Below are positions 1 to 64,000 of a stretch of DNA of 64,000 bases, one piece after another. The position numbers and the translations under genes were made by a program. Source of the stretch: Trichoplax sp. H2 (Eukaryota); NCBI GenBank assembly GCA_003344405.1, contig NOWV01000171.1, positions 53,558 through 117,557 of the forward strand, written 5' to 3'. Numbering within the stretch: the first letter of the stretch is position 1; each line of letters begins with the position of its first letter. Under the pieces are notes generated by a model. It did no database searches. It saw only the letters and a list, made by a program, of their open reading frames with translations, and was not told the DNA's origin.

Positions 1-935
1 TTAACAAGCTTAAGAAGTGATAAAATGATATGGCTACTACTTACTAACAAAACTACTACTTAAGTAAATGATGCAATAAATTATTATCAATTAAGTATCA
101 ATATTAGGCCAATCTTACAAAATCTACATCGATGTATATAGTTAAAATGTCAATTCTGATAACATTACTGCTCGATAATTTAAATTGATCGGGAAAGATT
201 TTAGATTATAATAGATCGATGATAAGTATACAATATAATACTGTTAAAACACGTGCTTATCTAGGAATATGGCGGTAATTTCTTATTATTGTGTCGTTAG
301 TTTTCTTAAAACTGACTTATGATTATTATTTGTACATATATGCTGTAATGATAGGTATTTCGATCCAATCGTAAAAACTGATAGTAGCTTCAAGTACGAA
401 TCATTACGGGAGCTTAAAAATAGATACTATTATTTTTAATGGATTGTCTTCAGTAATGCCTTGAATCGGCTTGAATGACCGGATCGAGATTCAGTCGTTT
501 AGATGGAGCGTACTCTATATCGAAAAATTCGAGGTTTCTATATTTAAATACAATATAGACAACATTCAGTTATCTCAGTAAAATAAGACACCTAAATCGG
601 TATCAGAGTGAGCCATAACTAAATTTATGCAAATTATAGATCCAGTGATGTCATTTCCTTTACGATAGTTAAACTTGTTATATTTCAAGTACTAAATAAA
701 ATCAAAATAATGTAAATACTACGATAATATTTCGTAGCATAAGCAACGATTTTGTAATATCATACAAAGGTGATCACGTCGCCATGCTATCATATACAGT
801 ACGTCATTAAGTGTACGTTAAGTAAGTTTGTAACAATTATATCACAAATATCGCTACATTTTACAATTAGCAACCCTATCAATAACAGGTAATAGTATAC
901 GTGTCTTATAAATAACAGTATTGACCGAGAATTGT

Positions 936-3900
936 TTACCAGCTAAAGATATTCTTTTTTTGTGTAACTTTCGCCTTTTTGCCATTATTGCCATTATCGT
1001 TATAACTTGGATGGATAGTTGAACGAATTCTTACTCTCTTTTTATTAGAGCATGAGTGATAATTTGAAAGCCCATTAGAGTCATTTATTGCGGTCGAACT
1101 ATTAATATATGAGGTTGCAACATTAGCAAGTGTGGTTAGTTCGCAAGCAACCACGGGAGGCATATTGAAGTCCTCTGTTGATTGAGACGGAGAGACTTTC
1201 TTGGATCTTTCTTCAGAGGCGGCTACAGCAGCACAAACCAAACTTTCAAAGGAATTTTCTAAATTAAATAATGACAATAATAAGTCAATTGTACATCATC
1301 AAGAAATTGAATTGAAAGATAGAAAATATGGGCATAAAATTCTTGTAATTTATCTATAACAAAGCAAGGTAAAGAAAGTGAAGAAAATATATTACCTTGA
1401 GTGAGATGATTTGTGTTAGTACGACGTGGTATAAATAGTTCATCATTGGTAGACGATTCAGAATTACTACCTACGAAGGTATTTCTAATTTAATCTAAAT
1501 TTTAATACAATAGCATAAGAAAGTTAACTCACTGTCATGCCGATTAAATTTTTCTGCATGTTTTTTCAGCGAATCAATAATGTCATCATTAGCAGTCTCA
1601 TTTGCTATGTCTAGAGGGCTTCGACCAAACTAATAGTGCATAAAATAGATAAAAATTAATCAAAGAAGATAATTAATTAAATGATATTGAAGGAATGAAA
1701 CTATTATTTTACTGTAACATTATCAATGAGACATACTTTATTCTTGATATGAACGTGAGCTCCACTGCTTAGTAATAGCTTCACAATATCAGCGTGTTGA
1801 CTTTGTACTGCCCAGTGTAGAGGTGACATGCACAACTTGAAAAAAATATATATCTCATTATGATAAAAAATTTGGGCATGTAAATGTTACTATTGTTACG
1901 TATGTTGCCTAAACGTCATACTCATTTAAGATTAGCAACATATGGATCATACAGTAACGTACAGTAGTTACAATGGTTAAGAATACTGGTATCGTTACTG
2001 AAAGGTTTTTTATGCAGAATACGATCCTCGCATCTTGTTATAGCGTTTAATTGAGTACTGAACATTTCATAACTTCTTTTTGTACGAATCAATATACGCT
2101 ACTATCATACTGTACATTGCAGGCTATCCCGTTATCACCGTATACGAGTATGGTATCATAATGCTACTAGAGTAGTTAAAATCAATTAAAAATATATAAC
2201 TCAGCAGATACGTCAATTGATATATAAATCAATAAATCAGTGATTATTTACCATATCTCGACAGTTGACAGTTGCACCACCAACAATTAGTAAATTTACA
2301 ATCTCATAGTGGCCTTCTTGAGCTGCGACGTGTAAAGGTGTACGATCGACCTGAATAAGCAAAGATGTCTACAGCATTATATTATTTTCGAGGGTAATAT
2401 ATAACACACAGTAAGGCTCACAAATGTATCATACTACTGTAAAACATAAGACATCGTGATATAGCTTTACAAAGATAATTTAATTACTTTTCAATCATAG
2501 GTTGTACGTTCTATAATCATGCACTCTACCGTAAAACTGCAGTATTTTGTATATCGTCTATAGATAAAGCTTTTCATACTTGTAAAGTAATTTACAGTTT
2601 GGTATACAGTGCTACCAGTGTAGTATCGGAACAGATCTGTTCTATCAAGTTACACGGAATTGAGTATAATAGTAACGCATGATTTCTTTAATAGAATGGT
2701 CTTGCTCAAAGTTAAGGCATTATGTCGTGATTCTGGTAAGATTTGGTTTAACAAGATACACGATTACTAAAGACGAACTTATCAGCAGATAGGGGGGTGA
2801 GTAAGAGTTATCGTACAGTATACCAATTAATTAGAACTGTCGCTACCGATAAATATTTAGAATACAGTGAAGTCTATACGACAGTAATCCCTCCTAAATA
2901 GATATTATTAACGAAAATATTACAAGTACTGAGCTATTATACCAGTTATAATTATGATTCAGTTAGAGTAATTAGTTATCTACTCATCCATTATTATCCG
3001 ATTAGTCTATATCTAGGTCATTATATTTACACTAAAGTTACGTAATAAAAAACTAACTGTACAAATAACTTGAAAATTAACATTTTTTGCAGGATAGATG
3101 CAGCTACTGTACGAAAGAAGTTAGCGATTATCAAAGAAAGAATTTTACTTTAGTGTCTACACATTGATAGATCCACTTTTTCATTGCATTACACTAGTCC
3201 TTAAATTTGATTATTTTTACAAAACTTGTTACTGTTGTAACAAGTTGATGCACATGTCTGCATATGCGTTAAGTGACTCTTTACTCTATGCTCATCGGTT
3301 ATTATCTTCTGGATTCTGGGTTATACAATACTACTTTTAAGGATTCATTGCTGTTTCTTAATGCCGATATTTAGTGCGCATATCATTGCAATGCATCGAC
3401 GATATTTAGTGAGCATATCACTGCAATGCATCGTATTTGCTAACCTTTGTTCTGGCATCCTTACAAACGCCAGCCCGTAATAAGATTTCTGCTGTCTTTG
3501 TATGACCATGCCTGGCAGCAAAGTGTAAAGGTGACGTGCCAAGCTAAAGTAAAGTATTGGAAAACGAAAATTAGAACTGCTAAACAGTCCATTTATGATC
3601 CGTATCAGATAATGAGCTGTGAAGTGCACTCCGATAAAAGATGATATGCCAAGCTAACGAAAATTAAAACTGCTAAATAGCCCATTTATAATCCATATCA
3701 GATATTAGGCTGTGAAGTGCACTCGGGTTTATTGTAAGCACAGTTTTTTACGAATAATGTTTTATTCTGCGCATTTCTATATCAAACTTTTAAGGTAATA
3801 ACGCTAGACTATTGGCAGTAAATAATTATTCACTACCCAATCGGCTTGGAAAGGGGCTCCGGATGTCATCAGTAAGCTGACTTCTTCCTCACGACCTTGG

Positions 3901-4064
3901 CGAGAAGCATCCAAAAGTTTTTTACCAAGATCTGCTACTGATGAAACTTTACTTTCGTTACCCGCTAGAGAGTTAGCTTTATCTGTAGATTTACGAAAGT
4001 AAGTTTTTACAAATAAAATATTAGAAGTGCAATGATTGAGTAGAGAATAGCGAGCTACACACAT
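936..4064 (-). CDS. Ankyrin-repeat protein gene (multi-exon). Exons mapped on the minus strand: 3837-4064 (N-terminus, ends ...SGAPFQADW), 3445-3543 ([33 protein letters not shown], 33 codons), 2252-2350 ([33 protein letters not shown], 33 codons), 1737-1835 ([33 protein letters not shown], 33 codons), 1533-1629 ([32 protein letters not shown]), 1396-1470, 936-1258 (C-terminus ...KKNIFSW*). Further exons between 2350 and 3445 are possible.
   Basis: Translating the minus strand gives repeated 33-residue ankyrin consensus units (xGxTPLHxAAxxGHxxIVxLLLxxGAxxNxxxx). Each is bounded by AG acceptors and GTAAGT, GTATGT or GTGAGT donors. Intron phases are consistent from exon 1737-1835 to the stop at 936. 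The six-frame ORFs 3804-4064(-) and 936-1277(-) supply the terminal exons. Confidence 0.7.
3355..3432. repeat. Short tandem repeat of about 36 bp, two copies ('atatttagtg[cg]gcatatca[tc]tgcaatgcatcg'), in an ankyrin-gene intron.
   Basis: Seen directly: 'cgatatttagtgcgcatatcattgcaatgcatcga' is followed by 'cgatatttagtgagcatatcactgcaatgcatcg'. Confidence 0.6.
3536..3730. repeat. Intronic tandem duplication, two copies of about 105 bp (3536-3640 and 3645-3730). The 5' end of the 3445-3543 ankyrin exon overlaps copy 1 at 3536-3543, whose downstream part carries that exon's polypyrimidine tract and AG acceptor (3544-3545), so the duplication copies a 3' splice site.
   Basis: Direct comparison: 'tgccaagctaa(a/c)g...aaactgctaaa(c/t)ag(t/c)ccatttat(g/a)atcc(g/a)tatcagata(a/t)t(g/a)(a/g)gctgtgaagtgcactc' occurs twice in tandem. 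The acceptor AG and the first 8 nt of the ankyrin exon (minus strand: ctttag|CTTGGCAC) fall inside copy 1 and are reproduced in copy 2. Confidence 0.6.
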
Positions 4065-7000
4065 GGCTGCAGAATTGCAATATTGAATAAAATGTGATCA
4101 AAAGGTACATTTTTAACTGATATATAGCTTTTCAAGGTTGATGAATTGAGAGTAGGAAAATAAAGTATTAGTTGAATTGACTCAAGCTAAACTTACTGAA
4201 TCAGTGATTAATGTCTAAATTAACAGGAAAGTGCTGTACGCGCAGTAGATAATCACAGGCTATTAATAACTTATACGTATATTTACAGCTAACAAAGGCT
4301 AGATCATACTACAAGGAAGTACTCCCGCCGAGCCAAGGATGTATGGTAGTGACTACGGTACTATGATATGACTACGATTTACAACTATTGACTAACTGAG
4401 CTGGTATTGTTCCAATAAGTATTGTTGTTTTCTTTCCGTTCGTGATCATTGAGTTAAGTTCGTGATCGAGATTCAATTTTACTTTGCAATAATAAAAATG
4501 AACTACGTATCAACAAATTAACCATTGCCATTATTGAAATAAAATATCCGACTGGGAGATATTGTGATTCATACAGAAGTTATGATTACTTCTCAGAGCC
4601 CATGAATATACGCGTAGTATACGCGTATACTAGTGATGAAGTTACATCTTCAATCATAGAGGATTGAAGAAGTTATCATGAGAATTATACTTTTACGCAT
4701 ATTTTGATACAATTGTGAAAATTTGAAATTGTTGTCTACAGCTATGTCTACTGTAAGTAAGTATAAATGGACAACAATTGTATGGCGCAGCCTGACGGAA
4801 AGTGAATGCATTGGCATACGCATATCTTCTTGTCTACGATTTATTATCTCTTATAATTTAAACACCGACATTATTGAACAATGCAACTGCGTCTGTTGAC
4901 GTCTAAAAGTAGAATGAATACATTAGCACACCTTATGGGCTTCATTAGTTAAAACTAAACTTTAATCTGATAACATTTGAAAACTTTCAAATGAAATATT
5001 AAGGGATAATTTGGGAAGAGTTGTGTAGTAATAGCATGCAATAGAGTAAGATTTTCAAAAAATTATAACACACCAGTATTTAGGTGTGCATGTGACTACA
5101 TTTTTCGACGAGAGAATTTGATTTATGAAAGGAATGATTAATCTACAGTATTCTATACCGACGACGATCATGACTCTCTTCATAGGTGATACTTTTAAAT
5201 CCTAGTATTTCAATGTACAGTATTTCATTTTCATTGCTTTGTATTCTAGATCGGTATACAACATAGGCGAGTAGCTTAACCTAGTGGGAATAATCGCCTT
5301 CCAGGGTTGTTTGTAATAAGTAAACATCCTACTTGCGAATGGACTAGTTAGTAATGATCACAGCTGACTTTGAAAATGCACACAAGTGGGTATCAAGAAA
5401 TAGAAATACAGTAATGTATTATTATGAATAGTGTTTTTAAAAAGTTAATGCATTCTACTTTCTATACCAAATTGCAGATTACAGAATATCATTGTAAAGT
5501 AAATAATATCTTAAGATTTATACTTTAAGGTGAAAGATATAAACAGATCAATTTAATAACATCGATACGTATCCACACATATATTGAACTACTCGTTCAC
5601 TTGCCATTCTTGCTTTCATGCGGCATCTTGCATTGCAAAGTAGTCACGAATGAATCAAATGTTACGGTTCAAGTGAATATAGAGGAGGAAATATCCTAAA
5701 AAAGTATAATTTCAAGATTCATGGTTATCTTGAGAAATACAGAAAAGATTTGATATGTTTACGTTGCTATTGAGACAGTACAGTACTGTAGGGACTATTC
5801 ATCAGAGAAAATACGGTACTGTATATCCGAGTTGGATATTGAGCTATGGTAGATATTGGATGCAACATGGTTACAACTGCTCATGTTATAGATCAACTAA
5901 AAATGGTTTTACTATCTGGGGTCCAAACATACATTACACGTTAAGTCGAGTTGAGCCATTAAGTGATACTACTGAAAAATGGTTTAATCTTTGCTTGGAC
6001 TAACTGTAAATCTCCAAGTATTGGTACAAAATACAAAATATAAAAATAATCAATACAGTCATTTCAGAATAATAGCATTGGAAAAGCTGCAATAATAATG
6101 AATAGCCTGTCATTGGAAGATGGCTAGATAAAGTTACCTAATGATTCAATGAAAAAAAAGATACTCTTGTATCGACGACGATTTCTTAACTGTAAAATCA
6201 AAATGTTATCATGTCGATAAGGGCATCGTATCATTTAAAAAGTAAAGTACAGTAGTTGATGATCACCTTGATATTGGTATTTTGGACTGGGAATAGCGAG
6301 TTGTGACACAGTCAATCACTCATACGTTTACACGTACCTTCTTTTACAAGGCAATCGTTTTCAATTGTCTGATCCACAATCTTAATTCACGGCTACTTGG
6401 ACAGGTTAACTGCGTGATCATAACCAGATTTGGAAATAAATTGTTACTTGAATATTATGCTATAGAAACGTTTCATTTTCTAGAATTTTCACTTCAAATT
6501 CCTTTCTTACAAAGTGATGGCACTCACACTGGCGCTGTCTGACATCTGCGGACTGTAGAGTATCCGGTACGGCCTTTCATCGATTTACACTCCTCCTACA
6601 GTACAGTCGGTAACCAGAGTGCAATACTGTAAAGTGTATAGTGTACGTGTCTACTGTCTACAGTATACTACCGTGTCACGAACGACGGAAAAGAAAGAAC
6701 TTTCTTTCAAAAAAGTGACAAAAATGGCTGTTTGTCAAGGGTTTTTTACTGGTAAAGACACCATGACGTCAGCTAACTCAGATACAGAAAATGAGATTTA
6801 GCGTCTAGGGTTAGGATTAGGCTTTGGCTAAAGAATTACTACTACTACAGTATTGCCTTCATTGAAGTTGGCTTGCCATTCTAAGGCTTGTCCACCGTCT
6901 GAAGACAGATGGCTAGACGGACACCGATCTTGAAATGATCAATTGAATGCAATATACTGTACTCTACAGTATGTCCAATTCAGGGCAAGTACTGTACTGT

Positions 7001-7419
7001 ACTGTACTTGCGAGCATGTCAACCCGATTAACCAGAATACGGTACGTGCCAACTAGTTGGACTATGGACCAGAATGTGGAAAAAGAGTAACTTGTAGTAT
7101 GGATCTTCTGTATCTTTTTTCTTACTCTCTACCATGAATATGGATAACGTTATGCAACTGTTTTCAAGCAGAAATGATTGAAAATAAAACAGGATTCAAT
7201 GAAATATTACTTACAGTTAATCTGTGGAAATAAGTCTATGACGGAATGGTGATATTGGCGAGTGGAAATTGTAGCAAAAATTTGAAGACGATACAGCATC
7301 TGTCCATAAGTCCGACCGTCTGAAGATATTCCAGTCTGCACTACTACCCAGTTTAGTCCATGTGCCACCAACGTCTCTGACATAATACAGTACTCTCCAT
7401 CATACTGTATAAGTACTAT

Positions 7420-7440
7420 TTGCTGCTGAGTCAGCAGCAA
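7420..7440. promoter_or_regulatory. Perfect 21-bp palindrome TTGCTGCTGA-G-TCAGCAGCAA containing a T-MARE / antioxidant-response-element core (TGCTGAGTCAGCA, with TRE TGAGTCA at 7427-7433), about 225 bp upstream of the riboflavin kinase ATG.
   Basis: Read directly from the sequence. It matches the established Maf recognition element (TGCTGA(C/G)TCAGCA) and ARE (TGACnnnGC) consensus. Its position relative to the RFK start codon at 7660 suggests a promoter element. Confidence 0.4.
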
Positions 7441-7659
7441 CCTTTACTCGATTCCACAGATTGGACCTCAACTTCCATTCATCTTGTTCGTCGGGCTGGT
7501 GGTTGGATTAAACTCTTGTCCTATTTCATTTTTGTATCGAATTTGCTACTCATTTCAACGTCTTGAAATTGCTGAATTCTGCCTCTTACCCTTAACCAGC
7601 GCCGTATACTTGTTATTAGTTGTTAATTTAATTATCAACCTACTTCCTTCAAGTCAGCA

Positions 7660-7753
7660 ATGACAGGAATACTTGCAAAGTTGCCTGCCTATGTAAAAGG
7701 AACGGTGGTCAAAGGCTTCGGTCGAGGCAGCAAAGAGTTAGGGATTCCAACAG
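7660..7753 (+). CDS. RFK: Riboflavin kinase exon 1 (MTGILAKLPAYVKGTVVKGFGRGSKELGIPT; donor GTACTG).
   Basis: It carries the flavokinase signature GFGRGSKELGIPTAN. The ATG at 7660 is in frame, and a GT donor follows at 7754. Confidence 0.85.
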
Positions 7754-8848
7754 GTACTGCATGTTGATCATGAAGTAATAGACAATCTACCCTATACAGT
7801 CAACTCTTATCAGTCCTACGTTAAGTTAATACGTTAATTTAGTCTGCTAAGTCATTTGCACCTTTCAAGATTGTTAACTGATACTTGTGATTCTGATCCT
7901 TTATGCCACAGTAGTAAATAACAATAAAGTGTGTTATAATTAATTTATTAATCATTATTATTGCCAATGTTGTTTCAGCAAAGCCTACAAAAATCCATGT
8001 TGAAGGGATAGGCCCTATTGCTCATGTTACTATTTACAAATAGTTTCTCAAGATTGTACTTCACTAGCACTAGGGATTACTGCTGTAGAATAAAAGAAGG
8101 TGCAAATAATCTGATCAAAATGACTTCAATTAACTGACCGAGATCATTTTCAGGATCTGTATACAGTACACTTATAATTCAATACATAATGTCAAGTCAA
8201 AGCTTTGCTGCATTTATAGTTAATGGCCAAGATCTTGTACTTTGGACTATTAAATAGTGCAATACTGTACAGTGTACGCGTATAAACCATTCACATCGAT
8301 TTATCGCTCAACTCGATCATATCACTTTTAATCTTAGATATACAAGTCATATATATTTAACTCTTGATTCGAATTCATAGTCCAGAAGATTATATATTCA
8401 GATGCGATGCACTGGATGCTCATCGAAATCAAAGCATTCGTACTAGTACTGTGTATAAGTCATTGTTGGGACGTATTACTGCATATCATAGGTAGCCTGT
8501 ATCTGTGTCTACATATCGCAGTATACGTAAACTCTAAAAACAAGTTACTACAGTAGTTACCAACTAACTTAGTGCAGCCTTTAGAGGCGCCTAGGGGCCA
8601 TATATCGTTGCGCCAGCTCATTCACCTTGGCATGAAGGTGAATACTGTAGTGCAAACCAATTGTACGTCTTAAAATTTTAGCCTCTACTAAATTTTGATA
8701 TTCTCGAAAATTCAACATCAACAGTAAAATAAAATAAATAAATGCAGAATTGATTGTAGTAAATATTAAGCTTGACCATGGCAGTGAATTAAACAGAATT
8801 TCTTGAAATTAAATTTTCTTCTTGTACTATTGCACTAATCATACGTAG

Positions 8849-9000
8849 CGAACTTTTCGGAAAATGTAATGGAATCATTAGCTGGAGATACTGGAAATGG
8901 AATATATTTTGGCCTAGCGGCGGTTGATGACAGTCCGGTTCATAAAATGGTAATGAGCATTGGCTGGAATCCATACTATAAAAATACCAAAAAGACCATG
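8849..9000 (+). CDS. RFK: Riboflavin kinase exon 2 (..ANFSENVMESLAGDTGNGIYFGLAAVDDSPVHKMVMSIGWNPYYKNTKKTM).
   Basis: The AG acceptor sits at 8847-8848. Phase is consistent with exon 1 (G + CG gives Ala, producing PTANF). The segment is closely colinear with human RFK (ANFPEQVV...GIYYGWASV...HKMVVSIGWNPYYKNTKKSME). A GTAAGC donor follows at 9001. Confidence 0.85.
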
Positions 9001-9207
9001 GTAAGCTCGTTGAAAATCATTATCGGTGTTGGTAGCGGATACCTTTATTCGTTTTGCTATTATTTACCTAGCTAAAACTACTTACAAGATCGTAACTTGA
9101 TAATACACCAACACTTGATCATACGAGTATACTAAATTCATAGCCAAATTGGCTTTCTATCTTGTAATTTAATGAATTGAATTAAATATTAACTATTTTG
9201 CTTATAG

Positions 9208-9310
9208 GAGGTACATGTAATTCATGACTTTGAAAATGATTTCTATGGTTCGGAGCTACGGGTTATTGTACTAGGACACATTAGACCAGAAAAGGATTTT
9301 TCTTCCCTAG
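9208..9310 (+). CDS. RFK: Riboflavin kinase exon 3 (EVHVIHDFENDFYGSELRVIVLGHIRPEKDFSSL).
   Basis: Acceptor is ttatag|GAG and donor is GTAAGA at 9311. It matches the human RFK segment THIMHTFKEDFYGEILNVAIVGYLRPEKNFDSL. Confidence 0.85.
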
Positions 9311-9707
9311 GTAAGAATTGAAAGTAGTGTTACTACAGTATTTGGCTTTATTTTATCCGCCTTGGAAAGTGAAAGGGTTTAGATTTCTACCTTGAAGGCA
9401 CAACTTTACGAGTTACTTTAACAAGATGCCATTCCTTATGTGATTCAGTAACTAGTTATTAGATCATATCGTAATAGTCCTCAGTATTCGTTGTAACACT
9501 TCCTATTTGATTCTAGTTACCATTACGTAAGCATCGCAATGATACATTACAGTAAATACTGTCTGTACAGTCAAATATGGATTTTGCTAACAATTTACTC
9601 GAGGCAATTTTTACTGCACTCTGACGTTACTTCAGTAACGTCTACCGGTGTGAAAGTACTTTATTATCCATTCTGAGTAATATTTCTTCTATTCTATGAT
9701 GATATAG

Positions 9708-9826
9708 ACCAGCTTATTGCCGAAATACACAATGATATCAGAATTGCAAAAAGTAGATTAGAAGAACCAACTTTCAAAGCATACTATGAAGATCCATTTC
9801 TGACCAAGAACTCTACGAATAAATAG
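9708..9826 (+). CDS. RFK: Riboflavin kinase exon 4 (DQLIAEIHNDIRIAKSRLEEPTFKAYYEDPFLTKNSTNK*). Total CDS is 468 nt, 155 aa.
   Basis: Acceptor is gatatag|AC with consistent phase. It matches the human RFK C-terminus (ISAIQGDIEEAKKRLELPEHLKIKEDNFFQ). The TAG stop is at 9824-9826. Confidence 0.8.
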
Positions 9827-12616
9827 ATTGATTATATTATTAATTATTGGTGTGCAATATCCAGCAAAAACACAGTGAACGTAATTGATTTTCGAGATTG
9901 GATTAATTCTATAATGATTGAAATATCGCACAAGGTATCATAATTTTAATCGCTTGTAGACTTAAACCAAATAATAATGAGTTTGATTTGACCTAAATTT
10001 TTACGTAAAATATCTCCGTTACTGTCTGGTACGGGTGATGCAAATCTAAATAAGAAAATAGCGCACAATAATGTTTGAAAAGTTATTATGTTCGGTAATG
10101 TTACAGTATCTTAAGTAACATTAAAAAAATTTTTTAATTACTATAATATAATTGTTGATATTATTCCAATTCATTTTTTTATATAATTTATTTCGCTGTA
10201 AATTAACAATAAATGTAGTGGGTTTGAAACTGCTGTAACTTCAATTTCGCGATATTACAGAACTTTTGGCACATCAAAACCCGTGACAAAGCCTTGCACT
10301 ACAGGCTCAATCTCATTAGCATACCGTATTGATTGAAAGCGTCGCTTCATCGGGTCAGCTCTCACGCTATTATACTGTAATATAGTTAGATTTCTAAGGT
10401 GAGAGCGATTGCACACCATTCGTTAATTTACACTTTACGCTATTGGAGGCTGAGATAAAAATCTAAAAATATCTCACACTTTCGAATAAGTTACAAGACG
10501 ATGACATGCCATTATGCTTATTTACCGATAAATCAGTCAGATGCTATACTGTGTACAACATTAGAACGCATATAAATTATAGCAAATTTCTATGAATGAT
10601 GATGGCACTCGCAGAAGTGTTCAGGAATGTCCATAGACTTTTATTTTATAATATTTTGGCGAACAAAAGAAGGAAATTTTCACTCTATTTCAGGTTAACT
10701 TGCTAAGTTCAGCATAAAGGTGCAATTCAATAGTATATTTGCAAATAATTATTTAATTCCAAATAGGACGAAAATACTTTATCTATAACAACTGCAACAA
10801 CATAATTGTTAAAATACTATAAACAGTCCTCAAAAAACCATTTGATGCATATGTAAAAACTTCAATTAGAACTTAGGGTGATCACTAAGGGAGTAAATTT
10901 AAATAGTATTCATGACTCTCCAAACACATCTGAAAGTCTTACTAGCCGTGAATATGTGTGCTTTGTAACTGAATAATGGGCTAATTACCGTTACTAAGTG
11001 ATTTGGGAAATAAGCCTTGCCGAACATAGTCCTGTAAAATCTAGTGAAGTAAATCGTGTAATAGCATACCATAAAATAAGATATTTTCATATTCGATGCA
11101 CAAATATAATAAGAAAAAGTTTAGTAATGAATGTGTGTATTACATACCATTCTCAAAGATTCCGTAGTTAAATTTGGATACTCGTATGTAAATCCTGATT
11201 TCTCAATTTTTGAGCCATCAACATATAAATGTTTGTTGTATAATAACTCCTAAATACATTAAGAGTCCAACATATAATAAGATAGTATGCTATGTTAGCA
11301 GACAAAACGATAACAATAGTAGTGGTACGCGTACTTTACAAATTTCTTATACAAATTAGCTATTTTGAGCGAAATATGAAGAATTTTACTTACCTGATCT
11401 AAGTAAGGGCTTAACGGTGTATTCGTAATGTTATCTCTTTTGCAAGCCTTTGACCACGGTTCCATGTGCTTTTCATTTGATTCTTCCGAAATAGTGGAAA
11501 TTCCTAGCTACAGTGAAAAGATCCGAAAATATATAACCTGTTACGACTCTGAATACGCCTACTGTGAACGATTTGTTTCACTAAATTTCTATATTTTATT
11601 CGTACGTATTTCAATTTACCGAAGCTAAATTTGACATAACGGTATTAAAGTAGTCGTGCTTTATTCCAAATATCTCCGATATACATTGACTGATAAAACC
11701 TTGAGCTAAGCATATGCAAAAACAACAAACAAAAAATTAATATCTTAACAATAAATAAATTGCATGTAATTATACAGTAGCCTCCAAATTGAAAGTCAAC
11801 TTGATTTCGTAGACTTCCAAACTTAAACTAACTTGTATCTCCCTTATCAGCTAAATTGTAAACTTCGCCTTTTTTTCCATGTATACATACATGCCAAATT
11901 GCACGGCACACATCGTGAACATGTACCGTGTTCAATCGGAGATCACGTCCCCACAATAACTATATAAAAGTCAGAAAATAAAATTTAAATTTAAAAAAAA
12001 TTTGTTGCTATGCCTTAAGTATACTATATTATATCATAGCAATCCAATGCCAAGAACCTTCATCTTTTCATCTAGTTCTTTGTACACAGCTCCGATAATC
12101 AAGCGTGGTGCTACTCGGAACAAAACGTTACATTGTAAGTATGAGTCGTAACTATATTTGTTAAATTATTTCAATATAGCCATTTCTAGTACGGACAGAT
12201 TAAGAATTAAGGCAGCAAAAGTAGAGCAAGCATACTTAAGCTTTGGCGGTCTCCAAGACCATAAATAATTGCTGGTCTCAAAATTGCGTAATTTAGTCTG
12301 TCAATTGTAAAATTTAGGTGCCATATATACCAAAAGTTAATACTTTATAAAGATTTTAATTGTTTATATGTACATATATTCGCATAATAAGTATATTTAT
12401 CAAAGTATCACCTACCCTGAGATACTTTCCAACCCCTTTTCTGCTTTTAACTTATATTTTGCTATTCCTGTCCACGGATTGAGTTTAGATTCTTCATTAC
12501 TTCTTTTCTATAATTACCAAGTAGGTAGAAATATTAAAAAGGTTGATTTACTAATTTATATTTAGCATTATGAAAGCATTTCAGACTGCTTTGAGATAGG
12601 CACAGCCTATTTATTA

Positions 12617-13584
12617 CCTTGTCGCTACTGTAAACTTGAGCCGTTGATAGCTCAATGAATAAATGATGATTGTGCTTTGCAACTTCCTTAGCAGCAAGTA
12701 AGCTTAAGCGATAAATCCCTTCTTCGTATACCTGCACAATATGTGTATGTGTACCAATATAGAAGTAATGGAATGCGTTACCAAAAAAGTAAGAAATCGT
12801 GAGATAACGAATGAGTATCAATTACTAAAATGCAAGTTATCAGCTTACAGAATTGTCTTGACCGTATCTGGTAGTAGCGGCACAATTTATAATGAATTCA
12901 AATTCGCCTTCTTCACAAGTAAATACTTTTTCTAGAGATGCTAATGACAGCAATATGTTTGTTATTCTCATGATTTTATAGGAATTAGGGTTTTATTTTT
13001 TATGAGATTAAACACAGTTGCGTACCCTCATTTAAAAGATTAACGGACTTGAATTTTACTCTTTCATCTGAAATGGCCGCCTAAAATTTTATTGCATACG
13101 AAAGAATGAATAAAAACGATATAAGCGGCCGCACAAATTTGGCTAAGTTAAGTTATTTAAAAATGTAGCCACATCGTCCATTCAATGCGTTGTCTTAAAG
13201 TTATTTCAAACCTTGTGAATATCGTTAAGCCACGCCATTTCAGGTGGAACTTTGTCAGCTAAGCAGATCTATAAAGTATCAATTTTAGAAATAAATAGTG
13301 TTACTAACTGAAGGTACCTAATGGCTACATCTTTTATTAGCATGATCTGTAATACTATCTCAAAAAACTAGTCAGCTACACCCTAATTAAGACCTCAAGA
13401 AATATATTTGCTATGATGGCGGTTATATAATACGTATGAAAGAGTACGCATATAAATAAGGATCGCATACTAAAATATTAACCCATTTCAGTATATTTGT
13501 AGATTCCAGTATCAATACTAACCTTGGAAACCAAATCATTTTTAATCAAATAGGTAGCTAAATTTCGACCCACAAATCCAGTAC
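12617..13584 (-). CDS. NAD(P)-binding Rossmann-fold protein, extended SDR or fatty-acyl-CoA-reductase-like (partial model). Exons recognised: 13523-13584 (GTGFVGRNLATYLIKNDLVSK), about 13208-13264 (ICLADKVPPEMAWLNDIHK, tentative), about 12850-12935 (EKVFTCEEGEFEFIINCAATTRYGQDNS), 12617-12730 (VYEEGIYRLSLLAAKEVAKHNHHLFIELSTAQVYSSDK). The 5' start exon and the 3' exons (probably 11.1-12.6 kb) are unresolved.
   Basis: The glycine-rich dinucleotide-binding motif G-T-G-F-V-G is followed, in the expected order, by an 'NCAATTR' segment and an 'ELSTAQVY' segment. Together these resemble the NAD_binding_4 / FAR pattern (HCAATVRF...VSTAYA) and epimerase/dehydratase SDRs. Canonical splice sites flank each exon. 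I cannot make the exon phase between the tentative middle exon and the NCAA exon consistent, so one boundary is wrong or a small exon is missing. Confidence 0.5.
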
Positions 13585-16500
13585 CTAACCAAAACAGTAC
13601 CAGAATAAAAGATTTAGAAATTTTAATCTATTCGTCTGTAAAGGTTTGTTTCATAAGGTCAAGTAAATCTTTTCCACTATACAATGGTATTCAGTACTTT
13701 AGTTCTACTGTATAAGAAGGACAGACAACTCCATGATGATTAATTAATTGATTATCACATGCACATCAAGCTTTCAATGGCGTAATATGATATACTTTAT
13801 TAGATATTCATGAGATCGCATATTTATCCGGATCATTGTATCACCGTAGCACAGTGGAGATGCGCATGGTAGATCATGACAGTACTGCAGTATCTATATT
13901 TATTGTCTGATTTATGGATTACAATCATGAAATCTTGTCAAGTAGCCCAAACGTGGCATCAAAACGAAACGCATAACAGATCGATATACTTGCATGATCA
14001 CTTTTTGAATGAGAATATAACACGAAAGTGAAAAGCAAGAAGATAAACTCTTGGACCTCAACGGTTTTTAGCTCCTATTATGTCATGGGTTACTGATCCA
14101 ACATTTCAAAACACACTGATGCAATTTTAATTATTGTTAAGCATTCCCATGATTACCAGACCTAGTCATTTCCATATGACTTATCCAAAAATGTTGTTGC
14201 AACGAATCTACGTATATTTTCAATACACTTGTCTAAACAGTTCTGTCATGAAGGTATAGAGACGTTTCAGCGGCATTTTTGGATATGTCGCTAGGAAATG
14301 ACTGAAGTCTAACGGTTAGGATATTGGTACGCGAATTAGCTTATTGGGGTAAACGCCGAAAATAAATAAAGCTTACTTTCATAAGCTATACAGTATACTA
14401 CACGAGTATACACGTATATAATGCTCATGGCAGAGATCCGGATTAATTTCATAACCATCGCTAGTCAACAATTACAAAATATTGATACACATACAGTAGT
14501 TAGACTAGTAAGTAGTAACTACCCTATGAGAAAAATACATTGTTTACAATCAAAGCTACGCTAGTCGCTAAGTTCGTTTTAAACTCCACAGTTGTATCAT
14601 AATCATTCCATTTTACTTTTCACTTGTAATCATAGCGCTACTGTATACTGTAACTATGCTAAGACCAATTCTCATCGGGGTAAAGATTAATTAACTATTT
14701 AGTGGATAATTTTCTACAATAACAGGCCTTCATCCATGAGAAGATCCATGATGATTGATAATTTTAGGCGTTTTATTCATCCTTTTTAGTTTGTACTATT
14801 CCGTATAGCGAATGAAAGGGATGGAATTGTACTGTACTGTAAAACCAACGAGGCAAAGGTAAAAAGAAAGAAAAGAGGAAAAAGCCTAGGCGGACTCTGT
14901 ACAGTATAAGTATAGGAGAGTATGTTTCTTTTTACTATTTTCTTTTTTTGTTTTCAGTGACGCAAACAAGAATAGCCAATACAAAAGATTTTAACGAGTT
15001 TTCCCTTACTTACTACAGTTCAAATTATTCTCTATTCATTCTACAGTTCTAGTCAGTTATGTCTAGAGGGCGATTACTTCAATTCATACAATGCGAGACA
15101 GTATTAATTGAATTATGGCACAAAAGAGAAAGTAAAAATGGAAAAGTTTCAAGTATCTTTCGCTACATCTCGCTCTAATTAAAGATATGTAAAAATTGAT
15201 ATATCGCACTATAGTTCGTTAACGTTTGTTAAGACGACGACAATTGGATCAAAAAAACTACTGTAAATGCTCAAATTGAGAAAAAGTGTAAAATTCATCA
15301 ATGCTTTCAAGCCTTGCATTTCGTAAGCAACAAAACGATTATCGAGCCTTGAGCGATACCCTAGCCATTGCACTGTAACATAGCGCTTTGTCCTTGATGT
15401 TTGTATAAAGTTACCAAATGATAAGTAAGATCGCTTTATTCGGTTAAACAAGACGGACTGGATAACGTTTATACATACTGTGATCCACTTCATTTATTAG
15501 CTTCAAATTTTCAACAATAATTGTATTAATATCCAATTTCTGTAATGGCAACCATTCAATAGGTTTGAATATTAATTGTAATTCTTACGGTATTGGACAA
15601 CAGATAGGTGAAATAGTATAAAATCCACTGGTTAAATGATAAAATATCAAGATTGAAACACTAATCTAGAACTCCAACGATTTGACAGCGACATGAACAA
15701 ATGTACGTACAGTACTGTCCCCAAATTTTATTACAGTCGTTGTCGCCTGCTATCAATTAATGCGAGCAGCAGCAGCATCAGTATCAGTCTCTATTGCGTC
15801 AGCAATGAATAGAAAGCTCTTAGTCTAACCTAATTGCAAAAGCACGAATTATGGAGAACGCAATATACGTCCATGACAGTAACATACTACTTGAATTTGG
15901 GATTAAAAAAGAAAGCACCTTTTGTTTTACATGCATGCATTGTATTTCAGTGATATATCATAGCTCTCTTCACTTCATCATTAGGACATTGCAGCAAGAA
16001 TGTTTTTGCTATCGTACTATAAGCAATCCATGTGAAAAATTAAAAGCGAATACCCTCCATTCTATTATTAGGCTGTTGAGAAGCAGGAAATCGCTGACTC
16101 GCTCTATGCTATTTGGTAATTTCCATCAAGATATAAAAGCATAGCGAAAAATCAAACCGTAATACCGTTAATGCCAGTACTAGCATTTGTCTTAAACTAA
16201 CAGTAAATACAATAACCTCCATGATTCAAAATAAGATCCTACGTGTCTTGATACATGTAAAGAATCGGATGCGGTCGCATCATAATTAGAGTATAATACC
16301 GTCAATAATAACCAAATTGTACATATCGGTAACGGCATTGAAAATCTTCTTTAAAAAAAGAGTACTGTAACAAGCCAATTTTACTTTTACAGCTACAATT
16401 GTATCGCTATTTCTGTGATACTAACCGCCAAGAATCAAAATCTTTGGTTTGTTGCAGTCTTGCATGGTAGACCAAGCTACTTTCAGAGTTGAATGTTAAT

Positions 16501-16659
16501 TTCGACACTGTTGTGTTAGGGCATAAACTGAACCGAGTTGGCGATATTTCGATTTGATTATTTTGAGCTTGATTTCTATTCAAACATGCTGTACAGTATG
16601 TAGAGTACAAGTATCGAATTTTTCATATCAGATTCAGGGCCAAGCAAGAAGCATTGGAC

Positions 16660-17350
16660 AAAACCACACGGGTTTAGTCTTTTCTCTAACATCAAGTCTA
16701 CTGGACAGTGCAGTACAGTACACAGTACAGTACAGTAAGTATTCTCGTTTTGGTATTCATCAGACAACCCACATGGGTTGTCTCTTTTCTCTAAAATCAA
16801 GTATACAGTGCAGTACAGTAAGTATTCTCGTTTTGGTATTCATTTGACAACCCATGTGACTCTAAATCAAGTATACAGTGCAATACAGTAAGTATTCTCG
16901 TTTTGGACAACCACATGAGTTTAGTCTCTTCTCTAAAATCAAGTATACAGTAAGACAGTAAGTACAGTATTCTCGTTTTGGTATTCAGTGGACAAAACAC
17001 CCGGGTTTACCCTTTTCTCTAAAATGAAGTACAGTATTACTGCAGTGCACAGTAAGTATTCAGGGTGTAGAAATTCGATCTAGATTAAAAAAAAACAGAT
17101 AAAATGATCAAAACTTTAAGCAGATATACAGTTTTATGGGTTTTATTCGAAAATAAATCATAAAAATATTCACTGACTTATCTAGAAAGAAATTCTACAC
17201 CTTGTAAGTATTCTGGTTTTGGGCAAAATACATACAGTATAGTACATGTACTGTACAGTGTACAGTACGTAGGTTTAGTCTTTTCTCTAAAATCAAGTAC
17301 TGTACACTGTACAGTACAGTATTCTGGTTTGGGTATTCAGTGAAGTACTG
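16660..17350. repeat. Satellite of about 85-bp units (6 copies). Each unit combines a near-palindromic box (AGACAACCCA-CA-TGGGTTGTCT), 'ctcttttctctaaaatcaagta', a (TGTAC)n microsatellite core and 'agtattctcgttttggtattca'. Copy 5 is interrupted by a MITE at 17061-17204.
   Basis: Direct alignment of successive units at about 16660, 16766, 16849, 16909, 16994 and 17213, with the last copy resuming after the insertion. Confidence 0.7.
17061..17204. mobile_element. 144-bp non-autonomous hAT-like MITE. Terminal inverted repeats are CAGGGTGTAGAAATTCGATCTAGAT ... ATCTAGAAAGAAATTCTACACCTTG. It is flanked by the 8-bp direct target-site duplication TAAGTATT (17053-17060 and 17205-17212) and is inserted into a satellite unit.
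   Basis: The TIR is about 22 bp with 3 mismatches and begins CAGGG, as in Ac-type hAT elements. An 8-bp TSD is the hAT hallmark. The interior is AT-rich with no ORF. The flanks reconstitute the uninterrupted satellite unit 'cagtaagtattctcgttttgg'. Confidence 0.6.
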
Positions 17351-17508
17351 TACAGTACAGTACAGTACGGAGAACTCTAGACATGTACTGTACAGTCCTG
17401 TACTGGACGGTTTACTGTACTACAAAGTGTACAGTACAGTACAGTACAGTAGGATCCTTTTCCAAACCGATAAATCGGCACCTACAGTACAGTACTGTAC
17501 ACTGTACA

Positions 17509-17797
17509 GTACTGTATTTTAGTTAAGCCGGCATTTTGTTCCCAAATCCGCTCCATTTTTATATTTAACTTCATATTAAAGAATTGGACACCAAAAAGAT
17601 CACGCTGTACTATATGTACAGCAAGTGCACATCTTGTCATCGGCTTGCGATAAATCAGTACTGTATTTTACTTAAGCCGGCATTTTGTTCCCAAATCCGC
17701 TCCATTTTTATATTTAACTTCATATTAAAGAATTGGACACCAAAAAGATCACGCTGTACTACATGTACAGCAAGTGCACATCTTGTCATCGGCTTGC
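17509..17797. repeat. Direct tandem duplication, two copies of about 150 bp that are roughly 97% identical (17509-17658 and 17659-17797), bounded on both sides by (TGTAC)n tracts.
   Basis: The string 'gtactgtatttta[gc]ttaagccggcattttgttcccaaatccgctccatttttatatttaacttcatattaaagaattggacaccaaaaagatcacgctgtacta[tc]atgtacagcaagtgcacatcttgtcatcggcttgc' occurs twice. Confidence 0.8.
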
Positions 17798-18188
17798 CTA
17801 CAGTACAGTACAGTACATGGCTTGTGATGCACTCAAGTTGGATGTGTTACTTTATATAACATAACAAACTAGTACTTTGCTGTGGGTCAATCAAATAGGC
17901 ACAGAAACTCACAATAAAGTATATAATATTACCTGTCAGATTAAAATAAAATTAATAGTACAGTATAATAAGATTAAATTGATGAGATGGGTCACGAGCG
18001 AAATATTTCAATCGATTGAAGAACTAGAATATCTTGCACTTCATTAGGTTAAGCACCTCAATATCGCGACGTATATTTAAGGGTAAATTCTAGCATTTAA
18101 TGAAATACAGTATGAAGATTATATACGTACACTACGGGAATGTAATCATGCTTCTTGTACTGTAATGATTAGTTCAATCACACTACCT

Positions 18189-18333
18189 ACGGCAATTAGT
18201 GTGGACAAACGAATAGTGTAGGTTCCTAATTAGTGTTAACCACGTTAAATATGGTATTACCCAAAATGTGCTAACGACCCACACTAAATATGATATTACC
18301 AAAAATGTGCTAACTACCCACACTAATTGCCGT
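18189..18333. repeat. Foldback element. A perfect 16-bp inverted repeat (ACGGCAATTAGTGTGG at 18189-18204 and CCACACTAATTGCCGT at 18318-18333) encloses two tandem 40-bp units ('cccacactaaatatgatattaccaaaaatgtgctaac').
   Basis: Read directly. The right arm coincides with the start of a third unit copy. Confidence 0.6.
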
Positions 18334-18784
18334 GCCCAGAGTCAGTGTTGGCTGATTTTGATACAACTATGCTACGAAAGTACCGATATTATCAAGTCGT
18401 TTTGCAAAATGGTTTCAACATTTGCAAATAATGAAACAAAATAAAGATTTTTCTAGCCTAATAGTAAATTGTCATTATTTAAGTTGTAATACATCAGTTT
18501 CAAGTAAAGCCTGCAGGACATACACCATTCGAAGAGCTTTATTTCGCATTCTGTGAGGGCTTAGTACGCAATTACTATTATCAGCTGATACATGCACTTA
18601 GCGCCAACTCACCACCAAGGTACAGAATTAACGTCGCTGCCACTTATAGCATCTGCTACTTATTGTATTACACGAGTGTCCAGAGATATTCGAAGAATTT
18701 CAAATAAAGCAATTGAACTTCCAACTATTTACAACGGAATGTATCTTGCATTCTATTGCAACTGCAATTGCAGCGATTAGAATT

Positions 18785-22726
<3,942 letters not shown>

Positions 22727-23959
22727 TTGAAAAATACTCTATACAATTGTACATGGTAACCATTTGTATTATGTAGCAGACTTATTTATTGCGTTTTTAC
22801 GGTTATCAGGCTTGCTGCTGTATATTAAAGTGGTATGTTACAGTTTTAGTAAGGTGACAAAAATAGACATCAACAGGTTGTAGTAGTATTTATGCAATAG
22901 AACGACTAACAAATTTAATTGGATGAATAAATGAGGTATCTGTTATTAGTTTCCATGCATGTGGCTTTGTAACAGTATATCATTCTTTATGAAACGATGG
23001 CAACTGTAAAGTATGAAGCAGCAGAATCCGTAGGTCACATTCACTTACAATGCAATTCTAACTTTTATTCAGAATTAGGAGTAGTGTCGCATAGCCAAAA
23101 AAAAGTAGTACTAGGAAGTAGATGTAATTGTTTACGTGTATTAGAGGTCTGGTATTTGGGTTAAGCGACGACAAAGAGTTACTGGCATACGTACAATGTG
23201 TGTTGTTAACAACGATATGACATATACAGTATAGTAGTGTATGCTTGAATTCAGCATCATCAAATAAAATTTAATTTAATATACTAGGAGTCAATATCGG
23301 TGGTATACCGTACACTATAGACTATCATCATTTGCATCATATCGATGTAAATTTACAATGAACAACGCTGCAGTAAATATTCATGTGAGAATATTAGCTT
23401 GATCGAGGTAGCCCTCCCTTCAGGCTATACGCGTACTGTTCAGAAGCTGAGCTCTCTTTACTAAATGTTGCAGCTAAAATATCTTACACTGGATTGTGCC
23501 GAGTGCTAATTACATCCTGCTTGCTGTCTAGCTAAAAGCTGGGGAAAAATGATATCTATCTGCTTTAATACCACATTCTTATTGATTGACAGGTTAACTT
23601 GTAAATCCCTCTAGGCTGTCATTCACTTAGTATACTGCACTGAGTAGTTTTATAAAATGGTTGGTTTGATAACTTAGCGATCTGCACTATACTGTACAGT
23701 TATTGCAGCATAGCAATTGCCAGTAAACAATGTGATCTCTTTGTTACACCAAGATTCTACGGCATACAGCTTTTTTATCGATACATCTGTAACAGCTCTG
23801 TTGTGTATTAAATAACGAACCTTCTGTCAGTGATGGACTTTCCACTTCATCCATGCTGGATTGTGATTTTGTGGGGGGGCTAGCATTTAGCATCTAGCAT
23901 TTAGCAATAGCATTTAGCTTGCTAGAGGAGGAGGAGCACACGAGGATTTACAATTTAGA

Positions 23960-24130
23960 GTACAAGTACTTTACAGTACAATGTACTGTGAAGGTATACA
24001 GTACCAACCCGTACTGTACTGTACCGTACTTTGTACTGTAAACGTTATTACAGGCCCACTATCAATCTATTGTACTGTACAGTCTACTGTACTGTACTGT
24101 ACAGTACAGTACTGTAATAGTACTGTAGTA
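23960..24130. repeat. (TGTAC)n palindromic pentanucleotide microsatellite tracts in the divergent PRMT3/TEP1 intergenic region. A (TAGCATT)n-like repeat lies at 23884-23925.
   Basis: Runs of 'gtactgtactgtaccgtactttgtactgta' and 'tgtactgtacagtctactgtactgtactgtacagtacagtactgta' are seen directly. Confidence 0.8.
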
Positions 24131-24335
24131 ATAATAACACTGGTGTGTGTCATTGAAATGACGTAATTTACTGAGAGTAAAGTGAAGTGAATTCATTACA
24201 CTGACGCTTGCCGTCTGAGTGGTACTGTACGACTCGTATCAAGCGGTCGGTATCCACGCAACCTATCTGCTGTATCGGCGATCAAAATAAGATGGACGTT
24301 CTTTTTCGCCTATGAAAATCTCAATATAACCAACC

Positions 24336-27300
24336 ATGTCTGAAAGTAAAGCGAATACTAGTGGAAGTTCATTGACTGCTAATAGGAATCTGTTGAGTAC
24401 AACTGGTGTTGGACTTGATAGCGGCAGTTCCACAGCATTATCGAGTAATCTATTGTCCACAAAGTCTACTCTATTGACCACCGTTGAAGGTACTGATTGA
24501 GATACGAGTTGATGGAACATGCAATACTTTCCATTTATCACATAGTATGTAGTTAGAAAGATACTAGACGATCTTATGAAATAGTTGCTTTCTATCCATG
24601 ATAAATAATAATTAAACAATGTATCCGTAATTCTTTATAACGAATATTTTAGAGATTACAACGTCTAATAGCATCGTCTAGTAACGCCTTTGCGCTAGAG
24701 CTTATAAATAAAACAAGGATACCTTTGAAGTCTTGGATCCAACATCATAATAGGATAATGCAATAGACTGATTGCTTGATTTTATTATATTTCCATACAG
24801 CCAGACAAAGTCGCCAAAATGCAGCTATGGCGAAATCACATCCAACACCGATGAGCAATCTGTATTCATTGGCTAATCCTAATCTTAAATTTACCAGTTT
24901 AGGTGGTACTCCACAAAGTATGCATGTATCCACGATCAGTTCAACCATGAAGGTAAATACTGAATTGAATAAATTAACTCATCCTACACCTGCAGTTGCC
25001 AACTTATCACAGCAAAATAACTGGACCATGGGACAGTCAACTGTAGCGAAGAAAACTAATTTATTAAGCTCAAATATGAACAAGCGTCACTGTAGCGGTC
25101 ACGCTTTAACCAACTATCAATTGCAACAAAGTACCAGTATTAAACCGAAAACGCTTAGGACTCTCTCCAGTATAGATAATACTAAGAGCCAAATTGGTGA
25201 TGTTACCATTGGGAAACAAGTTACCAATGATGATCAAATATTAAATGATCGATTAAGGTTATTATCTTCTCATACAGTTCATACCTACTTATTATTAAGG
25301 ATAGTGATAGATAATAAATGGTATAAATACCTTAAATTGCGCCGTCAACATTATATTATGATATCAAATTAATTTCTATAATATAAAAACAGCGATATTA
25401 AATATATATATATATATATATATATTTATATTCTCTATCTTAAGCTAATTAGTAATGTCAGTACTACAGTAATATGATCGATTAAATGGTATTGTTGTAT
25501 TAGTTCAATGATGTACGTATACTTTAACCTATATTTAGGAAATCCAAAATTAATCAGTAAAATTACGGTCAATGTGCATTGCTGCATATCGAAAATTTGG
25601 CCCAAAGTGATTATTTTATTTTTTACATTTTCATGCCTCCTTCGATAGCAACGTTGTCGACGAAGAAGAAATGATTCCAACTCCGGAATACGATCTTAAG
25701 GATTGGAAAAGCACCTCTGAAGATGATTTTGACGCAGAGGATCATATGGAAAAGCTCTATGCACCACCCAAGACTAGTTCAGATATTAGTAACTTGAAGG
25801 TTATATTCCCTTTTTATCGCTTAACCTTTGCTTACCGTTATAGAAATAAATCGCATGTCAGTCTACTACAGCACAGCGTATGTCAATAATAAATAAATAT
25901 ACCAACACTATACTATACTGTATATAGCCATTAATATCAATTTTTTTAAATTTTCTAGAAATGCTTAATCAACGCTGCTTCCTCGTCATTGATTGGCTCT
26001 CCTGATTTTAAAAGTAGAAAAGATTTCACCAGGCGGCAGCTGAAATTTTTAGCTAACAAAATCCAGATTTATGACCCAGAATTCATTCTTAAAGTACGTC
26101 TTACATATATTGTATCCCTACTCAAACTGCTCTCTACCTATCAACTCAACTATTAATACACGCCATCGAATATGTCCTATAATGACTGTTATACAACAGA
26201 TCTAAAATGCGTAATATATTATTACATAATTTTGCTTAAATGCTATATTGCAAAAATAATCTAAGGTCCTTTTTAAATTTCTTTGAAGGTTTCGTTGTAT
26301 ACACGCCAAGAGTTAGGAATACGTACTGCTGCTAATTTCTTATTGGCACTGGCAGCTAATATTCAAGCTTGTAGACCTTATCTGAAGAAATACTTTTCTA
26401 CAATAATTAGACTACCATCGGACTGGATTGAAGTTGCCGAATTATACCAGGTACAATAATCTCGTATAATTATGCGAAATATTATTTTCAGACTATTATA
26501 CTGTACGTGCAATATTATGTTTTCTGATTGTTATCCGTAATAAATTTCTATTCTATTTTTAATACTGGCCCTCTTAAAATTAGTCACTACATGATAAAAC
26601 TATAAGGATAGGATCTTTACCTAAGGCTCTACGGAAGGTCATGGTAGATAAATTCGGTGGCTTTGACGAATATCAGTTGGGTAATGCTATAGATAAGGAT
26701 GTAGTAATATACAAAAATTCTCAGATAATATAATTGTAATATAACAGTACGCTTGTGTATATATTTGATAGCTAAATATAATAGACAAAAGAGAAAAAAA
26801 TCAAGCCAGAATAAGAAAACGGATAAAACTTCACAGTTGGATCAAGCGGAATCAAATAATTACGCCTCAGAATTCAACGATATTATTTTCAGTGATGACT
26901 CCGAAGACGAAGAAGAAACAGTTCAAATGATGTTTACCTTAAAACAGTTAATTCGAAAATTGCATATAATCCAGCCAGCTGAACATGTTATGGCATTAAT
27001 TGGAAAAAAGTAATATATACAGTAGATTGCGAGCACATGTAACACTGTAGTAAAAGTAAATAATAGAATCAGTTTTACTGTTGTAAATTTTTTCTGTAAC
27101 TACATAATAATCTGTGATACCTGTCCACTAGATATCCTGTAGACTTAGAAAGTTTTCATAAGAGTGGCTTGTCTGGTATTTGGAATTCGGTAAGACACTT
27201 TCTTATTCTTGTTAATTATGTAACATATAATATGCATAAATTACTTATTCATGAATGTTACGTATACACGTAACAGGAACGAGCTAACAAGCGAATGAAA

Positions 27301-30300
27301 TTACCAGTTCCTGAAACTTGGGAGACGCAGTTATCATTGCATGGTAATAAAGCTTCAACATGGGAAACTCTAATTGGTAAGTCATTAAGATTAGCCACAG
27401 GACATATACGTTACCTTAGTTTACAGCATCTTTGTATAATATGACACTAATGGCATTCATGTTTAGTGCAATGCGTAATCACTTAGCAACGCCTATGTGA
27501 TCAATTTTGTGATTATTTTAGAGCACCAGAAGTTACCATTTATAGCCACTTTAAGGAATTTAAGAAATCTAATTAAGGCTGGGATCAGCGACAAGCATCA
27601 TAACCGGATTATTCGTAGACTTGAAAATGAAGTAAAGAGTATTTTATCCCCTTGTTTATATACAAATTATTCACGAAGTAACGGATTTCAATTAAAATAA
27701 TGTTGATTGATACCTGATTGGTTAACTGATTAATTTTTAGAATTCAGTTATCAACAGCAAATTATTCCCTTTTCGTTTCTTTACGGCTTTTGAAGCTATC
27801 AATGGATATGAAAAGACGTCGCAAGGTATAGTTATTTACGTCCTCAAAATTTATCTACGATACTGAAATATCTAACGGCTGTTATCAGAGATATAAGTGT
27901 CTATTGGGATAATGGTTCTTATTTATTCATATACATTTTTGTTGGCAAATATTTTGAAGCTGGAGAATCTGGTAATCGCTTTAACAGGAAGTTTAAAAAA
28001 TCAAATACGAAAAAAAAGAAACAGGTTGAGATGTAAGTAGATGTTGGTAATCTGTTTAACTAGCATTGCTGAATATGAATAAAAATTACTTTTTAACTTC
28101 ACCTTTAGGCAAAAAACGGTTTCTGAAGCGCTTCTCAAACGATACAGGGAAGCATTAGATAATGCTGTAAAGGTAGCTACAAATCACAACGTTGCTCCTA
28201 TTTGTGGCTCAACCCTCATTTTATGTAATGTTGCTGACGTGATGAAGATTCCTTGTACTGCAGCAAGAGGTCTTGGTAAACCTAGAACGGTAAATTTACC
28301 TTATCACGAATTCTTTAAGCTTCATCATAAGCGTTTACCAAATAGGTAATCTGCTTACCACTATGATTGCTGATGAGATATCTGTACTTTATTAGTTGCT
28401 AGAAGTTGGCATTTTGTTAGGCTTAATGTTCAGATACTCCTGCGAACAGTCTGAATTCATCATTTATGCTGATAACTGGAAAAAGATTGACGTATTCAAC
28501 ACTAATAGCATTCTTGAAAATACCGAGTCTATCTGCACGCTAGTTGAAGTTAGTGAATATCACACGTTCTTATTTTAATACCCCTAACAGTATAATTGTA
28601 TACAGCAATGATGTCGATATCTTTCTTTGATTTTACTACAAAGAAATCAATGATCACTACAAGTCCAAACGGATTCCCTGAACAAGAAATGCTGAAATAT
28701 CTTAAAGACCGAATTCAGGTGTTTAGCAAGCCATTCATAGTCTTTTTATAGATGAGCTATATTTATTTAATACGCTGTCGTTTATTTTCAAACGATACTA
28801 TTTGGCTATTGTAGCTTGACAACCTCATTCTCCTTTCGAATGGATCAAGCGAAGTGCCTAATCACAGCGTTATGAATAGTTTTCTAACCAAATATAGAAG
28901 AGTAGTAAATCCGAATCTACTTTACGTTAATGTGAATTTAAGCGGAAAAGTAACTGGGTGAGTTATATATATTTAAATGCAGTCAGTATTGCAATCTTAA
29001 TCATTAACATAATAATTCGATATATTCTTACTGTTTATAGATTTGATAGAAATAAGAAACTCAGCCATGAAAATGATGTTTACGTTACTGGGTTTAGCGA
29101 CCAAATCTTAAAGTTAGTACTTTATAGCCAATATTATTATACTAAAATTGAATTCCTTTGTTGATGTCAGTACTTCCTGTTAATAAGTATACTGCTTACC
29201 ATAATTATTATTCATACTACTAAATTTTTAAGTAAAGTCGAAACTTTTGATGCGTTTTCAGTCGTTCAGAAATTACTTTGCATCTACAATAAAATATTAT
29301 TTTTATTCATCATTATAAAAAGAAATAGCTTTATTATGCTGTATTTGTCTAAATTTATTATTTAGAAATATTTACTTCTGCTTTTTATACGTATACGTAT
29401 TTTATAATAGATTTGTGGCTGATAGAGGAGGGGATGGACAGTTAATCAACGTGGAGAATATTGATAATGCTTATAAACTGAAATCTATCAAGATACCTAA
29501 TGTAATAGGGTTTTTAATGAATAAAAGTAGATCTGAAAAGCTCTCTTGCTAATGTAATATCATTATCTTATAATTTGATCAGGCTATCTCAAGTGTTGAT
29601 AAAAGTGAGGACAAATCGTATGGTATCGGAACTTTTGATATGTTTTTACCAAGGTCTTTAAAATCTGTCTTTACGATAATTCTGCATTATCAGCTCCATA
29701 GATCATTCCCGAAACTACAACATTCTGATGTAAATTCCCTACATTTTTAGGTGGAAAACCGTTCGTGTTTTCATATCATCTACGTTCTTAGATATGCATG
29801 GTGAAAGAGATATTTTAACAAGGTATGTTTTTCCGGAGTTACGCGCAAGATGCCAGCGTCATTTTCTGAATATTTTTGAAGTGGACCTTCGTTGGGGTAT
29901 CAACGAAGCTGACATACAACATAATAGGTAAAATTTAAATACAAGCGTTATAATAAATATAGTAGTAGCAAATTAAAAGATAGTATACAAATACGGAATT
30001 AATTCATCAATTTTTGTTTACAGTATGCTCGAATTATGTTTAACTGAAGTCCAACGAAGTGATTATTTTATTGCTATACTTGGTCAACGATATGGTTGGT
30101 GCCCTCAAGGGTATGAAGTTCCACCAACTAGCGAATTTGATTGGGTAAGAAACTATCCGCCAAATAGGTCGGTGACCGAGCTAGAAATCCAACAAGCTAT
30201 ATTCAATAACCCATCCGAAGCAATTCGAAAATGCTTTTGTTATATCAGAGATAACACTTTTGAGAGGTAAGCAGATAATGAAATGTTTTATCTATTTATG

Positions 30301-33300
30301 ATCTCTGCTTATGTTACAAACGATAAACTCTTACACATCGTCGCAATATCGATCTTAGATTTCTGTTCTTAATTAACTGGATCTAATATAGTTCTTCATT
30401 TTTCCGTTCTAAGTGATATACCTAAGAACTGGCTATTACAATTTGTCGATGATTCTGATATTGCAAAGGAGAAGATCGATAATTTAAAAAATCGTCTTCG
30501 GAAATGTGGCGTAGAAACTTATGAAAGGTATTACATGCTGCTCTAAACTTTTCATTTTCTCTACTGCAATGTTATTAACCAGAAATTGGCTTTATTTCTA
30601 ATCAATTTTGAAAGATATCCGTGTAAGTGGGGTGGTATTGTTGACAAAAAGCCTTACCTAACAAATTTAGAACAGTTTGGTCTTAGGGTTTTGCATAACC
30701 TATGGAATGCAATTGAACGCGACTACATTCAAAATGACAATGTAGGTCTATTGAACAAGCTTAAACAATAAACGAATTTTTCCTGAAATATACTAAATAT
30801 GTATGTACAATAATTATGTTAATGGTGCGCTTTTTCTTGAATACATTCAAGGACAATAACTTCGAAGATGAAGAATACAACACACAAATTTCAGTTGTCG
30901 ATTTACACTCTAAAGATTTTATAGGCAGGAAGCGATTATGTAAGGAATCGAATGATTTGTTGCATGAAAGTGAACAAGGAATTATTTTATACTGTGGTAA
31001 AAAAGGTTGTGGAAAAACTGCTTTAATGGTAAGACTGCATTTTTAATAGCAAAAGACGAAAAGTCTTAATAGGTAAATGTAGGTAGGTTATAATTGCTTA
31101 TTATTTTAATGTAGGCCAGACTAGTAAAAGACCAAATGTCGACCACTAACTGGTGTCATCGAATTATCCCTTATTTTATTGGTTCATCAAGCGGTAGCTG
31201 TAAAATAACTAACTTATTACACTATTTTTGCCGGCAACTGAAGCGAGGGGCTGACATTGTTCAAGAAATACCTGATACATATCAGTTCGTATACCATATA
31301 TATTCTTAATATCGTATGTTTTAATGATATTAAAAGGTTTGTATGTGCAAATTTTCGCAACATTTAGGGAGCTTGTTACATGTTTTCATGAATTCCTTAT
31401 CCAATCGGCATCCTTTCATGGTAGCAATCCAGTGATAATATTTATCGACGGTTTAGATCAATTGAATTCGTACTACAATGCCAAAGACTTGCAATGGCTA
31501 CCTCAATTAATTCCTGAGGTTTGTAGTTCAATTCTTTTTCGAGCGACAGTTTAATCCTTGTTGTTCTAGTACTGTAGATAATGCGGCTATTGGAGTGTGC
31601 TATATTGACTTTTATAAATGTCACACTTTGTGGTAATTGTTCGATTTCAACGTTCGACCTATAGATTTTAATAGTATAATGTGCGTATTTTTATTTTTAG
31701 AACGTGTTATTCGTAGTAAGTGTAAATGAAAACGAAGACTGCTTTAAGAATCTTGAACATCGATCAGACATTATCCATAATTTTAAGCTATCGGGAATCG
31801 ATTCGTGGGAGAAAGCTACCTTTGTCCGACAGATTCTTCAAAAATATCGTAAAAGTCTTGATGAGTCCAATTTTAATAAACAAATGAACGTTCTAATATC
31901 CAAACGTGAAGCATCTAGTCCATTATTTTTAACTTTAGCATGTGAAGAATTGAGAATGTTTGGAATTTTCGAGCAGGTATGATTGTTCAGCGATATAATG
32001 TATGTTGTAGTGTATTTAATAATTAATTCGATATTAATAGTGTGCAAATGTTTATACAATGCATATTTCATCCTTTATTAACGGATAAAATTACATAGAT
32101 CACCGAACGAATTAAGACTATATCTCAAACTATACACGGACTATTGGAGCAAACCCTTGAAAGGATCGAAATAGATCATGGAAAAGAAATTGTAACAGCA
32201 TTATTTCAAGTTGTACTCAGCTCTAAAGATGGTAATTATTACTGGATGTTACTTATCGGAAATTACGCAAATAAAGTGTCCCTTTTCTTTTATCAAATAA
32301 TTTTAATTCTTTCTAACTGATGCCTAACGTCGTTTCCAGGTATTGACGAAACGTATCTACCTCTTCTTTTGGGTGTATTAACATTACCCGAGATAAAGAA
32401 AGACTTAATGCAGATTTCAATTAAAAAGTTATCACAATATACCACCAGTGCACTACCTATTTGTCCGCTGATGTATGCCAGACTCCTCCGAGCTGTTAAG
32501 GAATTTCTATTTCCGGCTCAGCAGCAAGATCTCGTGTAATTTTTATTTCGTTTTACGATTAGTCGAGCGTCACAATGATTTTGTATCTGCTCTTATGCCA
32601 TTATATACTTTTGTTACGTATTGAACATTACAAATACTGTAATATTAAGAGCTTTATTAACGCGATTGACAGAAGTTCCTGTCAGCTAGCTATTCAGCAC
32701 GGAAAAATTAAGGAAGTCCTAGAATCTCGCTACACGAAAATGGAGCGGTCCAATAAACTTGCTTTTATACATAAAACATTAGCTGGTATGAATAACGTAT
32801 AATAATATTTCATATTAAATTCAACCGCAATTTTGTTCGGTTATGCAATACTAAAGCATAATCTCGTGTCTTTGAAGCCTTTTATCTGGTAAAAGCGGAT
32901 CCTACCAGCAACCGATCTTGGGAAGGTTTTGACCCATGGGCTTTTATTGCGTTACCTTACCACTTGGTAAATCAACAATTATAGCATAATTTTACTGCAA
33001 CCGACTTTAAGTATTGTAAAAATGTACAAAATTCCGCTTTTTAGATTCGTGGTGCTTGTTATAATGAATTATCGGAGCTCTTATGTGACCTGAAATTTAT
33101 TACCGCTAAATGTAAACTTGGCTTAGTAAACCACCTTATCGATGATTACCATGGTCAAGGTTAACGGACCCAATTCAAATGTCTGTAAAAATCATTGTAT
33201 AAATTTATAACGCTTATCAATATTGAATTTAAATAGTTACTTTTGAAAGAGTGAGTGAAGATAAAGCATACCACAAAGCCATGAAGCAACAAAAAATTCA

Positions 33301-36300
33301 GGTTTACGCTAAATAATAACTACTCTAAAATGTTTACAAACTAAATGATGTCAATTAAGAACATACCCACACTTATATCTGCAATATACTGTTATACGAA
33401 GTGTATTGACAAAACCTGCTTCAACTGTGTACCGTAATTTGCAATAGTAACTTATCATGAGTAGTCAAGTTTAAGGATTGACTTTTACCCATTTTTTGGC
33501 TATAGGATTTTGGAAATTTTGTTTCCAGAAATTTAAGCATCCTTAAGACGTAAGTATGAGTTTAGTTTCCTTTACGACAGTAACCGAATATGTGTCTAAG
33601 ATTGCGAATTTTACTGAAAGTATTGACCCGAAATGATTAAGCATTTAATAATCTTTGAAGGAATGCGTTTTTATGCCAGCAACAAGCTCTTAACGAGCCG
33701 TTAAATACCTACCCAGCTGAATTAGCCGCTGCACAAATAAAGACTGAAGCTAGGTCTTCGAATAATCTTATTATGGAATGGTGTAATAAGCCAACTTATT
33801 GCAACCCATGCTACATGACTCTCGAAGGATTTCAACAGGTAACTTGTTTTGTTCTTACAGCAAGATAGAATCTTCAGAGCTTAAGCTTTATTACAGTAAT
33901 TTTAAGATGTTTGTTACATTACATTTATTGCAAATAATAATTTATTAGTATACTATACTTGATATAAAGTGCTAAAAAAGGAAAGTGATTGCGGTACTGA
34001 TCTCGTATAGGAAACAATTATTATTGCATTTGCAATATACGAGTACTATTAATAATGTCGAACTGAAGTCAAAAATTCTAGAACTTCTGTGCTCTTGTAG
34101 TTAATATTTATAATTTTTGCTAGCCACTCCTAGCCATTGCCATATCAGAAGATGACCAATACGTTGCTTGTGGTTCTAAAGATTGTACTGTTAAACTATT
34201 CGAGCTATCGACGGCAAAAGTAACCAAAATTGACTATATTAGTTTCTCTTTTAGTATTTGATCGTAGGGGTAAGATGCGAACAAACACATTTGCTATGTT
34301 ATCATAGGAATTAAAGAGTTTCGTTGGTCATGCGAGGCCGGTAACTGATTGCTGCTTTATTGGCAGTAAGTATTTATGCAGCGCCTCACTAGACGGTAAC
34401 ATTAGCGTATGGGATTTAGCTAACGGTCACAGGTGTGCTTCGATACAAAATATACGTAACATGTGAAACTTATCTCGTAACCGCATTTATTACTGGATTT
34501 AAAATTAGTCTTTGTACAGTACTGTTTAGAATTCACTTCCAAATTGTCAGTAAGAATTTTTGATTTTTGTATTTTTGTATAGACGACATATACTCTCGCT
34601 ACACCATAGATCGATATGTCAGTGTACAGTGGATAGAAATGAGAAATTTATAGCGTCGGCTTCACTAGACGGGAACGTAATAATTTGGAAAGTTAACGAT
34701 GGAAGTTCATTTGGCAAATTCAGTGTAAAAAGGTTCGCTATGCCTTTTAATTTTTAAGTACAAAAATTACATTAAATTTCTTTGATTGATTCTAGTATTA
34801 AGATGATTTCATAGTTCACGAAACCTATTTATTACTTTCAATTACATAATTAATATCATTAACTTTTAGCAACCGCCCCTTCAATTGCGTATCATTCCAT
34901 CCCGAAGCACCGTTAATTGTAGCTGGTAATTGGGATACAAATATTTATACCTGGGATGTAAATACGAAAGAACAAAAGCAGGTAAGATACAAACTTTATC
35001 GACTACTTTTTTTAAATCCAAAGACATTCGGCACATAGAGTAAGTATTGACGCCGCTCATCCTCAGAATCCTTATTCTAATGATCATACCTAGGTACTAC
35101 GTGGACATACAGCCTCTATTAGAGATGTCGCATTTTGTAATGGTGGTAATTTTGTTATATCTGCTGATATATCCGGACAAGTTATGATTTTTTCTTTAGC
35201 TCACGGAACAAATGTATGATGATTTTGGAAATACGCATTTCGGGTTGTTATGGAGCTCTTCGATAATAATTAGAAACTGTGGTATGATACTCTTTCTAGG
35301 TTGGCAGCTTGCATGGTCATTTCTTCCCTATAAACAAAATAGCAGTATCCAGTAATCCCCACGTATTAGCAACTGCCAGTGATGACCATAAAGTAAAGGT
35401 AAGTTTAACTCCATTAATATATCATTAAAATTAAATAGAGTATTTAGGATCAGTAATAAGTGTCCACAATCTCGAAATGCTTATAGCTATGGAGGAATAC
35501 ATTAGGCAGGGCATTATTTTCCAGTCATTTTGAAATGCAGCGAATGACTGCGGTTAAAATTAGCCTTAGCGGAAAGTTTATCGCAGTTGGATCATCAAAT
35601 GGTGATTTATCTATTATTGACCGAAATGTGGGCAATCAAATTTTATCAGGTAATTACAGAGAGTGACATGTATGAATTCCGCTTTTATTACTATAATCAA
35701 TTATTGCAATTACATCGAGATCTAATCAATTACTATCGCTTTGCGTTAATGCTTCAATTTTTTTGCAAAAGTATTCGTGAATGAAATTTTCGATAATAGC
35801 GTAGTTTATCTTTACAAGTGCCTTACTAACAACTGCTCTATACGCATAAACTTCTCTATATTTAAAATCAACTAGTGTTGATATTGATATTTTTCAAACT
35901 TAGTTCAAGCACATAAACAATGTATTCGATCTCTAACCTGGTCTCCATGTGGATTAAATATTATCACTGCATCTGATGATAAAACTGTCAAGGTCTGTCG
36001 TGTTACTTACCTTTATACTATTCCTGCTGCAGCATCACATATTTCGATATTATAAGTTTCGAAATATACATACTGATGTAATTGTTGTTATTATTAGGGC
36101 ATATATAATATAATATAATCTATTACCAATAGTAAGGTTGCATCCATTTATGACTATACAGATTATCAACATTGAACATGCGGATATTAAAGAAACATTA
36201 TCTGACCATTCTGCAGCTGTAACATGCATTGCCAGTTCAAAAAAGTATTTAGCTACAGGATCGGAAGACTGTTCTATAAATCTTTACCACAAGCACACTG

Positions 36301-39300
36301 TGTATCGGTTAGTTATTTCACTGTCAAATGAATTAAATTGTAATTAATAAGAGCTCATCTGCTGGATGATACAGTATTGTTTGTTCTACGCAAAATTAAT
36401 AGCATAAATCCAAATTTGTAATCATACAATGATTGTCAATTACTTTACAGGCTTGATTCAAATCTCAGTGGACACACTGCATGTATAGCGGCTGTTGATA
36501 TCTCATCAAATGAAAAATATTTACTATCCAGTGGTCATGATAAGGTGATTCTACCTGTATCGAAAGCGTTCATACTGAGTAAACAGTCTTTATATAAACA
36601 TCACCCTATTAATTAACTACACTACACATTCATTTGCTGATAGGTCATTCGTTTATGGAACATTAAAACGAAACGATGCGTAATTGAAAGTCACGAAAGC
36701 CATTTAGATTTAATAACAACATGTGCATTTGGTTCAGTTCATGATACTGTTGTAAGTAAATTATTTTTATAGCGATAACTTTTATATAAATTATGCATCT
36801 GTTAGATAAATCACAGCAATCGATGTCTTAGCGTAAAGCAAACACACAATAATCATCTAGGTAACCGCATCAAACGACCACACGGTTAAGTGCTGGGATG
36901 CTTCGGAACTATCCTTAGTCCTTCATCGTAAGAAAGTTTTGATTCCTGTCTCTGAAGTACATAGTCACAATAGCGCGGTTAATACTGTGTCAGTTGCGGT
37001 AAGTTGTGCAATTTAAAATTTAAAAATGTATAACAGTCCATTATGTTTAATTCACTTTATATGAGTATACAGATAATTAATTTGTATTAAATGCGACTTC
37101 TCGCCAGTTACATTTCCTTTATCCGAGCCAACATAATTTAATCATTCAATCTGCAGAAAAACTTGATTGCCTCTGCCTCTAGCGATGGAACTGTCGTTAT
37201 ATCCAACAGAATGGGTATTGAAATTACTTCCTTTAAGGCACACTCAGATCGAATTAATGCTTGCCATTTAGTGTTTCTGGATGGAGGTGAGTTTGAAACA
37301 ATTATGTTAGCATATTTCTATTGTGTTCCGATTTTCAAATTTGAATACTAAGAAGATGTGTACGCTGTAATCATTGGTGTTGTCTGTACCTTCAATTTTT
37401 GATTTAAATCATAGATTATTACTTAACAACTAGTGGTGACGATGGCTACGTTAAAACCTGGAGGCCAATACAAGTCTGTTTTTTCTTTCTACTTATGATT
37501 CATAGAGTAAACTAATATTTTCAGCATTCATTATAAATTATTTTTACTAGGGTGAAGAAATTTCTTCCTTAGTTGGTCATTCGGATCGTGTAGTCGCTGT
37601 CAAAGTTAGCCACAGTGGTAAAACAATATGCTCTGCTTCTATAGATAAAACAATCAAATTTTGGCGTACGGACGTGAGTTGGAAACTTGTAATATCTTTG
37701 TATAGAAATTATTAAGACTTTGGTTATTACTAAATTTAGCAAGAGATATAACGTCAATGCTTTATTGCAGTTTAATCATGTTAAGCAAGCGCATATATCG
37801 GCAGTTACAGGGGTGACTTTTTTATTTCATACGAATATCGCTGCGTCTGCATCTAGGTAAGTTAAAAGTATTGAGATGAGATAACAGCTGGAAAAAAGAT
37901 GAAATCCAACAATTTAATAATGCTTCAATAATAATCGCAATTGTATCATTTAAATTTATTAGAGATGGGATGGTCATTATTTGGAAACTGTTTTATAAAG
38001 ATGGGAAGCTGGCTCTAGAAAATAGATTACAATTTCAAGTATACATTGCGGAATTTTGCATATAAATGTGTAGCCAATTATTAAATATCCGATTACGTAA
38101 GGGATACTTTTCAGTACTAATGCATTATCCCCATAGGCTAGCGATGAGGCTGTAAACTGTCTTCGTCTCTATGGTGATACCGATAATCATGGTATACATT
38201 TAATCACCGGATCAAATGATTGTAAGGTGATAGTATGGAATATAGAGTTGGATGGCAGCCCGACTGTGATGAATTCCATTGAGTACGTTTTTCAACTCCA
38301 TGTGTAAAACTACAGGAATAATTTAAATGTATAAAGACTTTTAAGCATAATCTAAAACCTTGTATCATCAGGTTGTCAGCACCTGTTCTATGCCTCAACA
38401 TTCATAACAAATTACTCTATATTGGAACTTGGTCTGGCCATCTGTCTGTTTGGAATATAGGAACAATGATGGAAGTTAATAGCTACACAAGGTAAAATAA
38501 GAAGAAATATAAATGATGTATTGGTGCTTAATAAACCTTGTTAGATAACTAAATTTACATCGAAGACTACAAATACCTCTATAATGTAAAGGTGATTTCT
38601 ACTCTTTCACTATTCCTAAATACGATAGGTTGAACAATGAATGGATTTTAAATATCGATATATCAAACACATCACCCTATTGTACATGCGGTACCACAGC
38701 CTGTTTTGCTACGGTGTATTCTACATCCGAAACCAACAACAAAATTTTGCGTCATGTAGCAATTCCTGACGACAAAGCATCCGAACGTAACAAGCATCAT
38801 GCTTGTGTTTCGTACTTTTTAACCAGTCAGATATTAGCCATGAACTTAAATATAGAATCAATAGATGAAGTCTTAATTATAGGCGACAGTGATGGTAATA
38901 TTTTTGTATGTGATGCTAACAAAGAATACCTTCATCGCAAGGTACGATATTTTCATTTTTTCTGTATAGTAAATAATTTTACTAAAACCTAATTAAATTG
39001 GCAACTTGATACAATAGCACTCATAATAAGACTGGCCAAATTACAGGCGCTGATTAATTGATTTTCTTTGATAACCTTCACTTAGCTCCATACTGCAGCG
39101 ATATCAGAAATCATTCAAACAAAACAGTATTTAATTACGGCTTCCTGGGATTCTACTATCAAGATATGGGAATACGAAACTTTAAAACTTGTAGGCCATA
39201 TTGCACTATTACGATAGCTCGATTATAATTACCGAGCGTATAGTGATTGGATGTTGCATGTCCGGCAAAATAAATGATTGAATTCATTCCCTTTCTACGA

Positions 39301-39423
39301 TAGGTTGGTAAATTCTATTGCCAATCACCTGTGACATCTATGACTGCTATTATGTCTTGGGACAATTCTGGTATCCTTTGTGGTGATTACTTGGGAAATA
39401 TCTATTTGCTGCGATATATGTAG
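24336..39423 (+). CDS. TEP1: TEP1 (telomerase protein component 1, vault-associated) orthologue, a large multi-exon gene. Exon 1 is 24336-24489 (MSESKANTSGSS..., Ser/Thr-rich) and exon 2 starts at 24801. The TROVE domain lies at about 25960-27700 (EFILKVSLYTRQELGIRTAANFLLALAANIQACRPYLKKYFSTIIRLPSDWIEVAELYQ; FTLKQLIRKLHIIQPAEHVMALIG; KLPFIATLRNLRNLIKAGIS). A VWA-like region lies at about 28090-28330. The NACHT NTPase lies at about 29780-32520 (MHGERDILTRYVFPELRARC...DLRWGI; YFIAILGQRYGWCPQGYEVP; RYPCKWGGIVDKKPYLTNLEQFG; P-loop CGKKGCGKTALM near 30996-31026; IIFIDGLDQL; NVLFVVSVNE...FNKQMNVLISKREASSPLFLTLACEELRMFG). WD40 repeats span about 34100-39420 and end ...GDYLGNIYLLRYM*, with stop at 39421-39423.
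   Basis: Segment-by-segment colinearity with human TEP1 across the TROVE, NACHT and WD domains, for example human ...ALYTRQQLN...LPACRP...LPSDWIQVAE(F/L)YQ; FRDMHGERDLLLRSVLPAL...[96 protein letters not shown]. Exons are bounded by canonical GT/AG sites, and numerous six-frame ORFs fall in register on the plus strand. Confidence 0.85.
25402..25425. repeat. (AT)12 dinucleotide microsatellite inside TEP1 (probably intronic).
   Basis: Seen directly: atatatatatatatatatatatat. Confidence 0.9.
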
Positions 39424-40324
39424 CGCTTGATTCTTGATTAAAATACTAGACGAATTTATCCAAGAGTTGCCATCTAGGCAGAAACGAACGTACTGTAAAT
39501 GCTTAATTTTTCTACGTTGATTTACGCTCAATGAGTGGTACCTAACCATTTATAATAATTGATTTCGTATTGTATGTGGTATATTACATGTTACATAAAG
39601 ATCCGTTCGGTCAGTACCTTGGATGAATATATATATACCGAATAAATATTTATCCTTATATTCAATACTCAGCATGAAAGCTAATAAGACGATAGGCTAT
39701 ATTTGCTACTGTCCTATTGTACAGTCAGTATACGGTGGTATTCAGTGTAAAGAATGCCGTCCGATGCAGCTTGTATTGTGCCAGATTAATATGAAATTAA
39801 CACAACACTACTCGGATAGTTTACATGATAGGCAGTCACAAGCAAACTAATTAAATTATCATGCGATCAATGAATAATATTCGTTCATTTTGAGTCTAAG
39901 AAGTTGTTTATTAGAGAAGTAGTAGTAAGCACCTTCCTGTAATCAAAAAGATAGCAAATGAAGGCGCAAAATTAGCTAAAGTTACAAAGTTTAATATTCC
40001 GCAACTACACTGTAAAACTGGACAGGTAATAAGAATGCATTGAATAATAAGACTAAGACTTACAAATCATGGCGTACTACCACTAATAAGAATTAAAAAT
40101 TATCACTCAAACGAAAAAATCTTAAAATAATTACCTCCATTACGACAATAACTGGTGCTCTTAAACTTAAAAACTACGAAATGCCAACACTTTTTAATGT
40201 TAAATTCATTAATTATAGATGCTATTTAAGCACCTCATTAGTGCCTATTCCTTACAATATTTAAACATAAGTTTCTTGCGCAAAGTAACAAAGTAAACGA
40301 TGGTAAGAGATACATCACGAAGTA

Positions 40325-43300
40325 TTAAACATTCCTTTTTAGCCAGTCTTCTGCAACTCTTTCATAACTATTGATCCACGAAATTCTGTTCTTAATACTT
40401 TCAACAGACTGCTTAACAGCGTTAGCACCTGTGCCTACATCAGGATTCTGTCTGAAGAAATCTTCAACCTAGAGAAAGGCATACACAACTTATTAATATA
40501 CAGTATAGTCATCCATGCAATCTTCAGGGTTGTTAAAATACTAGATTCACTCTTGCTTCAATCTTAAACTTGCCTGCTTCAATCTAAATTGTGATGCAAA
40601 CCGTCCAGCAGTATTTCTGATTAAGCTACCAAAGGAAAAGAAACTGCCGCCATACCTTTAACAAAATGTACAAATTTTAGTCATAATTATAAACATTCCC
40701 TTGATTCGAATACTAGTAAACATCATATAATGTATAAGATTTTACGTTTTCCTAATATATGCCCAATTAGCACGAACGAAGTCCCATGCGAGAGGCCTGC
40801 CAACCAAGTTATTGGCAATGTAACCAATAACAACAGTAGAATCTTGGGAACGAACTTTAGCAGGATCAATGGACCACCTTAAGTACCTACAAACAGTTCA
40901 ATAATTTTTTGAATGTTTAGTGTACGAGAATTAAGTTAATTAATCATTGCAATTGGTAAATCCATCATCAGAAGTCACAATGTACCTATTCAGAATCCAC
41001 GGTTCCTTTGAATATGACAAAGCATCTAATATAGTTCGTTTTTCGGAAGCGACATTCGTTTTATAGAAGTAATTATACAGGAAATCCCACTCTGCGATAC
41101 CTCCATTAGCTATACCAAAACGGTATACAACCGCCTTCAAGTTCGGTTTTACGCTAATGTTGAATAGACGATTGATCTCACTATCCCCGCTTTGCAAAAA
41201 GTCACCTTGACTATGCAAGTATTCTGTATTTCCAGGTAAAATTAAATATCAACATTAACTTACGCATTATTTGTGGGGTCCGCCATAAAGCGACGGAAAA
41301 GCAAAGTTGCATTATCTAAACATGGCTTGTATCCAAATCCACAACCAATAGTTAAGGCCGACATGCGCAATAATCTGATTAAATTTGATGGCTTATATCA
41401 ATTATTGAAATTATGGTAATTTTATAATTTTAAGGTAGTAATTAGTATGTTCAGTTTTTTAAAGCTTACTATTAATACATAATTATAGTAAAAGTTAAAA
41501 ATACTCACTTCTGAGTATGACTCCCTTTGTCTTCAAAGCCAATCGTGTCCAATAAAGGCTTTAATTGCTTCAAGTAATATTGCTAAATAATAGGGTATAT
41601 AAATAAAAGCTCATAATAAGCTTATCACATTCATAATGTGAGATTATTTTATTATAGTTGTATAATTAAATATATGTGTCTAAGTATACATATCTGTCAT
41701 TTACACTAACCGAAAAGTAACCGTAGGATGAACGATATGATATGATGGATCCAATAGCGCCAAGTACAGAGTTTGCAGTCCTCCAAGGAACATAGCTTCT
41801 TTCTTTCGTAAGATACTTTGTTGTACCAAAAGCGATGTCGTAACTGAGCTGGCCAACTCTACAAAACGAGAAATTAGCGTAACAAGTTTATACAGGACAA
41901 AACCTTGAGAAGTACTTGGAGACTTCAAGGGTTCATTATAATTATCGATCAGTCCCTTATTACCTTGCAAGATTAAAAGCGTCATCAAGTAGATTGGAGA
42001 AATCTCTTTTTGATAATGCCTGTCACGCATACGGAAAGCAACGATCAGTATTTCATGAATATTTCAATACGTTATAAGCACATATGTCAAACACTATAAA
42101 ATCAATCAACATTTTTTAAATGCACGCCATCATTATTGGAAAAACTTACCGGTTGTGTTTTCTGCATTTCCTGGATGAGGAGATTCCAATTACTTACTGG
42201 ATAGTTAACTCGGTAATAGCCATAAGCATCTTTGTTGGCCTTCAGCCAAGTACCAGCTGGCCAAGCTATATTGAGAGCTATTTAGGAATTTAAAATTACA
42301 TAATTACCAAACTTGTTGTAAAGTACAAAATACTCAAACACAACATTGGATTTTAGATCGCTACAGTACTTGCAAAATACTTTTAATCTATCTAACTATT
42401 TATAATCCACATATGCATGAACGTAGCTTACTGGAACTCATGTTAACCATTGCACTTCGAATTGTGTTCGGCGAATTTCCAAGAATGTATTTAAGCGGGA
42501 TATTCCACTTGTATCTATTAATTTAAAGCAATTAGCCAAGTCTAGCTTTCTGATAAGCTTACGCGGATCAAATTTTATTCATCTTTAATAAATGTAATTA
42601 GAGATACTACTAATAATAAATAAATATTATCATACCCATAGGGTGACCTGAATTTTGAGGTTGCTGGGTCAACCTCGGGATTTTTATTATTGGGATCCAA
42701 CAAGAAACGTTTTTGTGAGAGTCGAGCTTGAGAACCTGTATTCGTGATAGTAACGACAGGAAATCCCATTTGCAGTGTCCAAGTATCCATAACATCAGTA
42801 ACATTTATCCTGTAAGAAATGGCCTTAAATGTTGCCATAATAATTCGATCAATGATGTGCTACGGGCAATTAACTACAGAACTTTATGATAGTGCTTGTA
42901 AATCATTAATATACATATCCGATTAAATTTTACCTCCGATAAAGTTTGCCAAAGATCTCGAGTTACAGCATTCCGATATTCGAATTTTTTTAAGTATCTC
43001 TACATTTAAGAAAAGTAAACGTACGATAAAGAGATAATCTAAAAACTTTTAAGCCATCAATGTGCAATCAGTTTTAGAATATATGTCATACCGAAATGCC
43101 ATTCTTGAAATCCAAATTACCCATCATATCTCTCATCATTCTAATGATCGATGCACCCTACATTATAATTGAAAGATTACTTACTAACTTCTATTACAGT
43201 ACCAACGTTTCAAAAAAATTAAAATATCCACAATTCAAAAATAGGTTTCAAAGAGAACAGACCTTCGCGTAAGAAATTGTGTCGAAAACTTCATTAATTT

Positions 43301-46300
43301 CGTCGGGATGATAAACAGTAACTTGGACAGGATGTGAAGTTACAAATGCATCCAAAGAGAAGGCGCGCTGTACGTCGATAGGTACAAATTGATCGAGCTA
43401 TTCAAACAAAGAGCACAACAATTGTAAATTTTTAGCAATATAAAACTATAGGGAAATCACGTATTATCTATCCACTGTGGTGATCATCATTCTCTAATTA
43501 TTGGGGAAATTTAAAATTATGTATTACCATTTCCCATGTAGGTTGATAATGATCAGTGCCGAGATATTCCATGAAACTAGCAAAGCCTTCGTTAAGCCAA
43601 AGATCATCCCACCACTTCATAGTGACTAAATTACCAAACCACTACATGTTCAAATAGAAATTGAATAACTTAGTTCACAACAAGAGAGTAACGTAGGAGC
43701 TCATATCAATAATTTTTATTAACCATATGAGCCAATTCATGAGCCACTACATAAGCAACACGTTGCTGATTGTTAGCTGCAGAGACATTTGGATCATATA
43801 ATAAAGCAGTTTCGCGATAGAGAATTAAACCCCAATTTTCCATGGCCCCAGCAGCAAAGTCAGGAACTGCTACCATGTCTATTAGTTATTAAGGTGGCGA
43901 TAGGTATCAAGCGATTAGCAAAGCAAGAATAATGAAATGTATCAAACAACAAACTAATTACCGCATTATCAAGCATTACCTTGTTTCGGCAATGGGAAAG
44001 GAATACCGAAAAAATCTTCGAAGTAATCAGTTATATTAACACCACCAATTAAAGCGAAATTGCCCTGATTGATAGTATCGGTAGTTGCCCAAACCCTTAT
44101 CTAGATCCAATTTTAGTAAAATTTAGCTCCGCTGAGAAATTTTTAATTAATTTTAAATTGTATAAACAGGCAACATGAAACATAATGCTGTTTACTATTT
44201 ATGTTAACATACCGGTACTCTGTTTTTGGTCATCATTTCGATGTAAGTAAAATCGGCTAACACAAATGCAAGTAAGTACGAACTCATCCTAACACTGGCT
44301 GTAATAAATTGAAATATCGATCGTTAAGTACAGTTTCTATTTTAACAATAATAAAACAACGTATGCAAAGACTGAAATTTAATTACCAGGCTACATCAAT
44401 GGTCAATGTATCAAGGTGACAATACAACCTGCAAAGTCTTTCTTTGTACTGTACTACGCTAGATATGAAGTATCGTTCACTAAACTTACTGTTGTAGTCA
44501 TATCTTCTAAAACCAGGGCGATTAGGTATTGTAACATTTCTTTGAATTGGCATATTCCATAGAACGCTCGTATAATTTGATTGAGTAATGATTGTTGCTG
44601 TAAAATTGGCCTTCAATTCAGGCTCATCAAAGAGAGGTATAATCTTACGTGCGTCAGTTGGTTGACATTGGCTAGCTGCGATATTTCTAAATTGGAAAAA
44701 ATAACATTGCATAAAATTTTAGAAATGCAACAAATTTACTTCACAATTGTTAGGATTTACAGCAACACATTGACGTAACGATTGCTTCCCCCTCAATTTT
44801 TTTTTTTAATTCCGTCATTTCGATACTCGATTAACAAATTTAAAGTAACCTATCGTGCCGTTCGCATTGGCAACCCTACCCATCAAATACGACATAAGTA
44901 ATTTCTCCTACTTTAAAATAAACTCCATATCTAAAAATGAAGAGCCGCTTGTGCTACAATAATGATCACAACATTTGTTTTGGCACATGGCACTACGACT
45001 GGTGTTGACAACGCTAAACCGTAGTACAGTACAGTATAGTGAATTATTTACAGTACTTTGCGCGATTGTAATTTCGAAACTGGCCAATCAAATTCAGCTT
45101 CCAATTTACGTCACAGAGAGGCTGATTTGATAGATTGTTGTTCCGTCGAGGACACGTTTCATGTGGTCATGTAACCAGCATTCAGTGCGCACTTTTTAGA
45201 GCTCCAGTAGTAGGGTAAAAGGATTACAGCACGGTAGGAAAAGGATTACAGGCACTGTACGTACAGTACAATCATGGACTACTACAGTACAGTACTATAT
45301 GTACAAAAAACACTGTAGACTGTAGTCCATGGTACTGTACTGTGCCAGAGACTTCTCCGATAGGGCAATACGGTACAGTGGAAAACTCTCTTTAAAATGA
45401 GAGTCTGCTGAATCAGCCGCCAGAGTCAATTAGCCATTTAATTAATAATGACTTGGAACCATCACTGAACGGACGGCAAAATCAAAATAATACAGTACTG
45501 TAAAATCTCCAATCTATTTATCTACTGTACAGCAGCTAAAGGTGTGGCCCAAAGTAACGCACATTGGGGGACGCTAGAAATTTTTCCTTTTACCTTGATG
45601 GCTTGATGCCCGTTGATGGAAAGGAAGACTAAAACTTTTGATTTACCGCACCGTATTTGCACGGTATAGTAGTATATGGTTTACGTATCTAAACATAGCA
45701 GAGCCCAGTATTGCTCTGAGACATGATACGTCTGTGTCCAGTCTGTGACTGATTTAGTTGGACACTTACAGCACAGCATGTTGAACGTCATTGTCGAAAG
45801 CGAATATGCGTAAGTAAATAATTACCTTGTCGCATAAGCACACAACGTTGTTGTAATTAGGTGAACAGTTTCTGTACAATGCTTACGATGTGCAATTTAC
45901 TTTTACTTACATTACACGGCCATCCAATTTTGTGTAAGTACTTTTATACAAGCCGTTCAACGCAGTAGATAATGCTGCCCTAAAATTAAATCGGACGTAA
46001 TAGATTCCAGGATTAAGCGGGCTAGCCAGCACAATGTAGTAATAATCATTTAGCGCAAAAGCATTATGTTCGGATATCGTTAACGGGTTGCCAAAATTAC
46101 GTGTAGACGAAACCACTGGGGAACCTACTAATGTCATTTGCTTCATATGAACAATAATGATATTCGTTTGTGAAGTAACGGAGATTTCGATATCATTTTG
46201 GCCAGTAAACTGCAAGCCAATCATATCTACATCCAAAGAAAACCAGTACTGAATTGGAACAATATTTTTGGGAAGCCGAATGTTATTGACCGCCGGATAT

Positions 46301-46593
46301 CTCGATGTCGGTTTAGGTGCGGTAGGTTTGACTGTAGCAACAGTTCGAGTTGTGGTAGAACCTGAACTTTGAGTCATGCCAGGTCTTGTGGTCATCGATG
46401 GCCGCGTTGTAGCCATAGTTGCCTGGGTACCGCCAGATCCTTGTGCACTTCCTCTAGGAACAACACCAGCCATAATGCCAACCAATACGATCAAACCGAT
46501 AGCAACAGCAACTGCAATGATTAGATGACACTTGCTACAGTAGTAACCATTTGGTTTCTTTTCTCGCACTTCAAAATCCGTTCCTTTTTCCAT
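40325..46593 (-). CDS. Aminopeptidase N-like M1 zinc metallopeptidase (APN-A), a type II membrane protein. Exon 1 is 45911-46593 and encodes the cytoplasmic tail, the TM segment ([21 protein letters not shown]), a Ser/Thr-rich stalk and the start of the N-domain. Exon 2 begins at about 44706 (..[29 protein letters not shown]). The catalytic exon near 43560-43860 carries [53 protein letters not shown]. The 42575-42838 region carries [20 protein letters not shown]. The 40940-41218 region carries [13 protein letters not shown]...EPWILNRY. The stop is at 40325-40327 (...[17 protein letters not shown]).
   Basis: The intact GAMEN exopeptidase motif and the HEXXH-(18)-E zinc-binding motif are present. 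There is strong colinearity with vertebrate ANPEP (QPTDAR..FPCFDEP; [12 protein letters not shown]; EEWDFAWEQF...LWILNRYL). Canonical splice sites are used; exon 1 ends ..GRV-AT|gtaagt. Confidence 0.85.
45030..45345. repeat. (TGTAC)n tracts plus an inverted repeat (catggactactacagtac...gtagactgtagtccatgg) inside intron 1 of APN-A.
   Basis: Seen directly at 45030-45060 and 45255-45345. Confidence 0.75.
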
Positions 46594-47194
46594 CTTGTTT
46601 ATTTAATGTGTTATAGTAAATAGAACTTCCTACAACTGCAATCGTCACAAACTGTCGAAACACAGAAGCAGAAATAACTGCGAGGAGTACGAACTGTGAG
46701 TTGGCAGGAGAAAAAATAAAAAATAAAAAAAAAACAATCAAGACAGGCTAACTCAGTTCCGTTAACTGATCAGAAAAACGCTCTCCTGCCAATGATGATT
46801 AAGGGACAGGAGTAGCCAATAAAATAGCATGACCAGCCAACTATCGTGTTACCCAGCACGATACAGTTACCGTGCAGTATTGGTCCATCTGATACTAGCC
46901 AGTGGTTACTGACATGTGACATAGCACACTGTCTAGTGTACACTGCTGTGCGCGGTTGGCTACTATGGTATAGTCACACAGTACAGTATAATTGGTCGCC
47001 GTCCTTTGATTAAACGATTAATAATAAAAAAATTAATTAGCACTGCCCGTTTAACAAACATCAAATTATCATAATAATAGAGCTTTATTTGATCTGACTC
47101 ACTTAATAAAAGCTGATGGCAGAACCAGCCAGAACTATGGTATACTTTCTGCCAAGTTTCTATTAACGTTGATGTTGGGCGGAGCCTAATGGCG

Positions 47195-50100
47195 TACAGT
47201 ACAGTGCACTGTACGGCACTGTTAAAAGTACTGTACAGTACAGTATTTACAGTATTAGCGTTTCAAACATTTCGATGTACAGTACAGTACAGTACAGTAC
47301 AGTACTGTACACTGTACCGTACGTACTGTAGTTACCGTACTGTACATACTGTAGAGATCAAGATAAGGTAAATACACGACAGTAAAACGGTATCATGATG
47401 ACCGTACCACGAAATTGTTACTGACTATCAGTAAGTTTTTGCTCCCTATTTATGTACTGTACAAGGAAAGGAATTGACCACAAAATTTATAAATTAACTC
47501 ATCTTATTTTATTATTTTATGTAAGACCACTTGTAACCAGTATCATGGCTTTATTGTATGTTCACAGCTTAAATCCCTTCCAAGCTTTCTTTTCTTTCTA
47601 CTCAAGTAGTGTCACGTATCGCATGATTGACTGGTTTTGGCTAGTTATTATGCACGTGTTAATAAAACCGATAGGCAGAACAACCGAACAAAAGCGCTCG
47701 ATTTTTCTTTCAATTTTTTATTTATTTATCATCGTCTGCTATATTCGTGCTGTATTTAAATATCAGTTTTATAATGTACTTTATAACTACTGTATATTTA
47801 ATTACAATACAGCTGTTATATTAACTATCAATACAATAAATAGGAAATGTTATAGCAGTCAATAAAGTTTCATAGTTGCAGATAAAAAAAGAGCTGAATA
47901 TATTCACGGTGCTGTTGCATTTCCGCTTTACAATATATTCAAATTGACACAATGTGAGTTTTACATTATTGTAGGCCTATCTGAAATTAAAGTTTTCCAA
48001 GCAGCTCCTATTTTAACCACGATACAATTCGAAGAGGCACATTTGTCAAAACCGTCCATAATGCTCACCTGGAAAAGAGGATCCAGAATACCATAAACAG
48101 ACATTGATCTAGGCGAACTTTCGCTGAAACTCACATTGTAAAACAATACTAATAAATAGATATCTATAGAATAGATAAGTAAATCGATAGTTGGAATAAC
48201 GAAGAATAGGATGCCAAACGTTAGCATTTACTGCTGCATGCCCTCAAGGAGTTTTAGTAATTCTATTCATACTCTGTGCCATCATAGCGCTATAATTGAA
48301 AATCATTTTGCAAATATTGTATGCCAGTTCACCCCTTATTTACTGAGAAAATCGATAAACTGACGACACTGGGTCTAGTCCCTTATCCATCACCACAGGG
48401 CATTAGTTGTCTAATTTTCAATACTCGTGCATATAATTTGACTTATTAAAGATCTTCTCAAGCTTATCCCAATTTACAGTAATGTATGACAGTATTCAGA
48501 GTTATACAGTACAGAGTATCATATTCCCTAAACGGTTAATTAAACGGACTTTAACATAGCATAACTAATTCGTACACTATGCTGTACAGTGTACAGTATA
48601 TATTATCTACTGTATAGTACTATACTGTACTGTACTGTACATCAATCATCAGTCCTCTTTGGGAATAGCCTTTACGAGGAGTTTTCTCAGTGGGGTTCAA
48701 GAGTTAGCATTATTATTATTGCATTTGGTGTAACAGCTGTTGTTTTTACAGTCCATCACATCAACGTCATTAACCCTCTTCAGATCAAAACTACATGTTT
48801 TTACTGTATTGCATGATCATTAATTATGTGACAAGTTTGAACCACATCATCTACTTCTTTAGTCTGGCATCTGTAGATCCATAGGCTCAGCGAAGTGGTA
48901 GACAAGAGTTAGGAGATAGTTGTACAGCCTTTGTTGAAAGCGCGTAAGGCTTATGTAACTCCACAACAATCGTACAGTCAGGTATGCGATACGCGGTTAT
49001 AATACAGACGCGCGATACAGGTTTATACCAAATAATCCAATGGTAACAACATTAAGCCATGCATACATTACTGTACAGGGATGTGCAATTGTGCATAGTA
49101 TGATCTACAGCATCCATAAGATCTCTTTATCCGCAACGCTGCGTGATTGATTGTTTTCCAGATTCATGTCTGTGTCATGTACATTAGTACAGTACAGTGG
49201 AATGACCAGAAAAATGATAAGCCTCCATGCTTTTTTGCACTGAAAAGTGGTACTGCTGTACTCGTCTTGTACACTGCACAGAGATCGCGAAAGTGCCTCA
49301 CTTCTGAGTAACCGATATCGGACGAGTTAGCGCTCTAGGTTTTTTTCGTTTATCTGTATGGCTTACATCATCAAGTTACGGCAAAGGTGACGTCCACTGT
49401 ACTGTACTCTAACTGTACATATATATAGGTTAGATTTGTATGATATACAGAAACAACATACAAGCCTGAGCTGATATGCATTTTTCATGGTATTTTTCAG
49501 ATACATTCACTCACTTTTCTACTACATGGTATCAGTTCCGCTAATACTGCTGCAGTACTGACAAAAGTTAAATTAAAAGTAAATTAAAATAATAATAATC
49601 GCATATTTGAATAAAGAAGAATAATAAAGATATCAGTTTTGAGGCTAATACTTGATTCGAATCTCTGATAGTGATACTGTACTTTCGATCAATCAATGAT
49701 TTCTTATTGTTAATTGCGATACTGATAGAGTACAGTACTGTACAATCAGGGACTATTAAACGAACGAGATGGGGCAGGAAACGGTTGTTCGGTATGTTCG
49801 CTATACTAATAAATCAATAATGTGGAGGCTGATTATTCAATTGGTCATTTCAATTGTATCGCATATCTGTAAACGGTACACTATACTGTATGCGATTGGC
49901 GTCAAAAATTAGCTGCTATTATCCTACTACCTTGCTGTAAGTTGGTTTTATGCAGTATGGTATACAGTTTCAATGTTTCATCGGTAGCATATAGTACAAC
50001 GACCGAAAAAATGATAAGCCCTCCAAATTAGTTTACTTTACGCTATGGTCGTTTCCTGTTCCGTTTCTTTCTTTTTCTTTCTTTAGTCATTCGGACTACT

Positions 50101-50245
50101 ACAGTAGATATACTGTACAGTACTGTACTATGCAGTGTACTGTACAGTACTGTACAGCATACAGTGTACCGTACGATTGTCATCATTGAGTAACCACGGT
50201 ATATCGACTTCTATTGTACAGTGTACACTGTACAGTACATTATTT
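47195..50245. repeat. Divergent intergenic region between APN-A and APN-B containing at least six separate (TGTAC)n microsatellite blocks (47195-47350, 48490-48650, about 49190-49215, 49395-49415, 49725-49750, 50095-50245).
   Basis: Seen directly, for example 'gtacagtacagtacagtacagtactgtacactgtaccgtacgtactgtag' and 'gtacagtactgtactatgcagtgtactgtacagtactgtacagcatacagtgtaccgtacg'. Confidence 0.8.
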
Positions 50246-51562
50246 TGACGCTTAACCAATCAAAATCTATCTTTTGAGAAAACGCATCACGTGCAAAATC
50301 CAAACAAATTATATTATTTAATGTCATATTATTATATATTACCTATATATATTATATTGTCATATGTCACGATATATATGTCACCGTGACATATACTGTA
50401 TATTATACAGCGAGTATAACAGCACGATAATTAAGGGTTAAGAAGGCGTAATCATATAAATATTGTATACCTTTCGCTAAATACAGTACTGTACTGGCAC
50501 ATAGGATTGGCTACTAGGCCCAGTCATTCCTCTGTGATGTATCCAAAAATGCTGCTAAAATGGCGTTATATCTTCGTTATACTTGTCCGAGCAAATTTAC
50601 CATATTTTAACGATATTAACGAAGATCTAAAACGATGTTCGGCGCAGAATATCTCTAGCTAAATATGTCAGGTGCACGCCCGTGCACTCCGAAAATCTTG
50701 GTTAATGACTTTGTTAACACTTAAATTAACTAATCAATTATTCACAGAATCGCAGCCTAAAAAAATCTGGTTGAACTATCGACGATAAGTTCTTGTAACT
50801 CTACTACTGCTTCTATTGTTATATTGTCAAGCGGTGGTTAGTTTCTTATCATAAAATATTGCCCAACATTGTCAGTAAAAGAAAAAACAAATTAGTTTTA
50901 AATTAAATTTATATTGATAATAACAATGTACCCAGATAAATAGGCCTGACCAATGACAGTATTATCAAAACAATGGTTACTATTGTTGCTTCCGTCTATT
51001 CGAACTTTCCAATTCTAATTGCCTTCGGGCAAATATGGTTAAATGAATTCGACGGCAGAATACATTGATAGACTGACAATGATACAATGCTGGACTTTGC
51101 AATGAGTATATGGCGTCCGAAAATAAAGGATACAATCAATGCAAACTCAAATAAGCTTAACATTGAAAAGCTACTTCTTTGTTCATTTAATATACTGTAC
51201 TGTATATATAATGGCGTTCATCAACGACGACGGCTTTGCTCTTATTATATATTATTTATCCAGCAATAATTACAATACTTTTGATCGTCCCCTACTTCAA
51301 GAAGATTAGCCACCTGAATATTACTTCAATATCACAACATTTGCATCCTTCTTCCTTTCTATCTATTTGATAGGGTTAACGATTCAGGAAATTATGTTGT
51401 AACTGTTGCTATCCAGTCTAATAATAATATACGCTGGTAAAGTGGAAAGCAAATCCTATACAATATATTAGGACAATCTTGGACATTTTTTTCCATCCGT
51501 GGATGGGAAACTAATGATATTGATTCTTCCAGAAATAGTCATCGCAGAACGAAAGACTGAAG

Positions 51563-54500
51563 ATGATTGAGAAAGATCGACAACAATCAGAGAAAACTGA
51601 CATTAGCAAGGAGGACAAAATTATTATTATCAAGCGGTTGCCTTGCAGCAATACTCGATGGCTTTTAGCGATAACAATCGTAGTCCTTTTAATTGCTATA
51701 ATTGGCTTGGTTGTCGGACTAATACCGAGGTCCAGTTCTCAATCTCAAGTTGGTACACAAATTGTTACAACAGTTTCAAGTATTAAATCCACCATACAAA
51801 CACAATCATCACCGTCTAAAATTACGTTTCCTACAACATTACCAATTAACACCAGAAAACCTACCGATGACTACAATACAATTCCATCTACTCCCGACCG
51901 TGTTAGCACTCATGCTCCCATTACAAATCCAATTCCAACTTCCAAGTATCCTGCTATGAACAATTCCCGTTTACCGAAACAAATTATACCTGTTCAGTAT
52001 TGGTTTCAACTCGAGATTAACGTTAAAAATTTAAACTTTTCCGGTTATAACATTATCGAATTAAACGTTACATCACCCACGAAATTAATAATTGTTCATG
52101 CTAAGCAGCTAACAATGACTGCAGTTCCTCAAGTATCTAATACTCGTGTTGCGACGGCTAATACAATCTATTATCCCGTCAAAGAACACGGCTACTACTT
52201 TCCCAATCAATATTATTATGTGGCATTGAAAGATTCTCTGAATGTTGGCATTTACTATATTAAATATCAATTTCAAGCACCTTTAAGTCGTGATTTTCGG
52301 GGATTATACGCGTATCATTACACAAGACAATCTGATCAACGTAAAATGTAAGTATGCCTACTAAGTTTTTTCCTAGCTAAGTTATGAACCGTACTAGCAG
52401 TATTTAATATCCCCACTAATCAGAAATTTTAGACTTTTATGAATTTTGTAATCAAGCGCCACAATTGTTTTAAAATATTTGTACTAAAATATTCACTAAA
52501 CATCTAAAATTTCAACCACCCAACCGCTTATACTTTAGTTTTGTGTTGCTATGCGTTAGAATCAGTCGAAAAAAATCTGAAATCTAATAGGTCAATTGAT
52601 ACAGTTATGAAAACCGTATCTGACATTGGGTATCATAAGGGTATGAAAGATTAGCCTTGAATGCATACGCGCATTTAATATGTATTTAATATGCATATAT
52701 TCTGTAAACAATGTCTTAACTACAATTCAGATTGAAATCCTTAATCAAATAAACAATAGATTGCCTCATTAACTTTTGTTAATCTGATAATTTAACGCCT
52801 AAATCGGTCATATCATTAATGATTTTACGTAATTTAATGGCTTAATGGAGGCCTTCTGCAATAGATTCTGATAAAATAATAAAACTGAATATACGTACGT
52901 ATACCCGTAAATACATTTAGCTTCTCAACTTTGTTATAACTTACTTTTTTTCATTTCTACTTTCCATAAATCATTTTTGTAATACGTTCTATTTCTGTGC
53001 GATTTTTAGTCTTCCTATTGATATTTATGTCCTCTGCCAATGTCAAACACCTTCCAATTAAGCTATTATGACCTTAATAATATGTATGCCTTCACTAATG
53101 ATGTTTATTCTAGATGGGCAGTAGCAAGTCAATCTCAACCTAATTATGCCCGAAGAATAATTCCTTGCTTTGATGAACCATCCTTTCCGGCTGTCTTCGT
53201 TGTGAGTGTAATCGTATCGATGGACTATAGTGCAATATCAAATACTGAAATCCTAGATATACAGCCTTACAGCGTGAACAAGATTCGCATTAGATTTGAT
53301 CGTAAGTCAATCGGCGTAAAGTTGTTAAAATTAACAATGTAACAATAATAATTATTACACTCAAATAGCGCCATCAATCATGATAATATCCCCTTATTAT
53401 ATAGGGATTAAAGCTTCAGTAATTTTTTTCTCGAAAATGTTTAATCATAAGCGATGAAGATTATTCTAACATAATTACCTTACAATATAAATCACAGTTG
53501 GATACCTTTATCACATATTCATCTTAGAATAAAAGCCAATTATAGTTTATCTATTCAATCTTGGCTACCATTAACCTTGACCTTCCAATTTTGTATATGT
53601 TGTTTTGGACGAAGCTGTACTGAACAATATTAATGAATTATTTATTACATCAGCTACTCATCGTATGCCAAGTTACTTTCTAAGTATCATTGTTCATAAT
53701 TTCCGCCGGATTCAACAAAAAACCAGGGCCGGATCCTCGGTATGTTACAATAAATTTTAGTTTTAATTATTATGAAATAACTATGAAACTTATTATCATT
53801 ATAATTATCATTCAAACCCTGTCCTCAGATTCGTATTTGGGCTAGAAGAGCAATCTACCAAGACGGGCAAAATGCTTTGACTGCAGCCGTAAATATAACG
53901 AATTATTTCGAAAAAATACTAGCTATTAACTCTCCCTCAAATAAACAAGGTAAGAAAATAATACTGATTTTAAGAATTATTACTTTAGATAAATTGAAAT
54001 AATTGGTTCTCAGGATTGTGCTGATAGAACTATGGATATGCAGATGTATTATGAATAGCTTGCGCTTTTACTTTTGAGTAACGCGTACACTTGTAAAAAT
54101 AAATCAAACTGACGATACGTTGAACATTTCATTAGATCATGTGGCACTTCCTACATTTACTGCAGATACCACCGCAAATTGGGGAGTCCTAATTTATCGG
54201 GAGGATTTTTTACTTGATAACAATTCCTACTCTTCGTCAAAACAGCAGCAACGAATTGCAGTTACTGTTGCCTATCAAATTGCGCAAATGGTAATATATA
54301 TTACACCGAAAATAATTGTTTCAAATTGTGAAATTGACATTCGGCAATCTATTTTCATATTAGTTTCAGTTTCTTTGTTTGACATTTACAGATTATTTAC
54401 AATATTCCTCTTAATTAATAAAAAAAATATTATGAGTGTAGCCACCTTACCAGACTAAAGAGTTTTAACGATGTTAAACTATATTTACAGTGGTTTGGAA

Positions 54501-57500
54501 GCTTACTAACAATTCGTAAATGGAACGATTTATGGCTTCCAGAATCACTCAGTTGCTTCTTCGAAATAGTTGGAGCAGCATATTACCAGCCTACATTCCA
54601 ACTAGTAAGTATAGAAATCATAACCTACAATGTATGCTGTATTTCATAATTCTCACATAACATTACTTCAAAGCCATATCATGGAATCGATTATACTCAA
54701 AGAATATGTTTATTGTAACCTATGGTTTATCAAATGACGGTTTACAATAGCAGAAATACCGAATTAAAGTGTTAAACTTTATTTACAATATTTTGGTGGG
54801 ATCTATCCCTTCGTATATCACAGCATATAATAAATTTGTTACTATAAATTATCTGATGATGTTGCTTTGGGATCTAATTATGCTTAATCTTGCAGATGGG
54901 TCAATTCATTGTCGATCATGTTCAGTTAGCTCAGAGAACAGAAGGAGTGCTTAATTCTTACCCCTTAGTATCGGCAACGGAGCATTCCCTGACGTTTTCG
55001 GATCCTATTTATTGCCATAAGGTATCATATTTTTTAAGCAATTAAAATAAAGTTATTTCAGAACATAAACAAATTTAATTAATTTAATTTAAATAGTTTG
55101 AACAATATCGTAAAAGTTTTGATTTAATATATCATGAAGAATGATACTATAATTTTTAGATTTACGTATAACTCTGCATTTTTTATTATTAGCTGTCTAC
55201 TTATGTTAATCGTAATCCATGTTTGTTATTAGGGAGCTGCACTATTTCGTATGTTGCAAAATTACATAGGCGATACCAATTACCTACTTGGAATTACGGT
55301 TGTTACATTATTCTATAGATCAAGTTTGATATAATCTCTTTAATTTTACAAGTTATCATGAGCCAAATTATGCGATCTTCTAGATCAACCATTCTAGTAA
55401 AGATTTGACAACTCATGTGACGTAAAGTAAATTATGGTATGACTTTCTTATAGGATTACTTGAAGTATCACGCATATCGATTCGCGAATGCTGCTTCCTT
55501 ATTTAATGCATTGACTAAGGTGAGTAAATATATTGGTACGAGACATGAACGCTTGCGTATAGTCTCGATAACCGTTGTTGCGAACGCTTTACTATTAAAG
55601 TATATTAGATATAGAAGCCAATATAGGCTGTTCGGAGCTATTTATGACTCTCCTGAATTTAAGATTTCAGCTTATCGATGCAATATAACTGTCGCTCATA
55701 TTGAGATTAAGAATTACATAAAGATCTAGATTACTATACATTACAGTACCGTATTTCACACACTTTAGCTAGAAAACGATTAGTTAAGATAATGATGTGC
55801 ATGTAAGTAGTACGGTAATATATACGAATTCCAGCATAGGCAAAACAGCTCAGTGACAAATAATCGTGCTGTATTAATAGCACCAGTATGATGTTGCTAT
55901 AATTTCATTATGTGTGGTTAAGTAACTAAACTGTCATTCCTGATTGAATAATGTTAAGGGTAAGGCTTATCTTAATACATCTATGTCCAATTCCCTTAGG
56001 CAACTAAGCACCAAAAAAATGTAGCTAATTTCATGCACCCCTGGATAACTCAAAGAGGCTATCCCATAGTTATAGTCCAGCGAGATCCACAAAATATTGA
56101 CGGCGCCGTTTTAACTCAGCTTCCATTTACTTCGCCAGTTTGGTCTAAAAACAGGTATTTTCAAATTTAATCAGATTATCCGTTTTCTGTAATCATGTTA
56201 TATAATTGAATATAATTGAATACAAACATAACCAAATTTTAATACTTTAAATTAAGGCAAAGCTAAAGTCTACATTTAAAGATAACTATTTCATTCATAC
56301 TACATTCTTTCAATTGCTCACATTAAAGTATTTTAATAATGCATTTTAGTGATGGATGGCACATTCCCTTCACTTGGTATTATGGAAGCTCTCCCAATAA
56401 TATCTATCAAAAAGTAATTAACAGGACCTCAGGTATCATGATCTAATTATTATATCAATCTACTTTTAATTAAATATATACTGGCAATGTCCTATAGTCC
56501 AAGTACATCTATTTATAATATAGACTTTTATTATAGCTACTAAATAAAAATAAAATTTTAGTAGTATCACATACAAGCATGGCTATTACCTAAAACCTTG
56601 GTACAATTATAGCTTTTATAACACATTATCTGATTTTATTCCAGCAACTACTAAGATTTCTTGGCCCAGAAATACATGGATTAAAGCAAATTTTAATCAG
56701 TATGGATACTATCGCGTAAATTATCCGCTATCAAATTGGCACGCTATTTCATCTGCTCTTCAGTCTAATCCTCATGTAAGATAAAAAATCGAAGTTACAT
56801 AACAAGTTACGATCTTGTTAAAATTTTATCGATCTATTTACGAAGTTAACTCTGATTTTTATAACAGCAAATGACGAAATTAGATATCTCCAGTTTAATG
56901 GATGATGCTTTTGAGCTTGCCAGGTAAGATAATCTATTATTTCGCTAACCAAGAAGTTTAGTGAGTGCTATTAATTACTTCTCTAGAAAATACTTACTGG
57001 ACTGTTTAAATAGTCACATAGTATATTGTAAAGTATGGTCAGTAAATTAAACCAATATCAATTTTCCTAATTTTGATCAGATATAATTATTTCACTAAGA
57101 GAATAGCTAAGTTACAAATTATCACGTTATTTTTATTGGTAGATAAGATACGACTTGACTGATACTGATAAATGAGGTGTAAGAAAGTACAACATAACGT
57201 TTCAGAATTAAAAATTAAACCATCTTTAATTATTTTTAGTTTGCGAAATTTAAGCTACTCAATTCCGCTTAATATGACCAAATATTTAAAACAAGAAACT
57301 ACTTATTTGCCTTGGAAAACAGCCAATGTACATATGATGAATATCATGCAAGCATTTCTACTTCGACCATCGTACAATGCGTTTAAGGTAATTCTTCAAT
57401 TAAAACGTGTTTCATATGCTAGTATCCTATTTAATATTTACGCCATTGGTATAGTTTAAAGTGTCATAACTAGTGCTTTCTCATTAAGTCTTTAGCTGAG

Positions 57501-59701
57501 TTTTAAATGATCATCAAGACTTGATAGCTATCGTATACTATTGCACGTCTAAGAATCATTTATCATTGAATGTACATTTTCTTTTTATTCTAGAACTATT
57601 ATACGAAAATTTTAACACCCGTGATCACCGTGGTTGGTTATCAAGATACAGGACATCATAACCATAAGTAACTAGCTCGCTTAATTATTTAATATCTTGA
57701 TTTTATTTTTAACTAACAATGACTCAGTTGGTCTTAACTGATAATAGTAATAGAAATATTTTTGCTATAATAATGACATTTATGAATTCGGATGATAGAT
57801 TACTCCGATCTCTCGTCGTTAATTCAGCCTGTTTACTTGGCAATCAATCCTGCATTAATTATGCTTTAACAATGTTCAGAAATTATATGAATAATCCTGC
57901 AAACACAGCGTAAGAGTTAATTTCTACGAGATACAACCTTTGTAGTAATGATTAAATTATTGCGCAATAGATATTTATTTAGTGTATAGAGTTATTTCAT
58001 GCCTCAAATAATCTTCTCTAGAATTCCAGCAAATCTGCGATCGGTGGTATTCCGTTATGGTATTCGATATGGTGGAGATGCAGAATGGAATTTTCTCTAT
58101 AACCATTTCAAACATGCTTCAAATCTGAATGATAAAATTAGAATGATGCGTGCGCTATCATTTTCAACCCAGAAAGCTAATCTTCAAAGGTAAGAAGCGA
58201 TTCTCCCCTATTGTTACTATATCAGCAACTGTTGTGATAAAATAAAACACCTGAAGATGTAAAGTACAGTAGAGAGACTTTATAGTTTTTGCATAGCTAC
58301 TGTATATATTATTATCAATAAGTAATGTACAAACAAGAACTAGGGTGCTTTTCTGATATGTACATTTGTGACTTTTTACGAGATTCTGAGGGTAACGTTG
58401 AGACTAACATTTTTTTCCTAAATACTGCAATATTAAGATAAGACTGAATCTCAGAAGTATAGTGTATGGTTAAATTACTGTAAGCTAATATTGCCGTGTG
58501 GATTATATCCAGTCTCTAAATTTACATTAATTAATTTTGGAGGGCTTTATACACTAATCATATAATTAAAAATTACAAAAGCTTCAATTTATTTAATTAA
58601 CACCCAATTAATATAAAATAGACGTTGTAAAATTGTTTATACACAGATGACGTAAATATATCAACTATATTTACGGTATTTAAATAAATACTATTGCAAT
58701 ACCTTATTTCATGAATGGCTACCTTTTAGTTAACATGTACGGTAGTATTCAAAAATACAGAAAGTTTGACAGAGCAAACAAAATTGTACTAAACTGTAAA
58801 GTAACACACTCGGAAAAAATTTACATTAATGTAATTAAAGGCGATTACAGTATGTCGAAGATATGACATAAGCTGAAGACGAGCGAAAATATTTTTACGC
58901 TAGCATTCAGTTCATTATATTACGGACGTAAATAGGCCTGTATGTAAAGAAATTTAAATTCATATATGGAGTAAATCAGTTTAGCTGTAAGAAATTTAGG
59001 CTATTCGATATTATCGCTTAGCCATTTATCTATTATTAATAATATAATTTGATATGCGACAGTAATGCGTATATATTCGCACATTATTTTTATCTTAGGT
59101 ACCTGAACGATTCTATCGCAGATACACTGAATCCATCATACACACTAACAATACTTGACTGGGTAGCTCAGCAAGATATTGGAAGGAGCATAGCTTGGAA
59201 TTTCGTACGGGCTAATAAAAAATATTTTATGAACAGGTTAAACGGGAAAACAGTTCTCATATGATAATCTTTACGTTGGAGGATATGCAGTAATTTTCGG
59301 TTATCGTTCTCATTAATAGTAATTGCTAAATGACAATCTTTTTAGATTTGGTACCGTAAGGGTCCCAACAGCGTCTATTTCTAAGCACTTTAATACTCAA
59401 TTTTTATTCAATCAGGTCGGTAATAAATGCTTTAGAAATGGAAAGCGAATCTTTTAATTTCATCACAACATATCGATTTCTAATTGTAGTAGTACCATGT
59501 AGTCAAGTTGATGTAGTATTGATCTTGCACTCTTTCATATTGAAGGTACAACAATTTATGACAGCTAACCCCGACAAAAAGGTTAATGAATTTCCACTTC
59601 CTAAGAAACAAACGATTCTTTTTAAGGTGCAAAAGAATATTGACTGGCTTCAGCACCACGAGACAACTTTGCAAAAGTGGTTCAATGATAACCTCAAATA
59701 G
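51563..59701 (+). CDS. Aminopeptidase N-like paralogue (APN-B) with degenerate catalytic motifs, a predicted pseudo-enzyme. Exon 1 is 51563-52347 (cytoplasmic tail, TM segment LLAITIVVLLIAIIGLVVGLI, Ser/Thr-rich stalk, ...SKYPAMNNSRLPKQIIPVQYWFQLEI...). Exon 2 is near 53085-53290 (..SQSQPNYARRIIPCFDEPSFPAVF). The catalytic-region exons lie at 54120-54300 and 54480-54600 (ALPTFTADTTANWGVLIYRE ... VAYQIAQMWFGSLLTIRKWNDLWLPESLSCFFEIVGAAYYQPTFQL). Further exons lie near 55460-55510, 55985-56150 (MHPWITQRGYPIVIV), 56640-56780, 57720-57910, 58000-58190 (GGDAEWNFLYNHF) and 59050-59260. The terminal exon ends ...TLQKWFNDNLK* at 59701.
   Basis: The same domain order and the same exon-1 boundary as APN-A (both end ...-AT|gtaagt after a Lys/Arg-Met), so this is a paralogue. 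At the two catalytic signatures APN-B reads DTTAN for GAMEN and YQIAQ for HELAH (both zinc-ligand His and the catalytic Glu are lost), and WLPESLS for WLNEGFA. Confidence 0.8.
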
Positions 59702-62700
59702 TTTAATTTTAAATTAACTTCAATTTTAAACATGGTATTATTTATTTATTCATTTAAGCACATAGAACAGTAAAGACTGATACTTATGCCAGAATTTGGC
59801 TTCAATAATATTTATTCTTACTCCTTATTCGATACTCCATTATTGAATGTAATATTTATCGTACTTCTATGAGTATTCTATTCCAAATAATATATTATTG
59901 TTTCTGTATGATTTATGCAATTCTTTCTAAATTTTAATAGCGCAAGTTACTGTGTAACAGCCACTTAGTATTATAAATTCCAATATAAAATTTTGTTTTA
60001 TTTTGTTTCAAGAGTATGTGTACTTATCGTACAGCACATTATGTGATTCATTGTGCTGCACATTACGTGATTCATCCCTTCAATATTGCATTGTATAGTA
60101 AAGTAACTACGTAAAATAATAATACCTCATACGACCAAGATTAATGCTGTACAGCAAATCTAAAGTTTGTATGCAATCGTTAAATATTATCTAATCAGCT
60201 TTTACAAAAATATATCAATATAGCCATTTACAGTTGCGTTGCTATACGATAAGTTTTGTGCATATTCTTTGCTCTTGTGCCTATGCTTGTATATATACAC
60301 ATTAGTGTGTGCTGGTATGATAATATGAAAATGGATAAAATCTTAACTACGATTGATTGCCATTTATGTATTTATTTACATATTTATTGATCATTTATAA
60401 TCCAAAATATTATGACTTAAGTGCTACAACCATTATCAAGTTGTTACAGTATCAAACAAGTTTGCAGTTATACCTTTATCAAATGTTACCAAATAAAGTA
60501 TGTATCAGTTATTGCAGTAAATGCAATTGTAATAACGCTAAATTTTCGATGTCTCCCAAGCTTTAAGCTATATGCAACGTAACCTTATTTAATACTTGGG
60601 TAAATGAATACACTGATTCAATCTAGCAGTAAAATACTCAAGAAAAGATAATAATATCATAAACACGGGGAAAAATAGAAATGATAAAAAGTTTAATGTG
60701 CATGCTATTGAATATTGCAAGAGCCAATAACAAAAAATATAAAATTGTTAATCGAATACACAAGTAAAATAGCGTGTAAAGTAGATTAAAATACTTGATT
60801 AGAGTATCGCTGTATACATTGTAGTAAGACAGAGACTAGTGAAAGATAAGAGAGAAGGACGGAGCGCTCATCCCACTCCATCAAGAAAGGAGTCTTGCAG
60901 TACAACTATTAAAATCAATTTCATTGGAATGGTGATCTGCTAATATTATTAGGCTAAAGGTCTTTTCTTATTAATTATATCCTCAAAGAATCAATTAAGC
61001 CATTTCATTGTGATGAATATTCTCCTAAATACCTAACCAATTTAATACGGTATCTATTACACTGACATGTAAGGGCTCTATTATAGTGTCAATAAATTCG
61101 ATCATTTAACTAATTGTCTTATAGTACGCTGATATATGGTAAACGTCTTAATGATAATTATGGATTACTAACACTGCTAATAAAATTATAGCATCGTAAA
61201 GTATTCCTGATATAACGAGTAGGAAGTACGCGTACACGTATATTCAAGATTAATTTAGATTGAATCATATGGGATCACATTACAGACATCAATTAGTCGA
61301 TATAATAGTACCATAGTGTGATTTAATTAAATTATTGATAACCTAATTACGTACACAAATCCATAAATATAAACCCTAGTTATCCTAAATCTTATTCCAA
61401 GATCATGTTATGAATGAGGTTACAAACTTTTCGTAATATGCACGTATTAAGTAGCAATTTCTACATACGAGCATACTGGCTTATATACTGCATTAATGTT
61501 TGTCTTTAAGTAGCTATAAATTATTTCATTATCACTATTATTTGTAGTAATGCAATAGTAAACTTGCTCTAAAATGGATTTTGCTCTTCACTAGGCAAAT
61601 TAAATGCTTCAAGAATACGATAATATAAATTGAATATCCATATAACCATTCACTATCATTCCTATTAATGTATGAATTCCTTAAGAATACTGACAAACAG
61701 AATGCCGTAATGTAACAAAATTCGCTGATGATTAATTTGTATTTGACTGCATATGTAAATAAAGAATTACTAAAATTACTCTACCGAAAGTATCTTTACA
61801 AGCTGTACAGTATAGTATAAGGTATTAATTCCAAAGTGATTCCAACATGACAGTTCCTGGCTTAATCTTACGTTAAGTGTGATATTTCGGAAGGTTGAGA
61901 GTTCGGCATTAGTCGCAATAAAGCACAATAGAATAGTTAACCAAAGAGTAACCTTTATTGAGCTAGTGTAAGAGAACAATCGTGTAAGATTATCGTGCGA
62001 GTAAGGACGTGACTAGTCGAATAACTATAGTAGTGTAGAATGGGTAAAGCGTGCAAGCTTACCGTGTAACTACCAGAACTAACTAACGAGATAGACGAAA
62101 GAAGATAGCTTTTATAATGTTCCTTAGGAGCACAGCAGGAGGAAATTATTTATAGGCGCGAATGATTCTTGGAAATAGGTTACTTCTGTGTTAACGCTAA
62201 TGCTACGGTATAAGTTAGCTAGAGTACAAGATATTTCCACTGAGTAAATTGTTAAATATAGATCATACATATTTAGAATTGTGTTACGGTCTTAGAATTA
62301 CGCTACAGTCTAGTGAAAACGAATACTTTTACTAAAAATAGACTATATCGTATTTAGAAGTAAACACTACATTAAGCGCCTTTATTTTATGAATTTATTG
62401 TGGTTAACAGCCGTTTATTGATCCTCAGCGGAATAATCGCTAACTGCTTATTAATGGATATTTTAGCGCTATCAACCATTCCTACTTCGCTTTTTTCTAA
62501 AGCAATAATACTTCCTGGATACGATGACCAATAGTTTTGTACTTGTAATTGTTATTATTAAAGGAAATAGTTGATCACGAAATGACCGATTGTCAGTGTT
62601 CACCTCATTCTACTCGTAAATTGAGTTTGAAATCGTATGCTCTGCTTTGTATGCTAAATTGGGTAATATATGTAATTTGCTTGTCACTACGAAAAAAGTT

Positions 62701-64000
62701 TATTTAAACATGAGAATAGGTTCAAATTGTGCTACATTGAAGCGATCAACACCCTTCGGGCAATCTAGTTACCAATGTATAAATCCTGCATTAACAAAAC
62801 AGGAATCCCGTAGTAATCTTTATTTACACTCCTATAGGTCTAATTTAATCTTCTAGGAAAATATAGGATTTGTTTTTCTTCAGGTGTTGGCAATTGTTTT
62901 CTCTGCCAAAGTCATTTTGCTAAGTGAATTATTTAAAATTCGGCTTTGAAATGAGATCATTTTACTCTAATCTCGGTCCAGTGATTAATAACGGCCGACT
63001 ACTAGTTTTTATTTAACAATAGATCGAAAGGAATAACTGCTTTGAGAATTGCGCTCAATAAACTCTTAAACTAATGACCCTAAATTTTCACAAATAATAA
63101 TGATCAAAGCAATGATTCGTAAGCTTTGTCTATAAAAATTGTAACAGTATCAGCATTGTAACATAGGATTTTCCTAGACTTGATTTATTTATTTACTAGT
63201 AGGTGAAATTTTTTCGAGATTTGCTTGCCACCATCATCTCTGAGATCTATATTTCCTACTTTTAAACTGTTGAGTACAGCGTGAGCTTCTGTGGAATACT
63301 TTTCGTTCGAAAGTATATTGTAAGTTAATTCGTAACTATTCTTCTGATTCTTTGTTTTGTTAAAAGTAAGATAACGGATACTCTAATATGATCGGCAACA
63401 ATTAATAGATATTGTTTATGCCACTTAATAATTATTGCGAAAGAGAATACTAAGATATGAATCCTGTTCGAGGAATTGATAGTCGAACTGTATTAATAAT
63501 TGCGCGATAGTAGAGTGTTTTTAGTACAATTAGAACAATTTTGTTGGTGATGATGAGAAAATTCATCGCTTTGGCAAATGACGACAAGATCAACTTACCG
63601 TTCGAGAACGCTAATTATACATTAATTAATAATCACTTGTATAAAGGACTACATTACGTTGGTAAGTGATTAGCATTACTATAGTCGGCGAAAACTTTAG
63701 ATTGCAATGTTGTGGCTGTGAAACATATGACGACTATTTCAACAAAGACATATGCTGTATTTCATTAACATTGTTTACATGGGTATCATTGCACATATCA
63801 TTAATAATTTTAGAGAAAAATCTTGAGCACTATTGTCAACGACCATAATTGCAAGCTACAATGTGCAGAGTAATCCCATTATTCTAACTTAAGCGTTATT
63901 TTAATTGGCTACTTTTAATTTACTTTATACAACAATAACTTGGATCGTTATTGGAGGATAACTCTATATTTGTAAATGATCCACTTCGCTTTGTATTTTT

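Follow-up and report, generated by a model that had tools for sequence, protein, structure and literature searches.

What are the short tracts of evenly spaced GTAC that recur through this stretch of Trichoplax DNA, and what might keep them beside the 5′ ends of genes? The whole stretch analysed, a 64-kb segment that we call the window, is Trichoplax DNA, matching the 2008 T. adhaerens assembly at about 99.3% identity, and its tracts are (ACAGT/ACTGT)n, a published repeat that dominates the microsatellites of Trichoplax adhaerens. Wang et al. (2010, Biol Direct 5:18, PMC2871265) counted 5,624 ACAGT loci in Trichoplax, or 78% of its pentanucleotide repeats, found 54% of them within 1 kb upstream of a gene, and proposed a transcription factor binding site; nine arrays of the window appear individually in their Additional file 5. 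In the Chimaera study (NAR 2026, PMC12817080), which used a neural network on T. adhaerens Micro-C maps, a repeating ACAGT motif was among the determinants of the predicted maps, its in-silico insertion was linked to predicted contact-map changes, and a related 4-nt pattern was tied to insulation. Because these two studies describe the ACAGT repeat or motif, the tracts as such are already known, and the suggestion of an earlier note on this DNA that they form a regulatory or insulator motif matches both literature proposals, the function being putative. The repeat of Wang et al. shares organism, motif and upstream-of-gene bias with the window tracts, but it was handled as a plain pentanucleotide repeat; absent from that paper are the mixed ACAGT/ACTGT orientation, the heptameric palindrome bounded by TA, the excess of isolated TAC-N-GTA and the hypermutability, all of which are found here. 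The Chimaera motif likewise agrees in sequence and species, while its link to contact maps is a model-derived association only, offered with neither anatomy, protein nor mechanism, and may simply mirror the motif's role as a promoter proxy. In the literature searched, we did not find the TA-overlapping TAC-N-GTA unit, the near-random A/T linker or the 5-bp and 20-bp differences between assemblies.

The unit is a 7-bp palindrome, TAC-W-GTA, whose adjacent copies overlap by TA in head-to-tail order, with GTAC cores recurring every 5 bp and an A or T linker between them. TGTACWGTAC occurs 63 times in the window and 0.48 times by expectation from shuffles (maximum 3), an enrichment far above chance; the 23-mer quoted in the earlier note has no verbatim occurrence in the window. 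A GTAC-to-GTAC distance of exactly 5 was found in 66 cases, and perfect runs reaching 12 nt or more number 34, all of them short (up to seven cores each), the longest being 36 nt (47276-47311). The linker base in arrays is A in 34 cases, T in 29 and C in 3, and it changes type between neighbours at 16 of 41 steps (39%), against 65 of 1,426 (4.6%) in the ACAGT arrays of other organisms (Fisher p = 6e-11). The latter, ordinary (ACAGT)n microsatellites of other eukaryotes taken from 120 JGI metagenome contigs, also consist of a 5-bp unit in head-to-tail arrays; they are, however, long and homogeneous, with transitions as frequent as A/T flips, whereas Trichoplax arrays are short, switch often and seldom carry C or G in the linker. 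The orientation of arrays does not follow the direction in which neighbouring genes run.

The same word is also favoured as a single copy. Outside arrays, TA-bounded TACWGTA is enriched 4.2-fold in the window and 3.65-fold in independent loci, compared with merely 1.3- to 2.2-fold for the remaining four phases. Among 128 palindromic heptamer families in 165 kb, TACWGTA ranks first (145 observed, 36 expected) and TACSGTA second (57 observed, 15 expected). A 1-nt spacer is enriched 3.6-fold, spacers of 0, 2, 3 or 4 nt only 1.2- to 1.7-fold, and isolated heptamers are 7.9-fold enriched in tract zones. The heptamer's central base tracks genome composition, as expected if a dimer makes no contact there. 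Yet C or G, freely accepted at the centre of isolated heptamers, fills just 3 of 66 such positions in arrays, a scarcity that a simple model with a free central base leaves unexplained.

Placement is strongly biased towards gene starts. All tracts reported in the earlier note were recovered (6988-7008, 16.7-17.8 kb, 23954-24127, 45023-45343 and 47194-50239), and of the 34 arrays with a length of 12 nt or more, 33 fall within 5′ intervals or a first intron, sequence that accounts for 21% of the window. The tract zones are four 5′-containing intervals and one first intron (APN-A intron 1), three of the five being head-to-head intervals. The earlier note overstated the matter in assigning tracts to almost every intergenic interval: four of the seven in the window hold arrays, each of these containing a gene 5′ end, and array signal is at background in the convergent 3′-3′ intervals RFK/epimerase and TEP1/APN-A and in the tandem APN-B to APN-C interval. 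TACWGTA reaches 7-16 per kb in the 5′ intervals and first intron of the window but drops to 0.5-0.9 per kb across most gene bodies and to 0.9-1.7 per kb within 3′-3′ intervals, and three further T. adhaerens loci totalling 85 kb, analysed as an independent replication, gave 4.7, 1.1 and 2.5 per kb for 5′ intervals, gene bodies and 3′-3′ intervals, respectively; the non-random 5′ placement that had been noted thus holds in both data sets. The splice-site words TACAG| and G|GTA may contribute part of the heptamer background within genes. Roughly half of the 5′ intervals in the three further loci lack arrays, which are therefore not a general promoter requirement. As for exons, from which the motif had been called absent, arrays do avoid coding exons, but one isolated heptamer lies at 46536 in APN-A exon 1.

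From left to right, the window opens with a 16-nt ACAGT/ACTGT array at 5775..5790 in the interval left of RFK, followed by a (GTACT)4 array at 6988..7008, which precedes RFK exon 1 by about 650 bp (scaffold_1:8834702-8834721 in Wang 2010, PMC2871265), and a short array at 14828..14841, which lies upstream of the minus-strand epimerase gene (ATG ~13589) by about 1.2 kb. A minisatellite of five to six 70-85-bp units occupies 16661..17330, every unit bearing its own small ACAGT tract of varying length and orientation. It is succeeded by a cluster of five arrays at 17344..17516 (17344-17368, 17384-17396, 17428-17451, 17483-17501 and 17501-17516) that is present in the Wang list (PMC2871265); the 2008 assembly differs by a 5-bp unit at four places within this cluster or just upstream of it. 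A 149-bp unit at 17507..17817, present twice here but only once in the 2008 assembly, is flanked by ACAGT arrays, the terminal one at 17799-17817. The 960-bp head-to-head promoter of PRMT3 (minus) and TEP1 (plus; telomerase protein component 1) holds arrays at 24011..24116, with a perfect 24-bp palindrome at 24089-24112, 20 bp of which are missing from the 2008 assembly. The sole gene-body array away from a 5′ end is at 34513..34525 in a TEP1 intron. APN-A intron 1 carries arrays across 45023..45502 (45023-45036, 45283-45296, 45332-45343 and 45491-45502), an inverted repeat of about 90 bp (45255-45345), and 5-bp, 20-bp and 31-bp indels relative to the 2008 assembly. Upstream of APN-A by 0.6-0.75 kb lies the cluster 47194..47345, which includes the 36-nt run and is listed as scaffold_1:8874467-8874495 (Wang 2010, PMC2871265); an array at 48583..48641 is inverted relative to that run, and in the 2008 assembly the 1.35-kb non-coding segment between the two reads as an N gap. 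The APN-A/APN-B head-to-head interval further contains three short arrays (49186-49198, 49396-49408 and 49729-49744), a cluster at 50111..50239 (50111-50129, 50136-50157 and 50227-50239) 1.3-1.45 kb upstream of APN-B, and two short arrays, 50482-50496 and 51193-51204, that precede the APN-B ATG (51563) by 1.07 kb and 0.36 kb.

The tracts are also hypermutable. Ten of the 48 indels relative to the 2008 assembly fall within tract, which is 3.4% of the sequence (p = 4.5e-6), bearing out the suspected instability of repeat length; six of them are steps of 5 bp and two are palindromic 20-bp blocks. Of four real substitutions found within arrays, two exchange A and T at a linker position. Judged from these differences between assemblies, copy number drifts fast, by replication slippage in 5-bp steps and by the gain or loss of palindromic blocks of about 20 bp via hairpins. 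That arrays come and go so quickly between near-identical genomes suggests that copy number is weakly constrained.

The reading we favour, tentatively and at somewhat less than even chances, is that this known microsatellite works as a multi-copy docking site for a putative dimeric factor. The heptamer would be an orientation-free recognition site for a sequence-specific DNA-binding protein, and arrays would offer several copies as docking platforms that may hold promoter-flanking DNA open or mark the boundary between adjacent transcription units, that is, insulate. The anatomy, the 5′ bias, the heptamer enrichment and the hypermutability are observed, while a bound protein and any influence on chromatin are inferred. 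For this reading we count the 5′ location bias, the palindromic unit, the orientation-free arrays, the Chimaera association and the turnover; against it, the array-free half of 5′ intervals, the scarcity of C or G at the centre in arrays, the speed of array gain and loss, the chance that the Chimaera motif is only a promoter proxy, the possible share of splice-site words in the background within genes, and the lack of any transcription factor matrix that we could match to the heptamer. We also know of no protein that binds TACWGTA. A rather unlikely but still serious alternative is that the repeat is a slippage-prone mutational by-product without a function of its own, born and persisting mainly in the nucleosome-free or weakly constrained 5′ flanks of a very compact genome. 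Whole-unit changes between near-identical genomes, the numerous array-free 5′ intervals, the shortness of the arrays and the existence of ordinary microsatellites of the same motif in other organisms all fit it. Against it, the motif is 5-20 times scarcer in introns and 3′ intergenic DNA, although these too are non-coding; slippage alone should give homogeneous arrays, as the switch rate elsewhere illustrates and the rate here does not; and the rank of isolated TAC-N-GTA, with any central base, as top palindromic heptamer is left unexplained.

Improbable, in our judgement, is an action through DNA structure, in which negative supercoiling between divergent promoters makes the quasi-palindromic tracts melt easily or extrude as hairpins or cruciforms, and they serve as torsional sinks or boundaries with no dedicated protein needed. 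The tracts are self-complementary and read alike on both strands, as the earlier note held, and all eight tested give better hairpin folds than shuffled sequences do (z -2.2 to -4.9); the head-to-head zones, the linker flips and the polymorphic 20-bp blocks, themselves palindromes of a kind typical of hairpin-mediated events, point the same way. The cruciforms proposed there are only theoretical, because perfect arms span 11-16 bp, frequently mismatched and marginal for extrusion in vivo. Single heptamers, enriched in the same zones, cannot form such structures. Less probable still are stacked excision footprints, left where a Tc1/Sleeping-Beauty-type element repeatedly inserted into TA and excised, each round adding 5 bp as TA-CAG-TA or TA-CTG-TA with A or T at random. 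The canonical footprints, TACAGTA and TACTGTA (PMC6943129), equal the Trichoplax unit exactly, including the A/T ambiguity at its centre; A and T share the array linker about 1:1, nearly at random between units, with hardly any C or G; strong isolated-word enrichment is confined to the TA-bounded phase; and two 5-bp differences at array edges (17233 and 17412) resemble TA becoming TACAGTA. But just 20 of 68 array ends in the window are TA-phased, with independent loci similar, and TACSGTA is enriched equally to TACWGTA, an excess that we estimate at about four times what transitions from W-type units could supply. Promoter targeting is, to our knowledge, not known for Sleeping-Beauty-like elements. 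No source element was found in the window or in published work: besides the arrays themselves the window has no CAGT-ended element, and published work on this genome lists 11 degraded mariner/Tc1 fragments only and no active transposable element. The idea of an integration substrate gained no support: copies lack common flanks and elements with matching ends were not found. Least probable of all, we think, are arrays of initiators, in which ACAGT, resembling the CA+1 or TCAGT initiator, would let transcription begin on either strand of a bidirectional promoter. Tracts do lie 0.1-1.4 kb upstream of start codons, frequently between divergent genes, and ACAGT is the commonest pentanucleotide repeat among ESTs; those ESTs number 14, though, against 5,624 genomic loci, unit orientation is unrelated to flanking gene direction, and some arrays are 3-4 kb from the nearest start codon or in first introns.

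For the docking-site reading, parallels exist in the promoter and insulator clusters of Drosophila, such as GAGA (GA)n elements, BEAF-32 CGATA clusters and the DRE TATCGATA. These are short, partly microsatellite-like or palindromic motifs that cluster beside transcription start sites in either orientation, frequently between head-to-head genes, where dedicated factors bind them and open chromatin or insulate. Sequence and lineage differ from the Trichoplax tracts, and the likeness is an analogy of mechanism only. Closer in lineage is the Mutator-TIR ACGG loop-anchor motif of placozoan housekeeping promoters, which has been tied to 3D contacts (Kim et al. 2025, Nature, PMC12221973) and is, like ACAGT, placozoan-specific, short, repeated and located at promoters. 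That motif derives from a transposable element, while the ACAGT arrays lack common flanks. ACGGT/ACCGT is one transition from ACAGT/ACTGT, TACSGTA is co-enriched with TACWGTA here, and along the window ACGG, compared as words, and the tracts correlate only weakly (Spearman 0.28).

The k-mer count proposed in the earlier note puts the decamer TGTACWGTAC (W = A or T) far above chance, with 63 occurrences in the window against 0.48 expected from dinucleotide-preserving shuffles, none of which exceeded 3. Each of the tract blocks named there is present: GTAC cores recur at an exact spacing of 5 bp in 66 instances, and perfect ACAGT/ACTGT runs of at least 12 nt (arrays) number 34, the longest being 36 nt (47276-47311). 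These tracts are genuine, yet they are a lineage-specific repeat that has already been described. Among Trichoplax microsatellites, 61.8% are pentanucleotides, and 78% of those are ACAGT, at 5,624 loci; of these loci, 54% are no more than 1 kb upstream of a gene and 85% no more than 5 kb, and the authors proposed that a transcription factor binds the repeat (Wang et al. 2010, PMC2871265). Nine window arrays are listed by coordinate in Additional file 5 of that paper (scaffold_1 entries 8834702, 8844348, 8844929, 8844970, 8845064, 8845273, 8872667, 8872759 and 8874467, mapped by coordinate offset), and the window tracts are like the published microsatellite in host, in perfect units of at least 12 bp, in catalogued loci and in upstream bias. 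More recently, Chimaera, a model trained on T. adhaerens Micro-C, recovered the "repeating motifs ACGG and ACAGT" as determinants of its predicted maps (NAR 2026, PMC12817080). Because of these two papers, both the observation and the suggestion of a "regulatory or insulator" motif were already published; the observation by itself adds nothing new, as this genomic feature in Trichoplax has been in print since 2010. The link between ACAGT and chromatin in the literature is an in-silico association. Chimaera ascribed ACGG to a transposable element linked to insulation (PMC12817080), this element being the Mutator TIR motif located by Kim et al. (2025) at loop anchors of housekeeping promoters. 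Along the window, ACGG words and tracts co-localise weakly (rho 0.28), and TACSGTA sites (S = C or G), compared with the Mutator-TIR idea, have no flanking sequence in common.

The window comes from T. adhaerens or a very close lineage, as does the published microsatellite. One PRMT3 exon matches Trichoplax sp. H2 at 97% identity and T. adhaerens at 93%. Some 53 kb of the window could be aligned to DS985241.1, a scaffold of the 2008 T. adhaerens assembly (GCA_000150275.1); the 53,334 aligned bases differ by 331 substitutions, and identity is 99.1-99.5% in most blocks and 97.2-97.8% in two tract-rich ones. Gene order, taken from the gene calls of the 2008 assembly and our own exon mapping, begins with an ankyrin-like gene (up to ~4.1 kb, minus strand) and continues with RFK (exon 1 at ~7.65 kb, end at ~9.83 kb, plus), an epimerase (10.98-13.59 kb, minus), PRMT3 (18.79-23.87 kb, minus), telomerase protein component 1 (24.83-39.42 kb, plus), APN-A (40.32-46.59 kb, minus), APN-B (51.56 to ~59.7 kb, plus) and APN-C (plus), which starts just beyond the window end. 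The "TEP1" of the earlier note (24767-39421) is this telomerase protein, with TROVE, DUF4062, NACHT and WD40 domains, and not a thioester-containing protein; it has a common 960-bp head-to-head promoter with PRMT3.

The non-random 5′ placement that had been claimed is borne out, with 33 of the 34 arrays in 5′ intervals or a first intron, inside five zones that total 21% of the window: the interval between the ankyrin-like gene and RFK, which are apparently head to head (5.5-7.65 kb), the region upstream of the epimerase (13.6-18.8 kb), the head-to-head intervals of PRMT3/TEP1 (23.87-24.83 kb) and APN-A/APN-B (46.6-51.56 kb), and APN-A intron 1. Small arrays are also present in APN-C, just 3′ of its exon 1, and appear to lie within the first intron. 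Four of these zones have the heptamer TACWGTA at 7-16 per kb, as does the array-rich part of the epimerase-upstream zone (3.8 per kb in its other half), against 0.5-0.9 in most gene bodies. The statement that tracts mark almost every intergenic interval was too broad, since density is low in the two convergent 3′-3′ intervals (0.9-1.7 per kb) and between APN-B and APN-C (0.47 per kb), and their reported absence from exons holds for arrays in coding exons but not for an isolated heptamer inside APN-A exon 1. Three independent T. adhaerens loci average 4.7 per kb in 5′-containing intervals, 1.1 in gene bodies and 2.5 in convergent intervals; their 5′ intervals spread widely (0.3-27 per kb), and roughly one in two is free of arrays. 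The upstream-of-gene bias of Wang et al. is thus reproduced in the window and in the independent loci. How array units are oriented in the window is unrelated to the direction in which the flanking genes run.

Isolated copies of the unit were counted once all runs of 9 nt or more matching the periodic pattern had been masked. Isolated TACWGTA occurs 60 times in the window against 14.3 expected (4.2-fold, and 7.9-fold in the 5′ zones), with the other four phases of the repeat at 1.3-2.2-fold; in 83 kb of independent loci the count is 69 where 18.9 would be expected, and the remaining phases reach 1.3-2.05-fold. When all 128 families of palindromic heptamers were ranked over 165 kb of Trichoplax sequence against a first-order Markov expectation, TACWGTA came first (145 against 36 expected) and TACSGTA second (57 against 15), the next families with real counts standing at about 2-fold. 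The spacer is specific as well, TAC-N1-GTA being enriched 3.6-fold and spacers of 0, 2, 3 or 4 nt only 1.2-1.7-fold. On these phase, ranking and spacer results, the repeat is best described as overlapping TAC-N-GTA palindromes that have a TA in common, a description not stated in the literature searched. Isolated heptamers have no extended motif in their flanks and do not represent copies of an element; no helical phasing was found among heptamers beyond the 5-bp and 7-bp units. TACCGTA/TACGGTA is 3.8-fold enriched over the 165 kb despite its CpG and occurs in gene bodies as well as 5′ regions; some copies resemble 5′ splice sites (ACG/GTAAG). Five loci from the closest relatives of APN-B exon 1 outside Trichoplax had no arrays and no clear heptamer excess, but their upstream DNA is too short to be informative, and a TEP1-like metagenome contig was rejected as a comparison, being intron-poor and not placozoan.

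Within the arrays, the linkers between 5-bp-spaced cores in the window are A in 34 cases, T in 29, C in 3 and G in none, and the A-type unit is the reverse complement of the T-type unit. Neighbouring linkers are the same in 15 cases and switched in 9 in the window, and the same in 10 and switched in 7 in the three independent loci. As a control, JGI metagenome contigs were scanned for at least 5 cores with any A/T linker, which gave at least 120 contigs from other organisms. Arrays of at least 5 (ACAGT)n units are common in these environmental contigs and, among the matches listed, nearly always homogeneous, although a few are mixed or higher-order in pattern (e.g. L099, L089 and L091). Neighbouring linkers there, among the matches listed, are the same in 1,361 cases and switched in 65, and transitions are as frequent as A/T flips. 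Trichoplax therefore switches at 16 of 41 linkers against 65 of 1,426 elsewhere among the matches listed (Fisher p = 6e-11), so that mixed orientation belongs to the Trichoplax tracts and not to the ACAGT motif as such; we found no published explanation of it in the literature searched.

This mixing of A-type and T-type units makes the tracts quasi-palindromic. The hairpin potential suggested earlier is confirmed in single-stranded DNA folding, where all eight tracts folded performed better than shuffles (z -2.2 to -4.9), and near-perfect inverted arms with a short loop, as in cruciform-forming repeats, are present. Positions 24089-24112 form a perfect 24-bp palindrome, and the predicted structures include a perfect 11-bp stem within a longer imperfect hairpin (24085-24116), a 13-bp stem with a 3-nt loop (17483-17516) and a 16-bp stem (50111-50157). 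The inverted repeat at 45255-45345 spans about 90 bp and combines, in its arms, unique sequence (CATGGACTAC / GTAGTCCATG) with tract units, which suggests fold-back copying of tract-adjacent DNA.

Repeat-length instability, also anticipated in the earlier note, is evident against the 2008 assembly, where 10 of 48 indels, counted as differences without direction of gain or loss, fall within tract territory that makes up 3.4% of the aligned sequence (p = 4.5e-6). Six are exactly 5 bp (17233, 17309, 17345, 17412, 17444 and 45049), the whole-unit length polymorphism expected of a slippage microsatellite; two are 20-bp blocks (24089 and 45346) that are palindromic themselves or mirror adjacent sequence; and further differences comprise indels of 31 bp and 4 bp and a duplication of 166 bp. 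The extra unit at 17444 is T-type within an A-type run and so was not copied from its neighbour. Of the four real substitutions within arrays, two are linker A/T flips, while A/T changes make up 12.7% of all substitutions. The 166-bp stretch (17490-17655), which consists of 17 bp of tract and a 149-bp unit, is present in two copies in the window and one in the 2008 assembly, with its junctions within ACAGT arrays. Nearby, a minisatellite (16661-17330) has 5-6 units of 70-85 bp, each with a small ACAGT tract; since these tracts differ in unit number and orientation, tracts also spread when larger units are duplicated in tandem, and diverge afterwards.

We tentatively favour, with somewhat less than an even chance of being right, a reading of these sequence patterns in which the tracts would be docking sites for a putative dimeric DNA-binding protein at promoter boundaries, with the arrays as microsatellite-amplified versions of the docking site. 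A short, over-represented, clustered and orientation-free motif near gene starts, as in transcription factor site clusters, is present; the enriched word is a palindrome with a specific spacer, the central base of the isolated heptamer tracks genome composition, and clustering 5′ of genes is orientation-free. In flies, the GAGA, BEAF-32 and DRE motifs cluster on the 5′ side of genes without regard to orientation, and the Trichoplax pattern resembles them by analogy. Against docking, many promoters have no arrays, C/G is nearly excluded from array centres yet accepted in isolated sites, and array copy number is clearly not under tight constraint. The instability would fit a neutral by-product of slippage, which we consider rather unlikely: plain slippage predicts single-orientation units with ordinary substitutions, an expectation that failed (16 of 41 switches; C/G linkers 3 of 66), and it leaves unexplained the mixed orientation, the enrichment of palindromic heptamers and the scarcity of the motif in introns and 3′ intervals. 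A non-B DNA or torsional role, which we judge quite improbable, would suit tracts that can fold into hairpins, indels that are palindromic and genes set head to head, but the arms are short and lone heptamers are enriched as well. Initiator arrays are the least probable explanation, scarcely credible given the mismatch in both orientation and distance from start codons.

The most striking alternative arises because TACAGTA and TACTGTA are identical to the canonical excision footprints of Sleeping Beauty (PMC6943129). A Tc1/Sleeping-Beauty-like or domesticated transposase might cycle, in the past or still, at promoter-side TA sites, an account that we hold to be very unlikely, and it would be just as doubtful that each cycle of insertion and excision left the canonical 5-bp scar TAC(A/T)G. 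The unit does read TA + CAG/CTG + TA, the exact footprint sequence; among isolated words, strong enrichment is confined to the TA-bounded phase; and a random A/T linker would be accounted for. However, of the window's 68 array ends only 20 fall in the TA phase, with W-phase and A...T-phase ends about equally frequent and the independent loci similar, so array-end phases do not support a strict footprint model; isolated TACSGTA is enriched 3.8-fold, close to the 4.0-fold of TACWGTA, so the centre is not restricted to A/T; and no source elements were found in the window or in the literature, which puts transposable-element content at 0.13%, with no element active, and counts only 11 degraded mariner/Tc1 fragments, which lack TIRs (PMC2871265). 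A search of the window for elements ending in TA/CAGT...ACTG/TA returned just pairs of arrays. Nor are the tracts copies of a transposable element or MITE, their repeat families consisting of the tract alone with no common flanks, except for the local 70-bp minisatellite. Between inverted ACAGT arrays at 47276-48640 lies a 1.35-kb AT-rich non-coding segment with 22 of 24 end positions complementary, which may represent either a non-autonomous element or a chance arrangement; 47.3-48.6 kb gave neither an ORF nor a Pfam signal.

The new details are the palindromic heptamer unit, a mixing of orientations unusual by comparison with other organisms, and the 5-bp and 20-bp steps of turnover. About 165 kb of sequence underlies these details, and their interest is moderate, because through them a long-standing descriptive puzzle becomes a set of alternatives that can be tested, setting apart binding-site selection, hairpin-driven mutation and transposon footprints. 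The question they touch is the role, at promoters, of the commonest simple repeat in a very compact, early-branching animal genome, and it becomes more testable because the finer anatomy (a palindromic TAC-N-GTA unit, orientation-free arrays, and rapid turnover by 5 bp or palindromic blocks) yields a defined bait, e.g. (TACAGTACTGTA)n, for pull-down or DAP-seq. Should there be a dedicated factor that binds the motif, placozoans would have independently evolved a promoter or boundary system that works like GAGA or BEAF-32 in flies; if the footprint reading is true, the dominant "microsatellite" of an almost transposon-free genome would be a stack of transposon footprints.

Several other features were observed in the window. 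The 2008 assembly has N gaps at 45419-45716 and 47459-48807, for which the window supplies 297 bp and 1,348 bp of sequence; one gap has small ACAGT arrays at its edge, and the other has them in its interior. Two patches (17865-17945 and 41840-41911) do not align base for base to the 2008 assembly while their flanks are ~99% identical, and these are small replacements. An Rfam scan of the whole window returned 0 matches. In or beside the ankyrin-like gene, 3365-3433 / 3563-3724 contain two repeats, one in tandem (35 bp, 2 copies, 94%) and one direct (69 bp, 88%). Finally, a MITE-like inverted repeat at 14154-14310, unrelated to the ACAGT tracts, has arms at 14164-14210 and 14257-14303 that are 77% complementary, and a single related arm is found 36 kb away at 50512-50575.

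Follow-up and report, generated by a model that had tools for sequence, protein, structure and literature searches.

A probable functional TEP1 orthologue in Trichoplax, with a predicted TIR-like NADase domain between its TROVE/VWA and NACHT modules

The gene found on the plus strand at positions 24336-39423 of the window (the whole stretch of Trichoplax sp. H2 DNA analysed, 64,000 nucleotides long) is very probably a functional orthologue of TEP1 (telomerase protein component 1, the minor vault protein), as judged from its sequence. From profile matches and aligned motifs, the predicted domains were placed in the following order: a Ser/Thr-rich tail, TROVE, VWA-like, TeTIR/DUF4062, NACHT, winged-helix and APAF1-like helical domains, and WD40 (Table 1).

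The gene model was obtained with a custom splice-aware dynamic programme, then refined against an HMM made from 40 full-length TEP1 homologues. It runs from an ATG at 24336 to a TAG stop at 39421-39423, all exons are stop-free, and the 56 introns, all GT-AG, have a median length of 110 nt (range 70-391). This start, stop and intact 57-exon frame confirm the limits at which a sequence-only reading of this DNA had placed a complete TEP1. In the WD40 part, splice junctions are individually computational predictions. Two kinds of models were abandoned, and HMM-guided local refinement was used in their place: early over-spliced ones, produced with a weak intron penalty (134-181 exons), and those built with a bonus for tblastn coverage, in which exons over-extended into introns. 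With hmmsearch, the predicted protein matched the TEP1 HMM as a single domain scoring 2402 bits (HMM positions 9-2261 of 2264), in which no more than six indels reached 6 aa; it is colinear with the TEP1 of both animals and amoebae. No second TEP1 copy was present within the 64-kb window.

Table 1. Position of the predicted TEP1 gene and of its features in the window
Feature	Residues (aa)	Position	Strand	Remarks
TEP1 coding region		24336..39423	+	57 exons, 2572 aa, predicted model
Exons 1-10		24336-24489; 24801-25257; 25649-25799; 25959-26093; 26289-26450; 26584-26680; 26772-27009; 27132-27189; 27277-27376; 27522-27631	+	
Exons 11-20		27741-27825; 27960-28032; 28109-28289; 28396-28548; 28644-28718; 28815-28957; 29041-29112; 29411-29501; 29583-29653; 29751-29927	+	
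Exons 21-30		30024-30266; 30414-30527; 30615-30741; 30852-31028; 31115-31284; 31368-31518; 31701-31976; 32099-32231; 32340-32535; 32673-32785	+	
Exons 31-40		32878-32966; 33045-33159; 33237-33301; 33506-33549; 33661-33838; 34124-34219; 34308-34432; 34583-34732; 34870-34981; 35094-35213	+	
Exons 41-50		35300-35398; 35487-35649; 35904-35992; 36162-36307; 36451-36544; 36644-36751; 36861-36998; 37157-37286; 37415-37473; 37551-37673	+	
Exons 51-57		37744-37856; 37963-38038; 38137-38282; 38372-38491; 38629-38941; 39086-39190; 39304-39423	+	
N-terminal extension	1-244	24336..25769	+	exons 1-3, Ser/Thr/Asn-rich, four LL[ST] motifs
Pre-TROVE motif PTPEYDLKDW...LYAPPK		25683-25775	+	closes the N-terminal extension
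TROVE domain	245-638	25770..28202	+	PF05731, 347.7 bits, E=1.6e-103, profile positions 11-440/442
LPSDWIEVAELYQ	341-353	26412-26450	+	within the TROVE domain
VWA-like domain (DUF5920)	671-839	28405..29483	+	PF19334, 33.6 bits, cut-off 27
TeTIR/DUF4062 (NIR) TIR-like NADase domain	870-1086	29752..30732	+	PF13271, 56 bits, E=4e-15
RWG loop (R916-W917-G918)	916-918	29890-29898	+	TeTIR domain
Catalytic Glu982	982	30184-30186	+	TeTIR domain
NACHT-type STAND ATPase	1126-1262	30960..31721	+	NPHP3_N, AAA_22 and NACHT matches
Walker A GKKGCGKT	1138-1145	30996-31019	+	aligns with orthologues
Walker B VIIFIDGLDQL		31432-31464	+	IFIDGLD aligns with orthologues
Winged-helix and APAF-1-like helical domains	1350-1616	32105..33712	+	APAF1_C, 33.9 bits, cut-off 22.8
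WD40 beta-propeller region	about 1655-2572	33827..39420	+	WD40, 272.7 bits, 10 stretches

An alternative reading, a pseudogene in decay or a member of another STAND family (NWD/Apaf-1-like) lying beside a TROVE gene, would draw on the central region of the protein. There, NPHP3_N (34.3 bits, cut-off 24.8) and AAA_22 (29.8 bits, cut-off 27) exceeded their Pfam thresholds; NACHT reached exactly its own, 26.7 bits, and partial matches to NB-ARC, HTH_NWD1 and APAF1_C were found. But NB-ARC (20.7 bits, cut-off 23.5) and HTH_NWD1 (18.9 bits, cut-off 27) stayed below threshold, the predicted protein is devoid of a CARD, and a TROVE/VWA module, absent from NWD, NPHP3 and Apaf-1 proteins, precedes the core, so that membership of the Apaf-1/NWD-type STAND group was rejected. 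NWD1, NWD2, NPHP3 and TTC41 share with Trichoplax TEP1 a TeTIR-NACHT core followed by C-terminal repeats; they differ by the lack of TROVE/VWA and, for NPHP3, of the catalytic Glu, both of which Trichoplax TEP1 possesses. Moreover, a single colinear HMM alignment leads from TROVE to the last propeller, the WD40 region following the orthologue HMM through position 2261 of 2264, and the TEP1-specific propellers lie far above their cut-offs (Beta-prop_TEP1_2nd, 177 bits against 89; Beta-prop_TEP1_C, 129 bits against 32). With a frame continuous over 57 exons, free of stops and exon indels, and an exon conservation about five-fold above that of introns (see below), this alternative is effectively refuted. 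The TEP1 identity proposed by the sequence-only reading is supported by the end-to-end HMM match and these propellers. Pfam matches and motif alignment with orthologues likewise bear out the conservation it had reported for TROVE, NACHT (with its GCGKT P-loop) and WD40; the profile check that it had called for gave a full-length TROVE and did not assign the NACHT/WD region to an Apaf-1-like or NWD family.

The 120 matches listed, from molluscs, chelicerates, a priapulid, amphioxus, echinoderms, vertebrates, Amoebozoa and a euglenid, were overwhelmingly TROVE-bearing TEP1-type proteins (31-52% identity), and those named by their source were mostly called telomerase protein component 1. The distribution of TEP1 outside vertebrates had been supposed to be patchy; both these matches and published work, which documents it in sponge, Dictyostelium and many invertebrates (Daly 2013, PMC3762200; bioRxiv 10.64898/2026.09.21.753143), indicate that it is wide. 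Vertebrate TEP1 proteins display the same domain order, with 32-34% identity over more than 95% of the query, as well as the Walker A and B motifs, the RWG loop and the catalytic Glu. The gene is intron-rich in both, but introns in Trichoplax are very short, unlike those of vertebrates. TEP1 proteins of invertebrates and protists (Amphimedon, Dictyostelium/Cavenderia, molluscs, Branchiostoma, Tachypleus, Priapulus) have the same architecture in about 2200-2400 aa, at 38-52% identity, and no categorical difference from Trichoplax was found. In the closest database relatives, ENA metagenome contigs at 44% identity, TEP1 is encoded by one intronless ORF of 7.1 kb, compared to 56 introns in Trichoplax.

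The gene was already known. The 25 kb compared (window positions 8.5-33.9 kb) are ∼99% identical to T. adhaerens scaffold DS985241.1, in which a 2435-aa TROVE/WD40 product is annotated at the matching place, adjoining PRMT3; this annotation ruled out our reading of the gene as unannotated. No placozoan TEP1 was returned from the protein database by queries covering TROVE to the helical domains, or the N-terminus plus the C-terminus. Relative to the T. adhaerens reference, 8 substitutions were counted in 4974 exonic nt (0.16%) and 35 in 4565 intronic nt (0.77%; Fisher p=9e-6), and the exons were free of indels. We conclude that the TEP1 exons are under purifying constraint, being about five-fold better conserved than the introns.

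Within the TROVE domain, LPSDWIEVAELYQ is identical at 12 of 13 residues to LPSDWIQVAELYQ of gorilla and bonobo TEP1, the apes being taken as proxies for human. A figure of 11 of 13, relative to human, had been given earlier: the strong conservation holds, and the count obtained with the ape proxies is slightly different. A PDB profile search matched the TROVE structures 9l5y and 9kop at E=3.5e-12. For the fold of the whole module, the AlphaFold model of a homologue (P0032, 51% identical over the module) was used; it matched the Ro60/Rsr structures 1yvp, 2nvo and 9kop over ∼590 columns (E=1e-10 to 1e-12), as well as isolated vWA domains. Through this proxy, Trichoplax TEP1 is predicted to adopt the TROVE ring and vWA fold of Ro60 and bacterial Rsr. 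Ro60, at ∼540 aa, ends after the vWA domain and keeps its MIDAS, whereas no canonical DxSxS MIDAS is present in the VWA-like domain of Trichoplax TEP1: NVADV stands at this position, which is degenerate in every TEP1 aligned. Given this degenerate site, a length of 2572 aa and the additional NADase, NACHT and WD40 regions, assignment to Ro60/Rsr was rejected.

The TeTIR/DUF4062 domain was missed in the sequence-only reading, which had described a TROVE-VWA-NACHT-WD40 protein; those four blocks stand, but the NADase domain is today the part of TEP1 that is understood best. A phmmer search against the PDB aligned the domain over its full length with the crystal structure of the human TEP1 TeTIR (11gz_A, 211 bits, E=2.7e-61). 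Residues F876, S879, R888, R916, W917, C933, R950 and E982 correspond to human F902, S905, R914, R942, W943, C959, R976 and E1008, and the TEP1 mutants F902A, R914A, R942A, C959A, R976A and E1008A are inactive (bioRxiv 10.64898/2026.09.21.753143). Conservation thus extends from the catalytic Glu and the RWG loop to Arg, Cys and Phe residues that bind the substrate. The only change among the residues compared is human R908, replaced by L882 in Trichoplax; a Leu is also found in Cavenderia, and the alanine mutant of human R908 shows a partial loss of activity (same reference). The TeTIR domains of sponge and Dictyostelium are active (bioRxiv 10.64898/2026.09.21.753143), which the conservation seen in Trichoplax fits. 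On this residue comparison, the Trichoplax TeTIR is probably an active TIR-like NADase.

How these modules would work together can be proposed from published work on TEP1 in human, mouse, zebrafish, sponge and Dictyostelium, the binding of RNA and the association with vaults being taken from vertebrate studies only. The TROVE/VWA module would bind a small structured RNA (vault RNA, possibly telomerase RNA), and would anchor TEP1 inside the MVP vault shell. The NACHT-WD40 part would be a STAND switch that raises NADase activity by oligomerising in a nucleotide-dependent manner. MVP, whose presence had been predicted from the TEP1 gene, was already reported in the Trichoplax genome, in which vault RNA was not found (PMC2655684). 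In the 64-kb window, no vault, Y or telomerase RNA was detected with Rfam, either at gathering thresholds or at E<=1; sub-threshold matches to miRNA families within simple repeats of the window were taken as chance. The intact TROVE module may imply a placozoan vault-type RNA that is yet to be found, and Trichoplax TEP1 may offer a protein handle for seeking a vault RNA missed by homology searches. The retention of the whole TEP1 architecture in placozoans fits the published view of vault components dating to early eukaryotes.

Placozoan TEP1 might instead be mainly a free NADase sensor of the STAND type, serving like TIR-NLRs as an effector of innate immunity or cell death, and not a vault component. 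The TeTIR-NACHT-WD40 core has the architecture of STAND immune receptors, its TeTIR catalytic residues are all conserved in Trichoplax, and bacterial DUF4062 proteins function in anti-phage defence; isolated human TeTIR is reported to deplete NAD+ and to kill cells. Furthermore, most vault RNA of animals is not contained in vaults, and TEP1 is dispensable for vault formation (PMC3762200). We nevertheless consider this unlikely: the TROVE/VWA module, through which mammalian TEP1 associates with RNA and vaults, is better conserved than any other part of the protein (348 bits for TROVE), MVP is reported in Trichoplax, and human TEP1 is located within vaults, where it is an active NADase (bioRxiv 10.64898/2026.05.01.722283). 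Besides, vault and sensor roles are compatible with each other.

The 5′ end of the TEP1 model is uncertain. The first 254 aa contain 15% Ser, 12% Thr, 9% Asn and 5% Gln, and no Pfam family was detected at E<=1 in the N-terminal region (aa 1-265), hence no TEP1_N repeats (PF05386). Among the matches listed, this family was found in mammalian proteins only; on the sequences compared, TEP1_N repeats are not family-defining outside vertebrates. Where vertebrates have these 30-aa repeats, Trichoplax has a tail rich in Ser, Thr and Asn that carries short LL[ST] motifs, four of them in aa 1-205, which lead to the acidic segment, compared to two in the remaining 2318 aa. This motif is likewise enriched in the N-termini of TEP1 orthologues, and the pre-TROVE motif, P.YD[LIF]...[FY]xPP, aligns with TEP1 of amphioxus, bivalve, gastropod, sea urchin and ape. 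Like Trichoplax, invertebrate and protist TEP1s carry a low-complexity extension of 200-290 aa and the pre-TROVE motif, and those of molluscs, amphioxus, sea urchin and horseshoe crab resemble it in both extension and LL[ST] motifs. At the sequence level, both motifs are thus common to invertebrate TEP1 N-termini, a small addition of the present analysis. Exon 1 had been described as unusually Ser/Thr/Gln-rich in place of the vertebrate repeats: the Ser/Thr-richness of the N-terminus and the absence of repeats were confirmed, but such a tail is what invertebrate TEP1s usually have.

Exon 4 does not encode a Met, which means that translation must begin further upstream, and candidate start codons are the ATGs at 24336, 24827 and 25671. 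The public T. adhaerens model begins at the ATG matching 24827, inside exon 2; exon 1 (24336-24489) is probably, if tentatively, an extra 5′ exon relative to it. A shorter gene, in which exon 1 or exons 1-2 do not belong to TEP1 and translation starts at 24827 or, in exon 3, at 25671, is possible, yet we do not favour it. It agrees with the start of the annotated 2435-aa product, with the absence of any HSP from TEP1 homologues 5′ of 25959, and with the lack of a Pfam match in aa 1-254; also, the lower divergence of exons 1-3 (1 substitution in 762 nt) compared to the flanking introns (7 in 861 nt) is only suggestive. On the other hand, positions 24767-25369 form a 201-codon stop-free stretch that is unexpected by chance in DNA of 33% GC: with a stop frequency of ∼0.075 per codon, from the base composition of the window, its probability is ∼2e-7 per start. 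The first 45 aa of exon 1 contain two NLLS-type motifs, and the N-termini of bivalve, sea-urchin and amphioxus TEP1 resemble this exon. The 244 aa preceding TROVE also fall within the range of the orthologues, and the closest homologue has, immediately upstream, a Ser/Thr/Lys-rich ORF of 280 aa that ends in the same pre-TROVE motif, PHYDLKL...FLPPELD. We therefore retain the longer model, and the value of the present work lies mostly in annotation quality: a refined model of 57 exons, which probably has one more exon at its 5′ end than the public 2435-aa one.

A Ser/Thr-rich tail with LL[ST] and pre-TROVE motifs may, as a speculative reading that we hold to be less probable than its opposite, be the ancestral metazoan N-terminus of TEP1; the TEP1_N repeats of vertebrates, 30 aa long and with DILSL cores, would then be derived from it. 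If so, the tail would be a functional array of short linear motifs, for instance docking MVP or a partner protein, and the public Trichoplax model would be devoid of its first coding exon.

A TEP1 orthologue had been proposed from the sequence alone in this AT-rich window (eukaryotic DNA, GC 30-37%), where dozens of short stop-free segments of the plus strand together translate as a single long protein. A model was built with our own splice-aware dynamic programme, combining codon log-odds with donor and acceptor matrices, and each junction was refined against a profile HMM made from 40 full-length TEP1 homologues. The resulting gene comprises 57 exons and encodes 2572 aa, with GT-AG introns throughout (median 110 nt, range 70-391). 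It matches the TEP1 HMM as a single domain, from position 9 to 2261 out of 2264 (2402 bits); indels of at least 6 residues number only six. An independent check on this model is the divergence between two Trichoplax sequences: exons differ by 8 substitutions over 4974 nt and lack indels, whereas introns differ by 35 over 4565 nt (Fisher p=9e-6). No second copy was detected by tblastn with 120 homologues in the rest of the window, on either strand. We conclude that the observation is confirmed and that the orthologue reading is supported.

The domain content was examined with Pfam. A rough by-eye concatenation of the segments already matched the entire TROVE profile (E=4e-102), DUF4062, ten WD40 stretches and two TEP1-specific propellers, Beta-prop_TEP1_2nd (177 bits, curated cut-off 89) and Beta-prop_TEP1_C (129 bits, cut-off 32), while the middle section of the translation matched DUF5920, NPHP3_N, AAA_22 and NACHT. 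Scores of the final model are listed in the table; the TROVE, NACHT and WD40 blocks described as conserved in the sequence-only reading were all recovered, NACHT exactly at its cut-off. Assignment of the NACHT-WD40 region to another STAND family, Apaf-1-like or NWD, was not upheld: NB-ARC and HTH_NWD1 scored under their cut-offs, and the TEP1-specific propellers stood well above theirs. The P-loop GCGKT lies within a Walker A motif, GKKGCGKT, which aligns with those of orthologues, as does the Walker B motif IFIDGLD. The TROVE motif LPSDWIEVAELYQ, noted for its similarity to human TEP1, is present and identical at 12 of 13 positions to gorilla and bonobo TEP1; this comparison with apes comes close to the 11 of 13 that the sequence-only reading gave for human. 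The DxSxS MIDAS motif is absent from the VWA-like domain, here and in every other TEP1 aligned. The fold of the TROVE and VWA part was examined on a model (pLDDT 78.8) of a 51% identical homologue, P0032, rather than on the window protein; it matches Ro60 and Rsr structures over ~590 columns (E=1e-10 to 1e-12), as well as isolated vWA domains.

Features of the window and of related loci
Feature	Position	Strand	Remark
Riboflavin kinase	8839-9072 (about 8.8-9.1 kb)	+	
PRMT3	18788-22738	-	C2H2 zinc finger and methyltransferase
TEP1	24336-39423	+	ATG 24336, TAG 39421-39423
TEP1 exon 1 (predicted)	24336-24489	+	
TROVE	aa 245-638		347.7 bits
DUF5920 (VWA-like)	aa 671-839		33.6 bits, cut-off 27
DUF4062	aa 874-985		56 bits
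NPHP3_N	aa 1126-1252		34.3 bits, cut-off 24.8
AAA_22	aa 1129-1251		29.8 bits, cut-off 27
NACHT	aa 1136-1262		26.7 bits, equal to cut-off
APAF1_C	aa 1489-1616		33.9 bits, cut-off 22.8
WD40 propellers	after APAF1_C, to C-terminus		
M1 aminopeptidase	40900-46600	-	motifs at 43501-43885
M1 aminopeptidase paralogue	51539-59700	+	motifs at 54078-54646
TACAGTA-like repeats	about 16500-17520, 24000-24165, 47100-47370		
Closest-relative TEP1 locus	L001 9036-17089		ENA ERZ25067984 contig, 881 kb, GC 38%

The DUF4062 domain, between the VWA-like domain and NACHT, had been overlooked. Preprints from 2026 identify DUF4062 as an NADase resembling TIR domains and call it TeTIR or NIR. The NADase of human TEP1 is active inside vaults (bioRxiv 10.64898/2026.05.01.722283), and activity has likewise been shown for TeTIR domains of zebrafish, Dictyostelium and a sponge, Amphimedon (bioRxiv 10.64898/2026.09.21.753143). 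The window protein aligns with the human TeTIR crystal-structure chain 11gz_A over the full length of the chain (E=2.7e-61). F876, S879, R888, R916, W917, G918, C933, R950 and E982 are retained (human F902, S905, R914, R942, W943, G944, C959, R976 and E1008, respectively). The sole difference among the residues compared is L882 in place of human R908, and the human R908A mutant partly keeps its activity (bioRxiv 10.64898/2026.09.21.753143).

At the 5′ end, no homologue alignment was found upstream of 25959; as exon 4 lacks a Met, the start codon must lie further upstream. The exon 3 motif PTPEYDLKDW...LYAPPK can be aligned with the stretch that immediately precedes TROVE in the TEP1 of amphioxus, bivalve, gastropod, sea urchin and ape, and also with the final part of a Ser/Thr/Lys-rich ORF of 280 aa located 120 nt upstream of the intronless TEP1 ORF in the closest homologue among the matches listed. 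Orthologues carry 200-290 aa ahead of TROVE, with many short LL[ST] motifs; the window protein has four LL[ST] motifs within its first 205 aa (the N-terminal extension as far as the acidic segment) and two elsewhere, over 2318 aa. The Ser/Thr-rich tail is probably part of the gene. Since orthologue tails have a similar length, are LL[ST]-rich and share the pre-TROVE motif, such a tail is normal among invertebrates and not unusual as first thought; the accompanying claim that TEP1_N repeats are lacking did hold. Predicted exon 1 is plausible but unproven. It contains two NLLS motifs, resembling orthologue N-termini, and would add 60 residues to the public model.

All TEP1-defining features tested were found, save the TEP1_N repeats, which were seen neither in the window protein nor in the invertebrate orthologues inspected. 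TEP1-type proteins among the matches listed come from molluscs, chelicerates, a priapulid, amphioxus, echinoderms, crustaceans, a rotifer, a flatworm, Amoebozoa and a euglenid. In the literature TEP1 is described as part of the vaults of Metazoa and Amoebozoa, and vaults themselves are inferred to go back to the ancestor of eukaryotes and to have been lost in fungi, insects and probably plants (PMC3762200). Unlike Trichoplax TEP1, with its 56 introns, the closest relatives among the matches listed (metagenome contigs, 44% identity) encode TROVE to WD40 in a single intronless 7.1 kb ORF.

The protein database searches listed no placozoan TEP1 among their matches, whereas Trichoplax PRMT3 was retrieved normally (its window exons share 98.7-100% identity with PRMT3 from Trichoplax sp. 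H2 and from T. adhaerens). The T. adhaerens PRMT3 locus (GCA_000150275.1, DS985241.1) aligns with window 8.5-33.9 kb in four blocks with DNA identities of 97.2-99.3%; the largest two, of 16.2 kb and 5.3 kb, are 99.2% identical. Gene order is the same on both, and in T. adhaerens a NAD-dependent epimerase gene lies between riboflavin kinase and PRMT3. The T. adhaerens record holds a called gene whose 2435-aa product matches TROVE, DUF5920, APAF1_C and many WD40 families. TEP1 is therefore already in the public annotation, and its absence from the protein searches is not evidence of an unannotated gene. The 5′ end of the called gene corresponds to an ATG at 24827, inside exon 2 (Met61 of our model); the further gap of ~77 aa, beyond exon 1, must reflect other exon choices. 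The window TEP1 is an ordinary, already annotated orthologue, and what remains of value is an improved 5′ gene model, the N-terminal motifs common to orthologues, and a handle on a putative placozoan vault RNA.

The sequence-only reading also predicted MVP for this genome, as Hertel et al. 2009 had already stated for Trichoplax; these authors could not find vault, Y or telomerase RNAs there (PMC2655684). Its suggestion of vault- or Y-type RNAs found no support in the window, where an Rfam scan was negative for vault, Y and telomerase RNAs both at gathering thresholds and at E<=1. ARAGORN found no tRNA in the window, and neither MVP nor PARP4 was seen among its inspected long stop-free segments (at least 75 aa). 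The TACAGTA-like repeats, simple tandem and palindromic (translation VQYSTVQY), gave only sub-threshold matches to Rfam miRNA families (E 0.04-0.7, far under gathering scores), which are most likely chance matches. Of the two M1 aminopeptidases downstream of TEP1, the one on the minus strand retains GAMEN, HEXXH (VVAHELAHM) and WLNEGFA; its plus-strand paralogue, with intact exons, has TTANWG, AYQIAQ and WLPESLS in their place, and is probably a catalytically dead pseudo-peptidase.

Follow-up and report, generated by a model that had tools for sequence, protein, structure and literature searches.

A head-to-head pair of M1 aminopeptidase genes in Trichoplax belongs to a three-gene cluster and includes a predicted pseudoenzyme

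Introduction

Two genes for M1-family metallopeptidases lie head to head in the genome of Trichoplax sp. H2, with about 5 kb of repeat-bearing DNA between their start codons. A sequence-only reading of the locus had proposed that an inverted duplication produced the pair, that one copy has lost its activity and that the two may be controlled from the interval they share. The arrangement raises the question of how the genes are related, what each is likely to encode and whether the DNA between them is unusual for this genome. The window analysed here is a 64,000-nucleotide stretch of contig NOWV01000171.1 (assembly GCA_003344405.1), and all positions refer to it:

40325..46593, minus strand: gene A, active-type M1 aminopeptidase by its motifs; 20 exons, ~981 aa; exons 99-100% identical to P0001 and P0140
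46594..51562, no strand: A-B spacer; 4,969 bp between the two ATGs; ordinary intergenic DNA
51563..59701, plus strand: gene B, M1 paralogue predicted to be catalytically dead; 20 exons, 998 aa; same predicted architecture as A

Results

Two annotated genes in a cluster of three

Window DNA is 99.3-99.5% identical to Trichoplax adhaerens DS985241.1 (8.86-8.91 Mb), and the protein residues it encodes are those of Trichoplax sp. H2. Gene A corresponds to TRIADDRAFT_20166 and the H2 protein RDD38550 (with its match to P0001 and P0140) and gene B to TRIADDRAFT_52305 and RDD38553 (with a match to P0121 and P0138). The genes diverge exactly as had been described, A from an ATG at 46593 on the minus strand and B from an ATG at 51563 on the plus strand. 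Their description as a pair is nevertheless incomplete, since it overlooked a third M1 paralogue, gene C, which lies on the same strand as B and starts ~4.45 kb downstream of it, just outside the window. Gene A (minus) is followed in the cluster by B and C (both plus), and the H1 UniProt accessions of the three genes are consecutive (B3RHX4, B3RHX5 and B3RHX6).

Predicted activities of the two proteins

Splice sites and intron phases of gene A were read from the sequence, with its last three exons rebuilt, and motifs in both proteins were assigned by alignment to human APA (4KX7). Four exonic segments of the two genes are as follows:

45911..46593, minus strand: exon 1 of A, aa 1-227 plus 2 nt; donor GTAAGT, phase 2
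43727..43849, minus strand: catalytic motifs of A in exon 5; GAMEN at 43849-43835, HELAH at 43741-43727
51563..52347, plus strand: exon 1 of B, aa 1-261 plus 2 nt; donor GTAAGT, phase 2
54165..54287, plus strand: degenerate active site of B in exon 5; DTTAN (54165-54179) in place of GAMEN, YQIAQ (54273-54287) in place of HExxH

Both proteins are members of the M1 family. Peptidase_M1_N (PF17900), Peptidase_M1 (PF01433) and ERAP1_C (PF11838) score 113.9, 285.7 and 299.4 bits in A and 112, 137.8 and 230.7 bits in B, all above the Pfam gathering cut-offs of 25.8, 27.7 and 38.2; the catalytic domain reaches 138 bits in B versus 286 in A. A hydrophobic 22-residue stretch lies near the N-terminus of each (aa 24-45, nt 46524-46459 in A; aa 33-54, nt 51659-51724 in B), followed in A by a stalk rich in Thr, Ser and Pro that leads into the M1 domains, and in B by an S/T/P-rich segment. 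Such an arrangement would make both proteins type II single-pass membrane proteins, with the short N-terminal tail in the cytosol. In this predicted anchor, stalk and domain composition, A and B resemble the metazoan membrane-bound M1 aminopeptidases (APN/CD13 and APA/ENPEP; MEROPS M1).

The likeness of A to these enzymes extends to the active site. GAMEN (aa 373-377) and HELAH (aa 409-413) are followed by WLNEG, the third zinc ligand lying in WLNEGFA (43599-43579, minus strand), and the catalytic Tyr lies in ISYAKG, a motif split by an intron (43277..43155). With GxMEN, HELAH-x18-E and the catalytic Tyr all kept, as in a competent M1 aminopeptidase, A is predicted to be a conventional zinc aminopeptidase.

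Gene B differs from the metazoan M1 enzymes in lacking the catalytic and zinc-binding residues. Besides the two exon 5 replacements, its catalytic Tyr is a Cys in the motif IYCHKG (55007..55235, plus strand), so that of GxMEN, HExxH-x18-E and the Tyr only the distal Glu remains, in WLPES (54533-54553, plus strand). On the evidence of DTTAN, YQIAQ and the Cys, B is predicted to be catalytically dead. The protein can still be aligned over its full length with human APA 4KX7 (E=1.5e-123) and also aligns with APN structures, and in the window 20 of 20 exons are open and 19 of 19 introns canonical. The proposed combination of an active enzyme with a dead paralogue is thus borne out by the alignment to 4KX7, which finds the motifs kept in A and gone in B.

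Selection on gene B

An orthologue of B is present in a divergent placozoan (Logan contig L003), where 14 exons with GT-AG introns and the same phases encode 773 aa without a stop. The two proteins are 70.9% identical, and the orthologue carries similarly degenerate sequences, DATSN, HQIAQ and IYCHKG, at the motif positions. A Nei-Gojobori comparison gave pN 0.18 and pS 0.64, for a dN/dS of ~0.14 that is rough because dS is near saturation. The window and H1 versions of B differ by 7 nonsynonymous and 4 synonymous changes, a ratio compatible with relaxed recent constraint. With an intact frame, intact splice sites and evidence of purifying selection between species, B qualifies as a pseudoenzyme and not a pseudogene, and as far as coding sequence can tell it is one maintained by purifying selection.

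In the history that we propose, the Glu of GAMEN, the catalytic Glu, the second His of the zinc site and the catalytic Tyr would have been lost before Trichoplax and the other placozoan diverged, and the first His later, within the Trichoplax lineage. Purifying selection would have kept B ever since that divergence. Because its catalytic residues are gone and it is nonetheless under purifying selection, B is most likely a non-catalytic cell-surface protein, and we infer that its role is most likely in binding, in scaffolding or as a partner to active paralogues.

An ancient split in a placozoan-specific family

The first exons of A and B are homologous, as had been recognised, with 47% identity over 147 aa by tblastn (E=3e-33), and each of them stops in phase 2 within an Ile codon, the two codons being aligned with each other. 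This common boundary had been taken as a sign of an inverted duplication. It concerns one of 19 introns, however, and all 19 phases are identical in A, B and C (2,1,0,1,0,0,0,0,0,2,1,0,2,0,2,2,2,2,0). The identical intron map shows that A and B are paralogues made by duplication at the DNA level, and it is one that C has in common with them.

Relationships within the family place the two genes far apart. A and B are 36-38% identical, compared with 67% for A and gene D on another scaffold. In a neighbour-joining tree, the only tree method used, the five Trichoplax paralogues come out as a single group (100) that divides into (A,D) (100) and (B,(C,E)) (100), where long-branch attraction among the fast-evolving B, C and E could inflate their joint support. 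The five genes form their own clade relative to APN, APA and ERAP and are not one-to-one orthologues of these enzymes. Rare changes agree with the B+C+E grouping, with 8 shared derived residues versus 0 for A+B alone (small counts) and two insertions common to B, C and E. The divergent placozoan has separate orthologues of A, B and D, which indicates that the A/B split is ancient and lies at the deepest node of the family.

A direct inverted segmental duplication linking A and B was rejected, given that the closest relatives are D for A and C and E for B and that no non-coding inverted homology, microsatellites aside, was found in the window. With A sister to D and B grouped with C and E, any inverted duplication would have to be the oldest event in this placozoan-specific family, and such an ancient event at the family base is possible. 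The family, of at least five paralogues, would have grown by DNA-level duplication that kept the whole 20-exon structure. The head-to-head junction of A and B would then mark its oldest split, between an A/D and a B/C/E lineage, originating in an inverted tandem duplication or in a direct duplication followed by inversion. This split would be older than the separation of Trichoplax from another lineage of placozoans.

Repeats in the spacer

The spacer holds several clusters of pentanucleotide tracts and one segment missing from an earlier assembly:

47194..47347, no strand: largest (ACAGT)n/(ACTGT)n cluster of the spacer; (GTACA)7 at 47277-47311; opposed tracts, imperfect palindromes
47460..48806, no strand: segment resolved here that the 2008 T. 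adhaerens H1 scaffold replaces with a 50-N gap; ACAGT tracts on its flanks, no recognisable feature
48583..48640, no strand: (ACTGT)n tract
49186..49418, no strand: two short opposed tracts (49186-49198 and 49396-49418) with a 16-nt perfect inverted repeat, arms 191 nt apart
50100..50240, no strand: mixed ACAGT/ACTGT tracts with overlapping palindromes

The spacer had been described as satellite-rich and packed with (TGTAC)n tracts and palindromes. These tracts, equivalent to (ACAGT)n, are indeed present and enriched, loosely covering 8.0% of the spacer versus 1.8% of the rest of the window (~4.5x), but the wording overstates their extent. Perfect tracts of at least 13 bp number five and total 86 bp; the longest of them measures 29 bp, and TRF arrays reach 66 bp at most. 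Satellite DNA was rejected on this ground, since satellite arrays span hundreds of bp to kb. Other parts of the window hold tract clusters of equal or greater density, at 16.7-17.8 kb, at 24.0-24.1 kb and within the first intron of gene A.

The same motif is the dominant microsatellite of Trichoplax, and 54% of its copies lie no more than 1 kb upstream of a gene and 85% no more than 5 kb (PMC2871265). The spacer tracts fall within the class defined by Wang et al. 2010 (ACAGT/ACTGT tracts >12 bp and <=5 kb upstream of genes; Biol Direct 5:18, PMC2871265) and, being short and upstream of genes, show no essential difference from it. The window additionally fills two gaps of the 2008 scaffold, both abutting such tracts. 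Additional file 5 of that study lists (GTACA)7 at 913 bp upstream of model 20166 and assigns the tracts in intron 1 of gene A to model 52305, which is gene B; the published tracts for these two models lie at scaffold_1 8872667-8874495 (PMC2871265). A spacer of this kind is therefore typical of the Trichoplax genome, and the view that it is something other than ordinary promoter sequence is not supported. The tracts belong to a microsatellite that is spread through the whole Trichoplax genome and builds up in front of genes, and the palindromes are a likely by-product of adjacent tracts in opposite orientation. The ~4.5x enrichment over the rest of the window, together with the lack of ACAGT tracts in the B-C spacer of H1, leaves room for a locus-specific role, which the tracts may have.

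Conserved upstream blocks

Comparison with the divergent placozoan, covering the 171 bp that precede A and the 899 bp that precede B there, identified two conserved non-coding blocks:

46595..46751, minus strand: directly upstream of the A ATG, ~70% conserved (orthologous contig L006, E=4e-8); putative 5'UTR and core promoter of A
50909..51361, plus strand: 200-650 bp upstream of the B ATG, colinear and ~60% conserved over 470 bp (orthologous contig, E=1e-11); putative promoter region of B, with a CCAAT-like element and a GGCGTC-GAAAATAAAG element

The blocks are ~4.2 kb apart and each lies beside its own ATG, which argues for separate proximal promoters as the most likely arrangement on this comparative evidence. 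The 5 kb between the genes would then be normal intergenic DNA by the standards of this genome and would contain a separate proximal promoter for each gene, beside its ATG. Bidirectional promoters are usually defined by divergent transcription start sites less than ~1 kb apart, with a promoter region in common. A and B resemble such head-to-head pairs in their divergent orientation and in being paralogues, and differ from them in the 4,969 bp between start codons and in the separate blocks by each ATG. With these distances as proxies for the positions of transcription start sites, a bidirectional promoter pair was rejected, and the shared promoter that had been suggested for the ~5 kb spacer is unlikely.

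Alternative explanations

Divergent paralogues are often co-expressed, and this general expectation lends some appeal to a spacer that acts as a shared control region, its (ACAGT)n/(ACTGT)n clusters serving as transcription-factor arrays or cruciforms that drive or insulate both genes and keep the dead paralogue co-expressed with the active enzyme. The ~4.5-fold enrichment of ACAGT-type sequence fits such a region, as do the opposed orientations that form palindromes, and the position of the motif upstream of genes led Wang et al. 2010 to propose it as a possible transcription-factor binding site (PMC2871265). The motif is genome-wide and not specific to this locus, however, and in the divergent placozoan the 899 bp preceding the B orthologue contain no ACAGT tract; the conserved non-coding blocks there adjoin the ATGs and not the tracts, and the ATG-to-ATG distance far exceeds the usual 1 kb limit for a bidirectional promoter. 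We consider shared control unlikely. A broader proposal, in which B is a placozoan-wide surface M1 pseudopeptidase (a receptor or sensor of peptide N-termini, or a modulator paired with A or C) and the divergent layout across a spacer rich in opposed (ACAGT)n tracts has been retained through co-regulation of A and B in the digestive epithelium, seems to us just as improbable when taken as a whole.

A and B would not be true neighbours if the spacer hid an overlooked gene or mobile element, for instance in the 1.35 kb absent from H1. The N-gap at 47460-48806, a 137-aa ORF at 47452-47865 and the H2 protein accession RDD38551, which falls between those of A and C in the series, could be read in this way. 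The spacer, however, yielded no protein domain, with no Pfam match among its ORFs, and no tRNA or Rfam family above threshold; no dispersed repeat other than (ACAGT)n was found when copies were sought elsewhere in the window; the 137-aa ORF is AT-rich with a low-complexity-like composition, and the H1 accessions of A, B and C run without interruption. A hidden gene or element is therefore very unlikely. Still less credible is a fairly recent inverted duplication after which B decayed to a pseudogene, although the head-to-head placement, the homologous first exons with one intron phase, the lost catalytic motifs and the excess of nonsynonymous changes between window and H1 would all be expected of it. 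The existing evidence already contradicts it: A and B are 36% identical compared with 67% for A and D, the divergent placozoan has distinct orthologues of A and of B, B retains its 20 open exons and 19 canonical introns with 14 intact exons in an orthologue at dN/dS ~0.14, and no non-coding inverted homology was found flanking the genes. Our reading, which we hold to be probable, is instead a three-gene M1 cluster with an ancient split, in which B is a maintained pseudoenzyme and the spacer is ordinary DNA with separate promoters.

Discussion

A and B are already annotated genes, and the architecture of their locus is largely ordinary, with little riding on it. The new element is a modest one, namely the identification of B as a probable pseudoenzyme maintained by selection. 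Its annotations ("Glutamyl aminopeptidase" and "Aminopeptidase") should accordingly not be taken to imply activity. The locus might be used as a small test of whether (ACAGT)n tracts have any regulatory role.

M1 homologues that are not peptidases are known elsewhere, TAF2 being a further example. Yeast Tma108 is an M1-family pseudopeptidase (PMC11266112), and B resembles proteins of this type in keeping the M1 fold, in having lost the catalytic machinery and in being under selection; a non-catalytic binding role would suit it as well. The resemblance does not extend to location. Tma108 and TAF2 are found inside the cell, at the ribosome or in the nucleus, whereas B has a predicted type II anchor and a stalk and is clustered with active paralogues. 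Through the early loss of its catalytic site and its conservation since, B would add a member of ectoenzyme type to the short list of M1 pseudopeptidases.

A three-gene cluster of M1 paralogues

The window is AT-rich eukaryotic DNA (31–37% GC) with short GT-AG introns. In protein searches, its stitched minus-strand exons matched T. adhaerens TRIADDRAFT_20166 (P0001; gene A) and its stitched plus-strand exons matched TRIADDRAFT_52305 (P0121; gene B). The start codons that a sequence-only reading had assigned to these M1 genes (46593 on the minus strand and 51563 on the plus strand) were borne out and define an ATG-to-ATG spacer of 4,969 bp.

Structures of the two M1 genes
46593 to 40325, minus strand: gene A, 20 exons
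51563 to 59701, plus strand: gene B, 20 exons

Splice sites in both genes were set by demanding exact translation to the H2 models, and the last three exons of A, one of which the H2 model omits, were rebuilt. The H1 model uses a different splice in this 3′ region. The last intron of A (40574–40468) is best explained as GC-AG: a GCAAGT donor at 40573 joins RLKQ to VEDFF in phase 0, like the corresponding introns of B and of the further paralogue C. The homology previously noted between the first exons of A and B holds (47% over 147 amino acids), and both exons terminate at one and the same aligned position, splitting an Ile codon in phase 2. All 19 intron phases agree between the two genes (2,1,0,1,0,0,0,0,0,2,1,0,2,0,2,2,2,2,0), and the same 19-intron pattern recurs in C (TRIADDRAFT_63531; L001:10001–19445), a 991-amino acid active-type protein with GAMEN and HELAH motifs. 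Encoded on the strand of B, C starts 4.45 kb further downstream, from about position 64150 onward, just past the end of the window. The A-B pair is part of a three-gene cluster.

All three Pfam M1 domains are present in both A and B, though the catalytic-domain score of B is half that of A, and full-length alignment to solved M1 structures was taken as settling the fold. In an alignment with human glutamyl aminopeptidase (4KX7), GAMEN, HELAH-x18-E, and the catalytic Tyr are intact in A, whereas B carries DTTAN, YQIAQ, and Cys at the motif positions and keeps the distal Glu alone. Orientation and motifs thus uphold the earlier description of a divergent pair of one active-type and one dead gene.

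Most of the region compared by megablast with the 2008 H1 scaffold (DS985241.1, 8.86–8.91 Mb) is 99.1–99.5% identical, with a minimum of 97.8% in one block (41911–45419). The amino acid variants of A and B agree with RDD38550 and RDD38553, respectively, of Trichoplax sp. H2. The window is accordingly Trichoplax sequence, either H2-like or from a newer assembly. Two 50-N gaps in the H1 scaffold are filled by the window (45420–45715, 296 bp; 47460–48806, 1,347 bp). Tracts of the pentanucleotide (ACAGT)n adjoin both, which suggests that this microsatellite broke the Sanger assembly at these points. A further 70 bp at the intron 13/exon 14 boundary of A (41841–41910) are missing from H1 without an N-gap, reflecting either a true H1 deletion or an assembly error. 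Without these 70 bp, H1 has neither the acceptor of exon 14 nor the RVGQLSY codons, which explains the ASLQVLDIAF reading of JGI model TRIADDRAFT_20166 here.

Age of the duplication

The common exon-1 boundary had been read as a sign that A and B arose by inverted duplication. It is not diagnostic, since all 19 intron phases are shared, by C as well, and several further observations bear on the age of the split. A is 36% identical to B and 67% identical to paralogue D (TRIADDRAFT_35766), which lies on another scaffold. A neighbour-joining tree, built from the five Trichoplax paralogues together with sequences from cnidarians, bilaterians, sponges, and bacteria, recovers the Trichoplax proteins as monophyletic (100% bootstrap), A with D (100%), and B with C and the fifth paralogue, E (100%). 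Because these last three all evolve fast, rare changes were also counted: B, C, and E have in common two insertions and eight derived residues at outgroup-conserved sites, compared to no such residues common to A and B alone.

Searches of Logan and ENA assemblies recovered one separate orthologue each of A, B, and D from a divergent placozoan. These comparisons make the A/B split the deepest division of a placozoan-specific family and set it before those placozoan lineages diverged. A recent inverted duplication is thus not supported, and self-BLAST of the spacer revealed no inverted non-coding homology or dispersed repeat besides the microsatellite. An ancient inverted duplication at the family's root is possible. 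At 1.15, 6.45, and 4.7 kb, the divergent-placozoan contigs with the A, B, and D orthologues do not extend far enough to join neighbouring genes; upstream of the D orthologue, 3.2 kb of contig contain no M1 gene. The terminal 84-amino acid ORF of L003, the contig of the B orthologue, is not M1-like.

The ACAGT microsatellite in the intergenic spacer

The (TGTAC)n tracts and palindromes previously noticed in the spacer, which correspond to (ACAGT)n, are present and enriched: with one mismatch per 10-mer allowed, ACAGT covers 8.0% of the spacer versus 1.8% of the rest of the window. All notable inverted repeats of the spacer are ACAGT tracts opposite ACTGT tracts. The description of the region as satellite-rich is not supported, as Tandem Repeats Finder (TRF) arrays there are short pentanucleotide arrays of at most 66 bp and perfect tracts exceeding the published 12-bp criterion number five, totalling 86 bp. 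ACAGT clusters are as dense or denser at 16.7–17.8 kb and 24.0–24.1 kb, and the repeat also occurs in intron 1 of A.

ACAGT is the dominant microsatellite of the Trichoplax genome, where it accounts for 78% of pentanucleotide repeats; 54% of copies fall in the 1 kb, and 85% in the 5 kb, preceding genes, and a role in transcription factor binding has been raised as a possibility (Wang et al., 2010; PMC2871265). Since ACAGT is known genome-wide upstream of Trichoplax genes, the contrast previously drawn with ordinary promoter sequence is wrong: DNA of this kind upstream of a gene is ordinary in Trichoplax. In Additional file 5 of the same study (PMC2871265), the tract is listed 913 bp ahead of model 20166, and two more tracts are credited to model 52305; the latter two map to intron 1 of A.

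The window's densest cluster (16705–17817) contains six perfect tracts, which the table of PMC2871265 gives to model 20168, beside a 149-bp unit present twice at 98% identity (17507–17797) and 2.8 copies of a 70-bp unit (16763–16964). The A orthologue of the divergent placozoan has an ACAGT tract in intron 1 (L006:1131–1142), and the microsatellite is therefore not confined to the Trichoplax H1/H2 lineage. No ACAGT tract was found in the 6.4-kb contig L003 or in the B-C spacer of H1.

The spacer has no Pfam domain in eight ORFs, no tRNA, and no Rfam family above threshold. An Rfam run at a permissive E-value gave only miRNA-like matches below threshold on the palindromic microsatellite (19–29 bits versus gathering scores of 38–110), which were rejected as hairpins from opposed repeats.

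Promoters of A and B

Comparison with the divergent placozoan identified a conserved block proximal to each gene. The 100–160 bp directly upstream of the A start codon are ~70% conserved (46595–46751 versus L006), and a colinear block with ~60% identity lies 200–650 bp ahead of the B start codon (50909–51361 versus L003; E=1e-11). The 899 bp that precede the B orthologue lack ACAGT tracts. Because the two blocks lie ~4.2 kb apart, this limited comparative sequence does not support a shared bidirectional promoter and argues for two ordinary unidirectional promoters as the probable arrangement.

A sigma-70 promoter and terminator scan, inapplicable to a eukaryote, gave nothing above shuffles. 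The YY1-core-like motif AATGGCG occurs six times in the window versus 4.1 expected from shuffles, including three spacer sites (47188, 50559, and 51210), one of them within the conserved block upstream of B. This enrichment was dropped as post hoc, not significant overall, and possibly due to chance. No literature or expression record was found under the identifiers of genes A and B.

Overall, the paralogue cluster is ancient and already annotated, and its intergenic DNA is normal for Trichoplax. What the sequence-only reading observed is partly confirmed, and its interpretation is partly supported.

Other genes in the window

A large plus-strand gene at ~24.7–39.7 kb (L002:16689–25791) lies tail-to-tail with A, ~0.9 kb from its 3′ end. 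Its 2,435-amino acid product has TROVE, APAF1_C, and many WD40 Pfam matches and resembles telomerase protein component 1. A (TGTAC) array of ~11 copies (24071–24127) lies a few hundred bp upstream of the probable first exon. Among long ORFs in the first 40 kb, the sole Pfam match is a weak one to PRMT_C, the oligomerisation subdomain of arginine methyltransferases (E=1.8e-5, below the gathering score), in a minus-strand fragment at 19578–19940, which probably represents one exon of a gene for a PRMT-like protein.

Evolutionary maintenance of the inactive paralogue

The B orthologue on L003 (SRR30664517) was rebuilt across 14 exons, with GT-AG at 13 of 13 introns and phases as in B of the window. 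Its 773-amino acid open frame is 70.9% identical to the window protein and carries the motifs DATSN, HQIAQ, and IYCHKG. Because these degenerate motifs are shared, the GAMEN Glu, catalytic Glu, second zinc-binding His, and catalytic Tyr had been lost by the common ancestor of both placozoans; loss of the first His followed, in the Trichoplax lineage.

By the Nei-Gojobori method, pN is 0.18 and pS 0.64 between the two B proteins' genes, corresponding to a dN/dS of ~0.14 (0.10 in the catalytic-domain region and 0.30 in the tail and stalk), with dS near saturation. B is evolving faster than A, as exon-1 identity to the orthologue is 58–65% for B and 72% for A. Between the window and H1, B has seven nonsynonymous and four synonymous changes, and A has one and two. 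The intact orthologous frame and low dN/dS point to B being a maintained pseudoenzyme and not a pseudogene.

Known M1 pseudopeptidases, yeast Tma108 among them, are intracellular (PMC11266112), whereas B retains a putative ectoenzyme anchor and stalk. B may have a non-catalytic binding or partner role. As a conserved inactive M1 ectoenzyme homologue, B would represent a modest addition to the known M1 pseudopeptidases.

What the first reader, a model, noticed from the sequence alone, without database searches (positions are those of the whole stretch)
51563..59701. APN-B is an M1 aminopeptidase paralogue that has lost its zinc-binding and exopeptidase motifs, a likely membrane-anchored pseudo-peptidase
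APN-A (40325-46593, minus strand) retains [23 protein letters not shown] and WLNEGFA. The neighbouring paralogue APN-B keeps the type-II topology, the Ser/Thr stalk, the N-domain and the C-terminal ERAP1-like region. It reads FTADTTANWG / VAYQIAQMWFGSLLT / WLPESLS at the homologous positions, which removes both zinc-ligand His residues, the catalytic Glu of HEXXH and the Glu of GAMEN. APN-A and APN-B share every domain in the same order and the same exon-1 boundary, so the catalytic motifs look specifically replaced rather than the gene having decayed. That pattern fits neofunctionalisation, for example as a receptor, a peptide-binding decoy or a regulator, rather than a dead gene.
Basis: partly seen in the sequence, partly recalled or inferred. 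Interest (0 to 1): 0.75.

Follow-up and report, generated by a model that had tools for sequence, protein, structure and literature searches.

The report
Conserved catalytically dead placozoan aminopeptidase
One gene in a cluster of aminopeptidase-N-type genes in the placozoan Trichoplax has lost the residues needed to bind zinc and cut peptides, yet selection has kept it intact across distant placozoan lineages, so it is a working pseudo-enzyme of a kind already known in other animals.

Summary
The window is Trichoplax sp. H2 DNA. APN-B (51563-59701, + strand) is an intact 20-exon, 998-aa gene, and my model is identical to GenBank RDD38553.1, which is annotated "Glutamyl aminopeptidase". It has all three Pfam M1 domains, and its predicted four-domain fold superposes on APA and ERAP1 (TM 0.91-0.94). 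It reads DTTAN for GAMEN and YQIAQ for HEXXH. The third zinc-ligand Glu is kept. APN-A (46593-40325, - strand) shares all 19 intron positions and keeps every motif.

The new evidence is a genomic contig from a much more divergent placozoan. It carries exons 1-14 of the orthologue, open, with the same exon sizes and a dead site (DATSN, HQIAQ, Cys). dN/dS is about 0.13 overall and 0.07 in the ex-catalytic domain, the same constraint as on an active neighbouring paralogue. APN-B is therefore an anciently inactivated pseudo-peptidase kept by selection, not a decaying gene.

Expression, lack of activity and the actual function were not tested. M1 non-peptidase homologues are already known (C. elegans MNP-1, yeast Tma108), so this is a new member of a known kind and a correction to an annotation. 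Interest is moderate to low.

The parts
51563..59701 (+). APN-B gene (start codon to stop codon): 20 exons, 998 aa, type II membrane M1 pseudo-peptidase. Identical to RDD38553.1 and orthologous to TRIADDRAFT_52305.
51563..52347 (+). APN-B exon 1: cytoplasmic tail, TM segment (51659-51724), Ser/Thr/Pro stalk (51725-51952) and start of the N-domain
53114..53301 (+). APN-B exon 2 (contains QPNYAR, 53136-53153, in place of the EPTDAR-type motif)
53654..53739 (+). APN-B exon 3
53829..53949 (+). APN-B exon 4
54136..54290 (+). APN-B exon 5: DTTAN (54165-54179) in place of GAMEN, and YQIAQ (54273-54287) in place of HEXXH
54491..54604 (+). APN-B exon 6: WFGSLLT...WLPESLS, with the retained third zinc-ligand Glu463 (54542-54544)
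54896..55021 (+). APN-B exon 7: PIYCHK, where Cys523 (55013-55015) sits at the position of the catalytic Tyr
55233..55298 (+). APN-B exon 8 (66 nt, GAALFRML...; weak donor gttgtt). Missing from the T. adhaerens reference model, present in the H2 model, conserved in the divergent placozoan.
55454..55519 (+). APN-B exon 9
56000..56154 (+). APN-B exon 10
56350..56432 (+). APN-B exon 11
56645..56775 (+). APN-B exon 12
56868..56923 (+). APN-B exon 13
57240..57387 (+). APN-B exon 14
57594..57667 (+). APN-B exon 15
57799..57909 (+). APN-B exon 16
58022..58189 (+). APN-B exon 17
59099..59236 (+). APN-B exon 18
59346..59415 (+). APN-B exon 19
59546..59701 (+). APN-B exon 20, including the stop codon
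40325..46593 (-). APN-A, the catalytically intact paralogue, head-to-head with APN-B (start codons 4969 bp apart). 20 exons, 981 aa, same 19 intron positions. Keeps GAMEN, HELAH, the WLNEG Glu and the Tyr.

Best explanation
APN-B is a catalytically dead member of the M1 (aminopeptidase N/A-like) family. It is a single-pass type II membrane glycoprotein with a mucin-like stalk, and its ectodomain keeps the complete four-domain M1 fold. It arose by duplication within a placozoan cluster of at least three APN-type genes.

Its active site was destroyed before the deep split between Trichoplax and a divergent placozoan lineage. The general-base Glu became Gln, the second His became Gln, the transition-state Tyr became Cys, and GAMEN degenerated. 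In Trichoplax the first His later became Tyr.

After an early burst of change concentrated in the catalytic domain, the whole ectodomain, including the ex-catalytic domain, has been under purifying selection as strong as on an active neighbouring paralogue. The protein therefore does something that does not need hydrolysis.

The most likely mode of action is binding without turnover. It could bind a peptide or protein ligand in the retained M1 groove or cavity, as a cell-surface receptor or decoy. It could also pair with and modulate the active APN paralogues, since vertebrate M1 ectoenzymes are dimers.

Shown here: homology, gene structure, loss of catalytic residues, predicted fold retention, age of the loss, and selection. 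Inferred: membrane topology, absence of activity, and the binding function.
For: - Gene structure: the 20-exon ORF is intact with canonical splice sites and is identical to an independent MAKER model that was given transcript evidence.
- Family: all three Pfam M1 domains are present. Peptidase_M1 scores 137.8 bits against 285.7 for APN-A. The best solved relative is human APA, 4kx7, at 1.5e-123 over residues 132-995.
- Fold: the AF2 model has pLDDT 82 and pTM 0.82, with a TM helix at 32-52 and a disordered stalk at 53-128. Foldseek gives target-normalised TM 0.91-0.94 and rmsd 2.6 A to APA and ERAP1.
- Catalytic positions: GAMEN reads DTTAN, HEXXH reads YQIAQ, and Tyr is Cys, at positions invariant in 34 of 34 outgroups.
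- Orthologue in a divergent placozoan (L002): exons 1-14 are open, all introns are GT-AG, exon sizes are the same, and the site reads DATSN, HQIAQ and Cys.
- Selection against L002: dN 0.19, dS 1.44, omega 0.13. The ex-catalytic domain gives 0.065. The raw ratio pN/pS is 0.26.
- Control: the active paralogue APN-C gives omega 0.135, against 0.142 for APN-B, over the same exon-1 N-domain segment in the same pair of lineages.
- H2 against the reference (H1): 7 nonsynonymous differences where 24 are expected at the intron rate (P = 4e-5), and no exonic indels.
- Replacement residues: 21 of 31 lost-consensus positions carry the same replacement in both orthologues.
- Domain pattern: loss of conservation is specific to the catalytic domain.
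- Alternative exons: none restores the motifs.
Against: - There is no gene-specific expression evidence. No transcript-derived fragments turned up in the protein collections and no paper mentions the gene.
- No biochemical data exist.
- dS against the divergent lineage is close to saturation (pS 0.64), so omega values are approximate.
- Only exons 1-14 of the distant orthologue were recovered, and its species is unknown.
- The H1-H2 nonsynonymous-to-synonymous ratio alone (7:4) is not significantly below the neutral expectation (binomial P = 0.20).
- The proposed binding function is inferred from precedent, not from data on this protein.
- The very strong constraint on the ex-catalytic domain, the retained Glu463, the His still present in the divergent lineage and a conserved Cys at the Tyr position leave a little room for an altered chemistry.
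Confidence: 0.82

Rival explanations
1. APN-B is an ordinary decaying pseudogene that has not yet acquired stops or frameshifts.
For: Catalytic residues are lost. APN-B keeps only 59 of 93 family-conserved columns. The H1-H2 pN/pS of 0.49 is higher than the 0.07 of APN-A.
Against: The 2997-nt ORF is open in a genome with 32% G+C, and all 19 splice sites are intact. The orthologue is open across 14 exons in a lineage whose synonymous sites are nearly saturated, with omega about 0.13. That is the same constraint as on an active paralogue. Nonsynonymous change is far below the intron rate, and there are no exonic indels.
Confidence: 0.02
2. APN-B is still an enzyme that uses a remodelled site, for example a metal or nucleophile site built from Glu463, Cys523 and His/Tyr440. 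It would then be a neo-enzyme and not a pseudo-enzyme.
For: The third ligand Glu463 is retained. Cys523 is conserved in both placozoan lineages at the former Tyr position. His440 is still present in the divergent lineage. The ex-catalytic domain has the lowest omega of all domains, 0.065.
Against: The general-base Glu is Gln and the second His is Gln in both lineages, and the first ligand position varies (Tyr or His). The positions that anchor the substrate alpha-amino group drift between the orthologues: GAMEN Glu is Ala or Ser, and Q270 is Gln or His. From general knowledge of M1 enzymes, not tested here, single substitutions of these residues abolish activity.
Confidence: 0.06
3. The dead motifs are an artefact of the gene model, and the real transcript uses another exon or is a chimera.
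For: The T. adhaerens reference model does differ from mine: 976 aa, without exon 8.
Against: tblastn with APN-A exons 5-7 finds only one significant match each for exons 5 and 6 in the locus (E 8e-13 and 1.6e-11). The exon-7 match at the expected place is weak (E 3.3) and everything else is noise. The H2 annotation equals my model exactly. The divergent orthologue has the same exons with the same degenerate motifs.
Confidence: 0.02

Closest known systems
C. elegans MNP-1 (matrix non-peptidase homologue 1), an M1-family non-peptidase
   Same: [quoted passage not shown] It acts at the cell surface or matrix in cell migration, interacts with the receptor CAM-1/Ror, and regulates DAF-16 signalling (PMC4418752, PMC10368266, as read). 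It shows that a dead M1 ectodomain can have an essential non-catalytic role.
   Different: MNP-1 is 781 aa and bilaterian, and it was not compared with APN-B here. The nearest relatives of APN-B are the active placozoan paralogues (38-44% identity, against 34% or less to any other full-length protein in a 1.84-billion-protein scan). That points to an independent, placozoan-specific loss. APN-B keeps the third ligand Glu.
Active type II M1 ectoenzymes: aminopeptidase A (ENPEP, PDB 4kx7), aminopeptidase N, IRAP, and ERAP1/2
   Same: Same domain order, same predicted fold (TM 0.91-0.94, rmsd 2.6 A), and the type II topology with a stalk seen in APA, APN and IRAP.
   Different: The zinc ligands H and H, the general-base Glu, the GAMEN Glu and the catalytic Tyr are all replaced. 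The database name "Glutamyl aminopeptidase" is therefore misleading.
Yeast Tma108, an M1 homologue with a proposed non-enzymatic role
   Same: It is an M1 fold that is reported to use its substrate-binding pocket to hold a polypeptide N-terminus without obvious turnover (review PMC11266112). That is the binding-without-cleaving mode proposed here.
   Different: [quoted passage not shown] APN-B is a membrane ectodomain with a thoroughly dismantled site.
Drosophila Gone early (Goe), a type II membrane non-peptidase homologue of the M13 neprilysins
   Same: It is a type II membrane zinc-metallopeptidase homologue that lacks zinc-binding consensus residues and acts at the cell surface in cell-cell communication (PMC4242634).
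   Different: It belongs to a different peptidase family (M13, not M1) and a different phylum, so it is an analogy and not homology.

Membership tests
Peptidase family M1 (homology) | Peptidase_M1_N, Peptidase_M1 and ERAP1_C domains in this order, each above Pfam's gathering score | tested here: met
   PF17900 112 bits, PF01433 137.8 bits, PF11838 230.7 bits. Full-length alignment to APA at 1.5e-123.
Peptidase family M1 (active enzyme) | HEXXH-X18-E zinc-binding and general-base motif | tested here: not met
   The sequence reads Y440-Q-I-A-Q444 ... E463. Only the distal Glu survives. These positions are H, E and H in 34 of 34 outgroups.
Peptidase family M1 (active enzyme) | GXMEN exopeptidase motif that anchors the substrate alpha-amino group | tested here: not met
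   D404-T-T-A-N408. G, A, M and E are each 34 of 34 in outgroups.
Peptidase family M1 (active enzyme) | Transition-state-stabilising Tyr upstream of the K-G pair | tested here: not met
   It aligns to Cys523 in both MAFFT and HMMER alignments, with Tyr522 as the neighbour. It is also Cys in the divergent orthologue.
Peptidase family M1 (active enzyme) | Zinc content and aminopeptidase activity | not testable with these tools
   Needs recombinant protein.
Functional pseudo-enzyme (as opposed to pseudogene) | Intact ORF and splice sites maintained under purifying selection in independent lineages | tested here: met
   Intact in H2, in the H1 reference and in L002. omega 0.13 (raw pN/pS 0.26). 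Nonsynonymous differences 7 against 24 expected at the intron rate.
Functional pseudo-enzyme (as opposed to pseudogene) | Transcribed and translated | not tested
   Support is indirect only: the model is identical to a MAKER gene model built with RNA-seq evidence. No transcript-derived fragments were found.
Type II single-pass membrane protein | One N-terminal uncleaved hydrophobic anchor preceded by a basic cytoplasmic tail, with an extracellular C-terminal domain | tested here: met
   This is a prediction only. Residues 36-54 have Kyte-Doolittle 3.2, against 1.66 for the next-best segment. The tail has 8 Lys/Arg. The AF2 model has a helix at 32-52. There are 10 N-X-S/T sequons after the anchor.
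Orthologue of C. elegans MNP-1 | Closer to MNP-1 than to active M1 paralogues | not tested
The closest full-length relatives of APN-B are the placozoan paralogues A and C, which makes an independent origin the likelier reading.

The most novel reading that the evidence does not exclude
APN-B is an ancient, placozoan-specific cell-surface peptide-binding protein derived from an aminopeptidase. It could be a non-degrading receptor, co-receptor or decoy, or a heterodimeric brake on the neighbouring active APNs. In that role it would shape the lifetime or perception of secreted regulatory peptides in an animal that coordinates behaviour through peptide-secreting cells and has no neurons. A still more exotic variant is a remodelled Glu/Cys/His site with a new chemistry.
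Probability: 0.15. Interest if true: 0.65.

Novelty: new member of a known kind. Interest (0 to 1): 0.33.

Why it matters
It corrects an annotation. The protein is filed as "Glutamyl aminopeptidase" or "Aminopeptidase" in both Trichoplax genomes, but it cannot be a canonical M1 enzyme. Counts of placozoan peptidases and inferences about peptide inactivation should exclude it.

It also adds a well-supported case of a membrane M1 pseudo-peptidase that was inactivated long ago and then kept under strong constraint in an early-branching animal. It appears to have arisen independently of nematode MNP-1. That makes it a tractable candidate for asking what dead ecto-peptidases do: ligand binding, decoy, or regulation of active paralogues.

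It does not open a new category, because non-peptidase homologues are common in peptidase families. Several unrelated M1 units with degenerate HEXXH also appeared among the nearest database relatives.

Tried and rejected
- The word-indexed protein search missed APN-A, APN-C and the divergent orthologue. A second, catalytic-region query for transcript-derived or orthologous fragments found nothing useful. I therefore have no expression evidence, and exons 15-20 of the distant orthologue were not recovered.
- Contig L005, which carries the APN-C orthologue, does not reach back to the 3' end of APN-B.
- The H1-H2 nonsynonymous-to-synonymous ratio alone has too little power (7:4, binomial P = 0.20; Fisher test against APN-A P = 0.28). 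I used the intron divergence and the distant orthologue instead.
- Pairwise identities over about 305 residues (A-B 42.8%, A-C 48.2%, B-C 44.3%) do not resolve which active paralogue is sister to APN-B. I did not build a tree.
- Literature searches by gene and protein identifiers gave nothing. The placozoan cell-atlas paper does not mention aminopeptidases in its main text. Two primary MNP-1 papers are not held.
- tRNA, Rfam and tandem-repeat scans of the window found nothing relevant.
- I first noted the catalytic Tyr as retained, then corrected this after the alignments placed it opposite Cys523.
Full report
**Source of the window and gene identity**

The window has about 32% G+C. A protein search with a rough concatenation of the APN-B reading-frame segments returned TRIADDRAFT_52305 of Trichoplax adhaerens (P0001, 976 aa) as the only close hit. 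The reference locus (L001, GCA_000150275.1, DS985241.1) aligns to the window at 97.8-99.7% identity across four blocks; the 15.2-kb block that contains APN-B is 99.2% identical. P0001's 90% cluster also holds RDD38553.1, "Glutamyl aminopeptidase [Trichoplax sp. H2]", 998 aa. It is identical, residue for residue, to the protein I spliced from the window. The window is therefore Trichoplax sp. H2 and the gene is already annotated, under an active-enzyme name.

**Gene structure**

- APN-B (51563-59701, + strand) has 20 exons. All 19 introns are GT-AG. The 2997-nt ORF has no stop or frameshift.
- APN-A (46593-40325, - strand) also has 20 exons and encodes 981 aa. It has 18 GT-AG introns and one GC-AG intron, whose donor CAG|GCAAGT is the same in the reference genome.
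- The two genes share every intron position and phase. Twelve of 20 exons have identical lengths.
- They are head-to-head, with start codons 4969 bp apart, and are 37.7% identical in protein sequence.
- A tblastn scan of the whole window with a typical M1 protein finds only these two M1 genes.
- In the reference genome a third paralogue starts about 4.4 kb downstream of APN-B, just past the end of the window. It keeps SGAMENWG and HELAHM. I call it APN-C.

**Family and fold**

Both proteins match Peptidase_M1_N, Peptidase_M1 and ERAP1_C. The catalytic-domain score of APN-B is half that of APN-A (137.8 against 285.7 bits). APN-B aligns over residues 132-995 to human aminopeptidase A (4kx7, 1.5e-123).

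An AlphaFold2 model built on a 35-sequence alignment has mean pLDDT 82 and pTM 0.82. It shows a helix at 32-52, a disordered segment at 53-128 and a confidently folded ectodomain. Foldseek places it on APA, ERAP1/2, IRAP and APN with target-normalised TM 0.91-0.94 and rmsd 2.6 A.

Hydropathy shows one strong N-terminal anchor at residues 36-54. It is preceded by a tail with 8 Lys/Arg and followed by a stalk that is 51% Ser/Thr/Pro, and there are 10 N-glycosylation sequons after the anchor. This fits type II topology, though it is only a prediction.

**Catalytic residues**

I aligned APN-A, APN-B and 34 outgroup M1 proteins. At positions invariant in all 34 outgroups:

| M1 feature | APN-B | APN-A |
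|---|---|---|
| GAMEN | D404-T-T-A-N408 | kept |
| HEXXH | Y440-Q-I-A-Q444 | kept |
| Transition-state Tyr | Cys523 (Tyr522 adjacent) | kept |
| Third zinc-ligand Glu | Glu463, kept | kept |

The HMMER alignment to APA agrees on the Tyr-to-Cys change.

The loss of conservation is not confined to the motifs. Of 93 columns conserved in at least 85% of outgroups, APN-B keeps 59 and APN-A keeps 85, and most of the losses lie in the catalytic domain. Mean identity to 12 outgroups, by domain:

| Domain | APN-A | APN-B |
|---|---|---|
| N-domain | 30% | 28% |
| Catalytic domain | 48% | 31% |
| Domain III | 30% | 27% |
| Domain IV | 28% | 22% |

The extra constraint that catalysis places on the catalytic domain has gone, while the scaffold has not decayed.

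No alternative exon in the locus could restore GAMEN or HEXXH. APN-A exons 5 and 6 each give one significant tblastn hit, the APN-A exon 7 hit at the expected place is weak (E 3.3), and all other hits are noise.

**Dead gene or maintained gene: H2 against the reference (H1)**

- All exons align without gaps. The 20 gap columns in the 15 kb compared are all non-coding.
- APN-B has 7 nonsynonymous and 4 synonymous differences (pN/pS 0.49). APN-A has 1 and 4 (0.07).
- The 7:4 ratio alone is not significantly below the neutral expectation (P = 0.20).
- APN-B introns differ at 1.03% and exons at 0.37%. Seven nonsynonymous changes compare with 24 expected at the intron rate (Poisson P = 4e-5).

**Dead gene or maintained gene: a divergent placozoan**

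The exhaustive representatives search with P0001 returned P0148, a 275-aa ORF that is 65% identical to exon 1. It lies on Logan contigs from SRR30664517, SRR30664516 and SRR30660616.

The 6.5-kb contig L002 carries exons 1-14 of an orthologue.
- The N-terminus MIEKDRQQ is identical.
- All 14 exons are open and bounded by canonical AG/GT splice sites.
- Exons 2-14 have exactly the H2 lengths, including the 66-nt exon 8.
- Ectodomain identity is 74.4%.
- Its site reads DATSN, HQIAQ and WLSES, with Cys at the Tyr position.

The general-base Glu-to-Gln, second His-to-Gln and Tyr-to-Cys changes therefore predate the split. The first His-to-Tyr change is specific to Trichoplax.

Nei-Gojobori estimates give dN 0.189, dS 1.44 and omega 0.13. 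By region, omega is 0.10 for the ectodomain, 0.065 for the ex-catalytic domain and 0.33 for the tail and stalk. dS is close to saturation, but even the raw pN/pS is only 0.26.

As a control I used the exon-1 N-domain segment of the active paralogue APN-C, compared between T. adhaerens and a contig from one of the same sequencing runs (L008). It gives omega 0.135 and 73.8% identity. The same segment of APN-B gives 0.142 and 72.2%.

Of 31 positions where APN-B departs from the family consensus, 21 carry the same replacement in both orthologues. The positions that used to bind the substrate amino group (GAMEN Glu now Ala or Ser; Q270 now Gln or His) and the first His (now Tyr or His) still drift.

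This pattern fits ancient inactivation, an early burst of change in the catalytic domain, and then renewed purifying selection on a non-catalytic function.

**How it most likely works**

The data show a membrane-anchored M1 ectodomain that cannot carry out canonical zinc-dependent hydrolysis but is conserved as tightly as an active paralogue, most tightly around the former active-site helices (QIAQMWFGSL, ESLSCFFEIVGAAY, PIYCHKGAA).

I infer that it binds a peptide or protein partner without cleaving it, as a receptor or decoy. Alternatively it may associate with and modulate APN-A or APN-C. Neither was tested.

The small residual alternative is a remodelled catalytic site using Glu463, Cys523 and His/Tyr440, which I put at about 6%. 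The decaying-pseudogene and gene-model-artefact readings are effectively excluded.

**Comparison with known systems**

M1 non-peptidase homologues are established.
- C. elegans MNP-1 lacks three of four zinc-binding residues. It acts in cell migration and in DAF-16 signalling (PMC4418752, PMC10368266).
- Yeast Tma108 is reviewed as an M1 homologue that appears to use its substrate pocket non-enzymatically (PMC11266112).
- Drosophila Goe is an analogous type II membrane non-peptidase of family M13 (PMC4242634).

Among the 150 nearest database relatives, several unrelated M1 units also have degenerate HEXXH (P0055, P0064, P0066, P0149).

APN-B's closest full-length relatives are the active placozoan paralogues, at 38-44% identity. 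Apart from the P0148 orthologue fragment, nothing in the scan of 1.84 billion representatives exceeds 34%. That points to an independent placozoan origin. No paper mentions the gene by any identifier.

**Verdict**

This is a new member of a known kind and a correction to an annotation. Interest is moderate to low. Expression and the actual function remain open.

Noticed in passing
window 55233-55298 (APN-B exon 8); P0001: The T. adhaerens reference model TRIADDRAFT_52305 (976 aa) omits this in-frame 66-nt exon (GAALFRMLQNYIGDTNYLLGIT), which has a weak donor (ACG|gttgtt). The exon is intact in the reference DNA, is included in the H2 model, and is conserved with a better donor (gtgaat) in the divergent placozoan contig L002:4566-4631. 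The reference model is probably wrong here.
   Followed up: yes
L001 22591-28141, starting about 150 bp beyond the window end at 64000: A third type II APN paralogue (APN-C; called product 991 aa) lies downstream of APN-B on the same strand. It keeps SGAMENWG and HELAHM. The locus is therefore a cluster of at least three APN genes, of which only the middle one is dead.
   Followed up: partly
window 41841-41910 (APN-A intron 13 / exon 14 boundary): This 70-bp stretch is absent from the T. adhaerens reference. Its absence removes the acceptor and the first 18 nt of APN-A exon 14, and the reference APN-A model is only 893 aa. This may be a real deletion in that strain or an assembly error. The reference also has N-gaps where the window has 45420-45715 and 47460-48806.
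   Followed up: partly
window 40573-40572 (donor of APN-A intron 19, - strand): APN-A intron 19 appears to use a GC-AG splice (CAG|GCAAGT). The sequence is identical in the reference genome. The homologous APN-B intron is GT-AG.
   Followed up: partly
L007 (ENA ERZ27263980 k141_919483, 9908 bp): A metagenome contig from a divergent placozoan carries a further M1 paralogue with intact GAMEN and HELAH, about 35-45% identical to APN-A and APN-B. Placozoan DNA is therefore present in public metagenome assemblies and could supply more orthologues.
   Followed up: no
P0055, P0064, P0066, P0149 (representatives search): Very long proteins of 1.8-2.7 kb made of several fused M1 units contain individual units with degenerate HEXXH (for example SYGIAHQ, HKLTNM, HQLALQ, YKMASQ). 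P0149, a shorter 804-aa protein, also has a degenerate unit (HKLVNQ). Their source organisms are unknown. Dead M1 units seem to arise repeatedly.
   Followed up: no
window 46594-51562: The 5-kb divergent intergenic region between the APN-A and APN-B start codons has no called gene in the reference. It contains only short low-complexity repeats (GTACA x7 at 47277-47311; TACAG-rich repeats at 50100-50165). No tRNA or Rfam family was found anywhere in the window.
   Followed up: partly
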